In this document: positions 1 through 42,896 of the stretch, piece after piece
Numbering within the stretch: the stretch's first letter is position 1
Layout: every line of letters starts with the position of its first letter
Assembly: GCA_046496595.1 (NCBI GenBank)
Contig: JAWOGU010000488.1
Coordinates: 1 to 42,896 of the forward strand
DNA length: 42,896 nucleotides
Source of the DNA: Chloroflexota bacterium
GTDB taxonomy: Bacteria; Chloroflexota; Anaerolineae; Promineifilales; Promineifilaceae
Reading direction: 5' to 3'
Translations under genes and position numbers: made by a program
The notes under the pieces: model-generated
The model's input: the letters and a program-made list of their open reading frames with translations, nothing else
The model's database searches: none
Told to the model about the DNA's origin: nothing

Positions 1-827
1 GATTCCCGGTACGCTTTGGGCACTTGCAGCCGTCCCACCGAGTCCAGCACTACCAGTTCTTCAAAATGCTCTTCTTCGCTGGCGTGGTCCGGGTGGACTT
101 CGGCGGCGCTGCCGTCGCCATTGCCGTTCCGCTTGCGGCGCACCGTTTCGCTGGCGGCCTTGCCGTCCCGAATCGCCATCACCCGGCCCACGTGTTTCGC
201 CACCGTCGGATCGTGGCTGACGATGAGGATGGTGACGCCCAATTCGCGGTTGAGCGTTTGAAACGCTTCATAAATGGTGAGCGAGGTCACGCTGTCCAGT
301 TCGCCGGTTGGCTCATCGCCCAGCAAAATGGCCGGTTCGTTCGCCAGCGCCACCGCAATCGCCACCCGCTGCTGCTCCCCGCCGGACATCTCCGGCAGGT
401 AATGGTGCTTGCGTTCGGCAAGCCCCACCATGTCCAGCAGTTCTTCGGCTCGGACGCGGGTCTTTTTGCCGGTGCGTCCCGCCAGGGTCATGGGCATTTC
501 CACGTTTTCCAGGGCGGAGAGATAGGTGATCAGGTTGCGCGCTCCCTGCTGCCAGATGAAGCCCACTTTTTCGCGCCGGTATTTGTTGATGGCGGCGTCG
601 GATAGTTTAAGCAGATCGTGTCCATCCACAATCACCTTGCCGGCGGAAGGACGCACCAGTCCGCCCAGCACATTCATGAGCGTACTTTTGCCGCTGCCGC
701 TCACGCCGACAATGCCCATCAGTTCGCCCTGCTGCACGGTCAGGTCCAGCCCTTGCAGCGCCAGCACTTCCAGATCGGCAATTTTGTAGATTTTGACGAG
801 ATTTTCGCAGGTAATAATGTCGGGCAT
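1..827 (-). CDS. ABC transporter ATP-binding protein (MacB/LolD type); C-terminal end cut by the window edge
   Basis: Not in the ORF track because it is open at the edge. My own minus-strand translation from the ATG at 827 gives MPDIITCENLVKIY..., Walker A GVSGSGKST, signature MSGGEQQRVAIA, Walker B ILLGDEPTGELD and H-loop IVSHD. The start overlaps the upstream stop as ATGA (825-829). Confidence 0.9.
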   Translation of the reverse strand, partial: MPDIITCENLVKIYKIADLEVLALQGLDLTVQQGELMGIVGVSGSGKSTLMNVLGGLVRPSAGKVIVDGHDLLKLSDAAINKYRREKVGFIWQQGARNLITYLSALENVEMPMTLAGRTGKKTRVRAEELLDMVGLAERKHHYLPEMSGGEQQRVAIAVALANEPAILLGDEPTGELDSVTSLTIYEAFQTLNRELGVTILIVSHDPTVAKHVGRVMAIRDGKAASETVRRKRNGNGDGSAAEVHPDHASEEEHFEELVVLDSVGRLQVPKAYRE

Positions 828-3682
828 CAGACGGTTTCTCCCAATTTAATGGCCTGGAAGATTTTCATGCGGCGCAGCATGACGGCCAACACGGCCAAAG
901 CGGCCAGGAACAGCAGCACAAAGAGGCCGTAAATCTGGTAGATGGCAGGCCAGGCGATTTCGACGAGGTAGGGCGGCACCAGATCAGAAGCGGTTTCGCC
1001 CGTTTGCAGGTAGGGGATGAACAGGTTGCTGATCCACACGCCCAGGATGGTGCCCAACGTCAGGCCGGTGAGAATGAGAACGGCCGTTTCCGCCGCCACC
1101 AGCGTGATCATCTGCCGGGTAGAGAGGCCAACCGCCCGCAAAATGCCCAGGCTGATAAACCGCCGCCGGAAGGAGAACAAGGCGTACATAAAATACCCCA
1201 GCACCGTCAGCAGCGCCGCCGCCACAAAGCCCACCGACAACTGTCCAAAAAGCCCCTGCCGCGCCGGCCGCGCCTGTTCCACGTTAATCAGCGTGACGGC
1301 TTCTTGCCAGCGCCAGCCAAAGAGGTTGCGCTCTGACAGCGCCTGCTTAAAAGCCGCCTGGTCAAGTTCACCATCAGTCCGCAGCCAGACATTATAGGGA
1401 TATTCGCCGCCCGTCAGCGTAAACAACGTGTCCAGATTGCCCACAAACAAAGGGCCGTCTTCCACCTCATACCAGGTGGGGAAATAATCCAGTTCGCCCA
1501 CAATTTGCGTATCCAGCACCACTTCGCCATCGGTCGTGCCGATGGTCAGGCGGAACAAATCACCCACACGCAGCCCTTTTTCTTGCATGAACTGGCGGGA
1601 GGCTAAAATCGCTTCCGGCGAGGAAGCCAGATTGTTGAGCAGGCTGATCAGGCGCAGATCGGCAAAATCCCAGCGCCAGAAAGCCGTTTCGGCAAAATCA
1701 ATGCGGTCGATGCCCATATAGACGCCGGACTGCCGGCTGCCGCCAATTTGAGCTTTGGCCGGATACTCAGCCACACGCGCCGCTGAAACGACCCCTGGAA
1801 ATTCTTTGTATTCGGACAGCGGCAGGAAGATGGCGCGGTTCGGCCCATCTTCTTGTTCTCCACCGGCGCTGCCAAAGCTGCTGGCGCCAAAGCTGCGGCC
1901 GGCGCCCCACAGGGAAGCGTCTGAGCCTGTCTGGTACAGGGCGTCATCGTATAACTGGAGGTCCAGGGTAAAGGCCAGCGAAGCCGTGAAAGCCGCCAGA
2001 CTGACGGTCAGTACCAGTAAAATAAGCGGCATGGCGTAGGTGCGCGGGGTGCGCGCCAGTTCTCTGCCCGCCAGCAATAGGCCGACGCTGTTGGTTTTGT
2101 ATAACAGCCAACAGAAGGCTTCCATCAGCCAGGGGAACAGGCGCACAAAAATCAAGGTCAAAGACACAATCGCCAGCGTAGGCAAGACAAACAAAAGCGG
2201 ATTTGAGAAGGGGTCGTCGCTTTGGCTTTCGCCCAGGGCAATCAACTGGCCTTGTTCTTGCAGCAGGTAGAAGCCGTAAATCGCCAGCGCCAACAGAATG
2301 ACATCTACCCAGGCGCGCTGCCACCAGGGTTTTTTGAAGGCGCGGGCCTGTTCCTGTTTGTAGGTGATGATGGTGTCTTTGGCGGCCGACAGGGTGGGGA
2401 TAATTTGGGCAATGAGGGCCAGACCAATCGCCAGCAGTCCGGCGCGCAGGGCGGTCTGGTTCATGGTGATTGAAAGTAGTTCGCCGCTGCTGAAATCCAG
2501 GAAGCTGCGTGTTTTGCCCATGAAGGCGGCGATGCTGATAGCAACGGCCGTTCCCAACATAAACGCCAGCATTCCCAAAAACAGCCCTTCCACCAGAGCA
2601 AAACCCAATACCTGCCAGGGCGTTGCCCCCCGGCTGCGCATCACTGCAATCTCATTGCGCCGCTGATCTACCGCCAGCCCCACAATCAAAATGACAAACG
2701 CCAGCACCAGGCCGACAACCGGCACGTTAAAGGCCGTCAGCAGCACTTGCAGCGCCTGCGCCGATTCCCGGTAATCTTGCAGCGCTTTAACCGGCGAGGC
2801 GCTGCCGGAGGTATTGGGCAGCAGGGTGGTGATGCGCCGCTCTACCTGGCTGGCGCCTGCCAGCAGGCGGTCTACCTGTTCTGTGGTCACGCTGCTGCCG
2901 TTGAGCACAAAATACCAGGAGGCGCGGTTGATTTCGCCGCTGATTTGCGGGCTGAGCCAATCGCGGAATGTTTCCACGGGAACAAACAGGGTGTCGTCGA
3001 AGGCGGTGGGAGCAAACAGCCAGTATGGATCTGCTTCGTCGTTGGGCCGCCAGACGCCGCTGATGATGATGGGGATTTCAGGGAGCGGGCTTTCGTCATT
3101 GATAAAGTCATACGCCACCAGGACGTCGCCGACCTGCAAGCCGAGTTCGGTGGCGGCGGCTTCGGCCACCATCACCTCGATGGGAGTTGAGCCGTTGGCC
3201 GTTGGCAGCCGCCCATTCGTCACCACCACATGGTCCGCCAGATTGCTGGCTGTGCCGATGACAAAGATGCCCAGCGATTTAGAATCGTCGGCGTAACTAC
3301 TGGTATCGGCCGGAAACAGTTTGTACCGATCCGTTTCATAAACATCAACAAATTCTTCAACCGGCAGCCCCAATAATTGCCGGCCGCTGCCATTCAGATA
3401 ATCATGGACAGGACGGGTATCCTCCCAGTCCACCGCCCCATACCACGCGCCCACATAATCGTAAAGATAGGCAAATGGCGGGCGGCGGCGCTTGTCGGCG
3501 CTTTCCTGGATATTTTCCTGGAGGATGTTGAGATAAACGGCATCCGCATACAACGGTACAGCCATAATGAGCGCCACGGCTGCCGTAATGCCAATGACAA
3601 TCGCCAGCGTCAGTCCTTTTTGCGCCCACAAACGCTTAAAAGTAATCGTGAAGATAGAGCGGATACGATATAAAAATGACAT
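827..3682 (-). CDS. ABC transporter permease with two FtsX domains (MacB-like, 951 aa)
   Basis: Long ORF with hydrophobic 4-helix bundles at both the middle and the C-terminus, separated by large soluble domains. Translationally coupled to the ATPase (ATGA overlap) and starts 2 nt after the adaptor gene. Confidence 0.85.
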   Translation of the reverse strand: MSFLYRIRSIFTITFKRLWAQKGLTLAIVIGITAAVALIMAVPLYADAVYLNILQENIQESADKRRRPPFAYLYDYVGAWYGAVDWEDTRPVHDYLNGSGRQLLGLPVEEFVDVYETDRYKLFPADTSSYADDSKSLGIFVIGTASNLADHVVVTNGRLPTANGSTPIEVMVAEAAATELGLQVGDVLVAYDFINDESPLPEIPIIISGVWRPNDEADPYWLFAPTAFDDTLFVPVETFRDWLSPQISGEINRASWYFVLNGSSVTTEQVDRLLAGASQVERRITTLLPNTSGSASPVKALQDYRESAQALQVLLTAFNVPVVGLVLAFVILIVGLAVDQRRNEIAVMRSRGATPWQVLGFALVEGLFLGMLAFMLGTAVAISIAAFMGKTRSFLDFSSGELLSITMNQTALRAGLLAIGLALIAQIIPTLSAAKDTIITYKQEQARAFKKPWWQRAWVDVILLALAIYGFYLLQEQGQLIALGESQSDDPFSNPLLFVLPTLAIVSLTLIFVRLFPWLMEAFCWLLYKTNSVGLLLAGRELARTPRTYAMPLILLVLTVSLAAFTASLAFTLDLQLYDDALYQTGSDASLWGAGRSFGASSFGSAGGEQEDGPNRAIFLPLSEYKEFPGVVSAARVAEYPAKAQIGGSRQSGVYMGIDRIDFAETAFWRWDFADLRLISLLNNLASSPEAILASRQFMQEKGLRVGDLFRLTIGTTDGEVVLDTQIVGELDYFPTWYEVEDGPLFVGNLDTLFTLTGGEYPYNVWLRTDGELDQAAFKQALSERNLFGWRWQEAVTLINVEQARPARQGLFGQLSVGFVAAALLTVLGYFMYALFSFRRRFISLGILRAVGLSTRQMITLVAAETAVLILTGLTLGTILGVWISNLFIPYLQTGETASDLVPPYLVEIAWPAIYQIYGLFVLLFLAALAVLAVMLRRMKIFQAIKLGETV

Positions 3683-3684
3683 GG

Positions 3685-4893
3685 TTACTGCCCAACGATG
3701 ATCTGGCCTGCTTCAAGACCGCTTACGATCTCCACCAGTCCATTGCCGCTGATGCCCAGTTCCACATCCACCCGCTCTTGCACATCCCCTTCTTCCACCA
3801 CCACAAACTTACGGCCGTTAAAATCACGAATGGCAGAGGATGGCAGCGTCAACACGTCGTTTCTAATCTGGATGACGACCTTGATGTCCATTAAGTCTCC
3901 GGGTTCAAACCCGGCAGAGTCCTCGGGATTGTCGAAGCTGAAGTGGGTGCGGGTGTCGCTGTCGCCCACTTCCGTGCCGCCGCCGCCTGCGCCAAAGGGA
4001 TATGGCAGCTTACGAATGACGCCGGGCACCGCCTCGCCCGGGCGGCTGCCTGGCGCCAGGAGTACCGGCATCCCTTCAGCCAGTTCTTCCATCTGGTTCT
4101 CACGCAAACTGGCGTTGACTTCCAACTGTTCCATATCTGCGATGGAACCCACTGGTTGGAAAGCGGAAATGGCGTAACCTTCAGATAAATTGAGCGATAA
4201 AAGCTGACCGGAGAAGGGCGCTTTGAGCACGGCGTCTTCCACTAATTTCTCAATTTCGGCTACGCGCAGGGCCGCCTGTTCCACTTCTGCTTGCAGGGCC
4301 GGATCGATGTCGGTTGACAGGGCGTCCAGGTCTAACTGTGTCAGTTCAAGCTGGAGCGCCAGACGGTCAATGTTGAACTGCTGATCGGTGGATGGTGTGT
4401 CACCGGCCTGTGTTTTGGCCTGATCCAGGTTTAGCTGGGCGATGGCGACGGCGATTTCTGCCCGGCGGCGGGCTTGTTGGCGTTGGCTTTCCGTGTTTTC
4501 CAGGCGGGATTGGGCAATGGTCAGGGCTTGCTGCGCCAGGAGGAGGTCTTCGGCCAGCGCCTGGGTGTTCAATTCGGCCAGGATGTCGCCTGCTGCCACC
4601 AGATCGCCTTTATCGACGTGAACGGCCGAGACCACGCCGTCCATGGCAAAGGCCAGCGGCTCTTCGATGACCGGCGCGACTCGTCCGGAGAAACTGGCGT
4701 CGTAGACCACGTCACCGGGGGTAACGGCATAGGTGGTGCGGGCAGCGGCAACGGCCGTTGGCATAGGGGTCGGGTCGGAGTTGCGCGCTGCCGGTTCTTG
4801 CCGGGTTGGTTGGGAAGCGCAGGCCGCCAGGAGCAGTCCAGCCAGGATGAAAACAATGCAAACAGTGACGTATCGAAATGGTTTCATATGCAA
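3685..4893 (-). CDS. HlyD-family periplasmic adaptor / efflux lipoprotein
   Basis: Lipoprotein signal (LAGLLLAACAS), lipoyl-like motif GDLVAAGDILAEL, a long Ala/Gln/Leu-rich coiled-coil stretch and a C-terminal beta-barrel-like region. First gene of the adaptor-permease-ATPase operon. Confidence 0.8.
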   Translation of the reverse strand: MHMKPFRYVTVCIVFILAGLLLAACASQPTRQEPAARNSDPTPMPTAVAAARTTYAVTPGDVVYDASFSGRVAPVIEEPLAFAMDGVVSAVHVDKGDLVAAGDILAELNTQALAEDLLLAQQALTIAQSRLENTESQRQQARRRAEIAVAIAQLNLDQAKTQAGDTPSTDQQFNIDRLALQLELTQLDLDALSTDIDPALQAEVEQAALRVAEIEKLVEDAVLKAPFSGQLLSLNLSEGYAISAFQPVGSIADMEQLEVNASLRENQMEELAEGMPVLLAPGSRPGEAVPGVIRKLPYPFGAGGGGTEVGDSDTRTHFSFDNPEDSAGFEPGDLMDIKVVIQIRNDVLTLPSSAIRDFNGRKFVVVEEGDVQERVDVELGISGNGLVEIVSGLEAGQIIVGQ

Positions 4894-5083
4894 TCTTTTG
4901 GGGTCTTCAGGATTACCAGGGGTGGCCTACCAGAGCATGTCAGACAATACACAATTCGACCAAACACAACAAAATCCAATCAGCCCTTTTTTTAGGATGA
5001 CCTGCTAAATGCAGGCAGAGAATGATACACCAATATGGGTTATGCGAGCCATGTATGATTCTGTGCAAAAAGTGAAAGCATAC

Positions 5084-5097
5084 CGCAAGCGCTTGCG
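5084..5097. promoter_or_regulatory. Perfect 14-bp palindrome CGCAAGCGCTTGCG directly downstream of the predicted -10; candidate operator or 5' mRNA hairpin
   Basis: Read directly from the sequence. It abuts the predicted promoter of the efflux operon. Confidence 0.3.
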
Positions 5098-5098
5098 T

Positions 5099-5127
5099 AA
5101 GCTATCATACCCTGTAGGTTTTGTCAA
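5099..5127 (-). promoter_or_regulatory. Sigma-70-like promoter for the MacB-type efflux operon
   Basis: Minus strand reads TTGACA, a 17-nt spacer, then TGaTAGCTT (perfect -35, TGn-extended weak -10). It lies about 200 nt upstream of the adaptor start. Confidence 0.35.
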
Positions 5128-5128
5128 A

Positions 5129-5246
5129 GGTGTGGAGGTGTAGGGGTGATGGGGTGTGGAGCAAGGCCATGGTCATGGTAAAAGGGTTTTTCACCCCATC
5201 ACCCGCTCACCCCATCACCTCCACATCTTCTCACCCCGATCACCTC
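5129..5246. repeat. Inverted pair of octamer arrays: (GGTGNNGG)x4, a 29-nt spacer, then (TCACCNNN)x7
   Basis: The left arm GGTGTGGAGGTGTAGGGGTGATGGGGTGTGGA (5129-5160) is largely complementary to CACCCCATCACCCGCTCACCCCATCACCTCCAC (5192-5224). It sits immediately 3' of the WYL gene stop, so it is terminator-like. Confidence 0.7.
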
Positions 5247-6214
5247 TACAGATTGTACGCTTCGACGACGGCGTAGGCGGTTTCCAGCAGGTGTTGGCGT
5301 AGTTCGGGGGGATGGAGGATGGTAACGGCCGTTCCCAAACCCAACAGCTTGCGGCAGGCGTCTTCCGGGGATGAAAAGGGAATGGTCAGGCGTAAACGGC
5401 CGTTGCTAAGCAGGTCGCTTTGCTCGGTGATGAGGTGGTACATGCCTTCGCCGAACGTTTCCACCAGCAGGGTGGTGTGGGTAGGCAGCACCGTCAGCGT
5501 CACGTCATAGCGGCTGTGCCCTTCTTCCAGGTGTTGGCACCATTCCTGCCAGAAAGCGCGCAGGTCAAACTCTTTGGGCCGCTGAAAAACGCTGTCTGTC
5601 AGAAAGGCGTCCTGAATGCGCGACACCCGGAAGGTGTAGACGGTGTTAAACATGCCCGCCGCCATGTACCAGACGTTGGCTTTGGCGACCAGACCATAGG
5701 GATCCACCAGACGCTTGACCCAGGCGCCGTCGGCGCGGCGGTAGGTCATGCGCAGGCGGCGTTCCTGCCAGACGGCGTCCTGCACCAGATGCAAATAGGG
5801 GGTTGGCTCTTCTTGTTGGAAGAAAACGGCCGTGTCTAAATGAATGCGCTGGCGTACTTTTTCGGCGTCTTTTTGGAAGGGGGCAGGCAGGGAGGCCGTG
5901 AGTTTGAGCATAGCGCCTTCCGACGCCTTGTCCGCGCCTAAATCCGCCAGCAGGCCGGGCACGGTAAACATGAACAGCGCCCGCACTTCGTTTTCGTTGA
6001 GGCCGGTGAGATTGGTGCGATAGCTGTCCATCAGAAAACAGCCGCCCTGCGGACCGCGTTCCGCATAGACAGGTACGCCCGACATGCTCAGAGCGTCCAG
6101 ATCCCGGTAGATGGTGCGCGGGGATACTTCCAGCCGATCCGCCAGTTCTTGGGCAGTCATCTGGCCGTGTGTTTGCAGCAGCATCAAAAGCGAGATAAGG
6201 CGATCTGCTCTCAT
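5246..6214 (-). CDS. YafY-family transcriptional regulator (HTH + WYL domain)
   Basis: N-terminal HTH MTAQELADRLEVSPRTIYRDLDALSMSGVPV. Central WYL-type segment RLRMTYRRADGAWVKRLVDPYGLVAKANVWYMAA. C-terminal WCX-like region. Confidence 0.85.
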   Translation of the reverse strand: MRADRLISLLMLLQTHGQMTAQELADRLEVSPRTIYRDLDALSMSGVPVYAERGPQGGCFLMDSYRTNLTGLNENEVRALFMFTVPGLLADLGADKASEGAMLKLTASLPAPFQKDAEKVRQRIHLDTAVFFQQEEPTPYLHLVQDAVWQERRLRMTYRRADGAWVKRLVDPYGLVAKANVWYMAAGMFNTVYTFRVSRIQDAFLTDSVFQRPKEFDLRAFWQEWCQHLEEGHSRYDVTLTVLPTHTTLLVETFGEGMYHLITEQSDLLSNGRLRLTIPFSSPEDACRKLLGLGTAVTILHPPELRQHLLETAYAVVEAYNL

Positions 6215-6222
6215 GGGGAGTC

Positions 6223-7578
6223 TTACCCTTCCAGAGCGCCTAAAATGACGGGTAGAAGCTGCTTTTTGCGGGAAACAACATCTGTCGCTTTTAGCGTGTT
6301 GTTGTCCAGGCGCGGATAGGGCAGCACGTCCAGGGCCGACATTTCATTGGACATGATGAGGCGGCTGGTGCGGCGCACGACATCTGTGACCATGAGCATG
6401 GTGAAATTCAGACCGCGTGAATCACGTAAACGGCACAGCGCATCCCGCAGATCCTGGATATGATCTTCCAGTTGGGCGAAGTTGGTCACTTCTACCTGGG
6501 CGATGCCAAACTTGTATTCGTCGGTTTCGTAGAGTTTGAAGTCTGCGGAAACAATGTCTTCCGGCTTACGGGAGGTGAGACCAGAACCGGCTTCCAGCAT
6601 TTGCTCTCCAAAGGTTTGAATGGTTTCATTTTCTAAGGGCGAACCGCCGATGAATGCCCAACGGGACAAACGGTCGGCAGCCAGATGGTCGCGGGGAGTG
6701 GTGGTGGGCGAAGCCAGGATGAGGGTGTCGGAGAGCAGCCCGGCAAGCAGCAGACCGGCCAGTTCCGGCGGGGCGCTGAGGCCGGCTTCGTTGATGCGCT
6801 CACAGACGAGGGTGCTGGTGCTGCCTACCACGTCTACCGTGAAACGGATGGGGGTGCGCGTGGTGGGGTTGCCCAGCCGGTGGTGGTCCAAAATTTCCAG
6901 CAGGTCGGCTTCATCGAGAGCGCCGATGGATTGGCCGGATTCGTTGTGGTCTACCAGGATGACTTGCAGGCGGGGCGGGTTGAGGGCTTCGCGCTGGCGG
7001 CAAATGCCGGCGTAGCTGCCGTGTTCGTCCACGATCCAGAAGTCGCTGCGTTCTTCGCGCAGGATGCGGGGCAGGGCGTCTTTAATGCGAGTGTTGATGT
7101 GAAAGCGGGGCACTTCGGTGTCGCAGGCTTCCTTGGAGGGGCGATCCAGCAGTTCGGCGATGCGGGTTTCTTCACGCCGGGGATGGGAACCGACGGAGCG
7201 GCTGAGGAAATCGAAGAGACTGAGGACGGTGACGAGGCCGTAGGGTTTGCCGTCTTTGGTGACGATGGGGGCGACGCCGCCGGTGCGGTTGGCAATGGCC
7301 CACGCTTCGCGTAACGGCCGTTCCGGCGTCGTGGTGTTGAGCCGGTGGTTGATGGATTCAAAGCGAGGGGAAGCGTCTGGCAGCAGCATGGGCGGTTCCA
7401 GCCCCAACCTGTTTAGCACCCAGGTTGTCTGCGGGTTGAGCTGTCCGGCGCGGGCGGCGACGACGTTGGCGCCCTGCTGGTCGCGCAGCAGCCAGGCGTA
7501 GCCGGTGGCCGAGGCGATGGCGTCTGTATCTGGGTTGACATGCCCTATGACGTAGATGAGTCCGGTTTTCTCTGACAT
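6223..7578 (-). CDS. CBS-domain-containing DHH/DHHA2 phosphoesterase (family II inorganic pyrophosphatase-like)
   Basis: DHH motifs GHVNPDTDAIAS, VDHNE, LDHHRLG and LLSDT. A CBS-pair-like insert of about 120 aa lies between motifs II and III. C-terminal DHHA2-like region (ADFK...GIAQVE). Confidence 0.8.
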   Translation of the reverse strand: MSEKTGLIYVIGHVNPDTDAIASATGYAWLLRDQQGANVVAARAGQLNPQTTWVLNRLGLEPPMLLPDASPRFESINHRLNTTTPERPLREAWAIANRTGGVAPIVTKDGKPYGLVTVLSLFDFLSRSVGSHPRREETRIAELLDRPSKEACDTEVPRFHINTRIKDALPRILREERSDFWIVDEHGSYAGICRQREALNPPRLQVILVDHNESGQSIGALDEADLLEILDHHRLGNPTTRTPIRFTVDVVGSTSTLVCERINEAGLSAPPELAGLLLAGLLSDTLILASPTTTPRDHLAADRLSRWAFIGGSPLENETIQTFGEQMLEAGSGLTSRKPEDIVSADFKLYETDEYKFGIAQVEVTNFAQLEDHIQDLRDALCRLRDSRGLNFTMLMVTDVVRRTSRLIMSNEMSALDVLPYPRLDNNTLKATDVVSRKKQLLPVILGALEG

Positions 7579-7763
7579 GAAATGCGTCCTTCAATGAGTT
7601 AATGGTATGATATTTTTATCGTGTTAACGGCCGTTTGTCCACTGTTTTGCCTGGGTGTGGGCGTTCGTTGTTCCCTGGTGACTTTGATACAATCAGCGGC
7701 GCATTACTAATTTGGATTTACGGCGGCATTGGCTATTTCCGCCGGCAAACAAGGAGGAAGACC

Positions 7764-8306
7764 GTGAGTGTAAACGTCCCAGATAAACTGTACAAAACGA
7801 CGCCCTGGTGGATTACCTTGATCGAAGGTATTCTCGCCCTGATTGTGGGGCTGCTTTTGTTGACCAATCCGGCCGGCGCCATTGAATCGTTGATGCAAAT
7901 AGTAGGCCTTTTCTGGCTGGTTGGCGGCATTTTGGCGATAGTCAGTATTTTTGTGGCAGACACCGGCATCCATTGGGGCTGGTCGCTGCTTTCCGGCGTT
8001 GTGGGTATTCTGGCTGGTGTGGTGGTGCTGCGCCATCCCCTGTGGAGCACCGTTCTGGTAACGGGGTCTTTGCTGCTCTTTTTGGGCGTGTATGGCCTGG
8101 TCAAAGGCGGCATCGACCTGTACAAAGCGTTTAAGGGGGGCGGCCTGAACAGCGCCTTGATGGGCATTGTCAGCATCATATTTGGTATTTTCTTGCTGTC
8201 CAGACCGATGTTTGCCATCAACGTTTTTACTCTATTGTTTGGCGTGGTTGGCTTTTTTGGCGGCATTGTGCTGATTCTTTTTGCGATTCGCGCCCGAAAC
8301 GGTTAG
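7764..8306 (+). CDS. HdeD/DUF308-family membrane protein
   Basis: Repeated hydrophobic helices with the WW.TLIEGILALIVGLLLL signature typical of DUF308. I prefer the in-frame GTG at 7764 preceded by AAGGAGGA over the TTG at 7635 used by the ORF track. Confidence 0.7.
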   Translation: MSVNVPDKLYKTTPWWITLIEGILALIVGLLLLTNPAGAIESLMQIVGLFWLVGGILAIVSIFVADTGIHWGWSLLSGVVGILAGVVVLRHPLWSTVLVTGSLLLFLGVYGLVKGGIDLYKAFKGGGLNSALMGIVSIIFGIFLLSRPMFAINVFTLLFGVVGFFGGIVLILFAIRARNG

Positions 8307-8324
8307 TTTTTTCCGCCGCACTGC

Positions 8325-8354
8325 AAGCCCTGTCCTGGTTACAGGGCTTTTTTG
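8325..8354 (+). terminator. Intrinsic terminator after the DUF308 gene
   Basis: Stem AAGCCCTGT / ACAGGGCTT with a 7-nt loop, followed by TTTTTT. Confidence 0.7.
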
Positions 8355-8454
8355 TGGGAGATGGCTGAGAAACGGCCGTTTTCCAATTGCCTTGCCGCTG
8401 CCAGGGGTTGTATAGTTGGCTGGTACCTGATTTTAAGAAACAAGGAATTCATCC

Positions 8455-9393
8455 ATGCCAGATAAAAATTTAGTCATCACATTGGCCAAGGTGCTCATTG
8501 CGGCCGCCTGGGTTGATGGTGAGATAAGCGAAGACGAGCGCACCAGCGCCAAAGATTTGCTGTTTTACCTGCCGCAGACCACCGGGATGCGGGATATGAA
8601 ATTGACGGCGCAGGAATTTTCGCTGTTGGAAATGTACGTCGATACGCCGGTGAGTGAAGCGGAGCGGGCGCGGCTGGTGGCCGATTTACAGACAGCGGTG
8701 CGCACGCCTGACGACAAGGCGTTTGTGAAATCCATGTTGACGCAGTTGCTGGCGGCTGATGGGGTGGTCACTGACATGGAAACGGCCGTTATGGCGCAAA
8801 TAGACGCGGCGCTGGACGAGGTCAACACAGGCGCGTTCAGCAAATTGGGCGGTCTGTTTGGCAAGGCGGTTTCGCGCCGTTCAGAAGCGGCCGACGCCCC
8901 CAACCGCGAACTGTATTACGAAGATTTCATCAAAAACCGCGTCTTTTATGTTGTGAACCAGCGGCTGAACGGCCAGGGATTCAATCTGACTGAGGCGGAA
9001 TTACGCAAATTCAGTCTGGCGGGCGGGCTGCTGGCTAAAGTGGCGCATACGGACGATGAAGTCACCGATGGCGAGTTTGAGGCGATAGCGGCGGCGCTGG
9101 TGGATAAGTGGGGCGTGGGGCGGGAAACGGCCGTTTTCATTACCGAAATCGCCGTGGCCGAAATCACTGCCGCCCAAGACACCTTCCGCATGTACCGTGA
9201 GTTTACCAACTGTACCACCGAAGAAGAACGGGTGCGTTTTGTCGAAGCTTTGTTCGCCGTGGCCGCCGCCGATGGCGCAGTCTCCTTTGACGAAACAGAA
9301 GAAATCCGCACCATTTCCCGCGGCCTGAACCTCTATCATCACCAGTTCATTGAGGCTAAAATGAAGGTCATTGCCGGACAAAGTGAACAGTGA
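8455..9393 (+). CDS. TerB-like (tellurite-resistance TerB family) protein with two TerB-type repeats
   Basis: Two copies of the pattern A...AAAWVDGEISEDE / FAVAAADGAVSFDETEEI, characteristic of TerB/DjlA-N-like four-helix domains. RBS AAGGA lies upstream. Confidence 0.6.
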   Translation: MPDKNLVITLAKVLIAAAWVDGEISEDERTSAKDLLFYLPQTTGMRDMKLTAQEFSLLEMYVDTPVSEAERARLVADLQTAVRTPDDKAFVKSMLTQLLAADGVVTDMETAVMAQIDAALDEVNTGAFSKLGGLFGKAVSRRSEAADAPNRELYYEDFIKNRVFYVVNQRLNGQGFNLTEAELRKFSLAGGLLAKVAHTDDEVTDGEFEAIAAALVDKWGVGRETAVFITEIAVAEITAAQDTFRMYREFTNCTTEEERVRFVEALFAVAAADGAVSFDETEEIRTISRGLNLYHHQFIEAKMKVIAGQSEQ

Positions 9394-9403
9394 ACGACAG
9401 ACA

Positions 9404-9436
9404 AGAATGGGCCAATCTCTGAGATTGGTCCATTCT
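9404..9436. repeat. CCAATCT-family palindrome (AGAATGGGCCAATCTC t GAGATTGGTCCATTCT)
   Basis: 16-nt arms with one mismatch, located between the convergent TerB and ABC genes. Related palindromes occur at 15012-15045 and 33878-33910. Confidence 0.7.
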
Positions 9437-9458
9437 AATCCGCAGTCATACAAACGTC

Positions 9459-11291
9459 TTAAGCCAACGCCAGGGATGCTGCCGACGCTTCTTCGGTCAG
9501 CTCGTAAACCACTTCCATCTCATTGCGGAACTGCTTCGTATATAACTGGTAGTAATGGCCGCGTTTGCGAATCAATTCCGCGTGCGTGCCCATTTCCGAG
9601 ACGCCGCCGTTCTCGATAACCAGAATGCGGTCCGCCCGTTTGATGGTGGACAGACGGTGGGCAATGACAAAACTGGTCCGGCCTTCCATCAGTCTGTCCA
9701 TACCTTTCTGAATCAACGCTTCCGTCAGCGTATCTACCGAACTGGTAGCCTCGTCCATGATGAAGATGTCCGGTTCCGCAAGCACGGCGCGCGCCAGGCT
9801 GATGAGCTGTTTTTGTCCTACGGAAAGCAGCACGCCGCCTTCACCGACCTGCGTCTGATACCCTTTTTCCAGGCTGCTGATGAACTCATCCGCGCCGGCC
9901 AATTTGGCGGCGGTGATCACTTCTTCATCGGTGGCGTCTAAACGGCCGTAGCGCAGGTTGTCCATGGCGGTGCCCGAGAAAAGATGGGGCGTTTGCAGCA
10001 CCATGCCGATGCGGGAGTGAATGGCGTGGAGCGTCAACTGCGTGTAATCCGTGCCAGCGATGCGGATGACGCCGCTTTGCGGCTCATAGAAGCGGCAGAT
10101 CAAGTTCACCAAAGTGGACTTACCGGCGCCGGTCGGACCCACCAGGGCGATGGTTTCGCCTTGTTTGATCGTCAGGCTGAAGTCGGTCAGCACCGGTTTC
10201 TCTTTTTCGTAGTAGAAATCCACATGGTCGAAAACGATGTCGCCGCGCAGCGAGCCGGGGTCAAGTGCGCCCGGCCGATTTTGAATCTCAGGCACGGCGT
10301 CCACCAGCGAGAAGATGCGTTCGCCGGAGGCGATGGACTGCTGCATTTCCGCATAGACGCGCGCTAATTCTTGCACCGGCCACATCATGAACAGGATGTA
10401 GGAGATGAACGCCTGCAAGCCACCCACCGTCAGACCGCCCAGTTGGAACTGGTATCCGCCGACTACGACCACAGCGCCAATGGCAACGGCCGTTATCAAC
10501 TGCACTACCGGTAAAAACAAGGCCGAAAGCCAGGCGGCGCGGTAACCTGCGTCATGCATTTCGGTGGTCATGCCGCCGAATTCAGCTGCGTTGGCCTCTT
10601 CGCGGCGCAGCGCCTTCACCACGCGCACGCCGGTGATGTTTTCATTGTAGGCGCCGGTGATCTTCGAGTTAATTTTGCGCACCTTGCGGTATTCCACCAA
10701 AATCTTTTTCTTAAACAGGAAAGCGACCACGATCAGGACCGGAATCATGCCCAAGACCACCAACGTCAGCTTCCAGCTAATCAAAAACATGAAGAACAAT
10801 GCCGACAGGATGTTGGTAACGCCCCAGGTGATGTCCAGGAAACCCCAGGAAACCAGGTCGCCCACGCGCTGCGCGTCGGATGTTACCCGCGACATCAGCC
10901 AGCCAACCGGCGTGCGGTCAAAGTAGGACAGAGACAGCTCTTGCAAGCGGTTGAACATGCTTTTGCGCAAATCATACTGCACCCGCTCGCCCAGGAAACC
11001 GGCGGCGGTGATGAAGCCAAAGACCATCAGCGACTGCACCAGAATTAAAGCGCCGTACTGGATGATAATACTGGTCAGAGCAGACACATCGCCGGCGATG
11101 ATGCCTTCGTCCATGATGCGCTTGCTCAAAAAGGTGAAGTAGCTGTCCAGAAAGGAGACCATGCCCACGGTGAACAGAAACATGACCATGAGCGGCCAGT
11201 GTTTCAGGCCCTGCTTAATAATGCGCAGCACGGTTTGTCCGTTAAATTGTGTATCGAATTCTTCTTCTTCAAAACGATATTCATCACTCAT
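9459..11291 (-). CDS. ABC exporter, fused permease/ATPase half-transporter (type I exporter fold)
   Basis: Six-helix TMD followed by an NBD with Walker A GPTGAGKST, signature LSVGQKQ and Walker B IFIMDEATSSVD. Confidence 0.9.
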   Translation of the reverse strand: MSDEYRFEEEEFDTQFNGQTVLRIIKQGLKHWPLMVMFLFTVGMVSFLDSYFTFLSKRIMDEGIIAGDVSALTSIIIQYGALILVQSLMVFGFITAAGFLGERVQYDLRKSMFNRLQELSLSYFDRTPVGWLMSRVTSDAQRVGDLVSWGFLDITWGVTNILSALFFMFLISWKLTLVVLGMIPVLIVVAFLFKKKILVEYRKVRKINSKITGAYNENITGVRVVKALRREEANAAEFGGMTTEMHDAGYRAAWLSALFLPVVQLITAVAIGAVVVVGGYQFQLGGLTVGGLQAFISYILFMMWPVQELARVYAEMQQSIASGERIFSLVDAVPEIQNRPGALDPGSLRGDIVFDHVDFYYEKEKPVLTDFSLTIKQGETIALVGPTGAGKSTLVNLICRFYEPQSGVIRIAGTDYTQLTLHAIHSRIGMVLQTPHLFSGTAMDNLRYGRLDATDEEVITAAKLAGADEFISSLEKGYQTQVGEGGVLLSVGQKQLISLARAVLAEPDIFIMDEATSSVDTLTEALIQKGMDRLMEGRTSFVIAHRLSTIKRADRILVIENGGVSEMGTHAELIRKRGHYYQLYTKQFRNEMEVVYELTEEASAASLALA

Positions 11292-11350
11292 GATGATTTA
11301 CTCCATAGGCGGGCGGCAGACGACGCCACTGTGTCGTCTGCCGTCCGCCA

Positions 11351-13261
11351 TTAGTTGGCGCCAATTGTTTGTGTTAACTTTTCGTTGAACTTGCCATTGG
11401 AACGGCCGTTTTCCCCGCCATTCACAGCGCCATTTCCACTCCCATTGGAGCCGGTGTCGGCGGTGGCAATCTCTTTTTCCAATTCTTCTTCAATGCGCGC
11501 TTGCAGCCGGTAGATCTGCTGATACTTGCCTGGTTCGTTCACCAACTCATCGTGTGTGCCGCGTTGAATGACGTATCCCTTTTCCAGCACCAGAATCATG
11601 TCCGCCTGCATCACACTTTGCACCCGGTGGGCAATGACAAAGGTCGTCCGGTTCTGCATCAGGTTATCCAGGGCGCTGCGAATCGCCGCTTCCGTCTCCG
11701 TGTCCACCGAAGAAGTAGCATCGTCCATCATGAGAATGCGCGGATTTTGCAGCAGAGTGCGCGCAATGGTCACGCGCTGTTTCTGCCCGCCGGAAAGCGT
11801 CACGCCGCGTTCGCCCACCAACGTGTCGTACCCTTTCGGGAAGCTCAGAATCACGTCGTGGATGGCTGCCGCTCTGGCTGCTGCTTCCACTTCCTCGTTG
11901 GAAACGTCCCGGTTTAAACCATAGGTGATGTTTTCCCGGATGGACCGAGAAAACAGGAACGGTTCTTGCTGCACAATGCCAATCTGCCGCCGCAGCCATT
12001 GGCGCGGATACTCTTTTAGTTCCACGCCGTCTAACTGAATGCTGCCTGTGGTGTACTCGTAAAAACGGGGCAGCAAGTTCACCAACGAGGTCTTGCCTGA
12101 GCCGGTAGACCCCATGAGGGCAATAACCTGCCCCGGTTTAACCTCCAGGGTAATGTCGTGCAGTACCTGGTCTGTTTGCGTGTAGGCAAAACCTACCTGA
12201 TTGAAACGAATGTGTCCGGTCAGCCCGTTTTCGGGCATATAACTGCCCTGAGCCAATGGTTCCCGGTCTACTCGTATAATCTCTTGTACGCGACCCAGAG
12301 AAACCAGCCCGGTTGACATTTGCGTAATCAGGCGACCCAGGTTGCGGATCGGCCAGATGATCATCACGACCAGCCCGGCGTAGGTGAGATACATGCCGGG
12401 GGTCATCACGCCGCTAATGGTCATGCGGGCGCCGATGTAAAAGCCAGCCAGCATTTGGAAGCCGCAAAAAATATCAGTGACAGGCCAAAAGGTGGCGTGC
12501 ATCAGCAGCAGTTTTTTGCCGCGCCGATATTTTTCGCTGTTTTCCTTTTCAAACATATCCTTTTCGTACTCCTGGCGGGCAAAAGCCTTGACCACGCGCA
12601 CGCCGGAGAGGTTTTCTTGCAGGCGGTTCGACAGGGTCGCTTCCTGTTCCTGATAGTATTCGTATGCCTTGCCTACCTTGACAAAGAAATACAAGGAGAT
12701 TACCAGCACAATCGGGATGATGACGACTGAAATCAGCGCCAACTGCCAGTTCAGCATAAGCAGGGCTGTGAAGTTCACCAGGAAGAGCAGGCTGATGCGA
12801 CCCACGCCAATGGCCTGTTCGGCAAACAAGCGGCGAATGGCGTCCACGTCTGACGTGGTGCGCTGAATCAGTTCACCAGTTTGCATGTTGTCGTGGTAGG
12901 TGAAGGACAGCCGTTGAATGTGGTCATACAGGTAATTGCGCAGGCGGCGGGCAATGCCTTCAGCCGTTTTTGCCGCTGTCCGACCGCTGATGAAGGTGAA
13001 CGCGCCTTGCAGGATAGCCATACCGATGACGCCAAAAGCCACGATAACGGCCGTTCGCAGCCAGTCGGGGTTGCCTTCGTATAGAGCCTTGTCCACATAC
13101 TCGCCCAGCAGGCGGTAGGTGGCGGTGTACATTAAGGCGCCCAACCCCACTGAAATCACCGCGCCCAGGTAAATGAGCCGGTAGCCGGTCGTTAAGCGCC
13201 ACAAACTGCGCCACCGGTTGTCGGTTATGGTCTCTTTGAGATCATATTCTGCTGTTTTCAT
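11351..13261 (-). CDS. ABC exporter, fused permease/ATPase half-transporter; likely heterodimer partner of 9459-11291
   Basis: TMD plus NBD with Walker A GSTGSGKTS, signature LSGGQKQRV and Walker B ILMMDDATSSVD. Tandem with the downstream paralogue, 59-nt gap. Confidence 0.9.
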   Translation of the reverse strand: MKTAEYDLKETITDNRWRSLWRLTTGYRLIYLGAVISVGLGALMYTATYRLLGEYVDKALYEGNPDWLRTAVIVAFGVIGMAILQGAFTFISGRTAAKTAEGIARRLRNYLYDHIQRLSFTYHDNMQTGELIQRTTSDVDAIRRLFAEQAIGVGRISLLFLVNFTALLMLNWQLALISVVIIPIVLVISLYFFVKVGKAYEYYQEQEATLSNRLQENLSGVRVVKAFARQEYEKDMFEKENSEKYRRGKKLLLMHATFWPVTDIFCGFQMLAGFYIGARMTISGVMTPGMYLTYAGLVVMIIWPIRNLGRLITQMSTGLVSLGRVQEIIRVDREPLAQGSYMPENGLTGHIRFNQVGFAYTQTDQVLHDITLEVKPGQVIALMGSTGSGKTSLVNLLPRFYEYTTGSIQLDGVELKEYPRQWLRRQIGIVQQEPFLFSRSIRENITYGLNRDVSNEEVEAAARAAAIHDVILSFPKGYDTLVGERGVTLSGGQKQRVTIARTLLQNPRILMMDDATSSVDTETEAAIRSALDNLMQNRTTFVIAHRVQSVMQADMILVLEKGYVIQRGTHDELVNEPGKYQQIYRLQARIEEELEKEIATADTGSNGSGNGAVNGGENGRSNGKFNEKLTQTIGAN

Positions 13262-13426
13262 GAGAATCCCTCTTTGTTTTGGCGGCGGAAAAAGGCGCCT
13301 GATAAGTTTTTTTGAGTCAGTGTATGGCCTTAGTCCGCTCTTTACTGCGTTACTTTATTTTACGAATGGTTCTTGACATCTGTTGTCACCATTTGCCGTC
13401 GCCTTGAGTTTCAATGGTGGAAGGGC

Positions 13427-13461
13427 AACAAAAAACGCCACGTGGGTGACTCGTGGCGTTT
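13427..13461 (-). terminator. Intrinsic terminator (second of two) between the small ORF and the ABC exporter pair
   Basis: The minus-strand RNA reads AAACGCCACG, 9-nt loop, CGUGGCGUUU, then UUUUUG. The 10-bp stem is perfect. Confidence 0.6.
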
Positions 13462-13480
13462 TGCGGGATTGCAGGCTGCG

Positions 13481-13519
13481 AAAATAAAAAAGGCCACGAG
13501 CTTTGTTTGCATCGTGACC
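13481..13519 (-). terminator. Intrinsic terminator (first of two) just downstream of the small ORF
   Basis: The minus-strand RNA reads GGUCACGA, 12-nt loop, UCGUGGCC (one G-U pair), then UUUUUUAUUUU. Confidence 0.55.
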
Positions 13520-13547
13520 CTGGCAGTCTCTTTAAGAGATTTCTTGA

Positions 13548-13643
13548 CTATGTTATGTCAAGCAGGCAGGGTACGACACGGGCGGGTACACCAGCGAAAT
13601 CGCCGGGCACGATATAGATGTTATAGATGATTGTGTTTGCCAT
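13548..13643 (-). CDS. Candidate 31-aa leader peptide MANTIIYNIYIVPGDFAGVPARVVPCLLDIT
   Basis: Hand translation. AGGAGA lies 9 nt upstream of the ATG at 13643, with a predicted promoter upstream and two terminators downstream. Too short for the ORF track and no homology check was possible. Confidence 0.3.
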   Translation of the reverse strand: MANTIIYNIYIVPGDFAGVPARVVPCLLDIT

Positions 13644-13693
13644 GTGTCGCATTCTCCTTTCAAGATTTTTGCTGCGCTTCAAACGCAAGGATT

Positions 13694-13722
13694 ACTTTAG
13701 CAAATGAAGATGAGTAAGTCAA
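13694..13722 (-). promoter_or_regulatory. Sigma-70-like promoter upstream of the small ORF / ABC exporter pair
   Basis: Minus strand reads TTGACT, a 17-nt spacer, then TAAAGT. Confidence 0.4.
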
Positions 13723-13767
13723 TACCGAATTAGAGCAATATCTAATCTTTAAGGTAACGATACAGAT

Positions 13768-13818
13768 CGTTGCCTGAGCCTGTCGAAGGCAACCGGGCTT
13801 CGACAGGCTCAGGCAACG
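13768..13818. repeat. Perfect 21-bp-stem hairpin CGTTGCCTGAGCCTGTCGAAG / CTTCGACAGGCTCAGGCAACG (REP-like)
   Basis: The arms are exact reverse complements with a 9-nt loop. It lies immediately 3' of the lipoprotein gene. The same CCTGAGC.TGTCGAA / TTCGACAGGCTCA arms recur at 14797-14890. Confidence 0.8.
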
Positions 13819-13832
13819 AGAGACTGTTAAGG

Positions 13833-14756
13833 TTATTCAGCGGGCGGGAAAACATCGAGCACGGTGAAATCGACCCAGTAGAGACCGGCGGTGTTGGGAA
13901 CGGCCGTTAAGATGGCCTGCCCAGTTTCACCGGCCGGATCCGCCAGTTCGCCCCACCACGATTTGTCAGAAATGTACCCATATTGGAAGCCTACAGGCGC
14001 GGGCGCAAAGGTTTCTCCCCACACTTTGAACTCGGCCACCAACGTTTCCATCGAGTCGACGCCCTGGCTGTCATCGACAAAAAACAAGCCATCGCGCAGG
14101 GTGGGCGGCATTTTTTCCGGCAGCCAGTGTTTGAGATAGAGGCGGTACTCCGGGCTGTATTCGCGGATTTGGGCAAGCCAGGCGGCGGCTTTCTCATCGG
14201 TCACGGCCTGGCCTTCCGGGCTGCCGATGGAGCCGTACCACTCCACGTCCACGCCAAAGCCTACAACGCTGGGATGGTGGCTGTAGCGGTCCAACACCAG
14301 GCGGATCAGTTCTGCCACATCGGCCTGACCCGGTTCCACTTGCAGCCAGACGTTGACACCCTGTTCATCAAACAGCGTCAGGGCGTCTTCGTTGTTGTCC
14401 TTCGACCCGAAAAAGATGTCGGGTTTATCGGAGGAACCGGGGAAGCTGAGGGTTGTGCCTTTGCCGCCCTGCGTGCTGACAATCCACAGTGTTTCAGGCA
14501 CGGCGCCCGGGAACTTTGCCGCCATTTGCTGCCCGACGCTAAGCCAGTATTCAGGACCGGGATCATACCAGGGACCGTAGGTGGAATAGCGGAAACCGGC
14601 GCCCAGAGGTGGGGGCGTTGGTTCAGGCGTCTCGGTGGGGGCAGGCGTGGGCACAGGCGTGGGTTCTGGCGTGGGTGAAGGTGGAATGGGCGTGGGCGCA
14701 GGCGCTGTCTGGCAGCCCGCCAGTATCAATACAATACAAACCAACCATTTTTTCAT
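13833..14756 (-). CDS. Secreted lipoprotein of unknown function (possibly a glycoside-hydrolase-like TIM barrel)
   Basis: Lipobox LILAGCQ, a Pro/Thr/Glu-rich linker, then a globular domain of about 250 aa (GFGVDVEWYG motif). The functional guess is weak. Confidence 0.5.
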   Translation of the reverse strand: MKKWLVCIVLILAGCQTAPAPTPIPPSPTPEPTPVPTPAPTETPEPTPPPLGAGFRYSTYGPWYDPGPEYWLSVGQQMAAKFPGAVPETLWIVSTQGGKGTTLSFPGSSDKPDIFFGSKDNNEDALTLFDEQGVNVWLQVEPGQADVAELIRLVLDRYSHHPSVVGFGVDVEWYGSIGSPEGQAVTDEKAAAWLAQIREYSPEYRLYLKHWLPEKMPPTLRDGLFFVDDSQGVDSMETLVAEFKVWGETFAPAPVGFQYGYISDKSWWGELADPAGETGQAILTAVPNTAGLYWVDFTVLDVFPPAE

Positions 14757-14796
14757 AGCTCGTCAGTATCTTCTCGAAATTTCGTGGGCAACGAGG

Positions 14797-14890
14797 CCTG
14801 AGCTTGTCGAAGGCCGTTGGTTCGGCCAAAGGCCGTTGGTTCGGCCAAAGGCCGTTGGTTCGGCCAAAGGCCGTTGGTTTCGACAGGCTC
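14797..14890. repeat. REP-like hairpin arms enclosing about 3.6 tandem copies of a 19-bp unit GGCCGTTGGTTCGGCCAAA
   Basis: Units at 14812-14830, 14831-14849 and 14850-14868 are identical, with a partial unit at 14869-14879. They are flanked by CCTGAGCTTGTCGAA and TTCGACAGGCTCA. Confidence 0.85.
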
Positions 14891-15011
14891 AACCAACTCC
14901 GCCGCTATTTATTGAGAAGATACACTCGTCCCTTTTAATTGGATTTGGGGACGATTATATGGATATTGATGTAAATACAAATGTAACAAGGGAAATGAAA
15001 TACCATATGCT

Positions 15012-15045
15012 AGATTGGACCAATCTCAGAAGATTGGTCCAATCT
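15012..15045. repeat. Two adjacent 15-bp palindromes AGATTGGACCAATCT and AGATTGGTCCAATCT
   Basis: Read directly. Located 3' of lutC. Same CCAATCT family as 9404-9436. Confidence 0.75.
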
Positions 15046-15063
15046 AAACGTGCAAATTATGGT

Positions 15064-15720
15064 TTATGAGTCGTAGAGAATGACGATGAAGCGCTTGGGG
15101 CCATGCACGCCAATCGCCATCGTTTGTTCGATGTCGGCCGTTTTGCTGGGACCGCTGACGAGGGTGATGTTGCTGGGCGGGGCGGCCTGCCGGGCGGCGG
15201 TCCAGGTGAAGAGGTCACTGGTGAGCTTGCTGGTGGGCAGCAGGACGACGTGGACAGGCGGCAGCAGTGTGGCCAACCGGCTTTTGCCGGGACCGCTGCT
15301 GATGACCACGCTGCCGGTTTCGGCCAGCCCCACGTCGCCGCTGCTAAGACCAACGTCGGCGGTAATGCAAAATTCGCGCAGGCTGCCGGCGGTTTGTTCA
15401 ACGATGTGCCATTGGACAGCAGGAAAGGCGGCGGGCAGGTTGAGGGATGCGAGCGGTTCTTCGTGGTTGGCAACGGCCGTTTTCACCCCCAACTCCTGCA
15501 ATAAATCAGCCAAAGCGGAAACGGCCGTTTCCAGCCCATCCGCCCGTATCACTTCCCCGTGAACGGCCGTCAGCGCCAGCTCAAACTGCGCCGCCAAATC
15601 CTCAAACTCCCGATGTGACCGCCATACCGGCGGCCGCGCAGTTCTCTGCGCATTTTCTTTTAACCTGTTCAAGATGAGTTCGCGTGAATCAGTCATATTG
15701 TCGGATAGTCCTTTCGTCAA
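15064..15720 (-). CDS. lutC: Lactate utilization protein C (LUD domain)
   Basis: Third gene after lutA and lutB. LUD-type sequence of about 210 aa. The ORF-track start at 15720 is a TTG inside a heptamer array; the ATG at 15696 (MTDSRELILNRL) is an alternative start. Confidence 0.75.
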   Translation of the reverse strand: MTKGLSDNMTDSRELILNRLKENAQRTARPPVWRSHREFEDLAAQFELALTAVHGEVIRADGLETAVSALADLLQELGVKTAVANHEEPLASLNLPAAFPAVQWHIVEQTAGSLREFCITADVGLSSGDVGLAETGSVVISSGPGKSRLATLLPPVHVVLLPTSKLTSDLFTWTAARQAAPPSNITLVSGPSKTADIEQTMAIGVHGPKRFIVILYDS

Positions 15721-15744
15721 TCGTCAATCGTCAATCGTCAATCT
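15714..15744. repeat. Heptamer array (TCGTCAA)x4 plus a partial unit
   Basis: Perfect tandem copies at 15714, 15721, 15728 and 15735. The array spans the lutB stop codon, the 10-nt spacer and the annotated lutC start. Confidence 0.9.
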
Positions 15745-17161
15745 CCCCGTCCTGCCACATTTGCCGGAATGATTTTTGATGCAGGTGGGGCGGCTGGCGG
15801 TCGCCGGTGAGGTTGAGGGGCAGATGAAGCTGATCGTTTTGCAGAAACGGCCGTTGTCCGATGCGGGCGGCGCCGGTTGCCAGACGCCACAAACGCGGGC
15901 TGCCCATCACAAAAGCGGTGGCGCGTTCGGACAGCGCTTCGTTGCGCTTGACGATGCCCTGGTCCACCAGATCGGCGCGCAGTTGGAGCAGCATCCGGGG
16001 CAGGTCGATGCGCACCGGACACACATCTTTGCAAGCGCCGCAGAGCGTGCTGGCGTGGGGCAGCGCCTCAAAATTCTCCAGGCCAAAGAGCAGCGGCGAC
16101 ACCACCGCCCCAATCGGGCCGCTGTAGGGGCTGCCGTAAGCGTGTCCGCCTGCCTCCCGGTAGACTGGGCAGATGTTCAGGCAGGCGCCGCAGCGCAGGC
16201 ATTGCAGCACTTCTTCGTAGGGCGTGTTGAGGAGTTGGGAACGGCCGTTATCCAGCAGCACAATATGCATTTCTTGCGGACCATCCGGGTCGGCGGGGCG
16301 CGCCGGGCCAGTGAGAACCGTGGTGTAAATAGACAGGGGTTGGCCGGTGGCGCTGCGGGCCAGCAGCGAAAGCCAGGCCGCCGCCGCATCCCAGTCCGGC
16401 GCGATTTTTTCAAGTCCCATCACCGCCACATGCACTTTGGGCACGCTTGTTACCATGCGTCCGTTGCCTTCGTTGGTCACCAACACAATGCTGCCCGTTT
16501 CGGCCACGGCAATGTTGGCCCCGCTGATGCCCATGCCTGCCGTCAGGAATTTTTCGCGCAGCATGCGGCGGGCGGCGGCGGTCAGTTTTGGAATGTCGTT
16601 GGCGTCCATCGGCTCCCCTGAAATTCGTTCAAACAGCTCCGCCACCTGCCCGCGTGTTTTATGGATGGCCGGGGCGATGATATGATAGGGTGGCTCCTCG
16701 GCCAGCTGGATGATCCATTCGCCTAAATCGGTCTCAACCGGATCAATGCCCACCGCTTTGAACGCTTCGTTGAGGTGGATTTCTTCAGTCGCCATGGATT
16801 TGCTTTTGGCGACCAGGGATACGCCATGCTTTTGGGCAATGGACAAGATAATCTGGCTGGCTTCGGCGGCGTCACTGGCCCAGTGAACCTGCGCCCCTGC
16901 TGCCAGCGCATTCCGTTCAAATGTCTCCAGATGCTCGGCCAGATTGGCGACCGCCGCCGCCCGTACTTGCTTGAGATGATCGCGCAGTTCTTCGACTTGC
17001 GGATAGTGGGCTAAAGCGTGGGCGCGATGCTCCCGGAAGCGCCCGGTGGCGCCTTCCAGCGCGCTTTGCACGCGGATATCGTCAATGGCGACGGTCGCCC
17101 GCTGCCGGAATTCCGTAACGGTGCTGTGGGCTTTGCTGTGGGCTGCGGCTGTTTCTTTCAT
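15731..17161 (-). CDS. lutB: Lactate utilization protein B (4Fe-4S LUD-domain iron-sulfur protein)
   Basis: Two ferredoxin-type clusters, CLRCGACLNICPVY and CGACKDVCPVRI, plus a LUD domain. ATGA overlap with lutA. Confidence 0.85.
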   Translation of the reverse strand: MKETAAAHSKAHSTVTEFRQRATVAIDDIRVQSALEGATGRFREHRAHALAHYPQVEELRDHLKQVRAAAVANLAEHLETFERNALAAGAQVHWASDAAEASQIILSIAQKHGVSLVAKSKSMATEEIHLNEAFKAVGIDPVETDLGEWIIQLAEEPPYHIIAPAIHKTRGQVAELFERISGEPMDANDIPKLTAAARRMLREKFLTAGMGISGANIAVAETGSIVLVTNEGNGRMVTSVPKVHVAVMGLEKIAPDWDAAAAWLSLLARSATGQPLSIYTTVLTGPARPADPDGPQEMHIVLLDNGRSQLLNTPYEEVLQCLRCGACLNICPVYREAGGHAYGSPYSGPIGAVVSPLLFGLENFEALPHASTLCGACKDVCPVRIDLPRMLLQLRADLVDQGIVKRNEALSERATAFVMGSPRLWRLATGAARIGQRPFLQNDQLHLPLNLTGDRQPPHLHQKSFRQMWQDGEIDD

Positions 17162-17904
17162 CGGGTTGCTTTCTCCAACAGGGTGGCGGTGTGTTCGATG
17201 CGCAGTTCGCTGTCCGCCGGCAACATGCCGCGCATCTGCATCAGGCAGCCGGGATCAGACGTAACAAGCGTAGCGGCCTGGGTTTCACCGGCCTGCCGCA
17301 CTTTTTCGGCGGTCATGGCGTTGGACACTTCTTTCATGCGCACGGAGAAAAGGCCGCCAAAACCGCAGCAGCGGTCCGGTTCGGCCATTTCGTGGATGGG
17401 GTAGCCGGCGTTATCCAGTAAAGTGCGCGGCTCCTCTTTCAGTCCGAGAAGGCGGCACATGTGGCAGGAATCATGGTAAGTAATGGTCTCTTTGGGGCTG
17501 TCGCTCTCCGCGAGTGAGGCGGCGGGCTGCCAATGGGCTTCTTTGATCAGGAATTCGCTCAGTTCAAAGGTTTTTTTAGCCAGACGCAGCGCCCGGTAAT
17601 AATATTTGGGGTCGTCTTTGAAGAGGTGGGCGTATTCTTGCCGGATCATGGTGGTGCAGGAACCGCTGGGCAGGACAACGGCCGTTTCGTCGGCAAACAG
17701 ATCTATCGTGCGTTTCGCTAAACGGCGGGCCTCGTCCTGAAAGCCGCTGTTAAAAAACGGCTGTCCGCAGCAGGTCTGGTCAGTGGGAAACGTGACTTCG
17801 TAACCGGCGCGACGCAGCAGTTTCACCGTGCTCACACCCACTTCCGGCATGACCTGGTCAACCAGGCAAGTAACAAACAGGGCAACCTGTTTTTGTGGAT
17901 CCAT
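17158..17904 (-). CDS. lutA: Lactate utilization protein A (CCG-domain Fe-S oxidoreductase)
   Basis: Two cysteine-rich CCG motifs (TCCGQPFFNSG and RCCGFGG). First gene of the lutABC order. Confidence 0.85.
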   Translation of the reverse strand: MDPQKQVALFVTCLVDQVMPEVGVSTVKLLRRAGYEVTFPTDQTCCGQPFFNSGFQDEARRLAKRTIDLFADETAVVLPSGSCTTMIRQEYAHLFKDDPKYYYRALRLAKKTFELSEFLIKEAHWQPAASLAESDSPKETITYHDSCHMCRLLGLKEEPRTLLDNAGYPIHEMAEPDRCCGFGGLFSVRMKEVSNAMTAEKVRQAGETQAATLVTSDPGCLMQMRGMLPADSELRIEHTATLLEKATR

Positions 17905-18057
17905 AATGGGCAGTCTCCTATGAAAAATGTGAAGTGGATTGATATCGCTTCACCTTCTTCGGCAGCTAAGGTGATGTTGAGTATTATTCTCTATCGAAAT
18001 GTAAAGATTTGCCAGAGAGTGGAGAGATAGAGTATAGAGATAGAGTGTAGATGATTC

Positions 18058-18102
18058 GACTAACAGACTAACAGACTATTTGACTAACAGACAGGTGACT
18101 AG
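18058..18102. repeat. Octamer array GACTAACA GACTAACA GACTATTT GACTAACA GACAGGT GACTAG immediately 5' of the ABC gene start
   Basis: Read directly. Preceded by a low-complexity ATAGAG-rich tract at about 18020-18050. Confidence 0.8.
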
Positions 18103-19938
18103 ATGGCTTTACGAATACGGCGCATGGGGCGCCAATATGAAACAGACGAAGATAAACAACGGGCGGCGCGGCTGACGCGCAAAGATATGTCTACCTACGG
18201 CCGTTTATTGCAATATGTGCGTCCTTATTGGGCGTGGATGCTGGTTTCTCTCCTCGCCTTATTGTTCAGCGTGGGTCTGGGGCTGGTTTTGCCCCTGGTC
18301 ATCGGGAATCTGGTGGACTTGATTTTAGTGGATCAAAATGTGCCCCGGCTGAATCAGTTGGCCTTGGGCTTGTTTGTGGTGTTTATTTTGCAGGCCGCCG
18401 CCAGTTTTGTAAACCGGTTGTCGCTGGCCTATGTGGGCGAGAACGTGGTGGCCAACATTCGGGTGCAGGTGTATGCCCACTTGCAAACGCTGTCGCTGCG
18501 CTACTTCACCGATCATCGCACCGGCGAAATTATCTCGCGCATCACCAACGATGTGTCGCAGCTGCAAAACGCCGTGACTGAGGATTTGCTGGCGTTACTG
18601 CGGCAGGTACTCACCCTGGCAGGCGCAGTAGTCTTGCTGTTCTGGCTCGATTGGCGCTTGACGCTGATCATTTTGTTGGGCATCCCCTTCATCACGCTGA
18701 CGATGGTGTGGCTGGGGCGCAAAATCCGGCGCGAGTCGAAGGCGGTGCAAGACGCTCTGGCGCAGGCCGCCAACGTCTTGGAAGAAACAGTATCGGGCGT
18801 GCGCATTGTGCAGTCGTTTACGCGGGAGGTGTATGAAATTGGCCGTTTCTCGGAAAAAGTAGACGAAACTTATGAAGCGGCCATGCGCCGCGCCAAAATC
18901 GGGGCGGTGCTGGGTCCGCTGATTGGCTTTATGGCGTTTGCCTCGATTACGATTACGCTCTGGTTTGGCGCGTATGAAGTGATGCAGGGCGAGTTGACGG
19001 CCGGCGGTCTGGTGGCTTATCTGGTGTATACCATGATGGTGGCGACGCCGATTGCCACGCTGGCGGGTCTGTATGCCCGTTTTCAGGGCGCGATTGGCGC
19101 CACGGAACGTATTTTTGACTTGCTGGACACGGAGCCGGACATTGTGTCGGCGCCCGATGCGCCTGCACTGCCGGCTGTGACGGGGGAGGTGGTGTTTGAG
19201 GACGTGAGCTTTGCCTACACAACGGCCGTTGCCATTCTTAAAGATGTCAGTTTTAGCGCCAAACCTGGACAGGTGGTGGCTCTGGTTGGTCCCAGCGGGG
19301 CGGGCAAGTCTACCCTTATCAGCCTTATACCGCGTTTTTGGGATGCCGATAACGGCCGTGTTCTCATCGACGGGCACGACATCCGCGACGTGGACCTGCA
19401 CAGCCTGCGGGCGCAAATCGGCATCGTGCCCCAGGAAACCACGCTTTTTTCCGACACCGTTTACGCCAACATCCGCTACGGCTGTTTAGACGCCAACCGT
19501 GAAGAAGTGGAAGCCGCCGCCAAAGCTGCCAATGCCCATGACTTCATCCTCCACGATTTAGCCGAAGGTTACGACACGCTGGTCGGCGAACGCGGGGTCA
19601 AGTTGAGCGGCGGACAGCGCCAGCGGGTTGCCATTGCCCGCGCCCTCCTCAAAAATCCGCGCATCCTCATTCTGGACGAAGCCACCTCTTCTCTGGACAG
19701 CGAGAGCGAAAGCCTGGTGCAAGAGGCGCTGGACCGTTTGATGCAGTCTCGCACGTCATTTGTCATCGCCCATCGCTTAAGCACCATTGTAAATGCCGAT
19801 TGGGTGCTGATGCTGCATGAAGGCCAGGTGGTGGAGCAAGGCACGCACGCCACCCTGTTGGCAGCACCGGACGGCCTGTACACCCGCCTATACCAGATGC
19901 AGTTCAAAACAACGGCCGCAGGGGAGTTCCCTTTGTAA
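18103..19938 (+). CDS. ABC exporter, fused permease/ATPase (MsbA-like)
   Basis: TMD plus NBD with Walker A GPSGAGKST, signature LSGGQRQRVAIARA and Walker B ILILDEATSSLD. Confidence 0.9.
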   Translation: MALRIRRMGRQYETDEDKQRAARLTRKDMSTYGRLLQYVRPYWAWMLVSLLALLFSVGLGLVLPLVIGNLVDLILVDQNVPRLNQLALGLFVVFILQAAASFVNRLSLAYVGENVVANIRVQVYAHLQTLSLRYFTDHRTGEIISRITNDVSQLQNAVTEDLLALLRQVLTLAGAVVLLFWLDWRLTLIILLGIPFITLTMVWLGRKIRRESKAVQDALAQAANVLEETVSGVRIVQSFTREVYEIGRFSEKVDETYEAAMRRAKIGAVLGPLIGFMAFASITITLWFGAYEVMQGELTAGGLVAYLVYTMMVATPIATLAGLYARFQGAIGATERIFDLLDTEPDIVSAPDAPALPAVTGEVVFEDVSFAYTTAVAILKDVSFSAKPGQVVALVGPSGAGKSTLISLIPRFWDADNGRVLIDGHDIRDVDLHSLRAQIGIVPQETTLFSDTVYANIRYGCLDANREEVEAAAKAANAHDFILHDLAEGYDTLVGERGVKLSGGQRQRVAIARALLKNPRILILDEATSSLDSESESLVQEALDRLMQSRTSFVIAHRLSTIVNADWVLMLHEGQVVEQGTHATLLAAPDGLYTRLYQMQFKTTAAGEFPL

Positions 19939-19953
19939 TAAGGTTTGCACGTT

Positions 19954-21051
19954 TTAGAACTTCGCTTTCTTCTCTTCGATAGTATTTAGCAGTACAGAAA
20001 AGGCGCTTGCGAATAGTTCAACACCGTCATCTTGCAGTTTTTCGGTGACGGCGTCCAGATCAACGCCCAGTTCGGCCAGTTTTGCCAGCGCTTGTTCCGC
20101 TTCCGCCACGTTGGCTTCCAGCGTATAGCCGACTGTGCCGCTCTCACGGAAGGCATCGATGGTCGCCGGCGGCATGGTGTTGACGGTTTCAGGACCGATG
20201 AGTTCATCGACGTAAAGCGTGCTGGGGTAGTTGGGATTCTTGGTACCGGTAGAAGCCCAGAGAAGCCGTTGGCGGTTGGCGCCTGTGGCTTGCAGTGCAC
20301 TAAACGGATCTCCGTGGAACAGTTCTTTGAATCGTCTGTAGACGACTTTGCTGTTGGCAATGGCAACTTGACCCATCAGGGAAGCCGCTTCCGGATCGCT
20401 CTTAGCGGAGAGTTGTTCGTCTACAACTGCGTCAACACGGCTGACAAAGAACGAGGCCACAGAAGCGACCTTGCTCGGATCGCCGCCGTTTGCCACCAGC
20501 TTGGCGATGCCGTCAATATAGGCTTGAGCGACAGCGTTGTAGTGCGCCATGCTGAACATGAGCGTCACGTTGACGTTGATGCCTTCGCTGATGAGCTGCT
20601 TAATGGCGGGAATGCCTTGCGGGGTAGCCGGTACTTTGATCATGAGATTGGGCCGACCCACGGCGGCAAACAGGCTGCGCGCTTCGCGGATTGTGCCTTC
20701 TGTTTCTCGCGCCAGGTTGGGAGAAACTTCCAGGCTAACGTAGCCGTCGCCGCCATTCGATTCGGCGTACAGCGGTGCGAATAGATCGCAGGCGGTCTGG
20801 ATGTCAGCAATTGCCAGTTTTTCGTAGATTTCCTGGGTAGACGCGCCCGATGCTACCAACTGCGCCATTTGTTCATCGTAGTCGTCGCTGCCGCCAATGG
20901 CTTTTTCAAAAATGGCGGGATTTGAGGTCATGCCGCGCAGGCCATCGTTTGTGATGAGGCTTTGCAGGGTACCGTCTTGCAAAAACTTGCGGCGGATGTT
21001 GTCGTACCAAAAGCTTTGCCCGAAGGCGTGTAATTCAACGAGGGGATTCAT
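19954..21051 (-). CDS. tal: Transaldolase
   Basis: Motifs GMTSNPAIFEKAI and the catalytic-lysine region NLMIKVPAT. Length 365 aa. Confidence 0.85.
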   Translation of the reverse strand: MNPLVELHAFGQSFWYDNIRRKFLQDGTLQSLITNDGLRGMTSNPAIFEKAIGGSDDYDEQMAQLVASGASTQEIYEKLAIADIQTACDLFAPLYAESNGGDGYVSLEVSPNLARETEGTIREARSLFAAVGRPNLMIKVPATPQGIPAIKQLISEGINVNVTLMFSMAHYNAVAQAYIDGIAKLVANGGDPSKVASVASFFVSRVDAVVDEQLSAKSDPEAASLMGQVAIANSKVVYRRFKELFHGDPFSALQATGANRQRLLWASTGTKNPNYPSTLYVDELIGPETVNTMPPATIDAFRESGTVGYTLEANVAEAEQALAKLAELGVDLDAVTEKLQDDGVELFASAFSVLLNTIEEKKAKF

Positions 21052-21071
21052 ATCTTTCTCCTATTTTTTAA

Positions 21072-21095
21072 CGCAGAGGCGCAGAGGCGCAGAGG
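21072..21095. repeat. Three tandem octamers CGCAGAGG
   Basis: Read directly. The reverse complement is related to the CTCTGCG...CTCCGCGGTGAAAA elements at 37363 and 38178. Confidence 0.8.
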
Positions 21096-21201
21096 ATTTC
21101 TGTGTGCGATTTTGCGGATACGTGATGTTGTTACCCATGTGTTGGGAAATTTTGCTGATGGTTAATAGTGTAACTCCAACACTTACTCGTGGCAAGGGGA
21201 A

Positions 21202-21355
21202 GATGTGGGGATGTGGAGGTGTAGAGGTGTAGAGGTGATGGGGTGTAGAGGTGATGGGGTGTGGAGGTGATGGGGTGTGGATACTTTGCCACTTTGCACC
21301 CTGCCACTTTGCACCCTGCCACCTTGCACTCTGCCACCTTGCCACTCTGCCACCC
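21202..21355. repeat. 154-bp composite array: ten G-rich octamers (GGTGTAGA/GGTGATGG/GGTGTGGA), then about ten 7-8-nt units (CACTTTGC/ACCCTGC)
   Basis: Units indexed by hand. The first block is 21202-21281 and the second is 21282-21355. The first block shares GGTGATGGGGTGTGGAGGTG with the array at 5129-5160. Confidence 0.85.
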
Positions 21356-21360
21356 TTTTC

Positions 21361-24081
21361 TTAACTCCCCCGTATGAAGCCCAGTTGTTCAAATACAGAT
21401 TCAAAGCTAAACACGACGCTGCCCATCATCACCAGCACCAAAATCGGAATAAGGACGGCGACAATAAAGGCGAGGAAAGGAAGCACAATGGTACGCCAGC
21501 CGCGAGTATTGTGGGCTGTCGCTGCGCCCATCCAGTAAGAGATGAACCCTAAAATTGTGCCTAAGGCAATAGCCAGGGGCGCGAAAACGGGAATCAAAGC
21601 GACCAACTCAACCAGATAGACCACATGGGCAAACCCCAACCCACGCAGGGTGCGCGTGTAATTGCCCTGGCGGGAGAGACTGCGACCGACCACCGTTACG
21701 GCGCCTATGGTGAGGAACCAGGCTGCCACGCGGATGAACAGGGAAAACCAGTTCAGATCTCTATCCGGTTTAACGAGGTAGGTGAACAGAATCGTGCCCA
21801 CACCCACTAATAGGGCGGGCGCTGTCATCCGGGAATCGGCTACCACTTCCTGGTAAGCGGAGCGATCAAAGACCATGACTCTACCAGCCAGCGGCAGCCA
21901 CGTTTTTACGTCTTTCAAGCCAAGCCACAGATTTGTTAAAGACCAGGGGCCAGAGTTAACGGCCGTTTCCCCTCCGCCTCCTTCTTCTTTAACCAAAATA
22001 GGCTGTTCGCGCCGGTTGTTCAAAATATGAAACACGTCCACCGAATTGCGCGTCGGTGCGACCGCCATGTCCGCCGGGTGGAACAGGAAAGCATCCGTCT
22101 GCTCGCCGCCCAACCCGCCGTGATTGCCGATTAGCTCTTCCAGGGCAGCAACCGTGCCATCGTCGTAAACTGTGCTGATCACCATCAAATCGCCGGCGTG
22201 GGGGAAATCCATGACGCGCTTCACCTGCCAGATGCGGGTGTCCAGGTCGGCGTGTCCATGGGCGTTGGCGTCGGCTGGGGCGTAGAGCAGCAGCGGATCG
22301 ATGCCTGTAACTACACCGGTATCAAGATTGCGCTGTCCTTGTTTGCCCAGCACAATCGGCGCGCCATCTTCCCCATAACCGCAGACAATGCCAATGCCGG
22401 GATGCGCCACCAGCGCCGGCACCATGCCGGGATAGGCGGCGTCCAATTCGCTTACTTTGATTTTGCGGGGATACAAATCGAAATAGACCTGCGCCAGGTT
22501 GCCGCTGCCATAAGCCGTTACCTGGGCCGGTTTGTCGTGGCCGATGTCGCCGGCCGTTTCTTCTTGTTTTTTGGCGTTTTTGTCGAGAACTTTCTGACCG
22601 CGTTTGGCCAGCGCCCGACCACCCATGCCGCCCACGCCAGACTGCTGGATGTTTTCCAGTTCGCCGGAAACGGCCGTTAACGAAGTCACGCCCGTATCGC
22701 CGCCCATAGATTGGGTGACAGTGGTGCCCTGCGGCAGCTGCTGCTCGATAAACTCTTTGAGTGAAATGCCGTAGCGCTGTTTAAAGGTTGGGCCAAACGA
22801 TTGGCCGTGATCCGACAGAATGATGAGGTCATAAGGGCGCGGCGCTTTATCTTGAATGGTTTTGAGGACGCGGGCAATGACGCTGTCGTAGGTCGCCAGC
22901 ACTTTAAAGGCATCGCTGGTCCAGGGACCGGAGTGGTGGGCCACTTCGTCGTAACCAGGCCAGGTGACATAGATGCTGGGCGCGCCGCGAATGATGTCCA
23001 GTTCAGCCAGGTTGGCGGCGATGTCGCGCATAAAAACGGTGGTGGCTGCCCGCACAAAGGGGTAGCCATGCGCCATGCGGTTCAGGCGGGGCTGTACGTC
23101 TTTGCGCTTTTGCTGCCACCCTTCCCACACTTCGCGCAGGACATCCACCAAAAACAGGACGATGGTGCGGGTTAAAAAGTAGGGGTTGAGCATGAGCAGG
23201 TAAACATCTTCGGCCCGTTTTTTCTTTTCATCATCGGCGGCGTCGAACAACCCGGCCAATGTCAGCAGTGACTTTTCAGCGTCGCCGTTGAGCATGTTGT
23301 TGATGCTGGAGCCGCCGCGCATGAGACCCTTGCCCTGGGCATAACGGCCGTTTAACTCCGACGCATCCGACCCCGACACATACAGTTTTTGCTGGTCCTT
23401 GTCGAACCAGCGGAAGGCGGGAATGTCGCTGTTGTCGCCGAACATGATGCCGGCCTGGCAGGCCGACGTTTGCGAAGGAATGCCGCAGTCCACCCGCGTC
23501 AGTTGATACCCTTCCTTGCGCATCAAGCGTTCCAGAGTGGGTAAACGGCCGTCGGTCAGCGCTTTTTTGATGTGGTGATAGCTCAACCCGTCAATCTCCA
23601 ACATCACCAGGCCGCGTTGATGGGGATCGATGTCGGCATATGACTGCCTTCTCGCCAGCCGTTCGATAAGACCCTGGTAGAAGGAACCTTCATCGTTCAC
23701 GTCCAAAACACCGGTCAGGACAATGTTGACAGCGGCAAAAACCAGACCGCCCAGGATGGCGCTGAGCCAGCCGGACACTTCAAAAACGGGCAGGAGGTAT
23801 GAGGTGATGAGCAGGGCGGCGGCGTTGACCAGGAAACCCAGCACGAAAACGGCGATGAAGCCTAACGGTCGTGCCAGCAGCAGCACCAACGGCCGGATCA
23901 TCAAGTTGACGATACTCAGCAAAAAAGCGGCCGCAAACGCCTCTAACAGGGCGATGGAATTAGCGCCGCCAAACGAGATACCGGGGAAGATAGCGGCCGT
24001 TAGCAGCAAGGAAAAGCCATCTACCACCCACAAGGTTAAAAAACGTAAAAATGCTTTGGCTACACGCGAAAGTCTGCTCAT
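21361..24081 (-). CDS. Multi-domain membrane protein: N-terminal holin-4-2/DUF360-like helices, alkaline-phosphatase-superfamily (type I phosphodiesterase-like) core, C-terminal Yip1-like membrane domain
   Basis: N-terminus FLLSIVNLMIRPLVLLLARPLGFIAVFVLGFLVNAAALLITSYLL matches the holin-4-2 pattern. The core carries VMLEIDGLSYHH, PSQTSACQAG, DEVAHHSGP, LSDHGQS and GNHGGLGG. The C-terminal approximately 190 aa are polytopic. Confidence 0.6.
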   Translation of the reverse strand: MSRLSRVAKAFLRFLTLWVVDGFSLLLTAAIFPGISFGGANSIALLEAFAAAFLLSIVNLMIRPLVLLLARPLGFIAVFVLGFLVNAAALLITSYLLPVFEVSGWLSAILGGLVFAAVNIVLTGVLDVNDEGSFYQGLIERLARRQSYADIDPHQRGLVMLEIDGLSYHHIKKALTDGRLPTLERLMRKEGYQLTRVDCGIPSQTSACQAGIMFGDNSDIPAFRWFDKDQQKLYVSGSDASELNGRYAQGKGLMRGGSSINNMLNGDAEKSLLTLAGLFDAADDEKKKRAEDVYLLMLNPYFLTRTIVLFLVDVLREVWEGWQQKRKDVQPRLNRMAHGYPFVRAATTVFMRDIAANLAELDIIRGAPSIYVTWPGYDEVAHHSGPWTSDAFKVLATYDSVIARVLKTIQDKAPRPYDLIILSDHGQSFGPTFKQRYGISLKEFIEQQLPQGTTVTQSMGGDTGVTSLTAVSGELENIQQSGVGGMGGRALAKRGQKVLDKNAKKQEETAGDIGHDKPAQVTAYGSGNLAQVYFDLYPRKIKVSELDAAYPGMVPALVAHPGIGIVCGYGEDGAPIVLGKQGQRNLDTGVVTGIDPLLLYAPADANAHGHADLDTRIWQVKRVMDFPHAGDLMVISTVYDDGTVAALEELIGNHGGLGGEQTDAFLFHPADMAVAPTRNSVDVFHILNNRREQPILVKEEGGGGETAVNSGPWSLTNLWLGLKDVKTWLPLAGRVMVFDRSAYQEVVADSRMTAPALLVGVGTILFTYLVKPDRDLNWFSLFIRVAAWFLTIGAVTVVGRSLSRQGNYTRTLRGLGFAHVVYLVELVALIPVFAPLAIALGTILGFISYWMGAATAHNTRGWRTIVLPFLAFIVAVLIPILVLVMMGSVVFSFESVFEQLGFIRGS

Positions 24082-24181
24082 TTTTCACTTTTCCTTTTGC
24101 TACATTTTAATCGCGTTTAGCGGGATCTGGCAAAGTGAAGAAAGCCGGGAAATTGGGAAAGCCGATAACGGCCGTTTCCCC

Positions 24182-26626
24182 TTATTCATCAACGCGCACC
24201 GGCGTCAGCACCAGAAAATCGTCCTGGGTGATGCGTCCTTCCGGCGTGACGATTTGCAGCCGCTGAAAACCGCTTTCCGGCGAATGGGTGTAGACGCCGA
24301 GAATGATGGGATAGACGTCCGGCGGCGTGTTGGCGTCCAAGGTGATGGTCATGGGGATGATTTGGTCCGCGCCGGTTTCCCAGGTAGAGGTAGGATCAGT
24401 CGGCGGCTGGATGTCCTGGCTGCCGTAGCGGGTGGTGGTTTGCAGATCTACAACCTGGGCGAAGAAGGTGTAGTTATGGGTTAACGGCCGTTTTGCCCGC
24501 CAGTAGGTATCCAATTCAAGTACGCCGCCCGCTTGTGTCTGTCGCGGCGCCAGTTCGTAGCCCACCAACTCCAACTCGTTGCCAAAGTTGACCGAAAGGG
24601 GGTTGGGGTAGGCGCCGGAAACGGTTTCCAACGGTATCGTCGCCACTTGCACCGCATCGTTGACAACTGGCAAATCCGTATAACTTACCGGCAGACGGGT
24701 ACAGGCGGGGCAGGTGTTATAGTCATATAAACCGATGTTGAGCGCCAGGTCAACCGGGGCAATGGCGGTCGGCGGCACGGTCAGTTTGTAGCGGTTGACG
24801 ATATGGTCGCCGGGTTTCAGCAGCCGGGTTGCCAGCAGCCCTTGTCCGAGGAACATATCGCGTTGGGCAATGGGGCGGCCTAAAACGGGATCAGTCAGGT
24901 GGACAAACACAGACCAATCCCGGTCCATCGGTTCCAGCACTTCCCACTCCAAAGCCAGCCAGAGATCGTCACCGGGGGAAACGGACACTTCGGCCTTGCT
25001 CAGTGTAGGCGTTTTGCCCAGTTCATAGCCTATCAATTTCAGCTTTCCGCCAAATTCCGCCTCCCCGCGATTGAAGGGTGAGGCATAAACCGGTGGCTCA
25101 TAAGCCGGTTGAATCCATAGCCAGGGCGCCAGGGCGGCAATGACAAACATAAACGCGCCGAATGCGCCAGCCATCCAGCGCGCCGCTTTCGGCGGCAGCC
25201 AGCCCACCAGCCCCACCAGCAGCAGCACCGACAACGCGGAAACGGCCGTGAACACCAACCGCCCCTGCGACGACCAGGTGGTGGTGGCCCACTGGATTAA
25301 CCCAAATACCACCGCCCCGGCAAACAGCAGGCATACTACCAGGCCAAATTGATAGACGACGAAATATAAAAGATTAGAGATTAAAGATTGAAGATGCCAC
25401 GTCCAACCGCCAATCTTTAATCTCCAATCTTTAAGCTTTTGCCCAAAATACACCCCAAACCCCACCACCGACGCCATTAAAACCGTATTCAGCAGCCCGT
25501 AAATCCACATGGGCATGGGCACGTTGACGCCGCCGAACAAGCCCCAGTAGGCCATCATGAAACCCTGTCGTTCGCCCCACAACTGGGCCAGGGAGGCCGG
25601 ATTGGCGCGCTGCCCCAGGACGGCGATGAAGGCGTTCCAACCTAAAAAGTCGCCATATAGCTGGATGTTGCGCCAGTACCACCAGCCGGCGATGAGGATG
25701 ACAGGGATGAGTAATAACGCAAAATAGAGGATGGATTGGAGCAAGGTTTTGAAGAGTTGGGTGTAGGAGAGGAAACGGCCGTTTTCCCCCTCCATCGTCA
25801 TCACCTGCCAGCGCGCCACAAAAATCGTCCCCCACGCCAGCGGCAGCAGCGCAAACGTACCCTGTTTTGTAAGCACCCCCAGCCCAATCACCACCCCCAG
25901 CTGCAGCCAATCCCACACCTTCGGCACTCGCCATTCCCCACTCGCCGCTCGCCACTCGCCACTCGCCACCCGCCACTCGGCACCCTGCCCACTGCGCACT
26001 GTAAACTGCCCACTGTTCACCGCCTTCAACATCAGCCAAACCGCCAGTGACGCCAACAGAACAGCCAGATTATCATTGTTGACCGCGCCGCTGATAAACA
26101 AGAACATCGGCAAAAAAGCCGTCACCGCCGCCGCTCCCAAGGCAATCTCTGGCCGTCTCGGAACTACTTTTAGCCCGATGAGATAGGTGAGCAGCACCGT
26201 GCCCGCGCTCATCAACACCGAAGCCAGGCGCACCAGCCGCACCGCCAACAGCGTGCCCTGCCACAGATTCGCCTCAGGATCATGAATGGTGAGATTGATG
26301 TTCCCATCTTCGGTAATAATGCCGTTATCCACATGTGGATTCAGCCAGCGCACGGCTTCCATATCACGGGTGTCTATCCAAAATGTCAGGGCTGCGCCCA
26401 TGTAGTAGTACAATGGAGGCTGGCTCGCTTCCTGTTTCCACGGTCCCGCCAGCGCCGGATCAAATACCTGCACCGGCAGCGGATTTCCATCGGCCAGATG
26501 GCGGATCATGGGGTAGTGCCACAATTCGTCGGATGCTTCAAAAACAGGTGTGGTCAGGGCATAAACAGTGCCGAGCAGCACGAATAAAACGAGTATCAGG
26601 CTGAGAATTCTTTTTTGCGTCATCAC
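24182..26626 (-). CDS. GT39/ArnT-like (GT-C fold) glycosyltransferase with a C-terminal soluble extension
   Basis: N-terminal approximately 520 aa are polytopic, with the early periplasmic-loop motif EASDELWHYPMIRH and YYY/PPLYYY. The C-terminal approximately 290 aa are soluble. The ORF is uninterrupted across two embedded repeat elements. Confidence 0.7.
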   Translation of the reverse strand: MMTQKRILSLILVLFVLLGTVYALTTPVFEASDELWHYPMIRHLADGNPLPVQVFDPALAGPWKQEASQPPLYYYMGAALTFWIDTRDMEAVRWLNPHVDNGIITEDGNINLTIHDPEANLWQGTLLAVRLVRLASVLMSAGTVLLTYLIGLKVVPRRPEIALGAAAVTAFLPMFLFISGAVNNDNLAVLLASLAVWLMLKAVNSGQFTVRSGQGAEWRVASGEWRAASGEWRVPKVWDWLQLGVVIGLGVLTKQGTFALLPLAWGTIFVARWQVMTMEGENGRFLSYTQLFKTLLQSILYFALLLIPVILIAGWWYWRNIQLYGDFLGWNAFIAVLGQRANPASLAQLWGERQGFMMAYWGLFGGVNVPMPMWIYGLLNTVLMASVVGFGVYFGQKLKDWRLKIGGWTWHLQSLISNLLYFVVYQFGLVVCLLFAGAVVFGLIQWATTTWSSQGRLVFTAVSALSVLLLVGLVGWLPPKAARWMAGAFGAFMFVIAALAPWLWIQPAYEPPVYASPFNRGEAEFGGKLKLIGYELGKTPTLSKAEVSVSPGDDLWLALEWEVLEPMDRDWSVFVHLTDPVLGRPIAQRDMFLGQGLLATRLLKPGDHIVNRYKLTVPPTAIAPVDLALNIGLYDYNTCPACTRLPVSYTDLPVVNDAVQVATIPLETVSGAYPNPLSVNFGNELELVGYELAPRQTQAGGVLELDTYWRAKRPLTHNYTFFAQVVDLQTTTRYGSQDIQPPTDPTSTWETGADQIIPMTITLDANTPPDVYPIILGVYTHSPESGFQRLQIVTPEGRITQDDFLVLTPVRVDE
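25368..25435. repeat. AAGATTN-family heptamer hairpin embedded in-frame in the GT39 gene
   Basis: Left arm AAAGATTAGAGATTAAAGATTGAAGAT, a 16-nt spacer, right arm AATCTTTAATCTCCAATCTTTAAG. Translated as KLKDWRLKIGGWTWHLQSLISNLLYF. Same family as the alaS-flanking elements. Confidence 0.8.
25925..26022. repeat. Fourteen consecutive heptamers (nine CACTCGC-like plus five NNCACTG-like) embedded in-frame in the GT39 gene
   Basis: Indexed unit by unit. Translated on the minus strand as SGQFTVRSGQGAEWRVASGEWRAASGEWRV. The minus strand reads CGGTGAA CAGTGGG CAGTTTA CAGTGCG..., the same family as 42619-42716. Confidence 0.85.
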
Positions 26627-26846
26627 TTGTGGATTTTACCGACATCTGCACAAGTTGCACGAATGGAATTGCGACGAATTGCCTATACCCAGCCCGTTTG
26701 TTTGGCGTAGAATTGCCGTTTGATCTTTATTTCACAAATGAGATGAGGGATTTGGTTGTTAACGAACTGCTGCATGACTGCGTTGAAATAACTGAGCAGT
26801 GATCACAATAGTTTCAGGCCAAAACGCATCATCTGAGGATGACTCT

Positions 26847-28733
26847 ATGACTTTCGAAGCTTGGCTTGTTCTGGGCATACTATTAATCGGCATTATTTTG
26901 TTTGTTACCGAAGCCCTGCGCGTTGATATCGTAGCGCTCGGCGTCGTCGTGACTTTAATGTTAACCGGTATATTGACCCCTTCAGAAGCAATATCTGGAT
27001 TTTCAAACTCTGCGGTCATCACGATTGCGGCTCTTTTCATCGTAGGGGGGGCCGTTTTACAAACGGGACTCGCGGGCATGATTGGGCGGCGCATCTTGAC
27101 CATCGCCGGTACAGATGAAAAGAAGCTAACAGTTGTTTTAATTATTGCTGTTTCGTTACTCTCAAGTTTTATGAGTGACACAGGCACCGTAGCAGTTTTA
27201 TTACCAGCTGTCATTATCTTGGGGCGTACGGCCAAAATCAATCCTGCTAAGCTTCTCATTCCCCTCGCTTATGGCTCTTTATTGGGCGGAGCCATGACCC
27301 TTATTGGGACTCCGCCAAACATTATTGTCAGTGATTTGCTGCGCGAATCAGGGTATGAGCCGTTCACATTTTTTAGTTATACGCCTGCCGGAGTGGCGTT
27401 GGTTGCTGTCGGGGTATTGTATATGCTCTTCATGGGGCGGAAACTACTCCCTGCTCGGGAAACAGATATGCCGGAGCAGATAATGGAATCTCGCGAAGAG
27501 GTCGTAGATCGTTACCGTTTGCCAAAAAATGTTTTTCGATTGCGCGTGCGCCTGTGGTCCAGACTAATCGGCAAGTCAATAGCTGATGGAGATTTTGGGA
27601 AAGAACATCATATTACGGTTTTAGAAATTCTTCGCCGGGAAGAGCCGCGACCTGCTTTGCGTTTGGTACGGCCGAAATCAGGCGAAAATCAGGAAATCAA
27701 ACGCCGCTCCGTTGCCCCTGAGGCCGATACCATCATTGAGGCTGATGATATCTTGATTGTGCAGGGTGACGCGCATGACATTGGCCGTTGTGCTGCGTCT
27801 TGGGCGTTGGGTGTGCAGGCTGCCACCGATGCCAATGTGGCGGAAGAAGGCGTGTCACGCATCAATGATGAGGTTGGCGTCGCCGAGGTGTTGGTCCCCA
27901 ATCGTTCGCGCTTGATTGACAAGACCGTGGTAGAGACACGTTTTAGCCAAACCTATAATCTCAACGTCTTAGGCATCATGACCCCTGGCGGCAAGGGGGA
28001 AGTGAATATTCGGGATCACCGTTTGGTGTTTGGTGATACGCTGTTAGTTCAAGGTCGCTGGGAAGACATTATCGCCATGCGGGATAACAGGCGGGATTTT
28101 GTGGTTATGGGGCAGCCTGAAACGATGCTGCGAAACCCGGACCGTAAAAAAGCAATGGTGGCGTTGGCTGTTTTAGCCGCCATGATTTTTTTGATGATCA
28201 CCAATTGGCTGCCTTTGACGGCAATTGCTCTATCGGCGGCGCTGGTAATGGTTTTAACCAAGTGTTTGACTATGGATGATGCTTATAATGCTATCGATTG
28301 GAAGAGCATCGTTTTGATTGCCGGGATGATTCCCATGAGCATAGCCCTGCAAAACGTAGGCTTGATAGATCTGGCGGCAACTAATCTGATAAATGCCTTC
28401 GGACCTTATGGGCCATTGGCAATCATGGCCGGCTTATTTTTGTTGACTTCCTTATTTACGCAGTTTATTTCCAACACGGCCACGACTGTGGTCGTGGCGC
28501 CGGTGGCATTGGCGTCCGCGCAAACACTGGGGATTGAACCCTATGCCTTCTTAATGGCAGTGGCGATTGCGGCTTCAATGGCGTTTGCCACACCGGTGGC
28601 CTCGCCTTCTAACACTTTAGTAATGGGCGCTGGCAACTACCGCTTTGGTGATTACATTAAAGTGGGAACGCCTCTTATCTTTTTAACGCTCATAGCGACA
28701 TTGATTATTGTTCCCCTTGTCTTTCCCTTTTAG
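26847..28733 (+). CDS. DASS/SLC13-family anion:cation symporter with two central TrkA-C (RCK-C) domains
   Basis: Two polytopic halves flank a soluble region of about 220 aa with two RCK-C-like repeats (..GKSIADGDFGKEHHITVLEI.. and ..LIDKTVVETRFSQTYNLNVLGI..). I prefer the ATG at 26847 with GAGGA 7 nt upstream over the ORF-track start at 26799. Confidence 0.8.
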   Translation: MTFEAWLVLGILLIGIILFVTEALRVDIVALGVVVTLMLTGILTPSEAISGFSNSAVITIAALFIVGGAVLQTGLAGMIGRRILTIAGTDEKKLTVVLIIAVSLLSSFMSDTGTVAVLLPAVIILGRTAKINPAKLLIPLAYGSLLGGAMTLIGTPPNIIVSDLLRESGYEPFTFFSYTPAGVALVAVGVLYMLFMGRKLLPARETDMPEQIMESREEVVDRYRLPKNVFRLRVRLWSRLIGKSIADGDFGKEHHITVLEILRREEPRPALRLVRPKSGENQEIKRRSVAPEADTIIEADDILIVQGDAHDIGRCAASWALGVQAATDANVAEEGVSRINDEVGVAEVLVPNRSRLIDKTVVETRFSQTYNLNVLGIMTPGGKGEVNIRDHRLVFGDTLLVQGRWEDIIAMRDNRRDFVVMGQPETMLRNPDRKKAMVALAVLAAMIFLMITNWLPLTAIALSAALVMVLTKCLTMDDAYNAIDWKSIVLIAGMIPMSIALQNVGLIDLAATNLINAFGPYGPLAIMAGLFLLTSLFTQFISNTATTVVVAPVALASAQTLGIEPYAFLMAVAIAASMAFATPVASPSNTLVMGAGNYRFGDYIKVGTPLIFLTLIATLIIVPLVFPF

Positions 28734-28765
28734 AAAACTCTGGTTCTTCAGGATTTCAGGGATAT

Positions 28766-28793
28766 GTAGGGGCGGTTCGCGAACCGCCCCTAC
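28766..28793. repeat. Perfect 28-bp palindrome GTAGGGGCGGTTCG|CGAACCGCCCCTAC
   Basis: Exact reverse-complement halves, 33 nt after the transporter stop. Confidence 0.85.
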
Positions 28794-28974
28794 GCCAGGT
28801 GCTGGCTACCCCACGGATTCCCAAAGAGCCAAAACTCTTTCCGGTTATCATCGGCAAGAGCCAATAACCTTGGTCCACGGTTAGGAGCCATACTTGTAGG
28901 AATATATTTCTTTCAGGTACGTACGGTTTATTGTCTGTTGGTTCAAAAATCAAGATAAAGTTATACTTACACTT

Positions 28975-29628
28975 ATGTCGTTATTAAGAATAATGCTTGT
29001 CGATGATCATGAAGTTGTCCGCCTGGGATTACGCAGTCTTTTAGACCACCATCCCGGCTTTGAGGTCGTGGGAGAGGCAGCCGCAGAAGCGGAAGCTGTG
29101 AACAAGGCGCTTGAATTGGTCCCAGATATTATTCTGATGGATATACGATTGGCTGGGGGCAGTGGGGTTGATGCCTGTCAGCAAATCACCCTGGCTTTGC
29201 CCGAAACAAAAGTAGTGATGCTCACCTCCTATGCCGAAGACGAAATGCTCTTTGCCGCTATTCGGGCCGGAGCATCCGGTTATGTCTTGAAGCAGGTGGG
29301 CAGCAACGATCTCATTCGCGCGATAGAAGCTGCCTCCCGCGGTGAAGCCACCCTGGATCCTTCGCTGACGCAGCGTGTTTTTTCGGAAATCCGCCACTCC
29401 ATCCAAAAAGAAGAGGCGGCTGCCTTTGGCGATCTGACGGCCCAAGAAATGCAGGTATTGGCGCTGATAGCCGAGGGGAAAACAAATCGCGAAATTGCCA
29501 CGGCACTGTTTCTGAGTGAAGGTACCGTGCGTAACTATGTGAGCAGCATTTTATCCAAGCTCGGCGTTTCAAACCGGGCTGAAGCGGCGGCTTACGCCAT
29601 TCAGCACCACCTCAGCGATTATCTCTAA
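28975..29628 (+). CDS. NarL/FixJ-family response regulator (REC + LuxR HTH)
   Basis: Receiver with DD...D (MLVDDHE, ILMDIRL) and a K-region. C-terminal [45 protein letters not shown]. Confidence 0.9.
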
Positions 29629-29637
29629 TCCAACTTT

Positions 29638-30831
29638 ATGACTGAATTGAATGCGTCTCCGAATGACATGTTAACCCAACAGCAGTTAGCCATTCGGAAC
29701 CGGCAGTTGTCTGCGTTGAGCCAGGCGGCTCTGGCGATTGCGGCTGAATTGAGCCTGGAAAAAGTACTCAAGCAGATCGCTGATTCGGCTCGGGAACTGG
29801 TGGAAGCACAGTATGCCGCCATTGGCGTGCCCACTGCTTATGGACAGCTAGAGACGTTTGTCCACAGCGGTATGCCTACTGCCATAGCAGAATTAATCCC
29901 TTCTTTGCCTCAAGGACATGGGCTGCTTGGGGCGCTCATCAGTGAAGAACGGCCGATTCGTATTCCCCGTATTGGCGATGATCCGCGCTCTGTTGGGTTC
30001 CCTCCGAATCACCCGCCGATGGATAGCTTTTTGGGCGTGCCGGTGGTGGCGGGGAATCAGGTGTTAGGTAACCTTTATCTGACGAATAAGCTGGATGCGC
30101 TTGAGTTTAGCGAAGCAGATCAGGAACTGGTTGGGATGTTGGCGGCGCATGTGGCGGTTGCCATTCAAAATGCCCGTTTGTATGAGCAGGTGGGGCGGCT
30201 GGCGATTGTGGATGAACGCGCCCGTATCGGTATGGACTTGCACGACGGCGTGATTCAGTCGATTTATGCGGTGGGGTTGATATTGGAATCGACGCGCCTG
30301 GAAATTCAGAATGGCGATGTGGAACCGGCCGATAAGCTGCTGGCACATGCCATTAATGGGCTAAATGATACGATTCGCGACATTCGTAATTTCATTTTGG
30401 ATTTGCGTCCACACCGTTTCAGCGGCAATTTAGACCAGGGATTATCTCGCCTGGTGCGCGAATTCCAGGCTAATACGATGGTGCCGGTGACGTTGGATGT
30501 GCCCAAGTGGGTGGGCAGCAGCCTGTCTACGCCGGTGATGCGGGCCGTTTTTCTGACAGCTCAAGAGGCGTTGGCGAATGTGGCCCGCCATGCAAAGGCG
30601 ACTGAAGTGGTTGTGCAGCTCACGCGAGTGCCGAAAGGGGTGGAATTATGCATTGCCGATAACGGCCGTGGGTTTGACCCGACTGCGATGTATCACTCGG
30701 TTGGGCATGGTTTGGCTAACATGCGGGCGCGGGCTGAAGAGCTGAACGGTTCTTACAAAATTGAATCAGTCCCAGGGCAAGGCACCAAGATTACGCTTGT
30801 ATTTCCTTCCAGTAAGGCGCGGCCGATGTAG
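29638..30831 (+). CDS. GAF-domain sensor histidine kinase (HisKA_3 / NarX-type)
   Basis: GAF-like N-terminal half, H-box RIGMDLHDGVIQSIY, and an ATPase with ADNGRGF and GHGLANMR. Confidence 0.85.
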   Translation: MTELNASPNDMLTQQQLAIRNRQLSALSQAALAIAAELSLEKVLKQIADSARELVEAQYAAIGVPTAYGQLETFVHSGMPTAIAELIPSLPQGHGLLGALISEERPIRIPRIGDDPRSVGFPPNHPPMDSFLGVPVVAGNQVLGNLYLTNKLDALEFSEADQELVGMLAAHVAVAIQNARLYEQVGRLAIVDERARIGMDLHDGVIQSIYAVGLILESTRLEIQNGDVEPADKLLAHAINGLNDTIRDIRNFILDLRPHRFSGNLDQGLSRLVREFQANTMVPVTLDVPKWVGSSLSTPVMRAVFLTAQEALANVARHAKATEVVVQLTRVPKGVELCIADNGRGFDPTAMYHSVGHGLANMRARAEELNGSYKIESVPGQGTKITLVFPSSKARPM

Positions 30832-30834
30832 ATA

Positions 30835-31170
30835 AGGCAGGGCTGCTGCAATTGCTCATCCGTCACGGCCTGGAAAACAACTTCATACAGGTTCTACTCA
30901 CTGGCTTCAGCATGTTTCCGCACCCGACGCCGGTGATTCTGAAAGGTGTGCAGCGTCGGCACGTTCTGGCTCAAGTCGTCCAGACCCAGTGCATAGTGCG
31001 TTTGCAGGTTAAATTGCAGATGCCGCTCCTTCGTAAATAGGACGTAGATTCACGCGGATGACGCGGAAGATATGATCCCAGGAAGCGTACAGTTGCTCAT
31101 GCATCTTGCGGGGCATCAGGAAGTCACTATTGAAAAAACCGGGTTGCTGCTGATGCTTGTTTTCGCGAAA
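30835..31170 (-). pseudogene. Decayed N-terminal fragment of an IS5/IS1182-type (DUF772-like) transposase
   Basis: Hand translation of the minus strand. One frame gives QQQPGFFNSDFLMPRKMHEQLYASWDHIFRVIRVNL and stops at 31009-31011. A second frame gives ERHLQFNLQTHYALGLDDLSQNVPTLHTFQNHRRRV...E*NLYEVVFQAVTDEQL with an in-frame TAG at 30894-30896. The pattern resembles the DUF772 motif (FRWFLGL...VPDHSTLSRFR). No DDE domain follows. Confidence 0.4.
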
Positions 31171-31289
31171 CACGGACGATTTCCTTAAGAAAAGAAATCC
31201 TTATTTATCGCATTATGTCAAGTTATGCTGCTTTGGAGACCGTTTGACATTTTTTCGGTAAAGTCATCCTTCATCCTCAGGAGTGGGCC

Positions 31290-31814
31290 ATGTCAAAATC
31301 TTCTTCACGTTCGACAGCAGATATTGCTTTGATCATCTTTTTTGGTTTATTGGCGGGGCTGGGCTGCCTGTGTTCCTTTTTTGCTGTGGTGCTGACGTTT
31401 GCCGAGCCGGGAGAGGGGAATTATGAATTAGCGCCTTTTTTCCTGGGGCTGACGCTGGCGGGAGTGGGCAGCATGGCGATGGTGGCGCTGCGCAAGCGGT
31501 ACAAAATGGGCTGGCCTTTATTGGTGGTGGCGTTGATCTTGTGGTCGATGGGGTCGGCGGTGTTTGCCTTTGGCCTGACGGCGACCTTTATGTATGATGA
31601 GCCGAATGATTTTATATCGAATCTGGGGTATTCGGTGGGTTTGTGTATTGCGCCGGGGGCGTTTTTGGCGCTGATTGGTCTATTTGTGTTTGGTTTTGAG
31701 GCGTGGCGGGAAACAGAGGGAGATGTGTTTGTTTCTCCTGATGAGGATGCGGATGAGTGGCTGAAATCCGTGAAAGCGAATGAGAAGTCGAAACTGGATG
31801 AGGATGTGTTTTAG
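31290..31814 (+). CDS. Small four-helix membrane protein with an acidic C-terminal tail, function unknown
   Basis: Four hydrophobic segments followed by DEDADEWLKSVKANEKSKLDEDVF. No recognisable motif. Confidence 0.5.
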   Translation: MSKSSSRSTADIALIIFFGLLAGLGCLCSFFAVVLTFAEPGEGNYELAPFFLGLTLAGVGSMAMVALRKRYKMGWPLLVVALILWSMGSAVFAFGLTATFMYDEPNDFISNLGYSVGLCIAPGAFLALIGLFVFGFEAWRETEGDVFVSPDEDADEWLKSVKANEKSKLDEDVF

Positions 31815-32054
31815 GTTTTTCTCGGGGGATGAGGGGAACGGCCGTTTCCATGAGTTTTCGTACTCTTTTAACAATGCGAGCAGGTTTAGCAGACGAATCA
31901 AACCGTTTTCACAACGGCCGTTTTCCCTTGTTGGCAATAACTGTAAAAGCCAGCCATCGACTGAATGTGTAGTACCGTTGGAATATGTTTTTTGTAAGAT
32001 ATTTGCGTTAATATCAACTCTGAAAAATTTTCAAATCCCTTACCGAGACCTTTT

Positions 32055-33500
32055 ATGTTCCGTTTGCAACGATACTTCACCATTACCAGCCTGGTTGCCT
32101 TTCTCTTAATCGCGCTTCTCCTGGGATATTTTTTTCGGGTGCTGGCAGTTTCCGATCTGATTTCCGCCAGCGAGAGTAAAAATGTGGCGCTCACCCAGAC
32201 TTTTGCCAACTTCCTCTGGCCCGAATTTGCCTTTTTTGTTTCAGATGCCAGTGAAATGGATATGACCGAACTGCAAAACCATCCACGGACTCAGGAGTTG
32301 TATGACCTGATTCAGGCACAGATGAGCGGATTGTCGGTGGTCAAAATCAAGGTTTATGACCTGGATGGTTTGACTGTTTTTTCCACTGAAAAAGCACAAA
32401 TTGGTGAAAACAAACTGGACAATGCCGGTTATCTCGCTGCCAGAGGCGGGGAGGTAGCCAGTGAACTAACGTTCCGTAATACCTTTAGCGCCTTTGAACA
32501 AACGATTGAAGATCGGAATGTGTTTTCCAGCTACGTGCCGATTTATGGCCCTGGTGGTGACATAGAGGGCGTTTTTGAAGTGTATGACGACGTGACGCCC
32601 CTGGTAAATCGTCTGGAACAAACCCAGCGCACCATTATTTTGGGGGTGGCTGTCATATTGTTTGTCTTATACGGCGTATTGTTCCTGATTGTGCGCCGCG
32701 CAGATGGCATTATTCGGCAGCAGTATGCGGATCTCATCAGAAATGAAGAAGAGTTGAGAGTGGCGCGAGACGAAGCGCTGGCGGCGTCGCAGTTCAAAAG
32801 CAAGTTGTTGGCCAGTGTCAGCCATGAAATGCGGACCCCGCTTCATGCCATTATGGGCTACGCCGAGATTTTAGAACAAGGCGTGTATGGCATTATTACC
32901 CCTAAGCAGCGAAAGGCTACCCATAGCATCCTGAGTAGTTCCGGCGTCTTGTTGGAGTTTATCAACAACTTGTTGGACCGTGCCCAGTTGGAGTCTGGTA
33001 AGTTGGTTTTTAAAATGAAGCCGCTGGCCCCTGGTGAGTTGGTGGAAGAAATTCAGGCGCAGGTGTCTGTTTTGGCTAAGGCAAATGGTTTGTCGCTGAA
33101 CTGTTCTGTGGCGGATGATGTGCCAGACAGGATTATGGGGGATCGGTATTGGCTGAGGCAGTTGATGCTTAACTTGCTCAGTAATGCCATCAAATTTACC
33201 CATGAAGGATCTGTGAGTTTAAATCTTTTTAAAGAAAATGAACAGTGGGGGTTTCAGGTGACGGACACAGGTCCTGGGATTCCGGCTGAGGCGCAGTCCC
33301 GTGTTTTTGAGGCGTTTGAACAAGGCGAGAATGAGTATGTGGGCAGCATCAAAGGAATTGGCCTCGGTTTGTCGATTGTGCGCGAAGTGGTTGCTTTGCT
33401 GAATGGAACGATTAAGTTGCACAGCGTGCCAGAGCAGGGAACGACTTTCACGATTACCTTGCCCCTGCTGCCGCTGCCAGTGGAGAAAGAAGTTGCATGA
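32055..33500 (+). CDS. Membrane-bound sensor histidine kinase (HisKA + HATPase_c)
   Basis: Two TM segments flank a periplasmic domain. H-box SHEMRTPLHAIMGY, N-box LLSNAIKFT, G-boxes DTGPGIP and GIGLGLSIV. Confidence 0.85.
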   Translation: MFRLQRYFTITSLVAFLLIALLLGYFFRVLAVSDLISASESKNVALTQTFANFLWPEFAFFVSDASEMDMTELQNHPRTQELYDLIQAQMSGLSVVKIKVYDLDGLTVFSTEKAQIGENKLDNAGYLAARGGEVASELTFRNTFSAFEQTIEDRNVFSSYVPIYGPGGDIEGVFEVYDDVTPLVNRLEQTQRTIILGVAVILFVLYGVLFLIVRRADGIIRQQYADLIRNEEELRVARDEALAASQFKSKLLASVSHEMRTPLHAIMGYAEILEQGVYGIITPKQRKATHSILSSSGVLLEFINNLLDRAQLESGKLVFKMKPLAPGELVEEIQAQVSVLAKANGLSLNCSVADDVPDRIMGDRYWLRQLMLNLLSNAIKFTHEGSVSLNLFKENEQWGFQVTDTGPGIPAEAQSRVFEAFEQGENEYVGSIKGIGLGLSIVREVVALLNGTIKLHSVPEQGTTFTITLPLLPLPVEKEVA

Positions 33501-33853
33501 GTGAGTTTCGGGCGCTGATTATTGAAGATGATGAGGCGATTGCCGCAATTTACGTGGAAGCATTACAGTTGGCAGGGTATGAAACAGAGATTGTGGGTAA
33601 CGGCCGTTTTGCCATACAGCGCCTGGGTGAAATAACGCCATGGCTGATTTTGTTAGATCTGCACCTGCCAGAAGTGGCAGGCGAAAAGGTCCTTCAATTT
33701 ATCAAAAACGAACCGAACCTGGCTTCTACCCGCATCTTTATCACCACCGCGGATCACCTCTGGGCCGAGGAATTACGCCCCAAAGTGGATCTGGTGTTGT
33801 TGAAACCGATTAGCTTAATGCAGCTGCGCGATATGGCGCTGCGTTTTCGTTAA
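33497..33853 (+). CDS. Single-domain response regulator (receiver only)
   Basis: ALIIEDDEAIA, LILLDLHLPEV and LLKP motifs. ATGA overlap with the kinase gene. Confidence 0.85.
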   Translation: MSEFRALIIEDDEAIAAIYVEALQLAGYETEIVGNGRFAIQRLGEITPWLILLDLHLPEVAGEKVLQFIKNEPNLASTRIFITTADHLWAEELRPKVDLVLLKPISLMQLRDMALRFR

Positions 33854-33917
33854 GCGCTTGGGCGTTTGAACCTGGCAAGATTGGTCTATTCTCCAAGAAT
33901 AAACCAATCTGGAATTC

Positions 33918-33965
33918 AGACCTGGCAGATTTTTGTAACCTGTCAGGTCTTTTATTTTTATTTTG
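33918..33965 (+). terminator. Intrinsic terminator after the receiver gene
   Basis: Stem AGACCTGGCAG / CCTGTCAGGTCT with one mismatch, followed by TTTTATTTTTATTTT. Confidence 0.6.
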
Positions 33966-34055
33966 GGAGATGGGTGATTGTGTTATTCTTCGTCATAAAT
34001 CTTTGCCCAAACACCATTATATTCATTGATGGTTTCTCAATAGGAGGCTTAAACA

Positions 34056-36341
34056 ATGGTTGATACGATTCAAACCCTGATTACCCAAATGACCCTGGCC
34101 GAAAAAGCGGCCCTTTGCACCGGCGCCAGCATGTGGACAACCACGCCCGTTGAACGGTTAGGTATACCGGAATTACTGGTTTCCGATGGACCGCACGGTA
34201 TTCGCCGCGTAGCCAACGTCCATGCTGTGATGGAGAAAAGCGAACCGGCGACCTGCTTCCCCACAGCTTCGAGCCTGGCGGCAAGCTGGGATGTTGATTT
34301 GCTGCATGAAATGGGGCAGGCATTGGCGGCAGAAGCTATCGCACTGGATGTAGACGTGGTGCTGGGACCGGGCGTCAACATGAAGCGTTCGCCTTTGTGC
34401 GGGCGCAACTTTGAATACTTTTCCGAAGACCCCTTCCTGGCAGGGCAGCTCGCCGCCAGCCTGATCAACGGTATTCAGAGTAAAGGTGTAGGCACGTCGA
34501 TCAAACACTTTGCGGCCAATAATCAGGAGTTTGAGCGTTTTTCCATCAGTGCGGAGGTGGACGAGCGGACTTTGCGTGAAATTTATTTGCCGGCGTTTGA
34601 AACGGCCGTTACCCAGTCCCAACCCTGGTCCGTGATGTGCGCCTATAACAAAGTAAACGGCGCTTACGCCTCCGAACATCATAGACTCCTGACCGAAATC
34701 CTCAAAAACGAGTGGGGCTTTGAAGGCTTCGTCGTCTCCGATTGGGGCGCGGTCCACGACCGCCCGGCGGCGCTGCGCGGCGGCCTGGACCTGGAAATGC
34801 CCGGTCCAAAAGATTCCCGCGTTCAGGCCGTCATCGAAGCAGTGAACAGCGGTGAACTGGATGAAGCCGTGTTGGACGAAGCCGTGCGCCGCATCTTGCG
34901 CATCGTGTTCAAGGCCGCCGAAACGCCCAAAGGCGGCAGCTTTGACGCGGCCGCCCACCATGCCCTGGCCCGCAAAGTGGCGGCGGAAGGCATGGTGCTG
35001 CTGAAAAACAACGGCATCCTGCCTCTGCAAAACCCGCAGCACATCGCCGTCATTGGCCGCGCCGCGCAGGAGCCGCATTTCCAGGGCGGCGGCAGTTCCC
35101 ACATCAACCCCACCCAGGTAGACGTTCCCTTCAAGGAGCTGCAAAAGCTGGCTGGCAATGCCGAACTGAGCTTCGCGCCCGGCTACCCCGCCGACGACAG
35201 CTTCCAGCAAGACCTGATTGACGAAGCCACTGCCACCGCCCAAACCAGCGATGTGGCTCTGCTCTACATGGCGCTGCCCGGATTCAAGGAGTCAGAAGGT
35301 TATGACCGGCCCGATTTGGATTTGACCAAACAGCAGGTGGCGCTGATTCAGGCAGTAACGGCCGTTCAACCGCGCGCCGTCGTCATTCTCAATAATGGCT
35401 CGGCACTCACCATGAGCGCCTGGCTGGATGGCGCGGCGGCGGTGCTGGAAGCCTGGATGATGGGGCAGGCAGGCGGCGGCGCTATTGCCGATGTCCTCTT
35501 TGGCCGGGTCAATCCCAGCGGAAAACTGGCCGAAACCTACCCGCTGGCGCTGCACGACACGCCGGCGCACCTCAATTTCCCCGGCGAAAATGGCGTCGTG
35601 CGATATGGCGAAGGGCTGTTTATCGGCTACCGTTGGTATGACGCCCGCGAGCAGCCGGTGTTGTTCCCCTTCGGCTTTGGCCTGAGCTACACCACGTTTG
35701 CCTACAGCAATCCGCATGTTTCGGGGGCTGCCTTTCAAGACGTGGATGGTTTGACGGTATGGGTGGATGTGACAAACACCGGGCAGAGGGCGGGACAGGA
35801 AGTGGTACAGGTGTATGTCCATGATAAAGAGGCGCGGCTAAAACGGCCGTTCAAAGAGCTAAAAGGTTTCGCCAAAGTTGCCCTCCAACCGGGCGAAACC
35901 AAAACCGTCACCATCCCCCTCAATGCCCGCGCCTTCGCCTATTACGACCCGGCCTACAAACAGTGGATCACCGAAGCGGGCGACTTTGACATGCTCATCG
36001 GCGCTTCGGCGACCGACATTCGCTGCACGGTTCCGGTTACCATGCAGTCTACTCAGTCCTTGCCTTCCATTCTGAACCGCGAATCGACCCTTGCTGCCTG
36101 GATGCAGGATCCGCGCGGCAAGACCATCTTTGAGCCGTTTTTCCAGCAAATTATGGGTCAAGGCGGCGGGCTGTTGGGCAGTGATGAAGATGAATCGACC
36201 GAGACCATCGGCATGAATGCGATGGATTTTCTCTCCTCCATGCCCCTGTTAAGCGTTTTGCATTTTCAGGATAAAAATTTGCCCCAATCGCCGGAGGCAA
36301 TCGTTGACCAACTGCTGGCGCAGGTTTATGCGCTTAAATAA
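34056..36341 (+). CDS. GH3-family beta-glucosidase
   Basis: KHFAANNQE, nucleophile region GFVVSDWGA, and a fibronectin-like C-terminal domain. AGGAGG RBS. Confidence 0.9.
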   Translation: MVDTIQTLITQMTLAEKAALCTGASMWTTTPVERLGIPELLVSDGPHGIRRVANVHAVMEKSEPATCFPTASSLAASWDVDLLHEMGQALAAEAIALDVDVVLGPGVNMKRSPLCGRNFEYFSEDPFLAGQLAASLINGIQSKGVGTSIKHFAANNQEFERFSISAEVDERTLREIYLPAFETAVTQSQPWSVMCAYNKVNGAYASEHHRLLTEILKNEWGFEGFVVSDWGAVHDRPAALRGGLDLEMPGPKDSRVQAVIEAVNSGELDEAVLDEAVRRILRIVFKAAETPKGGSFDAAAHHALARKVAAEGMVLLKNNGILPLQNPQHIAVIGRAAQEPHFQGGGSSHINPTQVDVPFKELQKLAGNAELSFAPGYPADDSFQQDLIDEATATAQTSDVALLYMALPGFKESEGYDRPDLDLTKQQVALIQAVTAVQPRAVVILNNGSALTMSAWLDGAAAVLEAWMMGQAGGGAIADVLFGRVNPSGKLAETYPLALHDTPAHLNFPGENGVVRYGEGLFIGYRWYDAREQPVLFPFGFGLSYTTFAYSNPHVSGAAFQDVDGLTVWVDVTNTGQRAGQEVVQVYVHDKEARLKRPFKELKGFAKVALQPGETKTVTIPLNARAFAYYDPAYKQWITEAGDFDMLIGASATDIRCTVPVTMQSTQSLPSILNRESTLAAWMQDPRGKTIFEPFFQQIMGQGGGLLGSDEDESTETIGMNAMDFLSSMPLLSVLHFQDKNLPQSPEAIVDQLLAQVYALK

Positions 36342-36414
36342 CAGTCAGTTTATCCAACGGGGCAGTGCAATTACGTTTGGCGCAAACTAACCGGTACACT
36401 GTACACTTCTGGCT

Positions 36415-37359
36415 ATGGTATATGTGGAGAATCAAAACATCACCGACCCGCGTCTTAATCTGGGGCTGGAAGAGTATTTGCTGCGCCACGGACCGGTCGA
36501 GGAGCCGATTTTACTCTTTTACGTCAATGAGCCTTCTGTGATTGTGGGGCGCAACCAGAATGTGTGGGAAGAGGTTGACTCGGATTACGTGGCTGCCAAT
36601 GGGGTAAATGTGGTGCGCCGCCTGTCGGGCGGGGGGGCGGTTTACCACGATTGGGGCAATCTCAATTTCAGCTTTATCACCAGCGGCGCACAAAAGCTGC
36701 ACAATTTCCGGCTGTTTCTAGAGCCGGTGATTCGGGTGCTTAACGGCTTGGGTGTACCGGCTGAACTGCACGGCAAGAGCGACATTTACGCCGCCGGCAG
36801 GAAGCTGTCGGGTAACGCGCAATACCTGACCGGACAGCGCCTCGTCAGCCACGGCACCATTTTGTTTGACAGCGATTTGGAAGCGCTGCTGCGCGCCCTG
36901 AATCCGCGCCAGACGCAGATTGAGTCCAGAGCGGTGCAGTCTATCCGGGCGAAGGTGACCAACATTGTGGAGTGGCTGCCGGAGATGGACATGGCAGGCT
37001 TGCGGCAGGCACTGCTGACGGGTATTTTTGCGGGGAAGGCAGTGCAGACCTATGAATTGTCTGACGATGAATGGGCGCGGGTGCAGGAAATGAAGGCGGC
37101 TCGGTATGATACCTGGGCCTGGAATAACGGCCGTTCTCCCCAATTCACCGTCCACAAAGAAGCAGATGGCATCCAGGTTTCCCTGCGAATAGAACGCGGC
37201 TGCATCCAATCCATCACGTTTCCTAATGCGCCTGATCACCCCACCCTCAACCTGCTGCAAACGCAGTTGGCTGGCATCCGGTACCAGCGTCAGGATGTGG
37301 AAAATACGTTACTGGCTCATGGTTCAACATCCCCCAACCTGCTCAAATTCCTATTTTAA
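36415..37359 (+). CDS. lplA: Lipoate-protein ligase A
   Basis: RRLSGGGAVYHDWGNLNFSF and the catalytic lysine region GRKLSGNAQ. Confidence 0.8.
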   Translation: MVYVENQNITDPRLNLGLEEYLLRHGPVEEPILLFYVNEPSVIVGRNQNVWEEVDSDYVAANGVNVVRRLSGGGAVYHDWGNLNFSFITSGAQKLHNFRLFLEPVIRVLNGLGVPAELHGKSDIYAAGRKLSGNAQYLTGQRLVSHGTILFDSDLEALLRALNPRQTQIESRAVQSIRAKVTNIVEWLPEMDMAGLRQALLTGIFAGKAVQTYELSDDEWARVQEMKAARYDTWAWNNGRSPQFTVHKEADGIQVSLRIERGCIQSITFPNAPDHPTLNLLQTQLAGIRYQRQDVENTLLAHGSTSPNLLKFLF

Positions 37360-37362
37360 ATT

Positions 37363-37393
37363 CTCTGCTCCTCCGCGTTCTCCGCGGTGAAAA
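37363..37393. repeat. CTCTGCTCCTCCGCGTTCTCCGCGGTGAAAA element between the convergent lplA and msrB genes
   Basis: Near-identical 3' half (TCTCCGCGGTGAAAA) to the element at 38178-38210. Confidence 0.75.
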
Positions 37394-37786
37394 TTATTTT
37401 TCCTTTCCTTCAAACTTTAACGAAGCAGAATTGACGCAGTAACGCAGACCGGTCGGCTGCGGACCATCGGTGAAGACGTGGCCTAAATGAGCGCCGCACT
37501 CGTCGCAAATAATCTCGGTGCGCACCATAAAATGGCTGCGATCCGTTTCTTCGCGCACGATTTCGTCCTGGAGTGGGGCATAGAAGCTGGGCCAGCCGCA
37601 GCCGGAATCGTATTTTGTCTCAGAGCTAAACAACTCAGCCCCGCAGACCACGCAGGTGTAGACGCCGTTTTCTTTGTGGTCGTAATATTCGCCGGTAAAC
37701 GGCCGTTCCGTGGCCTTCTCCTGAGTGACGTTGTATTGGATAGGAGTGAGGCGTTGGCGTAATTCAGCATCAGATGGTTTGTTCAT
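37394..37786 (-). CDS. msrB: Peptide-methionine (R)-S-oxide reductase
   Basis: SelR domain with two CxxC pairs ([21 protein letters not shown]) and RYCVNS. Start set at the ATG at 37786 ([12 protein letters not shown]) with AGGAGA upstream. The 64-codon N-terminal extension in the ORF track is rejected. Confidence 0.9.
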
Positions 37787-37940
37787 GGGTTTTCTCCTTT
37801 TCTGGAATTTTGGGCATTGTACCCTGCTGCGGCGAGGATGGTGGGAACTGTAAGACTTTGTTAAGGGAAACGGCCGTTGATCTGTGGGACGCCATGCAAA
37901 CGGCCGATTCGTTGGACAGCATTCAAGCCTACGCCGCCCA

Positions 37941-37969
37941 TTGACAGCCCGCCCACCCCATGATAGCAT
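37941..37969 (+). promoter_or_regulatory. Sigma-70-like promoter upstream of the alaS leader region
   Basis: TTGACA, a 17-nt spacer, then TGaTAGCAT (perfect -35, TGn-extended -10). The ATG at 37977 is 8 nt past the -10, so the transcript may be leaderless. Confidence 0.4.
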
Positions 37970-37976
37970 TTCTGCC

Positions 37977-38057
37977 ATGACGAATCAGAGCTTGTTTGTT
38001 TACGAAAGCGCCGCCGCTGCCAGCCACTCCCCCGGTTTGGCTGTTTGCGCTGCCTGA
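37977..38057 (+). CDS. Candidate 26-aa Ala-rich leader peptide [26 protein letters not shown]
   Basis: Hand translation. It has four consecutive Ala codons (GCC GCC GCT GCC) and 7 Ala in 26 residues. A canonical terminator begins 31 nt after its stop, and alaS starts 213 nt after its stop. Confidence 0.3.
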
Positions 38058-38087
38058 TTCCCCAAATCAATTTTCCGGCGCCATCCA

Positions 38088-38122
38088 CCGCCAGACCGAT
38101 TCGCTCAGTCTGGCGGTTTTTT
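38088..38122 (+). terminator. Canonical intrinsic terminator upstream of alaS
   Basis: Perfect 9-bp stem CCGCCAGAC / GTCTGGCGG, an 11-nt loop, then TTTTTT. No annotated plus-strand gene ends here. Confidence 0.7.
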
Positions 38123-38141
38123 GTTGCCGGGGTACAATTCA

Positions 38142-38258
38142 AAAGATTAAAGAATAAAGATTGCTTCACCATAAACCCTCTGCGTTCTCCGCGCTCTCCG
38201 CGGTGAAAAAAGAACTTTTGCCGAAGACCTAATCTTCAATCTTTAATCTTCAATTATT
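38142..38258. repeat. Nested element: (AAAGATT AAAGAAT AAAGATT), spacer containing CTCTGCGTTCTCCGCGCTCTCCGCGGTGAAAAA (38178-38210), then (AATCTTC AATCTTT AATCTTC AATTATT)
   Basis: Heptamers indexed by hand. The right arm ends directly at the alaS RBS GAGGAGA. Confidence 0.8.
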
Positions 38259-38269
38259 GAGGAGACAAC

Positions 38270-40987
38270 ATGAAACCAACAACCAGCAACGAAATCCGAC
38301 AGGCTTTTCTCGACTTTTTCCAGGAAATGAAGCACGAGGTCGTCGCCAGCGCCCCGCTGCCGCAGAAAGACAACCCGACTTTGCTCTTTACCAACGCCGG
38401 CATGAACCAGTTTGTGGACGTGTTTTTGGGGAAGGAAAAACGGCCGTATAACCGCGCCGCCACCTCCCAAAAATGTATGCGCGTGCAGGGTAAACACAAC
38501 GACCTGGAAAATGTCGGGCCATCGCCGCGCCACCACACCTTCTTTGAAATGCTCGGCAACTTCTCCTTTGGCGATTATTTCAAGGAAGGCGCCATCCGCT
38601 ACGGCTACGATTTCCTGACCAAAGTGTGCCAGATTCCGGCCGATCGGCTCTACTTCACCGTCCATACCAGCGACGACGATGCCTACAACATCTGGTTGAA
38701 CGAAATTGGCGCGCCCCCTGAACGCATTTTACGCATGGGCGACAAGACCAATTTCTGGATGATGGGCGATGTTGGTCCCTGCGGCCCCACCAGCGAAATC
38801 CACTACGACTGGGGGCCGGAACCCTGCACCTGCCGCCAGCCCAACTGCTCCGTGCTGCTGGATAACGACTGCGACCGCTGGCTGGAGGTGTGGAACCTGG
38901 TCTTCATGCAATTTGACCAGGCTGAGGACAGTACGCGCACCCCGCTGCCCAAACCGGGCGTCGATACCGGCATGGGATTGGAACGCCTGACCAGCGTCAT
39001 CCAGGGCACGCAGGCCAACTACGACAACGACCTCTTCCTGGCAGCCATGGATAAAGTGCAGGAAATGCTGGGCGACAGCGATGAAGAGCGCCGCGAAAAA
39101 TACGTAGGCTATCGCGTCATTGGCGACCACGGCCGGGCGGCTACCTTCCTCATTGCCGATGGCGTGCGTCCCGGCGCGGCGGCCGCCAGCTACGTGCTGC
39201 GCATGATCATCCGGCGGGCGGCTCGTTTTGGGCGGCAGATTGGCTTTCAACGGCCGTTTCTAGCAGAAGTCGCGCAGGTGTTCATTGACGAAATGGGCGA
39301 ACACTACCCCGAACTGCGCCAGAACCAGGACCACATCAAACACACCCTCACCCAGGAAGAGCGCCGTTTTGCCCGCACCCTCGATCAGGCCATCGTACAG
39401 CTCCTTGCCATCCTCGAAGATATGGGTCAAAAAGGCGAAACCGAAATCTCCGGCGAAGTGGCCTTCGACCTGTACGCCACCTACGGTCTGCCCCTGGAAA
39501 TCACCCGCGACCTCATCCGCGAGCGCAATATCACCATCGACGAAAAAGGCTATGTCAAAGCGCGCGAACTCCACGCCCTTGCCAGCGGTTCAGGCGCGTT
39601 CAAAGGGTACGAACGTGGCACCAACGCCTACGGCGATTTGCTGCTGGAACTGGTGGAAGCGGGTCAACTGGGAGAAAGCGGCGTGGAATATGATCCCTAC
39701 GCCGGTTCGCGGATGCGGGCGGACGTGGTGGCGCTGCTCAAAGATGGGCAGCCGGCGCCGAAACTAAGCGTGGGCGACAAGGCAGAAATCATCACCGCCG
39801 CCACCCCATTTTACGTGGAAGCGGGCGGCGAGGTCAGCGATACCGGCGTCATCGACTTCCTGGACACCGGGGCGCAGTTCCGCGTGCATACCGTCGCCAA
39901 ACCGGTTCCCGGACTGGTCATCCACTTAGGCGAAGTGGTGCGGGGCGACATTGAAGTGGGGCAGGAAGCGCGGCTGCTGGTGGACGATGCCCGCCGCGCC
40001 GACATTCGGCGGAACCACACCGCCACCCACATTTTGCACCGCGAACTGCGCGCTCACCTGGGTACGCACGTCACTCAGCAGGGATCGCTCGTCGCCCCCG
40101 ACCGCCTGCGTTTCGACTTCTCCCACAATCAGGCGGTGGACAAAACCACGTTGGCAGCCATTGAAGCGGACATCAACCGGGCGATCCTGGCAAATTACCC
40201 CGTCAAAATTCATTACATGGGCCAGAAAGAAGCCATCGACAAAGGCGCCATGGCCCTGTTTGGCGAAAAATACGGCGACATCGTGCGCACCATCACCATT
40301 GGCGGTGAAAGCAGCGGAGCCATTGACTCCGCCTATAGCATGGAACTGTGCGGCGGCCTGCACGTCAGCGAAACCAACGACATCGGCCAGTTCCATTTTG
40401 TGCATGAAGGAGCGGTGGCGGCCGGCGTGCGCCGCATTGAGGCTGTGACCGGGCGCGGCGCGCAGGCGTTGATTGCCGAGCGGCTGGCGGTGCTGGAGCG
40501 TGTGGAACAGCTTCTCAATGCGCCGCTGAACGAGGTGGAAACCCGTCTTACAAACTTGTTGGCGGATCACAAGGCGCTGCAAAAGGAATTCGGCCAGCTT
40601 CAACGGCAGGCGGCGCGCTCCCAATTTGATGCGCTCCTGGCGCAGGTGCAGGAGGTGGCGGGCGTTAAGCTGCTGGCGGCGCAGGTAGACGTTTCCGACG
40701 TGGACACCATGCGCGAGATGGCCGACTGGTTCCGCGACAAGGCAGTCTCCGGTGTGGCGGTGCTGGCGGCGGTGAACGAGGGCAAACCGGTGTTTATCGT
40801 CACGGTGAGTGACGATCTGGTGAAACGCGGCCTGAAAGCGGGCGACATTGTACGCGAGGTTGCTAAGGTGGTGGGCGGCGGCGGCGGCGGCCGGCCAAAC
40901 ATGGCTCAGGCTGGCGGTCGAGACGCGGCGAAGATTCCGGAAGCGCTGGCGTTGGCGCCGGGGCTGGTGGAAGCGGCGTTAAGTTAA
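38270..40987 (+). CDS. alaS: Alanine--tRNA ligase
   Basis: FTNAGMNQF, HHTFFEMLGNFSFGDY, WMMGDVGPCGPTSEIHYD, editing-domain HTATHIL / CGGLHV, and a C-terminal DHHA1-like GGGGGRPNMAQAGG. Confidence 0.95.
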   Translation: MKPTTSNEIRQAFLDFFQEMKHEVVASAPLPQKDNPTLLFTNAGMNQFVDVFLGKEKRPYNRAATSQKCMRVQGKHNDLENVGPSPRHHTFFEMLGNFSFGDYFKEGAIRYGYDFLTKVCQIPADRLYFTVHTSDDDAYNIWLNEIGAPPERILRMGDKTNFWMMGDVGPCGPTSEIHYDWGPEPCTCRQPNCSVLLDNDCDRWLEVWNLVFMQFDQAEDSTRTPLPKPGVDTGMGLERLTSVIQGTQANYDNDLFLAAMDKVQEMLGDSDEERREKYVGYRVIGDHGRAATFLIADGVRPGAAAASYVLRMIIRRAARFGRQIGFQRPFLAEVAQVFIDEMGEHYPELRQNQDHIKHTLTQEERRFARTLDQAIVQLLAILEDMGQKGETEISGEVAFDLYATYGLPLEITRDLIRERNITIDEKGYVKARELHALASGSGAFKGYERGTNAYGDLLLELVEAGQLGESGVEYDPYAGSRMRADVVALLKDGQPAPKLSVGDKAEIITAATPFYVEAGGEVSDTGVIDFLDTGAQFRVHTVAKPVPGLVIHLGEVVRGDIEVGQEARLLVDDARRADIRRNHTATHILHRELRAHLGTHVTQQGSLVAPDRLRFDFSHNQAVDKTTLAAIEADINRAILANYPVKIHYMGQKEAIDKGAMALFGEKYGDIVRTITIGGESSGAIDSAYSMELCGGLHVSETNDIGQFHFVHEGAVAAGVRRIEAVTGRGAQALIAERLAVLERVEQLLNAPLNEVETRLTNLLADHKALQKEFGQLQRQAARSQFDALLAQVQEVAGVKLLAAQVDVSDVDTMREMADWFRDKAVSGVAVLAAVNEGKPVFIVTVSDDLVKRGLKAGDIVREVAKVVGGGGGGRPNMAQAGGRDAAKIPEALALAPGLVEAALS

Positions 40988-41074
40988 AGAATAAAGATTG
41001 AAGATTAAAGATTAAAGATTGGTCTCGAAATTGCGTCCAAATCTTTAATCTTCAATCCGCAATCTTCAATTTTT
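40986..41074. repeat. AAGATTN-family hairpin filling the whole alaS-downstream spacer: five heptamers, a 19-nt spacer, five inverted heptamers
   Basis: AAAGAAT AAAGATT GAAGATT AAAGATT AAAGATT ... AATCTTT AATCTTC AATCCGC AATCTTC AATTTTT. It begins inside the alaS stop codon and ends 1 nt before the next ATG. Confidence 0.85.
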
Positions 41075-41075
41075 C

Positions 41076-42638
41076 ATGAAAGTTATTTCTCTCGATTCTG
41101 ACGACGACATTGTTTCCATCTGCGACCGGCTGGACTGGGCGGGCGAAAAGCAGGTGCTGTTGGTGCTGCCGCCGGATGGGGGCGCGCTGGCGGAGGGATT
41201 GGATCTGGTGCGGCTGCGGCGTCATGCGGATAGGCGGCGGATTGAGGTGGGATTGGTAACGGCCGTTCCCACTCTTACCCGTCAAGCTAAAGCACTTGGT
41301 CTACCCACGTTCTTGACTGTGGAGTCGGCTGAGACGAGCCGGCGGGGCTGGTGGCGCGGGCGGCGGCGCTCTGAAATTGTCGGGCTGCCCACCATCGGCG
41401 GCGTGACGGCGGCCGATTTGCGTCCAGCGTCGATGGATCCAGGGGATATGGAAGAAGCGCAGCGCCGGTCCACGCCGTTGAACAGTCCCAGCTTGTGGAC
41501 CCTGCGTTATCTCTCGATTTTGCTCTTTTTTCTGGCGTTGGCATTGGTTTTTGTGGCTTTCTCCTATCTCGCGCCAGGAGCGACGGTGACGCTGTCGCCC
41601 GAGGTGATACCCATTTCGGTTACCCAGGAAATTCTGGTGGACCCCTTCATTGAAGCGGTGGACTACAGCCGTTTTGCCGTGCCGGGCCGCGTGTTGCAGA
41701 TGGACCAGTCATGGCAGACTGACGTGGAGACCTCCGGCGTGATTGAAGTGCCCAGCGCTTCAGCGCGAGGCAAAGTGGTGTTCGTCAATCGCCTGGAAGA
41801 GGAAGTGACCGTGCCCGCCGGCACACGGGTTTCCACCAGCGAAGGCAGCAATGTGGTCTTCCAAACGCTGACCGCGATGCTTGTGCCAGGTGTGGCAGGC
41901 GGCACAGCCGAAGCTGACGTGATCGCCATCGAACCGGGGCCGCAGGGGAATGTGGCGGCCAATCTTATTAACAAAGTCGAGGGAACCGTAAATATTCAGC
42001 TTGAGGTGCGTAATCTGGAGCCGACGGAAGGGGGTGGGGTGCGCCAGACGTCGGCGGTCACGGAAGCGGATCAGGCGCGGCTGCGCGCCCAGGTGCTGCA
42101 ATTTTTACAGGCGGCGTCGGTGTCGGAGATGGAAGCGCAGTTGACGGCGCGGGAGTTTTTGGCGCGGGATTCGCTGCGCGTAGTCAACGTAGACAGCGAA
42201 ACCTATTCCCATTTTCCGGGCGAGCAGGCAAACCGGCTGGCTTTGGAGATGCGGGCGCAGGTGGCGGGAACGGCCGTTAACACCACCGATGCGTCTGGCA
42301 TAGTTTATGAAGCGTTAGCGGCGCAGGTCCCGGATGGTCATACATTGGTACCGGAGAGCATCAAGTTTGCCAGCGGCGGTGTGGTGGGTGTGGACGAGGC
42401 GGGGCGGGTGACGTTTGAGATGCTCGGCGAGGCGGTGGTCACGCCGGACCTGAATCTGGTTGACGCCCTGGAAGCAATTACCGGGCAGAAACCGGACATT
42501 GCCGTGGCCTATCTCTACCAGGAACTGCCTTTGCGCGAAATCCCTGAAATCCGCGTCTGGCCGAACTGGTTCAACCGCCTGCCGTTTTTAGCGACGCGCA
42601 TTGAGGCAGACGTGCGGGCAGTGGACGGTGGGCAGTGA
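41076..42638 (+). CDS. Membrane-anchored protein of unknown function; the C-terminal part is reminiscent of baseplate J (gp47)-like proteins
   Basis: One TM segment (LRYLSILLFFLALALVFVAFSYL). The extracytoplasmic region carries a pattern I associate from memory with baseplate-J-like annotations (GKVVFVN...VTVPAGTRVST...VFQT...AIEPGPQGNV). Not verifiable here. Confidence 0.45.
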   Translation: MKVISLDSDDDIVSICDRLDWAGEKQVLLVLPPDGGALAEGLDLVRLRRHADRRRIEVGLVTAVPTLTRQAKALGLPTFLTVESAETSRRGWWRGRRRSEIVGLPTIGGVTAADLRPASMDPGDMEEAQRRSTPLNSPSLWTLRYLSILLFFLALALVFVAFSYLAPGATVTLSPEVIPISVTQEILVDPFIEAVDYSRFAVPGRVLQMDQSWQTDVETSGVIEVPSASARGKVVFVNRLEEEVTVPAGTRVSTSEGSNVVFQTLTAMLVPGVAGGTAEADVIAIEPGPQGNVAANLINKVEGTVNIQLEVRNLEPTEGGGVRQTSAVTEADQARLRAQVLQFLQAASVSEMEAQLTAREFLARDSLRVVNVDSETYSHFPGEQANRLALEMRAQVAGTAVNTTDASGIVYEALAAQVPDGHTLVPESIKFASGGVVGVDEAGRVTFEMLGEAVVTPDLNLVDALEAITGQKPDIAVAYLYQELPLREIPEIRVWPNWFNRLPFLATRIEADVRAVDGGQ

Positions 42639-42716
42639 ACAGTGGACAGTGAACGGTGAACGGTGGACAGTGAACGGTGGACCGACTGTAAACTGTAAAC
42701 TGTTCACTGTAAACTG
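42619..42716. repeat. Fourteen consecutive heptamers: nine CAGTGAA/CGGTGGA-type plus five (CCGACTG TAAACTG TAAACTG TTCACTG TAAACTG)
   Basis: Indexed unit by unit. It starts in the last six codons of the upstream gene. TTCACTG is the exact complement of CAGTGAA. It has the same 9+5 unit layout as the 25925-26022 array. Confidence 0.85.
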
Positions 42717-42783
42717 ATCGTAGGGCAATCGGCGGGGCGGAAACGGCCGTTTTGTGGAATAGTAGCCTCAAGTTTAATTTCTA

Positions 42784-42896
42784 ATGGCAACCAACGACGA
42801 ACCATTTTCCCTCAAAGGACGAATTTTGGCGCTCGATTTAGGCGAGAAGCGTATTGGCGTGGCCGTCAGTGACGCCACGCGCACCATTGCCCAGCC
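42784..42896 (+). CDS. ruvX: Holliday-junction resolvase-like YqgF/RuvX, N-terminal fragment (runs off the window)
   Basis: MATNDEPFSLKGRILALDLGEKRIGVAVSDATRTIAQ matches the YqgF N-terminal signature (LDLG.KRIGVAVSD). This is the usual position downstream of alaS. Confidence 0.8.
   Translation, partial: MATNDEPFSLKGRILALDLGEKRIGVAVSDATRTIAQ

Follow-up and report, generated by a model that had tools for sequence, protein, structure and literature searches.

Does the 10-bp palindrome AACGGCCGTT, which recurs in the 42,896-nt window (the whole stretch of DNA analysed here), mark a local peculiarity or a signature of the lineage from which the DNA derives, and what could keep it so abundant? An earlier, sequence-only reading of the window had proposed a genome signature resembling cyanobacterial HIP1 with a different sequence.

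Abundance and placement of the palindrome in the window

Counting produced 39 copies of the 10-mer and 49 of its inner 8-mer ACGGCCGT (39 within the 10-mers and 10 further), where dinucleotide shuffles of the window predict 0.07 and 1.06, respectively; none of 100 shuffles attained 39 copies of AACGGCCGTT. All 39 start positions listed in the sequence-only reading were matched exactly, as were its 10 additional 8-mers, and no copy had been overlooked, despite the doubt that it expressed. Across models, the expected window counts range from 0.05 to 0.16 for AACGGCCGTT and from 0.6 to 1.5 for ACGGCCGT. For the 10-mer, an order-0 model gives 0.048, in agreement with the earlier estimate of about 0.05 (the G+C content, then assumed to be about 58%, is 55.8%), and Markov orders 1-3 give 0.08-0.16. 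Masking the motif in the background yields expectations of 0.05-0.10 and 0.64-1.2, corresponding to an excess of about 400-750-fold for AACGGCCGTT and 40-77-fold for ACGGCCGT, and the claimed over-representation beyond chance holds against each of these backgrounds. The maximal-order Markov expectation of 39.3 for AACGGCCGTT is uninformative because its 9-mers are themselves all motif copies. Outside ACGGCCGT, CGGCCG is not enriched in the window (31 observed, 25-37 expected) and GGCC outside the motif is slightly depleted (230 observed, 299-392 expected). The unit of enrichment is at least 8 bp, not bare CGGCCG (EagI) or GGCC (HaeIII).

Within genes, the sites are read as Thr-Ala-Val (TAV), NGR, RP, YGR or DGR, shown here in their peptide contexts (sites carry no strand, gene strands are in brackets, and sites are 10-mers unless marked 8-mer only). 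The FtsX/MacB permease gene 827-3682(-) contains 1079..1088 (ETAVL) and 2543..2552 (GTAVA), followed by 3811..3818 (8-mer only, FNGRK) and 4750..4759 (PTAVA) in the HlyD-family gene 3685-4893(-). The WYL/HTH regulator gene 5246-6214(-) holds 5324..5333 (GTAVT; extended form GGTAACGGCCGTTCCC), 5395..5404 (SNGRL) and 5826..5833 (8-mer only, DTAVF), and the DHH/DHHA2-CBS gene 6223-7578(-) holds 7313..7322 (PERPL). Intergenic copies follow at 7626..7635, between divergent genes, and at 8371..8380 (in 8307-8454), ahead of 8781..8790 (ETAVM) and 9126..9135 (ETAVF) in the TerB gene 8455-9393(+). Two ABC transporter genes come next, 9459-11291(-) with 9942..9949 (8-mer only, RYGRL) and 10485..10494 (ITAVA), and 11351-13261(-) with 11401..11410 (ENGRS) and 13046..13055 (RTAVI). 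Site 13899..13908 (LTAVP) falls in an ORF without a Pfam family, 13833-14756(-). The LUD-domain gene 15064-15720(-) carries 15472..15481 (KTAVA), 15520-15529 (ETAVS) and 15563..15570 (8-mer only, LTAVH), the LUD/4Fe-4S gene 15731-17161(-) carries 15846..15855 (GQRPF) and 16240..16249 (DNGRS), and the CCG-domain gene 17158-17904(-) carries 17677..17686 (ETAVV). A third ABC transporter gene, 18103-19938(+), contains 18197..18204 (8-mer only, TYGRL), 19221..19230 (TTAVA) and 19352..19359 (8-mer only, DNGRV). In the 906-aa holin-like/phosphodiesterase/Yip1 gene 21361-24081(-) are 21958..21967 (ETAVN), 22669..22678 (LTAVS), 23343..23352 (LNGRY) and 23545..23552 (8-mer only, TDGRL).

Beyond an intergenic copy at 24167..24176 (in 24082-24181), the PMT_2/GT39-like gene 24182-26626(-) contains 24483..24492 (AKRPL), 25242..25249 (8-mer only, FTAVS) and 25774..25783 (ENGRF), the final 10-mer ahead of a motif-poor, lower-GC stretch of 6 kb whose sole site is 30662..30669 (8-mer only, DNGRG), in the GAF histidine kinase gene 29638-30831(+). 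Copies at 31837..31846 (form GGGAACGGCCGTTTCC) and 31913..31922 lie in a doubtful ORF without a family, 31780-32109(+), which is possibly non-coding. The response-regulator receiver gene 33497-33853(+) has 33599..33608 (GNGRF), the GH3 gene 34056-36341(+) has 34601..34610 (ETAVT), 35357..35366 (VTAVQ) and 35842..35851 (LKRPF), and the lipoate-protein ligase gene 36415-37359(+) has 37126..37135 (NNGRS). The MsrB/SelR gene 37394-37978(-) includes 37698..37707 (TERPF) and 37869..37878 (DQRPF), alaS (38270-40987(+)) includes 38440..38447 (8-mer only, EKRPY) and 39249..39258 (FQRPF), and the Baseplate_J-like gene 41076-42638(+) includes 41258..41267 (VTAVP; form GGTAACGGCCGTTCCC) and 42269..42278 (GTAVN); the last copy, 42742..42751, is intergenic, downstream of 42638. 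The peptide contexts quoted earlier were all accurate, namely those in the PMT_2/GT39-like protein (ENGRF), the receiver (GNGRF), TerB (ETAV, two times), GH3 (ETAVT and KRPF) and AlaS (QRPF). Fewer copies lie between genes than the roughly eight estimated earlier: by the gene calls made here, 4 of the 49 are clearly intergenic, and another 3 fall in ORFs that lack family support.

Spread among relatives and origin of the copies

A pooled set of 464 kb (24 sequences: the window plus 23 loci from related genomes, the host loci other than the window all flanking alaS) contains 814 copies of ACGGCCGT where 10-17 are expected, and its density across about 23 related genomes is 1.1-2.5 per kb. Other genomic regions are covered by metagenome and phage loci. 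In 120 metagenome contigs (570 kb), chosen for two copies of the 10-mer 40-70 bp apart, ACGGCCGT occurs at 1.77 per kb, and the subset 4 kb or longer has a median of 1.47 per kb with the two seed copies excluded. On phage contigs with genes for tape-measure protein, endolysin, portal protein and head protease, the motif density is 1.7-2.5 per kb, and on twenty motif-rich viral contigs it is 1.8-2.0 per kb; some motif-bearing phage contigs have a G+C content of just 46-49%. The excess is hence neither local nor an assembly artefact, the outcome that would have overturned the earlier reading, as independently assembled relatives and the metagenome and phage contigs are also hyper-abundant in the motif. 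ACGGCCGT is a lineage-wide signature, and the source of the window is a Promineifilaceae-like member of the Chloroflexota. In this genome, in its relatives and in their phages, AACGGCCGTT recurs roughly once every kilobase, exceeding chance by a factor of hundreds.

Some relatives lack the motif, and sister lineages carry GCGGCCGC or CCGGCCGG in its place. In a neighbour-joining tree built from one gene and lacking support values, the GCGGCCGC clade is nested within the ACGGCCGT group, and it has no copies of ACGGCCGT. A CACGGCCGT site is retained in genomes with CA..TG or mixed flanks and lost in genomes with AA..TT flanks.

The comparison of orthologues proposed earlier showed that sites are gained by point substitution: 92% of presence/absence differences at sites involve no gap, and individual alaS columns display the same behaviour. 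At column 1073 (site 39249..39258), a change from Gln/Glu to Arg (CAG to CGG) created the copy in the window relative to its closest relatives, and the gain occurred in parallel in three other genomes. Copies thus arise in place by substitution in motif-like DNA and not by insertion. Once present, their conservation exceeds that of other 8-mers about fivefold (48% of sites in comparisons that leave 10% of all aligned 8-mers unchanged, and 73% in those that leave 19%), in counts that rest on phylogenetically non-independent genome pairs. At alaS column 170, synonymous positions are frozen within the motif; at this gene's site 38440..38447, the codons AAA CGG CCG TAy are fixed in 19 genomes.

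Form of the motif and its imprint on proteins

ACGGCCGT is the core, sharpened in this genome to AACGGCCGTT. Around it, an outward-fading consensus GGAA|ACGGCCGT|TTCC forms the 16-bp palindrome GGAAACGGCCGTTTCC, and the same consensus emerges from 261 non-coding sites. The frequent extension of copies proposed earlier proved to be a graded consensus rather than a common exact form, the full 16-mer occurring exactly just once in the window (15517-15532). One-base deviations from the motif cluster at its first and last base. We also considered a hairpin, which was rejected because the left and right flanks within a copy are complementary no more than expected by chance.

Non-coding DNA carries the motif as densely as coding DNA, and copies are read in all three frames, supporting the earlier argument that protein selection does not explain the copies. 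The imprint on proteins is nevertheless pronounced. ACGGCCGT encodes 22 of the 23 Thr-Ala-Val tripeptides in the window and 388 of the 405 in the pooled set (96%); from codon usage, about 13.5% would be expected for ACG-GCC, falling to about 2% with GTT as a further requirement. In the twenty motif-rich viral contigs, the motif encodes 92% of these tripeptides. Thr-Ala-Val is 6.4-fold above expectation in ACGGCCGT genomes only, Ala-Ala-Ala 3.35-fold in GCGGCCGC genomes only and Pro-Ala-Gly 3.7-fold in CCGGCCGG genomes only. The motif overrides codon choice and distorts protein composition, a DNA-level process.

Candidate mechanism and relation to HIP1

On the molecular level, substitutions completing the palindrome would be fixed far more often than those breaking it, with a scaled bias S of about 4.4 as inferred from equilibrium counts. 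If the sites served a cellular function, selection for it would, as far as sequence alone can tell, yield the same pattern, since equilibrium, conservation and saturation would match those of drive. We propose that the fixation bias acts in trans, through a DNA-recognising protein specific to the lineage and probably homodimeric, which would read two 8-bp half-sites around the CGGCCG centre. Altered flank specificity of this protein could have produced the sister variants GCGGCCGC and CCGGCCGG, and its loss the motif-free relatives. Most likely the process is intracellular, with (probably modified) site-bearing DNA favoured as template or partner in mismatch correction or homologous recombination, that is, biased gene conversion, and it would then act on any DNA resident in these cells, including prophages and phages. 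We put forward this specific form, acting through a recognition protein and repair or recombination, tentatively and at somewhat less than even odds, and give the best explanation as a whole, identity and mechanism together, about an even chance.

The earlier reading had suggested a possible link to a CGGCCG- or GGCC-specific methyltransferase, or to biased repair or recombination. A search of about 1.26 Mb of motif-bearing DNA identified no cognate methyltransferase or recognition protein. The methyltransferases encountered there are located in lower-G+C restriction cassettes or phages; one such cassette is also found in Roseiflexus, which is without the motif, and the one methyltransferase lead that was checked against another genome was rejected. 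Methyltransferase targets are typically shorter than the graded 16-bp footprint. A simple very-short-patch model converting T:G to C:G predicts depletion of the C-to-T neighbours of the motif; however, these are the least depleted of the inner variants (observed/expected 0.9-1.6, compared to 0.3-0.9 for transversions).

The motif is very probably a highly iterated palindrome, a genome signature of the HIP class, belonging to a Promineifilaceae-like lineage of the Chloroflexota. It differs in sequence from the cyanobacterial HIP1, and the earlier proposal of a HIP1-like signature is supported on every HIP feature amenable to testing: hyper-abundance, use of three frames, equal coding and non-coding density, origin by substitution, excess orthologous conservation, palindromic extension and deviations concentrated at the end bases. 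In Elhai's ratchet model, HIPs are connected with methyltransferases and mismatch repair (PMC4390886). For HIP1, a methylation-dependent, Chi-like enhancement of recombination has been reported, to which the gene conversion proposed here may be likened. The Chloroflexota motif offers a second, independent system outside the cyanobacteria for learning what such signatures do.

Abundance of the palindrome and anatomy of the extended element

The palindromic 8-mer ACGGCCGT occurs 49 times in the window, and 39 of these copies (80%) lie within its 10-mer form AACGGCCGTT. The sequence-only reading had located 39 copies of the 10-mer and ten further copies of the 8-mer by eye, and computed counts reproduced both sets of start positions exactly. 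At a window G+C of 55.8%, the expected numbers of 10-mers and 8-mers are, respectively, 0.05-0.16 and 0.9-1.5 under Markov models of orders 0-3, 0.07 and 1.06 under dinucleotide shuffling, and 0.05-0.10 and 0.64-1.2 against a background with the motif masked. The maximal-order Markov expectation for the 10-mer, 39.3 in the window, is circular because its 9-mers are the motif itself. The window density corresponds to 1,142 8-mers per Mb, with an observed/expected ratio of 41-77. The enriched unit is at least 8 bp long; CGGCCG outside the 8-mer is found 31 times in the window against 25-37 expected, and GGCC outside the motif 230 times against 299-392 expected. Furthermore, the window and the loci of 23 relatives together (464 kb) contain 814 copies where 10-17 are expected, which amounts to 1,754 8-mers per Mb and an observed/expected ratio of approximately 50-80. 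The octamer of HIP1, the highly iterated palindrome (HIP) of cyanobacteria, GCGATCGC, is not among the abundant octamers of the window and the fetched relatives' loci.

Flanking bases at 261 non-coding sites follow a symmetric consensus that fades outward, with frequencies of G 0.46, G 0.41, A 0.50 and A 0.73 on the left and T 0.77, T 0.50, C 0.42 and C 0.47 on the right, giving the 16-bp palindrome GGAAACGGCCGTTTCC. Its flanking G/C positions are common to all ACGGCCGT subgroups, and the exact 16-mer is present once in the window. The palindromic 10-mer extensions encountered are AACGGCCGTT, CACGGCCGTG, CGCGGCCGCG and CCCGGCCGGG. Judged by its symmetry, the element resembles a pair of 8-bp half-sites for a protein that binds as a symmetric dimer. 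A hairpin/cruciform or REP-type element was considered and rejected, as the flanks of single copies pair at 3.61 of 12 positions compared with 3.43 by chance.

Placement in genes and origin of the sites

Coding and non-coding DNA are affected equally, both carrying 1.75 sites per kb, with frame counts of 393, 190 and 112. In the window, simple gene calls cover 90% of the DNA and contain 45 of the 49 sites (92%), distributed over unrelated housekeeping and transport genes and read as Thr-Ala-Val (22), Asn/Tyr/Asp-Gly-Arg (14) or x-Arg-Pro-Phe/Leu/Tyr (9). Codon choice is overridden by the motif. Nearly all Thr-Ala-Val tripeptides of the window (22 of 23) are spelled ACGGCCGTT, and 11 of its 15 Asn-Gly-Arg tripeptides are spelled AACGGCCGT, for which codon usage predicts about 5%. 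Overall, 96% of Thr-Ala-Val is motif-encoded, compared with a codon-usage prediction of about 13.5% for ACG-GCC and about 2% with GTT; in genomes that use the palindromes GCGGCCGC and CCGGCCGG instead, the respective motif encodes 90% of Ala-Ala-Ala and 86% of Pro-Ala-Gly, respectively. Synonymous opportunities are saturated, and amino-acid sequences are changed as well: Thr-Ala-Val is 6.4-fold over expectation in ACGGCCGT genomes only (1.1-1.3 elsewhere), Ala-Ala-Ala 3.35-fold in GCGGCCGC genomes only and Pro-Ala-Gly 3.7-fold in CCGGCCGG genomes only. The 6-fold enrichment of a tripeptide with nearly always one spelling shows the extent to which a DNA-level bias can reshape proteins. The earlier suggestion that the copies are read in all three frames and are not due to protein selection is upheld by the use of three frames, the equal density in coding and non-coding DNA and the motif-encoded share of Thr-Ala-Val.

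Sites originate in place by substitution. Gain by point substitution in orthologous genes had been put forward as a property to be examined, and it is found here: 92% of the presence/absence differences in pairwise alignments involve no gap, and synonymous as well as Gln-to-Arg changes in alaS create sites. In the alaS codon alignment, shared columns hold sites in up to 19 independently assembled genomes. At column 170, AAA CGG CCG TAy is invariant in 19 genomes while adjacent third positions vary, and the same Arg-Pro is spelled differently in motif-free relatives. A Gln/Glu to Arg replacement (CAG to CGG) gave rise to the window site at 39249, with a parallel gain in three other genomes; at column 1867, motif genomes have acquired Gly in place of a residue that varies. 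The alaS site CAC GGC CGT is kept in genomes with CA..TG or mixed flanks and has decayed to CGG in genomes with AA..TT flanks; specificity thus truly extends to 10 bp. At divergences that leave only 10% of all aligned octamers identical, 48% of motif sites are conserved, and at 19% identical octamers the figure is 73%; these percentages come from genome pairs that are not phylogenetically independent.

Single-base variants of the motif form a characteristic halo. In the 464 kb of the window and 23 loci, outer-base variants are enriched 1.2-6.4-fold, most strongly TCGGCCGT/ACGGCCGA. Of the inner variants, most transversions fall below expectation (0.3-0.9) and transitions lie close to it (0.9-1.6). 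Across 150 clusters of orthologous sites, 24 of the 40 records of a single-base variant fall on the outer base, and the single-step inner variants comprise 15 transitions and 1 transversion against a background transition fraction of 0.49. Decay of abundant C/G-rich sites would produce such a transition-only halo. A simple Vsr-type repair drive predicts that C-to-T products are depleted, which was not seen in this halo. Under mutation-fixation equilibrium, the motif-to-neighbour ratio would correspond to a scaled fixation bias S of about 4.4.

An ordinary cause, be it a REP-like or other small mobile repeat, an artefact of duplication or assembly, a codon or amino-acid preference or a restriction-modification target, is refuted by this body of evidence and retains practically no probability. 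Short GC-rich palindromes are indeed typical of REP elements and restriction sites, and the Thr-Ala-Val frame dominates in the window with 22 of 45 coding sites. Against this stand flanks that are unique and not complementary beyond chance, gains and losses that are overwhelmingly substitutions, conserved alaS codons that carry sites across independently assembled genomes, the equal use of all frames and non-coding DNA, and the excess of motif-encoded Thr-Ala-Val over what codon usage yields. Moreover, restriction targets are normally avoided, whereas this palindrome is 40-80-fold enriched.

Several window loci were noted alongside. A 109-aa ORF at 31780-32109 (+) has no family support, overlaps both neighbouring genes and holds two 10-mers 76 bp apart; it is perhaps no real gene, in which case its two copies would be intergenic. 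The 6-kb stretch at 25784-31836, with a CitMHS transporter, a LuxR-type response regulator and a GAF histidine kinase, has the lowest G+C of the window (0.517) and contains one octamer (0.17 per kb vs 1.28 per kb elsewhere), is not significant as a gap (p ~0.10-0.12) and may be more recently acquired DNA. Part of its two-component system is also found near alaS in the compared locus L020. Directly after alaS lies a 520-aa Baseplate_J-like gene (41076-42638, +), which in the relatives' loci L203-L208 sits between alaS and ruvX-mltG and is therefore a conserved chromosomal gene of the clade and no obvious prophage part. The 906-aa protein encoded at 21361-24081 (-) is an unusual fusion of Phage_holin_4_2, type I phosphodiesterase and Yip1 membrane domains.

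Variants in relatives and phages, and the search for a reader

The window's AlaS matches those of Chloroflexota metagenome-assembled genomes (MAGs), the best at 88% amino-acid identity. The MAGs named to family or genus belong to Ardenticatenaceae, Promineifilaceae, Ca. Leptovillus and Ca. Trichofilum, and NCBI places the latter two in Promineifilaceae. Palindrome counts in 80 fetched relatives' loci reveal a lineage-specific specificity with abrupt switches. The top palindromic octamer is ACGGCCGT in about 23 relatives (12-53 copies per 9-23 kb), extended to AACGGCCGTT in the window and its nearest relatives and to CACGGCCGTG in another subgroup. Three genomes use GCGGCCGC (32-46 copies, often as CGCGGCCGCG), and ACGGCCGT has 0 copies in 65 kb of this clade; three others use CCGGCCGG (up to 58 copies, often as CCCGGCCGGG), and one uses GGCCGGCC. 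Nothing comparable was found in several equally close relatives, nor in any of the more distant Anaerolineae and Thermoflexus among the 80 loci. A neighbour-joining tree built on the single gene AlaS and lacking support values places the GCGGCCGC clade within the ACGGCCGT group and the CCGGCCGG genomes closer to the base. Carriers of ACGGCCGT include GCA_015075765.1 (JABTTU01, with a 4.57-Mb contig), Ca. Leptovillus affinis JADIYP01, CBDCWU01 and CBDCVS01; GCGGCCGC is used by Ca. Trichofilum aggregatum JADJUV01 and by JAHDWJ01, CCGGCCGG by JACKCB01, and no such motif by CAZOGK01, CAVVOI01 and JBFFWQ01. Judging from several contig names, some relatives were assembled from long reads.

Searching metagenomes for pairs of 10-mers separated by 40-70 bp yielded 120 contigs (570 kb), drawn from many samples that include activated sludge, with 1.77 octamers per kb; the 50 contigs of at least 4 kb have a median of 1.47 per kb when the two seed copies are left out. 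Since these contigs were selected for the motif, they show its breadth over samples and regions and not an unbiased genome-wide density. The objection that the excess might be confined to the window or stem from assembly is answered by the relatives, metagenome contigs and phages that carry the motif. The motif can serve as a one-line marker to assign contigs and phages to these activated-sludge filamentous bacteria. Two compared loci labelled as other phyla, L028 ('Patescibacteria group bacterium') and L031 ('Candidatus Zixiibacteriota bacterium'), encode AlaS 62-63% identical to the window's, within the range of Promineifilaceae MAGs, and are probably mis-binned contigs. The alaS frames of the loci L057 and L037 are broken by 6-7 stops arising from a few single-base indels; those checked in L057 are not at motif sites, where methylation-linked base-calling errors would fall.

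One way to account for such sites is selection on behalf of an abundant dimeric protein that organises the chromosome (folding, segregation or a replication-linked process), with thousands of 16-bp palindromes under purifying selection. A role of this type was proposed for HIP1 by Xu et al. (PMC5861425). The graded, symmetric 16-bp consensus, seen in non-coding DNA too, the excess conservation of orthologous sites and the equal density in coding and non-coding DNA fit such a protein, as does a shortage of very short gaps over the short range covered by loci of up to 43 kb (4.3% vs 9.5% expected under a Poisson process; KS p = 0.006). Spacing is otherwise close to random (CV 0.95), however, and the near-saturation of Thr-Ala-Val exceeds any spacing need. 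Known sites of specific nucleoid proteins, such as parS, matS and the Noc and SlmA sites, number tens per genome, not thousands. With related lineages that lack any such motif or have swapped it completely, and no clear reason for phages to need host chromosome-folding sites, we consider this explanation quite unlikely.

The motif is also present in phages. An IMG/VR scan for GGNAACGGCCGTTNCC gave 120 loci, about 40 of them with ACGGCCGT at 1-3.5 per kb. Two of these viral loci contain real phage modules by their gene content, as L147 encodes a tape-measure protein and an endolysin, and L128 a portal and a head protease/major head protein. Phage structural modules have 1.7-2.5 sites per kb. 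In 20 motif-rich viral contigs (229 kb), the density is 1.8 per kb in coding and 2.0 per kb in non-coding DNA, and 92% of Thr-Ala-Val is motif-encoded. Some motif-rich viral contigs have a G+C of only 46-49%; the process therefore extends to phage DNA, whether by direct action or by selection, which counts against the motif being an unprotected restriction target. Viral scans for GCGGCCGC and CCGGCCGG listed mainly phage contigs of 65-78% G+C, a composition at which all-GC octamers are frequent anyway, and among the matches listed only L362 and L403 look specifically enriched. L362 (G+C 0.474) holds CCGGCCGG 7 times in 9.6 kb, about 72-fold over expectation, and may be a phage of a host using the CCGGCCGG variant. 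Three further IMG/VR contigs of 66-70% G+C (L380, L221 and L325) contain 14-24 copies of another palindrome, CGAGCTCG, in 7-13 kb (40-86-fold over base-composition expectation), which may indicate HIP-like signatures in other host-phage groups too.

The density in phages bears on the possibility of a DNA uptake signal like the Haemophilus USS or the Neisseria DUS, in which a competence receptor prefers the palindrome and uptake with recombination spreads it. Sites at about 1-2 per kb in all frames, distorted proteins, a graded extended consensus, lineage-specific variants as with the DUS of Neisseriaceae and the slight deficit of very short spacings would all agree with uptake, and such a role in uptake or transformation has been proposed for HIP1 itself (bioRxiv 10.64898/2026.06.24.733823; 10.1101/2024.09.10.611283). 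In the structural modules of phages, including those of 46-49% G+C, the motif is nevertheless as dense as in the hosts. Known uptake sequences are concentrated in the core genome, are scarce in prophages and islands, and are not palindromes. To our knowledge, competence has not been reported for this group. An uptake signal is, on this balance, somewhat unlikely.

Phage DNA bears equally on a self-marker, a 'password' or orientation-free Chi-like site, read by a nuclease or defence system that degrades motif-less DNA or leaves it unrepaired; hosts would then saturate their genomes, phages mimic them and hosts escape by changing the flank specificity. Phages that match the host's motif density even where their base composition differs, and the abrupt turnover of variants with full erasure of the old motif in the GCGGCCGC clade, would follow naturally, and HIP1 has been suggested to act in a Chi-like way (bioRxiv 10.1101/2024.09.10.611283). 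No nuclease or defence system of this kind was identified here. The motif density falls within the range of Chi sites; known Chi sites, however, lack symmetry, are recognised in single-stranded DNA and follow the orientation of replication. Such a marker seems to us very unlikely.

One family-level clade combines motif-free relatives with at least three variants that share the CGGCCG centre, and several of its genomes are near-complete MAGs, so that the responsible gene should be findable as a family tracking the variant in both presence and specificity. The window itself encodes no methyltransferase. Between alaS and the Baseplate_J-like gene, some relatives carry a two-gene cassette in which a beta-class DNA methyltransferase of the DPPY type (PF01555) is followed by a 317-aa ORF without family. 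It lies there in three relatives (L017:12806-14778; L013:3018-4990; L074:9154-end) and also at L203:10001-11973, whereas the window has nothing of the kind at the corresponding position (40988-41075). This enzyme was rejected as the determinant, as it is missing beside alaS in L010, L016 and L034 at the same motif density, has a G+C of 0.47 vs 0.55 for its locus, and belongs to a family 75-80% identical in Roseiflexus, Chloroflexus, Caldilinea and the gammaproteobacterium Caldichromatium; a Roseiflexus locus with the same two-gene cassette has 0 copies of ACGGCCGT in 21 kb. In Roseiflexus castenholzii this cassette, 78% identical, lies within a defence island; it is probably a restriction-modification unit that has been transferred widely. 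An M.HaeIII-like m5C methyltransferase in the metagenome locus L493 was likewise set aside, its BsuBI/PstI-type endonuclease partner and low G+C marking an ordinary restriction cassette. Methyltransferases are also encoded on motif-rich phage contigs, one with the SPPY motif typical of N4-cytosine enzymes (L196:7110-7949), and DPPY enzymes were noted at L169:1586-2482 and L192:1252-2517, with an N-terminal region that, judged by eye, is ParB-like. A tblastn search of about 3 Mb of fetched DNA with E. coli Vsr and M.HaeIII sequences, of low sensitivity, gave no Vsr homologue.

The mechanism we tentatively prefer is a bias within the cell. A trans-acting, probably dimeric, recognition protein would confer a fixation bias on substitutions that complete the motif, acting through repair or recombination, with gene conversion favouring the DNA that carries the probably modified site. 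We regard this intracellular bias as possible and short of probable.

Comparison with known systems

HIP1 (GCGATCGC) and the alternate cyanobacterial HIPs GGGATCCC, TCGATCGA and CAGGCCTG (Robinson 1995; Elhai 2015, PMC4390886; Xu 2018, PMC5861425) are the closest counterparts. The sequence-only reading had described a HIP1-like signature with a different sequence, and every testable HIP property is indeed found: abundance of at least 15-fold over Markov expectation, dispersal in all frames, spread by substitution, conservation and outer-base bias. Both are GC-rich perfect palindromes of 8 bp, HIP1 at 300-2,700 per Mb with an observed/expected ratio of 15-300 (PMC4390886, PMC5861425) and the present motif at 1,100-2,500 per Mb with a ratio of 40-80. 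Both are dispersed in genes and spacers, spread by substitution and not by insertion, and are conserved beyond background. A palindromic 10-mer extension contains 80% of the 8-mers here and 88% in one cyanobacterial genome (Elhai, PMC4390886), single-base deviations concentrate at the first and last base as in Elhai's pattern (PMC4390886), and related lineages have replaced the palindrome with another or lost it.

The present motif is not HIP1 proper, as its octamer is not GCGATCGC and its organism is not a cyanobacterium but a Promineifilaceae-like member of the phylum Chloroflexota. The centre is CGGCCG instead of CGATCG/GATC, and a single family-level clade has at least three flank variants around that one centre. 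The outer base varies by lineage between A, G and C, and for this reason Elhai's specific model, in which a G is needed before a methylated C, does not carry over. The graded, symmetric 16-bp consensus and the full density in phage genomes, shown here, are further differences.

Other systems share fewer features. Uptake sequences (USS/DUS) resemble the motif in occurring about once per kb, accumulating by point mutation under transmission bias in all frames with protein distortion, and having an extended graded consensus with lineage-specific variants; unlike it, they are asymmetric, depend on competence machinery and a specific receptor, and are poor in prophages and islands, whereas phage modules here are at full density. 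Chi sites (RecBCD/AddAB) are also short, over-represented, lineage-specific oligomers that act on repair or recombination and can mark a cell's own DNA. They are, however, asymmetric, strand-oriented with replication, enriched only few-fold and do not saturate synonymous opportunities, whereas the motif is a perfect palindrome with a symmetric extended consensus. The Dcm/Vsr system of E. coli, with CCWGG enrichment and CTAG depletion, provides a precedent for a methyltransferase-linked mismatch-repair bias that raises a short palindrome by substitution, but its effect is small and its deamination products are depleted, whereas the C-to-T neighbours here are the least depleted inner variants. 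REP elements and MITEs differ in that 92% of the window sites are genic, flank pairing is at the chance level and changes are substitutions.

Full-text searches of open-access papers returned no report of this motif as a genome signature or of any HIP outside cyanobacteria. The palindrome is a HIP-class element distinct from HIP1 by sequence and phylum. A broader and, in our estimate, unlikely generalisation is that HIPs are recurrent, independently evolved genome-wide identity tags, that of Promineifilaceae being a 16-bp palindrome with a dimeric DNA-processing reader whose flank specificity changes abruptly from one close relative to another (ACGGCCGT, GCGGCCGC, CCGGCCGG or none), the tag being copied by the resident phages; if true, the variants would be passwords in host-phage or self/non-self conflict and not by-products of methylation. 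The function of HIP1 has been a question for thirty years, studied in one phylum, and the Chloroflexota motif provides a second, independent case that is open to comparison.

Follow-up and report, generated by a model that had tools for sequence, protein, structure and literature searches.

How does a gene for a membrane protein come to carry, within its reading frame, repeats of a kind that otherwise lies between genes? The question is raised by a stretch of 42,896 nucleotides, here called the window. The source organism is a filamentous Chloroflexota bacterium. On the minus strand of the window, a putative glycosyltransferase gene (24182..26626; GTG start, 814 aa) runs uninterrupted through two such features: a tandem heptamer array at 25921-26022 and a heptamer hairpin at 25362-25439. 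An initial annotation had read both as belonging to intergenic repeat families translated inside an 814-codon frame, and the frame is indeed intact across the two features. We describe the protein, the repeats, and their relatives in the window and in related genomes, and we weigh the processes that may have placed them there.

The host protein is a putative PMT_2/ArnT-like glycosyltransferase of the GT-C type. Pfam PMT_2 (PF13231) barely passes its threshold (26.5 bits vs a cut-off of 26.1) and covers residues 132-207 only; the protein has more than 1800 homologues, many of which carry a GT39 or ArnT family name in their sources. The NCBIfam search of the protein gave no match, and a search of PDB sequences with the host-protein profile gave no relative; Foldseek against the PDB matched the C-terminal beta-sandwich alone (transglutaminase, arrestin), leaving the GT-C domain and the loops unmatched. 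The AF2 model (pLDDT 79, pTM 0.74) predicts about 11 transmembrane (TM) helices and a C-terminal beta-sandwich region, and together with the orthologue alignment it places an invariant FEASDELW motif immediately after TM1. Loops A, B, and C, where the repeats concentrate, probably face the cytoplasm. In the orthologue alignment, loops A and B range from 17 to 58 aa even in array-free lineages. A scan of the host gene for terminators and promoters flagged neither repeat feature.

Loop A holds about 14 tandem heptamers, read in frame from the minus strand. In coding-strand order, five CAGTNNN-type units (CGGTGAA CAGTGGG CAGTTTA CAGTGCG CAGTGGG; 25984..26022) precede nine GNGAGTG heptamers (25921..25983) that are translated as (ASGEWRV)n. 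Tandem Repeats Finder reports period-7 arrays at 25921-25983 (9.0 copies, 82% matches) and 25985-26015 (4.4 copies), and the lag-7 autocorrelation of the loop is 0.62. The array encodes A202-V234, with the translation ...SGQFTVRSGQGAEWRVASGEWRAASGEWRV...; its folding yields no hairpin (z -0.5), and in the AF2 model it is a coil without secondary structure (pLDDT <50) between two helices. The CAGTNNN-type units begin where TM4 ends, at the conserved RAVNS codons (..GGTGAACAGT..), and these conserved codons themselves form a seed unit. P0004/L081 and P0006/L082, which are among the closest orthologues (~78% identity across aligned positions), have SVTN-TPKVW at this place and lack the array, so the array is a lineage-specific expansion; the loop measures 44 aa here vs 17 aa in these relatives. 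Different heptamer arrays occupy the same site in other orthologues.

The hairpin in loop C consists of two inverted GATTNNN arrays, likewise translated in frame from the minus strand. In mRNA sense, its 5' arm (25411..25439; AAGCTTA AAGATTG GAGATTA AAGATTG G) encodes K397-G406, where predicted helix 373-405 reaches its cytoplasmic end; its loop (25391..25410) encodes the inter-helix turn G407-H411; and its 3' arm (25362..25390; CAATCTT TAATCTC TAATCTT TTATATT) encodes L412-F422, with which predicted helix 412-425 begins. The encoded peptide is KLKDWRLKIGGWTWHLQSLISNLLYF, in agreement with the translation first given for it, and the helical segments of the arms are modelled with pLDDT of about 72-89. 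Tandem Repeats Finder resolves the feature into AAAGATT x3.9 (25369-25395) and AATCTTT x4.0 (25412-25439), and an inverted-repeat search returns arms of 29 nt that are 86% complementary and 20 nt apart. On the mRNA strand, a 23-bp stem forms at -34 kcal/mol (z-score -6.7), a stability that none of 200 dinucleotide shuffles reaches.

The histories of the two features differ in the orthologue alignment. The hairpin is common to 23 of 81 orthologues and is therefore old. The loop C segment measures 33-36 aa in most orthologues, with or without the hairpin; on the evidence of this alignment, the hairpin is not an insertion and replaces a poorly conserved helix-turn-helix segment at unchanged length. 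The initial annotation had placed both segments between hydrophobic helices, where a loop could tolerate an insertion. This holds for the loop A array, which is absent from L081/L082 and lies in a disordered coil, and it fails for the hairpin, whose arms encode helix ends and whose loop encodes the turn, so that a tolerant loop receiving an insertion is not what is found. The same annotation had named conserved residues in repeat-free orthologues as the observation that would speak against it; in hairpin-free orthologues, identity is 20% over the loop C segment vs 64% over the remaining protein, which speaks in its favour.

Within the 23 hairpin-bearing orthologues, codon identity given an identical amino acid is 73% in the arms vs 51% elsewhere; by this comparison, the arms are conserved at the nucleotide level beyond the amino-acid constraint. 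Among stem cells, 93% are paired, and double changes of the type GATT>GACT / AATC>AGTC are seen; the observed count of compensatory double changes is reached by only 1 of 500 shuffles. A test for RNA-level selection found no asymmetry, the sense strand being more stable in only 11 of the 23 hairpins. Several lineages of the clade (L001, L062, L002-4, L017, L014, and L026) show a decayed hairpin. The Rfam search returned no family for it and only a chance match to a miRNA precursor (E = 0.37).

Both features have kin elsewhere in the window. The motif GATTNNNGATTNNNGATT occurs nine times vs 0.00 expected, at 15719-15743, at 25372-25429 in the host gene, at 38231, and at 40996-41064. The last two positions flank alaS (38270-40987; Pfam), where an inverted pair of AAGATTN arrays lies upstream between genes (38142..38254) and an intergenic hairpin of the GATTNNN family lies directly 3' of the stop codon (40984..41070); since the motif is found at both, the loop C hairpin belongs to the heptamer family of the alaS flanks, as first annotated. 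The motif CAGTNNNCAGTNNNCAGT, with at most one mismatch, occurs 11 times vs 0.15 expected, solely at 25984-26022 and 42619-42716, the latter in the CAGTGAA / ACTGTAA heptamer arrays (42616..42716) that overlap the 3' end of ORF 41076-42638. The GCGAGTG sub-array has no further copy within the window, and for this reason the kinship of the loop A array with 42619-42716, originally asserted for all 14 units, is full for the first 5 only. The GATTNNN and CAGTNNN families recur at 5 further places in the window vs about 0 expected. Outside the host gene, the arrays of the window are confined to spacers, apart from overlaps of a few bases with gene ends, a distribution that supports the view that both families are otherwise intergenic. 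The tracts are imperfect, matching at 70-82%, and in the window no more than 2 adjacent units are identical.

We extended the analysis to a survey of 1.52 Mb that joins the window to 80 Promineifilaceae/Ardenticatenaceae loci (GTDB); flank ORFs were called by a crude longest-ORF rule, and the sequences all come from metagenome assemblies, where repeat lengths may be mis-assembled. The survey holds 214 period-7 arrays: 106 in the host gene, which contributes 13% of the bases, and 108 outside it. Array density per kb is 0.54 in the host gene, 0.016 in other ORFs, and 0.30-0.66 outside ORFs, a 34-fold excess of the host gene over other ORFs. All 106 in-gene arrays lie in four variable loops (A 37, B 20, C 48, E 1), 105 of them in the three loops predicted to be cytoplasmic. 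Multi-pass membrane proteins encoded nearby (the CitMHS transporter) have no arrays. Array lengths run from 28 to >130 nt, with similarity at the level of the unit only and no defined ends. In loops A and B, the units differ between genomes, and hairpins (z <= -4) are found in 9/81 and 0/81 orthologues, respectively.

Heptamer arrays are a property of the genome as a whole. An array-bearing host gene goes with array-bearing flanks (26/8 vs 7/31 loci; Fisher p = 1e-6), and the unit families AATCTCC, AATCGGT, AAAGATT, and AATCCGT are common to gene and spacers. Exact units are shared between gene and flank in 35% of cases within a locus vs 21% in a cross-locus control; because this excess is modest, we take genome-specific concerted evolution as a suggestive pattern and claim nothing beyond that. 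Arrays whose consensus unit is open on both strands account for 46% of those in the gene vs 27% of those that lie outside ORFs or overlap ORF ends (p = 0.007). This would fit a stop-free filter on in-gene arrays, and we count it in choosing the best explanation.

The arrays change in steps. Orthologues of close relatives, 93-99% identical, differ in the loops by exactly 21 or 42 nt. P0013 and P0122 (93% identical) are separated by a 7-aa indel in loop C; P0092 and P0134 (95% identical) differ by 14 aa in loop A and by another 7 aa in loop C, differences that correspond in the DNA to whole heptamers totalling exactly 42 nt and 21 nt. Differences of 21 nt and 42 nt, made up of whole units, separate L209 from L210 (proteins 95% identical). 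An extra 7-aa indel between P0092 and P0134, just past loop D, comes from the insertion of a palindrome and involves no array; besides this one, the sole internal indels between close relatives fall in repeat loops. Between L209 and L210, one hairpin arm differs at many positions and the other is intact. No frameshifted natural allele was found among the orthologous genes examined (consensus assemblies of the 80 GTDB loci and nine additional contigs), and independently assembled orthologues keep the frame through their own arrays, barring L062, L077, and L208. These three, the only broken ones, have other causes: L062 has an N-gap at a repeat, L077 meets a contig end, and L208 comes from an assembly in which neighbouring genes are fragmented too.

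We consider it probable that these are heptamer simple-sequence repeats (SSRs), shaped by slippage and by homogenisation of arms, that survive only in permissive loops and in 21-nt steps. The genomes would carry genome-wide heptanucleotide SSR families, often as an array with its complement, that is, a hairpin. Arrays would arise and turn over in place through replication slippage, and arms or copies would be homogenised by template switching or short-patch conversion. A coding variant would survive only if it is stop-free, is divisible by 3 in length, and sits at a site that the protein ignores; because of the length rule, a coding array would change three units at a time (21 nt, 7 aa). Cytoplasmic loops A, B, and C would be the three permissive places in the GT-C-type protein, and their permissiveness would let the host gene hold arrays at intergenic density. 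The peptides themselves (ASGEWRV repeats; KDWRL.../...LQSLISNL) would be passengers set by the DNA. Parts of this account sit less easily with certain observations. The 34-fold excess is large for tolerance alone, and the neighbouring multi-pass CitMHS transporter is array-free; units such as GGAGATT are kept across genomes ~60% identical in protein, more than pure slippage and drift would lead one to expect, which hints at a sequence-specific factor; and the one-arm divergence of L209/L210 would need conversion-like events.

Other readings place the selective force, or the source of the DNA, elsewhere. The repeats could form a cis-element inside the coding sequence, recognised by a heptamer-specific factor or acting as a DNA or RNA structure, which selection keeps and the protein follows; the roles considered were mRNA stability, processing, and a translation pause in membrane insertion. 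The over-conserved arms (0.73 vs 0.51), the compensatory changes, the retention of GGAGATT in 23 loci as well as in spacers, and the gene-specific excess would all fit. Yet the sense strand shows no G-U asymmetry, the hairpin has decayed in about one third of the clade lineages, the units of loops A and B vary and are often hairpin-free, and Rfam holds no matching family, so we regard a cis-element as doubtful. We entertain, as a rather unlikely reading, that the loop C hairpin, perhaps with the A and B arrays, is a selected nucleic-acid element with dual coding kept across the clade, either a site at which a heptamer-repeat-specific factor binds or processes or a slippage-based switch of a cell-envelope glycosyltransferase; if true, DNA structure would dictate the sequence of a helix-turn-helix in a protein, and the 34-fold excess would mean targeting or function, not tolerance. 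Selection on the peptides (ASGEWRV; RDWRLE/LQSLISNL), with DNA periodicity as a by-product, might be suspected from the predicted helices of the arms and from a basic left arm that agrees with the positive-inside rule. We hold it very unlikely: orthologues have unrelated peptides at the same loops, the period is 7 nt and neither 3 nor 21, synonymous positions are over-conserved in the arms, the same units lie untranslated in spacers, and loop A is predicted to be disordered. A pseudogene or assembly artefact is least credible of all: repeats are hard to assemble and one orthologue (L062) has its gap at a repeat, but the 814-codon frame is intact and independent assemblies keep theirs, the three broken ones excepted.

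The remaining alternatives are modelled on known systems. Rickettsia palindromic elements (RPEs), reportedly described by Ogata and colleagues in 2000 and 2002, are said to be discrete mobile palindromes of 100-150 bp with family-wide identity that land in genes. By analogy, discrete palindromic or array elements would have been transposed from spacers and kept where they lie in frame in loops. The likeness drawn by the initial annotation is real in that an intergenic repeat family also occurs in frame in protein genes at fold-compatible loop sites, with a hairpin at the nucleic-acid level, with families shared between in-gene arrays and intergenic copies, and with presence or absence of the loop A array among close orthologues; a 24-nt element in the same gene, described below, also behaves as an insertion, since orthologues keep the palindrome whole at the "empty" sites. 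It breaks down in that arrays of 7-nt units lack defined ends as well as target duplication and behave as SSRs in place: the loop A array grows from conserved codons that already form a unit, and near-identical genes differ by whole multiples of three units. An RPE insertion adds length, as in loop A, whereas the loop C hairpin replaces a segment of the same length, and we think transposition unlikely. Phase-variable contingency loci are SSRs in surface-structure genes of Haemophilus, Neisseria, and Campylobacter; here, since 7 is not divisible by 3, slipping by a single unit could switch a putative surface-glycan enzyme off and on. A non-triplet unit in a putative glycosyltransferase gene and a unit number that varies between close relatives recall such loci. 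The host-gene arrays are not long perfect tracts, however; they are imperfect, lie mid-gene at three sites away from the 5' end, and vary among the orthologues examined only in frame-preserving ways, which makes a contingency locus quite improbable. The hairpin was also considered as a REP/REPIN, an imperfect palindrome of 20-40 bp that carries a conserved GTAG or CGTC tag, and rejected, as its arms are heptamer arrays without either tag.

The host gene harbours a further repeat of a different kind. The 24-nt element CACTTCGGCCTTGCTCAGTGTAGG (24986..25009, plus strand; minus-strand translation PTLSKAEV) sits within an iterated palindrome that it splits into AACGGa and CGTT, and orthologues L081-L083, L085, and L087 have an intact GAAACGGCCGTTTCC at this site. 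The palindrome AACGGCCGTT stands intact in loop B (25774..25783, read GENGRF), where L001, L082, L083, and L084 hold the 24-nt element, and a second time at 24483..24492 (read KRPL). The element is found at three palindrome sites of the host gene. Its well-matching copies (at most 3 mismatches) number 12, all in the host gene family; 10 are flanked by AACGGC and CGTT or one-base variants, 2 (L019, L084) by more degraded versions, and the empty orthologous sites read AACGGCCGTT. The exact core has 122 copies in 120 metagenome contigs, mostly with other flanks, and a general rule that the element lies inside the palindrome was rejected (6/122 metagenome copies vs 1.6 expected). A GTAG...CTAC palindrome is in frame in the host gene of L210. 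That this palindrome and the 24-nt element are in frame too points to a tolerant host gene and not to one element that targets it. For the 24-nt element alone, there is a parallel in SDR5 inside HIP1 in Nostoc, which Elhai and colleagues reportedly described in 2008: a tiny element inside an iterated palindrome, with orthologues intact at empty sites. The palindrome is AACGGCCGTT and not GCGATCGC, the phylum and the element sequence differ, and the metagenome copies mostly lack palindrome flanks, so that the association is not exclusive. Our literature search found no description of AACGGCCGTT as an iterated palindrome.

Heptamers are the most over-represented long SSRs in free-living bacteria, and the STRR heptanucleotide repeats of cyanobacteria, reportedly described by Mazel and colleagues, have been known since 1990. 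To our knowledge, no accepted function or mechanism has emerged for heptamer repeats. The arrays described here resemble STRR in their tandem head-to-tail 7-nt units, in dispersed families that are mostly intergenic by gene ends, with several unit families per genome and unit-number variation, in a core shared by some families (CAGT here too), and in slippage as the presumed origin; they differ in belonging to Chloroflexota and in often forming inverted pairs. Heptamer long SSRs are the subject of Mrazek et al. 2007, which we cite as it is represented in PMC4692102 and PMC4679880. Published surveys find heptamer repeats under-represented in coding regions (PMC4692102), whereas here one gene family carries them at intergenic density. 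TAACTGA heptamers occur in Beggiatoaceae, Cyanobacteria, and Bacteroidetes, and an array in open orientation gives the 7-aa repeat LSVISYQ; a few sets lie within ORFs as rare exceptions, 2 of 24 mapped in Microcystis (MacGregor 2015, PMC4679880). That study describes no hotspot in orthologous genes, no hairpin conservation, and no step dynamics. Our literature search found no description of heptamer repeats in Promineifilaceae.

In dozens of related genomes, three loops of one protein hold repeats at intergenic density. The gene family is thus a natural reporter of heptamer dynamics: the frame filters the outcomes, and 21-nt steps, arm homogenisation, and decay become visible. Selection on DNA and selection on protein can be separated, as synonymous sites of the arms are over-conserved and the same segment can vary almost freely in hairpin-free lineages. 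Repeat DNA can write the loop sequence of a membrane protein, which matters for annotation, alignments, phylogenies, and the recognition of "conserved motifs." The combination of heptamer arrays, a HIP1-like palindrome, and a micro-element in filamentous Chloroflexota mirrors that of filamentous cyanobacteria, and by analogy this parallel suggests that a shared cause or horizontal spread may lie behind it.

The putative GT39/PMT_2 membrane glycosyltransferase gene (24182..26626, minus strand; hereafter the target gene) encodes 814 aa from a GTG start without interruption. As the initial annotation had claimed, two repeats of spacer type are read in frame within this intact ORF, and other members of their families lie in further parts of the window. 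Region 1 consists of inverted GATTNNN heptamer arrays (arms 25362-25390 and 25411-25439), the mRNA strand of which folds into a 23-bp stem of -34 kcal/mol (z = -6.7 against dinucleotide shuffles). Region 2 (25921-26022) comprises about 14 tandem heptamers, 5 CAGTNNN-type units followed by 9 GNGAGTG units, and forms no hairpin (z = -0.5). Further GATTNNN arrays flank alaS (38142-38254 and 40984-41070) and lie at 15714-15743, and a further CAGTNNN array lies at 42616-42716; both families are far in excess of chance in the window. The kinship proposed between region 2 and the array at 42619-42716 holds for the first five units and does not extend to the remaining GNGAGTG units; no second copy of the GCGAGTG sub-array was found in the window beyond the target gene.

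Heptamer arrays also abut or overlap gene ends (15714-15743, 40984-40987, and 42616-42638) and sometimes provide the stop codon. Cases are the TGA in GATTGAC at 15731, the alaS TAA, and the 3' end of the ORF at 41076-42638. The repeat families of the source genome are not heptamers alone, since period-8 intergenic hairpins occur at 5128-5240 (GGTGTGGA... facing TCACCCCA...) and at 21206-21356 (TGTAGAGG... facing TGCCACC...). The spacer at 14810-14879 holds 3.7 copies of a 19-nt tandem repeat, AAGGCCGTTGGTTCGGCCA, at 100% identity, which includes half of an iterated palindrome, AACGGCCGTT.

The target protein is a marginal match to Pfam PMT_2 (26.5 bits, cut-off 26.1). It has more than 1800 homologues, without exception in Chloroflexota; source records assign their hosts to Anaerolineae, Ardenticatenaceae, Promineifilaceae, and Ca. 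Leptofilum and frequently name the proteins GT39 or ArnT family. The proteins encoded in the closest representative genomes share just 75-76% identity with it. The gene neighborhood varies: in the window, the gene for a 906-aa protein with 4-TMS holin-like, type I phosphodiesterase, and Yip1 domains (21361-24081) separates the target gene from a transaldolase gene, which comes directly after the target gene in close relatives (loci L083-L087). In many loci, the downstream neighbor is a Wzy_C/O-antigen-ligase-like gene whose N-terminus coincides with, or closely follows, heptamer arrays that may be translated (L006 6393, L009 12715, L011 12439, and L070 12417).

We aligned the target protein with 33 homologues and, in a second set, with the genes of 80 loci (contigs, one genome per species); in these alignments, length variation is confined to a few loops. 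Loop A (aa 200-243), which contains region 2, measures 17 to 45 aa and loop B (aa 274-305) 24 to 58 aa, and loop C (aa 392-427, containing region 1) spans 33-36 aa in most orthologues, with or without the hairpin. In P0004/L081 and P0006/L082, both among the closest orthologues, loop A lacks the insert and reads SVTN-TPKVW; others carry different 7-aa-periodic peptides there, such as SVNSEQW, ITDYRLP, ADCGLRI, and QYSVNGNR. In the DNA, the variable loop peptides are heptamer arrays, with lag 7 the top autocorrelation in most members of one large clade, and the arrays are frequently trailed by a complementary array, as in (CGGTAAT)n(ATTACCG)n at locus L016.

An AlphaFold2 model built on a 34-sequence alignment (mean pLDDT 79, pTM 0.74) predicts a protein with about 11 transmembrane helices whose C-terminal region is a beta-sandwich. 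Residues 205-236 of loop A are modeled as coil, with pLDDT below 50 at residues 207-232. Region 1, which the initial annotation had placed in a loop, does not sit in one in the model: helix 373-405 ends in residues encoded by the 5' arm, the turn 406-411 comes from the hairpin loop, and helix 412-425 begins with residues from the 3' arm, with pLDDT 72-89 across the block. Counting helices from the basic N-terminus under the positive-inside rule, and assigning the invariant FEASDELW motif to the first extracytoplasmic loop by analogy with GT-C enzymes, we infer that loops A, B, and C are cytoplasmic and that the C-terminal domain lies outside.

In 1.52 Mb, a simple detector (at least 16/21 lag-7 matches, 28 nt or longer) registered 214 period-7 arrays. 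Of these, 106 fall in the target gene, which makes up 13% of the bases, and every one of the 106 is in a loop: 37 in A, 20 in B, 48 in C, and 1 in E. Density is 0.54 per kb in the target gene, 0.016 per kb in other ORFs, and 0.30-0.66 per kb outside ORFs. Unit families are common to the target gene and spacers, and loci with in-gene arrays tend to have flank arrays too (Fisher p = 1e-6). On a neighbor-joining tree of conserved columns, arrays concentrate in one clade of about 35 leaves, including the window, with a few scattered elsewhere. Consensus units are stop-free on both strands in 46% of in-gene arrays vs 27% of those outside ORFs or overlapping ORF ends (p = 0.007). Other ORFs hold 19 arrays, many close to doubtful N-termini; the rare deep cases are in GT4-type glycosyltransferases (L023 3846-3889 and L036 7707-7745) and a sensor kinase (L006 1331-1371). 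In a GT4-like protein, an AATCTCC array (QSLISNLQSP) replaces the YQNLVARL of an array-free orthologue, with length unchanged.

Small repeats of other kinds are found in the same gene. The 10-nt iterated palindrome AACGGCCGTT has 39 sites in the 42.9-kb window (0.07 expected), most of them within coding sequences (for example at 1079, 2543, 24483, 25774, and 42742). Many related loci carry it at 0.2-1.7 per kb, and others not at all. The palindrome is similar to cyanobacterial HIP1, and our literature search found no report of it as an iterated palindrome. In a codon alignment of the nine closest genes, a 24-nt element, CACTTCGGCCNNGCTCAGTNCAGG, contributes 8 codons in frame in either orientation and is variably present at three sites, in loops B, D, and E, among orthologues that share about 75% identity. 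At each site it lies inside a palindrome, between AACGGC and CGTT, which is intact in element-free orthologues; SDR5, found within HIP1 in Nostoc, offers a parallel. The window copy (24986-25009) is translated PTLSKAEV, and copies in relatives lie at L001 4612, 5404, and 5793, L082 1934, L083 10811, L084 5782, and L086 11546. All 12 well-matching copies in 1.6 Mb of loci are in the target gene, a 99.5%-identical pair differs by having one copy vs two, and the 24-mer core recurs in at least 120 metagenome contigs with mostly different flanks. At locus L210, a perfect palindrome, GTAGAGACGTTGCA-T-TGCAACGTCTCTAC, of the GTAG...CTAC type and reminiscent of tagged REP elements, forms a 21-nt in-frame insertion relative to L209 (protein 95% identical) right after loop D, giving the peptide RDVALQRL. 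That mechanistically different small repeats pile up in frame in this gene points to tolerance of the host protein as the common factor.

The hairpin is preserved at the DNA level. A strong hairpin (z <= -4) is present in loop C of 23/81 orthologues, in loop A of 9/81, and in loop B of 0/81. Across 16 aligned hairpins, 93% of stem cells are paired, and coordinated GATT>GACT and AATC>AGTC changes alter 6 cells on both sides, a count reached in 1/500 shuffles. Set against a reading of the hairpin or arrays as a selected cis-element, which we consider unlikely, are its decay in several lineages of the clade, including L001 and L062, the window's nearest relatives, and the lack of sense/antisense asymmetry in stability (sense more stable in 11/23 hairpins), so that nothing points specifically to RNA structure. 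Selection on the encoded peptide is very improbable. Where the hairpin is present, codon identity given an identical amino acid is 73% in the arms vs 51% in the rest of the gene, and in hairpin-free orthologues the protein identity of the loop C segment is 20% vs 64% elsewhere; the apparent conservation of the peptide RDWRLE...LQSLISNLL thus follows from conservation of the DNA, and not the other way round.

Close pairs show how the lengths change. Among proteins clustered at >=90% identity, internal differences are confined to variable loops: 7 aa in loop C between P0013 and P0122 (93% identity); 14 aa in loop A, 7 aa in loop C, and 7 aa right after loop D between P0092 and P0134 (95%); and 8 aa in loop D between P0009 and P0127 (99.5%). 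Between the L209 and L210 DNAs, the difference in length amounts to exactly six heptamers in loop A and to exactly three AATCTCC units in loop C. L209 has a perfect (GGAGATT)3 in one arm of its loop C hairpin, and the corresponding arm of L210 is strongly diverged, a contrast that suggests conversion-like homogenisation over slow drift. Within the clade of the window, the array of loop A starts at conserved RAVNS codons (..GGTGAACAGT..), themselves already one unit, a layout that fits in-place growth from a seed unit. In-frame palindromic elements are established in Rickettsia, and transposition of repeats into the target gene in that manner is a further candidate, to which we assign little probability. 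Phase variation would also draw on changes in unit number; no naturally frameshifted allele was found among the orthologous genes examined, and we think this reading more improbable still. Broken alleles were rejected as frameshifts, being explained by an N-gap, a contig end, and an assembly with fragmented neighbors (L208; GCA_027493515.1, JAOSKO010000034.1). In L208 the target gene is broken up or truncated, as are the neighboring genes for the CitMHS transporter and transaldolase, and we read the breakage as sequencing error, not biology. Least credible of all is that the window's own gene is a pseudogene or an assembly artefact.

According to PMC4692102 and to Mrazek et al. 2007 as cited there, no long simple-sequence repeats in bacteria are more over-represented than heptamers, which are scarcer than expected in coding regions. 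MacGregor (PMC4679880) describes TAACTGA arrays whose open orientation yields LSVISYQ repeats, with a few sets inside ORFs. Neither such repeats in Promineifilaceae nor a single orthologous gene serving as a sink for heptamer repeats turned up in our literature search. The account best supported, and in our judgment a probable one, is in-place turnover of simple-sequence repeats combined with loop tolerance; it does not account for the size of the gene-specific excess or for the conservation of particular units (GGAGATT) across distant genomes, in which a sequence-specific factor or function may have a part. Under in-place turnover, heptamer arrays would be genome-wide simple-sequence repeats of these lineages that grow, shrink, and become homogenised where they stand. 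In coding DNA, the survivors would be variants that carry no stop, keep the frame, and lie where the protein is unconstrained, as may be the case in its three cytoplasmic loops in the target gene.

Follow-up and report, generated by a model that had tools for sequence, protein, structure and literature searches.

In Proteobacteria, biosynthetic operons are controlled by the trp, his, leu and thr attenuators (Rfam Trp_leader, His_leader and others). For an aminoacyl-tRNA synthetase, the pheM-pheST system of E. coli reportedly works in this way, a leader with cognate codons being followed by a terminator/antiterminator pair. To our knowledge, this is the only experimentally established case in which leader-peptide attenuation makes a synthetase gene respond to its own charged tRNA. 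The alanyl-tRNA synthetase gene is handled by other means in well-studied bacteria: in Firmicutes the gene is preceded by a T-box riboswitch, and in E. coli AlaRS is said to repress its own gene at the alaS promoter.

An attenuator of alaS has been proposed once. The alaL gene of Streptomyces lividans TK24 is a leaderless ORF of 22 codons, six of them for Ala (peptide MNVIGRNIFATARATSSPVAAA, followed by the stop), and lies directly 5' of alaS. It was found by RNA-seq, described as previously unseen and listed beside leaders of thrS, trpS and leuS (Droste et al., 2021, Front Microbiol, PMC8079986). The original prediction for the locus analyzed here had stated that no such control was described for alaS, and it is corrected by this precedent. 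Structured, uncharacterised 5' elements of alaS are also mentioned for Flavobacteriaceae (PMC9723704), and in mycobacteria leaderless polycysteine short ORFs are Cys-responsive attenuators of the genes behind them (bioRxiv 10.1101/834739). Nothing specific was found in the literature on attenuators or leader peptides of Chloroflexi, the attenuator survey of Lopatovskaya et al. (2010) lying outside this comparison. Leader-peptide attenuation of synthetase genes is barely documented beyond E. coli pheST, and for alaS it comes down to one transcriptome-based prediction in Streptomyces.

The alaS gene examined in this study lies on a 42,896-nucleotide contig (JAWOGU010000488.1; hereafter, the window) of a Chloroflexota bacterium of the family Promineifilaceae, whose assembly (GCA_046496595.1) is fragmented into 751 contigs. 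It occupies positions 38270-40987 of the plus strand, encodes an alanine--tRNA ligase of 905 aa (TIGR00344, 869.9 bits), has a Shine-Dalgarno sequence AGGAG at 38260-64 and is presumed to be the regulated gene. The divergent gene msrB (TIGR00357) starts at 37786 on the minus strand, and all leader elements lie between the two genes on the plus strand. Judged from the sequence and its relatives, these elements very probably form a ribosome-mediated transcription attenuator of the trp/pheST type, which would make transcription of alaS depend on how much charged tRNA-Ala is available.

A promoter, P1 (37941-37969), is present as predicted and consists of a -35 box TTGACA at 37941-46, a 17-nt spacer and an extended -10 element TGaTAGCAT at 37961-69, with TG at 37961-62 and TAGCAT at 37964-37969. 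It scored 10/12 plus the extended TG and was the sole sigma-70-like match when positions 37000-39000 were scanned for promoters. An ATG at 37977-37979 follows the -10 element by 7 nt, not by the 8 nt given originally. This distance leaves no space for a Shine-Dalgarno sequence, so that the leaderless reading stands. The ATG opens an ORF of 26 codons plus TGA (37977-38057, stop at 38055-57; labelled 'alaL' in the present annotation), and the four consecutive Ala codons GCC GCC GCT GCC at 38010-38021, both as predicted, would be its regulatory codons. The run is kept in the homologues described below.

The predicted intrinsic terminator is also present, and its dimensions were revised. It begins 30 nt, instead of 31 nt, past the leader stop codon, and ACCGCCAGAC (38087-38096) pairs with GUCUGGCGGU (38108-38117) in a 10-bp rather than a 9-bp stem, followed by T6 at 38117-38122. 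The hairpin has a folding energy of -20.0 kcal/mol (z = -5.5), which none of 200 shuffled sequences equalled, and the fold of the whole 150-nt leader was more stable than that of all but one of 200 shuffles (z -2.9). No Rfam family, T-box included, matched the region at E <= 10 on either strand or the whole window at the gathering threshold; the matches to icd-II, RefA9 and a miRNA were rejected as chance only, none of them being a T-box or leader family. Because the T-box covariance model was not matched, the leader is not placed among the T-boxes, which agrees with the lack of a T-box motif noted at the outset. ARAGORN found no tRNA.

The leader RNA can be divided into four segments. Segment 1, the anti-antiterminator strand CAGCCACUCC (38021-38030), overlaps the Ala run by a single base, the last one, and segment 2, CGGUUUGGCUG (38033-38043), can take either segment 1 or segment 3 as its partner. 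Segment 3, ACCGCCAGACCG (38087-38098), combines the terminator 5' arm ACCGCCAGAC with the antiterminator 3' strand GCCAGACCG (38090-98), and segment 4 (38108-38122) comprises the terminator 3' arm GUCUGGCGGU and the U-run. Hairpin 1:2 (-11.0 kcal/mol) follows directly 3' of the Ala codons, and in the window 12 nt separate the end of segment 2 from the stop codon. The competing antiterminator has a conserved outer helix of 9 bp between CGGUUUGGC (38033-41) and GCCAGACCG, enclosing an inner helix in which GCGCUG (38047-38052), encoded by the last sense codons of the ORF, pairs with CGGCGC (38076-38081). Both helices together (38031-38100) fold at -25.5 kcal/mol with a z of -4.0, a value reached by 0 of 200 shuffles. 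The alternative-structure folding recommended with the original prediction has in this way brought out a terminator/antiterminator pair.

These pairings were assessed on an alignment of 56 homologous sequences. The terminator helix was 99.8% paired, and GGCGG followed by a T-run was found in 56/56. Taken together, the pairs of the terminator state were 88.9% paired, compared with 25-37% in slid controls, and their covariation exceeded that of all 500 shuffles. Within that state, the helix of hairpin 1:2 was 85.5% paired with four pairs changed on both sides. The antiterminator outer helix was 96.6% paired, and two of its pairs change on both sides; the slid controls for the antiterminator (23-43%) were computed on the whole 14-pair structure, for which the unslid value was 75.0%. 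A compensatory change occurs in two leaders (L130 and L136), in which segment 2 reads CCCUGG, segment 3 gains GGGCAGGG and segment 4 is unaltered. Most relatives have the words CCAGAC/GUCUGG in both hairpins, and the same words in both are what an exchange of partners requires. The inner antiterminator helix is lineage-specific, each lineage having its own; a version defined on one relative (G012, TTGTTG:CAACGA) was tried as a conserved element and rejected, as only 46% was paired column by column.

Folding was further simulated for 54 leaders with ribosome positions masked, the footprint sizes being taken from general knowledge. With the ribosome on the last Ala codon and segment 4 absent, segments 2 and 3 paired over 5 bp or more in 53/54 leaders. 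When the ribosome was moved to the stop codon, the terminator formed in 54/54 leaders; in free RNA, it formed in 47/54. With segment 4 present, each of the 54 leaders had the terminator as its minimum, even when segment 1 was masked (-30.8 vs -25.5 kcal/mol in the window). Since the terminator is the thermodynamic minimum as soon as segment 4 exists, read-through must be kinetic, as in trp. The conserved pairings and the simulations support a trp-type switch of four segments, in which hairpin 1:2 and the 3:4 terminator would each compete with the 2:3 antiterminator.

The leader thus has a promoter-proximal ORF, cognate codons, a terminator, a mutually exclusive antiterminator and the placement of hairpin 1:2 and stop codon that define a ribosome-mediated attenuator. 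In common with the trp, his, leu and thr attenuators, it can form 1:2, 2:3 and 3:4 pairings, its sensor codons lie just 5' of segment 1, its stop codon separates segment 2 from segment 3, and the choice between antiterminator and terminator is predicted to be kinetic. Unlike them, its translation would be leaderless, and it has no sequence or Rfam similarity to them. The likeness to pheM-pheST lies in a cognate codon run followed by a switch controlling an aminoacyl-tRNA synthetase gene; the E. coli leader, however, has a Shine-Dalgarno sequence and senses Phe, whereas the alaS leader is leaderless, is predicted to sense Ala and is probably accompanied by a second promoter, P2. Compared with the T-box and the AlaRS repressor, both the gene and the signal (tRNA-Ala charging, or AlaRS plus alanine) are the same, but the sensor proposed here is the ribosome instead of a tRNA-binding RNA or the enzyme.

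To follow the leader through the phylum, relatives were searched at the DNA level, and the same stretch was found 5' of alaS in two congeneric species and two other genera. In each of them, a promoter is followed by a mini-ORF that has an almost leaderless ATG and contains 4-5 Ala codons; the terminator recurs as well, and so does a box GGTAAAAT. A covariance model, R1, was built from an alignment, A1, of seven leaders. It matched 124/160 genomes and 30/36 genera of the source family (Promineifilaceae); the sister family gave three weak matches only, and no match was obtained in about 299 Chloroflexota genomes from the rest of the phylum. The order-wide search with R1 mostly resampled the source family. 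Genomes had 1-4 matches each, and an element that occurs at most 2-4 times per genome is not a dispersed repeat. All 56 of the aligned strong matches adjoin alaS. In the 51 loci in which the alaS start was located, the distance to it is 26-189 nt in the downstream direction (median 92). The design is found in more than 60 independent sequences linked to alaS, and the arrangement is kept across at least 18 genera.

An in-frame ORF was present in 54/56 aligned homologues, and in 49/54 of these leaders it was preceded by TTGAC(A)-N16-18-TAnnnT, with the ATG 6-7 nt from the -10 element in 30/49 and 8-13 nt from it in the remainder. The expectation that relatives would share a mini-ORF with an Ala run upstream of alaS was borne out, since 53/54 ORFs have 3-7 Ala codons in the run and one has two; the run lengths were 2 (1 leader), 3 (6), 4 (16), 5 (20), 6 (8) and 7 (3). 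The N-terminal part of the peptide is variable, and the frame, Ala run, stop position and distances are kept. From the end of the Ala run to the stop codon there are 30-36 nt, and from the stop codon to the terminator 25-40 nt, both in the same 53/54 leaders; the exception, L169, has an early stop and distances of 9 and 50 nt. Apart from this early stop, degenerate runs were seen in a few homologues, such as L151 with SAIAT and L170 with two Ala codons.

It may be asked whether the ORF is a functionless product of chance, flanked by a site that resembles a promoter and a hairpin that resembles a terminator. Single elements do arise in shuffled sequence, where the scans averaged 1.2 promoters and 3.0 terminators per 2 kb. 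However, of the 37,443 ORFs of 15-45 codons in this genome, as few as 0.52% encode four consecutive alanines, and the whole arrangement is maintained across the genera counted above. Among 76 alaS loci listed from other bacteria, mostly of distant phyla, an Ala-run ORF together with a T-run was found in two members of the source family only, and the full signature was absent from the 74 unrelated alaS loci listed. The arrangement of the alaS leader, as read from these sequences, is more than chance, and the comparative data refute an accidental ORF, for which we see virtually no probability left.

A different reading accepts an attenuator and takes it to sense general ribosome availability or translation speed, as in pyrBI, the Ala codons being GC-rich filler or a pairing element. 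The original prediction had drawn attention to a pairing of the Ala tract with CCGGCGCC. The complementarity exists: GCGCCG (38008-13), at the Ala tract, is paired with CGGCGC (38076-81) in the minimum free energy fold, and in free RNA CGGCGC could thus pair with the Ala tract instead of with GCGCUG. GCC-rich runs also resemble the terminator 5' arm, and a few homologues have just 2-3 Ala codons. As the core of the switch, however, this pairing was rejected, because only 55% of the cells were paired compared with 30-42% in slid controls, and it is kept as a local extra pairing. The codons themselves also speak against filler: third positions vary while GCN is kept, with GCC used 156 times, GCT 76, GCA 13 and GCG 8 in the runs (GCG GCA GCA GCC in L121), and a related leader upstream of argC has Arg codons at the position of the run. 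A sensor of general translation is therefore very improbable, and a sensor of Ala-tRNA remains the preferred reading.

The argC leader came to light as a second, weaker R1 match (47-65 bits) present in most genomes. It is the same four-segment RNA, located before argC, with an Arg-codon run at the position of the Ala run. In the source genome it lies on another contig (G000:C626, approximately 3419-3607) and starts with TTGACA-N17-TAACAT, followed after 9 nt by the ATG of the peptide MINFVSSFPRRLRRRQTFGLGFWVG, which ends at a stop codon. Its hairpin is CGCCAGACC/GGUCUGG, its terminator is CCGUCAGACC...GGUCUGACGG with U9, and the gene behind it is argC (TIGR01850, 380 bits). The Ala and Arg leaders share CCAGAC/GUCUGG in both hairpins, a terminator of the form CCG(C/U)CAGAC...GUCUGGCGG-U(n) and the leaderless start, and they differ essentially in the sensor codons. 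The peptide tail 'QTxGL' common to both results from translation of the hairpin CAGAC...GUCUG. Among more than 85 fetched loci, no cross was found, that is, neither an Ala run before argC nor an Arg run before alaS. The Arg-run counterpart, the leaderless ORF with its Ala run, the geometry and the preserved antiterminator all support the attenuator of alaS that the original prediction proposed.

A blind scan of the genome, which required an 8-45-codon ORF with its ATG 5-12 nt past a consensus promoter and with a hairpin plus T-run behind it, returned ten loci. Six of them had cognate runs: Ala before alaS, Arg before argC, His before hisG, Phe before aroH, Phe before pheS and Leu before leuS. 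Six cognate leaders in one genome suggest that leaderless leader-peptide attenuation is a general device of this organism. The S. lividans system is alike in that a leaderless, Ala-rich ORF precedes alaS, and the source genome likewise has leader peptides before synthetase genes (leuS and pheS). By contrast, alaL belongs to Actinomycetota, encodes an unrelated peptide and has its Ala codons right at the 3' end of the reading frame; it is known from the RNA-seq of one strain, without comparative or structural analysis. Compared by peptide alone, it has no motif in common with the peptides found here, and homology between alaL and the Chloroflexota alaS leader is unlikely. The mycobacterial polycysteine ORFs share the leaderless run of cognate codons and differ in amino acid, genes and phylum.

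Directly behind the terminator lies a box GGTACAAT (38131-38138; GGTAAAAT in relatives, GGTA(A/C)AAT), which is invariant in A1 and is the probable -10 element of an unattenuated alaS promoter, P2. Two congeneric species are informative in this respect. In G001, a clean deletion of approximately 215 bp (window ~37877-38093) removes P1, the ORF and segments 1-3, and in G003 other sequence replaces the leader ORF. Segment 4 and the T-tract remain in both species, as do the box and alaS. The loss of the leader in these species indicates that the device is dispensable and that alaS probably has a promoter of its own. In another genus, a TGCTAAAAT box is found approximately 20 nt before the alaS ATG. 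The sigma-70 scan of 37000-39000 did not call P2, and the proposal of this promoter draws on conservation and the deletion variants. We infer that a weak P2 lacking a -35 element could give basal alaS expression, to which the attenuated P1 would add the regulated part.

The same observations could be taken to mean that P1, the ORF and the terminator form an independent small transcription unit, either a gene for a small protein or an sRNA of about 145 nt, that merely neighbours alaS, and that alaS is transcribed from the box alone. The terminator is strong, a conserved -10-like box stands right behind it, and G001 and G003 have lost the ORF and yet retain the box and alaS. Attenuator-derived RNAs can moreover act in trans, as described for rnTrpL of Sinorhizobium (PMC6614838). 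Such a unit, however, would not account for a peptide that is unconserved except in the Ala run and the part encoding hairpin 1:2, or for sensor codons that always match the downstream gene, and a conserved antiterminator would be purposeless in a free-standing gene. In some genera, alaS also starts only 26-55 nt past the terminator. RNA evidence comes from one metatranscriptome only (X25), in which the stretch is present as contigs. One contig, with one mismatch and a depth of 3.3, covers 37998-38167, from the ORF interior through the terminator and 45 nt beyond. An RNA contig that crosses the terminator speaks against a separate unit; it is weakly consistent with read-through RNA, since contaminating DNA is possible and the contig ends carry no meaning. 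On balance, an independent unit appears quite improbable. The small RNA considered in the original prediction may still arise as a by-product, since a terminated leader would be an RNA of about 145 nt, but nothing in the data requires it.

For the attenuator of alaS, the following course of events is proposed. The P1 transcript would start at the AUG or within a base or two of it, and the 26-codon leader would be translated without a Shine-Dalgarno sequence. When Ala-tRNA is scarce, owing to low alanine or low AlaRS activity, the ribosome would stall on the Ala codons (38010-38021), and its footprint would cover segment 1, whose first base is the last one of the run. This would free segment 2 (38033-43) to pair with segment 3 (38090-98) once the latter has been made, and the resulting 2:3 antiterminator would withhold the 5' arm of the terminator, allowing RNA polymerase to continue into alaS. 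When Ala-tRNA is plentiful, the ribosome would reach the UGA (38055-57) and cover the inner antiterminator helix along with the 3' portion of segment 2; alternatively, the finishing ribosome may leave and hairpin 1:2 re-form. In either case, segment 3 would then be available to segment 4, and transcription would halt at the U-tract (38117-22). Basal transcription of alaS would probably be supplied by the weak P2 (box 38131-38). The physiological signal is more likely to be AlaRS activity than alanine itself, because alanine is rarely limiting.

The alaS and argC leaders could be paralogues built on one RNA chassis and retargeted by duplication and codon swap, with the 3' arm and U-tract of the alaS terminator doubling as the upstream region of the second promoter. 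We put this forward tentatively, rating its chance slightly below even. If true, evolution would here have redirected an attenuator to another amino acid and another class of gene.

While the mechanism proposed here is classical, the interest lies mainly in alaS as an unusual target in a little-studied phylum, in the leaderless layout, in its conservation throughout the family and in the pair of Ala and Arg leaders with a common RNA chassis. For annotators, the locus provides an unannotated regulatory gene, and experimenters gain a compact candidate sensor of Ala-tRNA with a matched Arg twin. The leader also adds evidence that leaderless translation and attenuation coincide outside Actinomycetota. 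For the control of alaS, where Firmicutes use T-boxes and E. coli reportedly uses a repressor instead, this largely uncultured lineage of Chloroflexota would appear to rely on leaderless attenuation sensed by the ribosome.

The RNA organization of the alaS leader recurs in the same genome upstream of argC, where the leader peptide MINFVSSFPRRLRRRQTFGLGFWVG* carries Arg codons (contig C626, ~3419-3607, corresponding to ~420-610 of locus L131) and is accompanied by a four-segment RNA and a terminator, as in the alaS leader. This Arg leader is conserved and accounts for the second match of R1, the covariance model built on the alaS leader, in most genomes of the family. Leaderless leader ORFs that carry runs of the cognate codons and are followed by a terminator were also found upstream of four other genes of this genome: a His-rich ORF upstream of hisG (C258, ~1509-1769, minus strand), FFGFYFFF upstream of aroH, encoding chorismate mutase (C267:2511-2770), FFSFFFF upstream of pheS (C675:2430-2690), and a Leu-rich ORF upstream of leuS (C624:1732-2180). 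The hairpins of these four leaders show no sequence relation to those of the Ala and Arg leaders.

In one genome (G069), contig C1 contains two alaS genes at separate places (L115 and L136), each with its own Ala leader, with runs of 5 and 7 Ala codons. Contamination of this genome is 9%, and the two copies stem either from a genuine duplication or from a bin that mixes organisms.

A conserved box, GGTACAAT/GGTAAAAT, lies directly 3' of the alaS-leader terminator (38131-38138) and is retained by relatives that have lost the leader. The box is probably the -10 element of an additional promoter for alaS; the upstream part of this promoter would then overlap the terminator's 3' arm and U-tract.

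Short dispersed repeats, comprising the heptamer arms AAAGATT / AATCTTC and the element CTCTGCGTTCTCCGCGCTCTCCGCGGTGAAAA, fill the alaS 5' UTR (38142-38262). Both occur in many copies in this and related genomes, and the heptamers at this position differ in relatives. The palindrome ACGGCCGT, frequent in this genome, is present at 37869-37880 and at the P1 leader promoters of relatives (for example at loci L108, L154, L158, and L163); it often adjoins the promoter's -35 hexamer (TTGACACGGCCGT...).

Within the genus, locus L004 of G001 shows a clean deletion of ~215 bp relative to ~37877-38093, which takes out the leader ORF together with its promoter and the terminator's 5' half. A second species, G003, carries unrelated sequence in place of the leader region (L006). 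These differences show that gain or loss of the attenuator happens over short evolutionary times.
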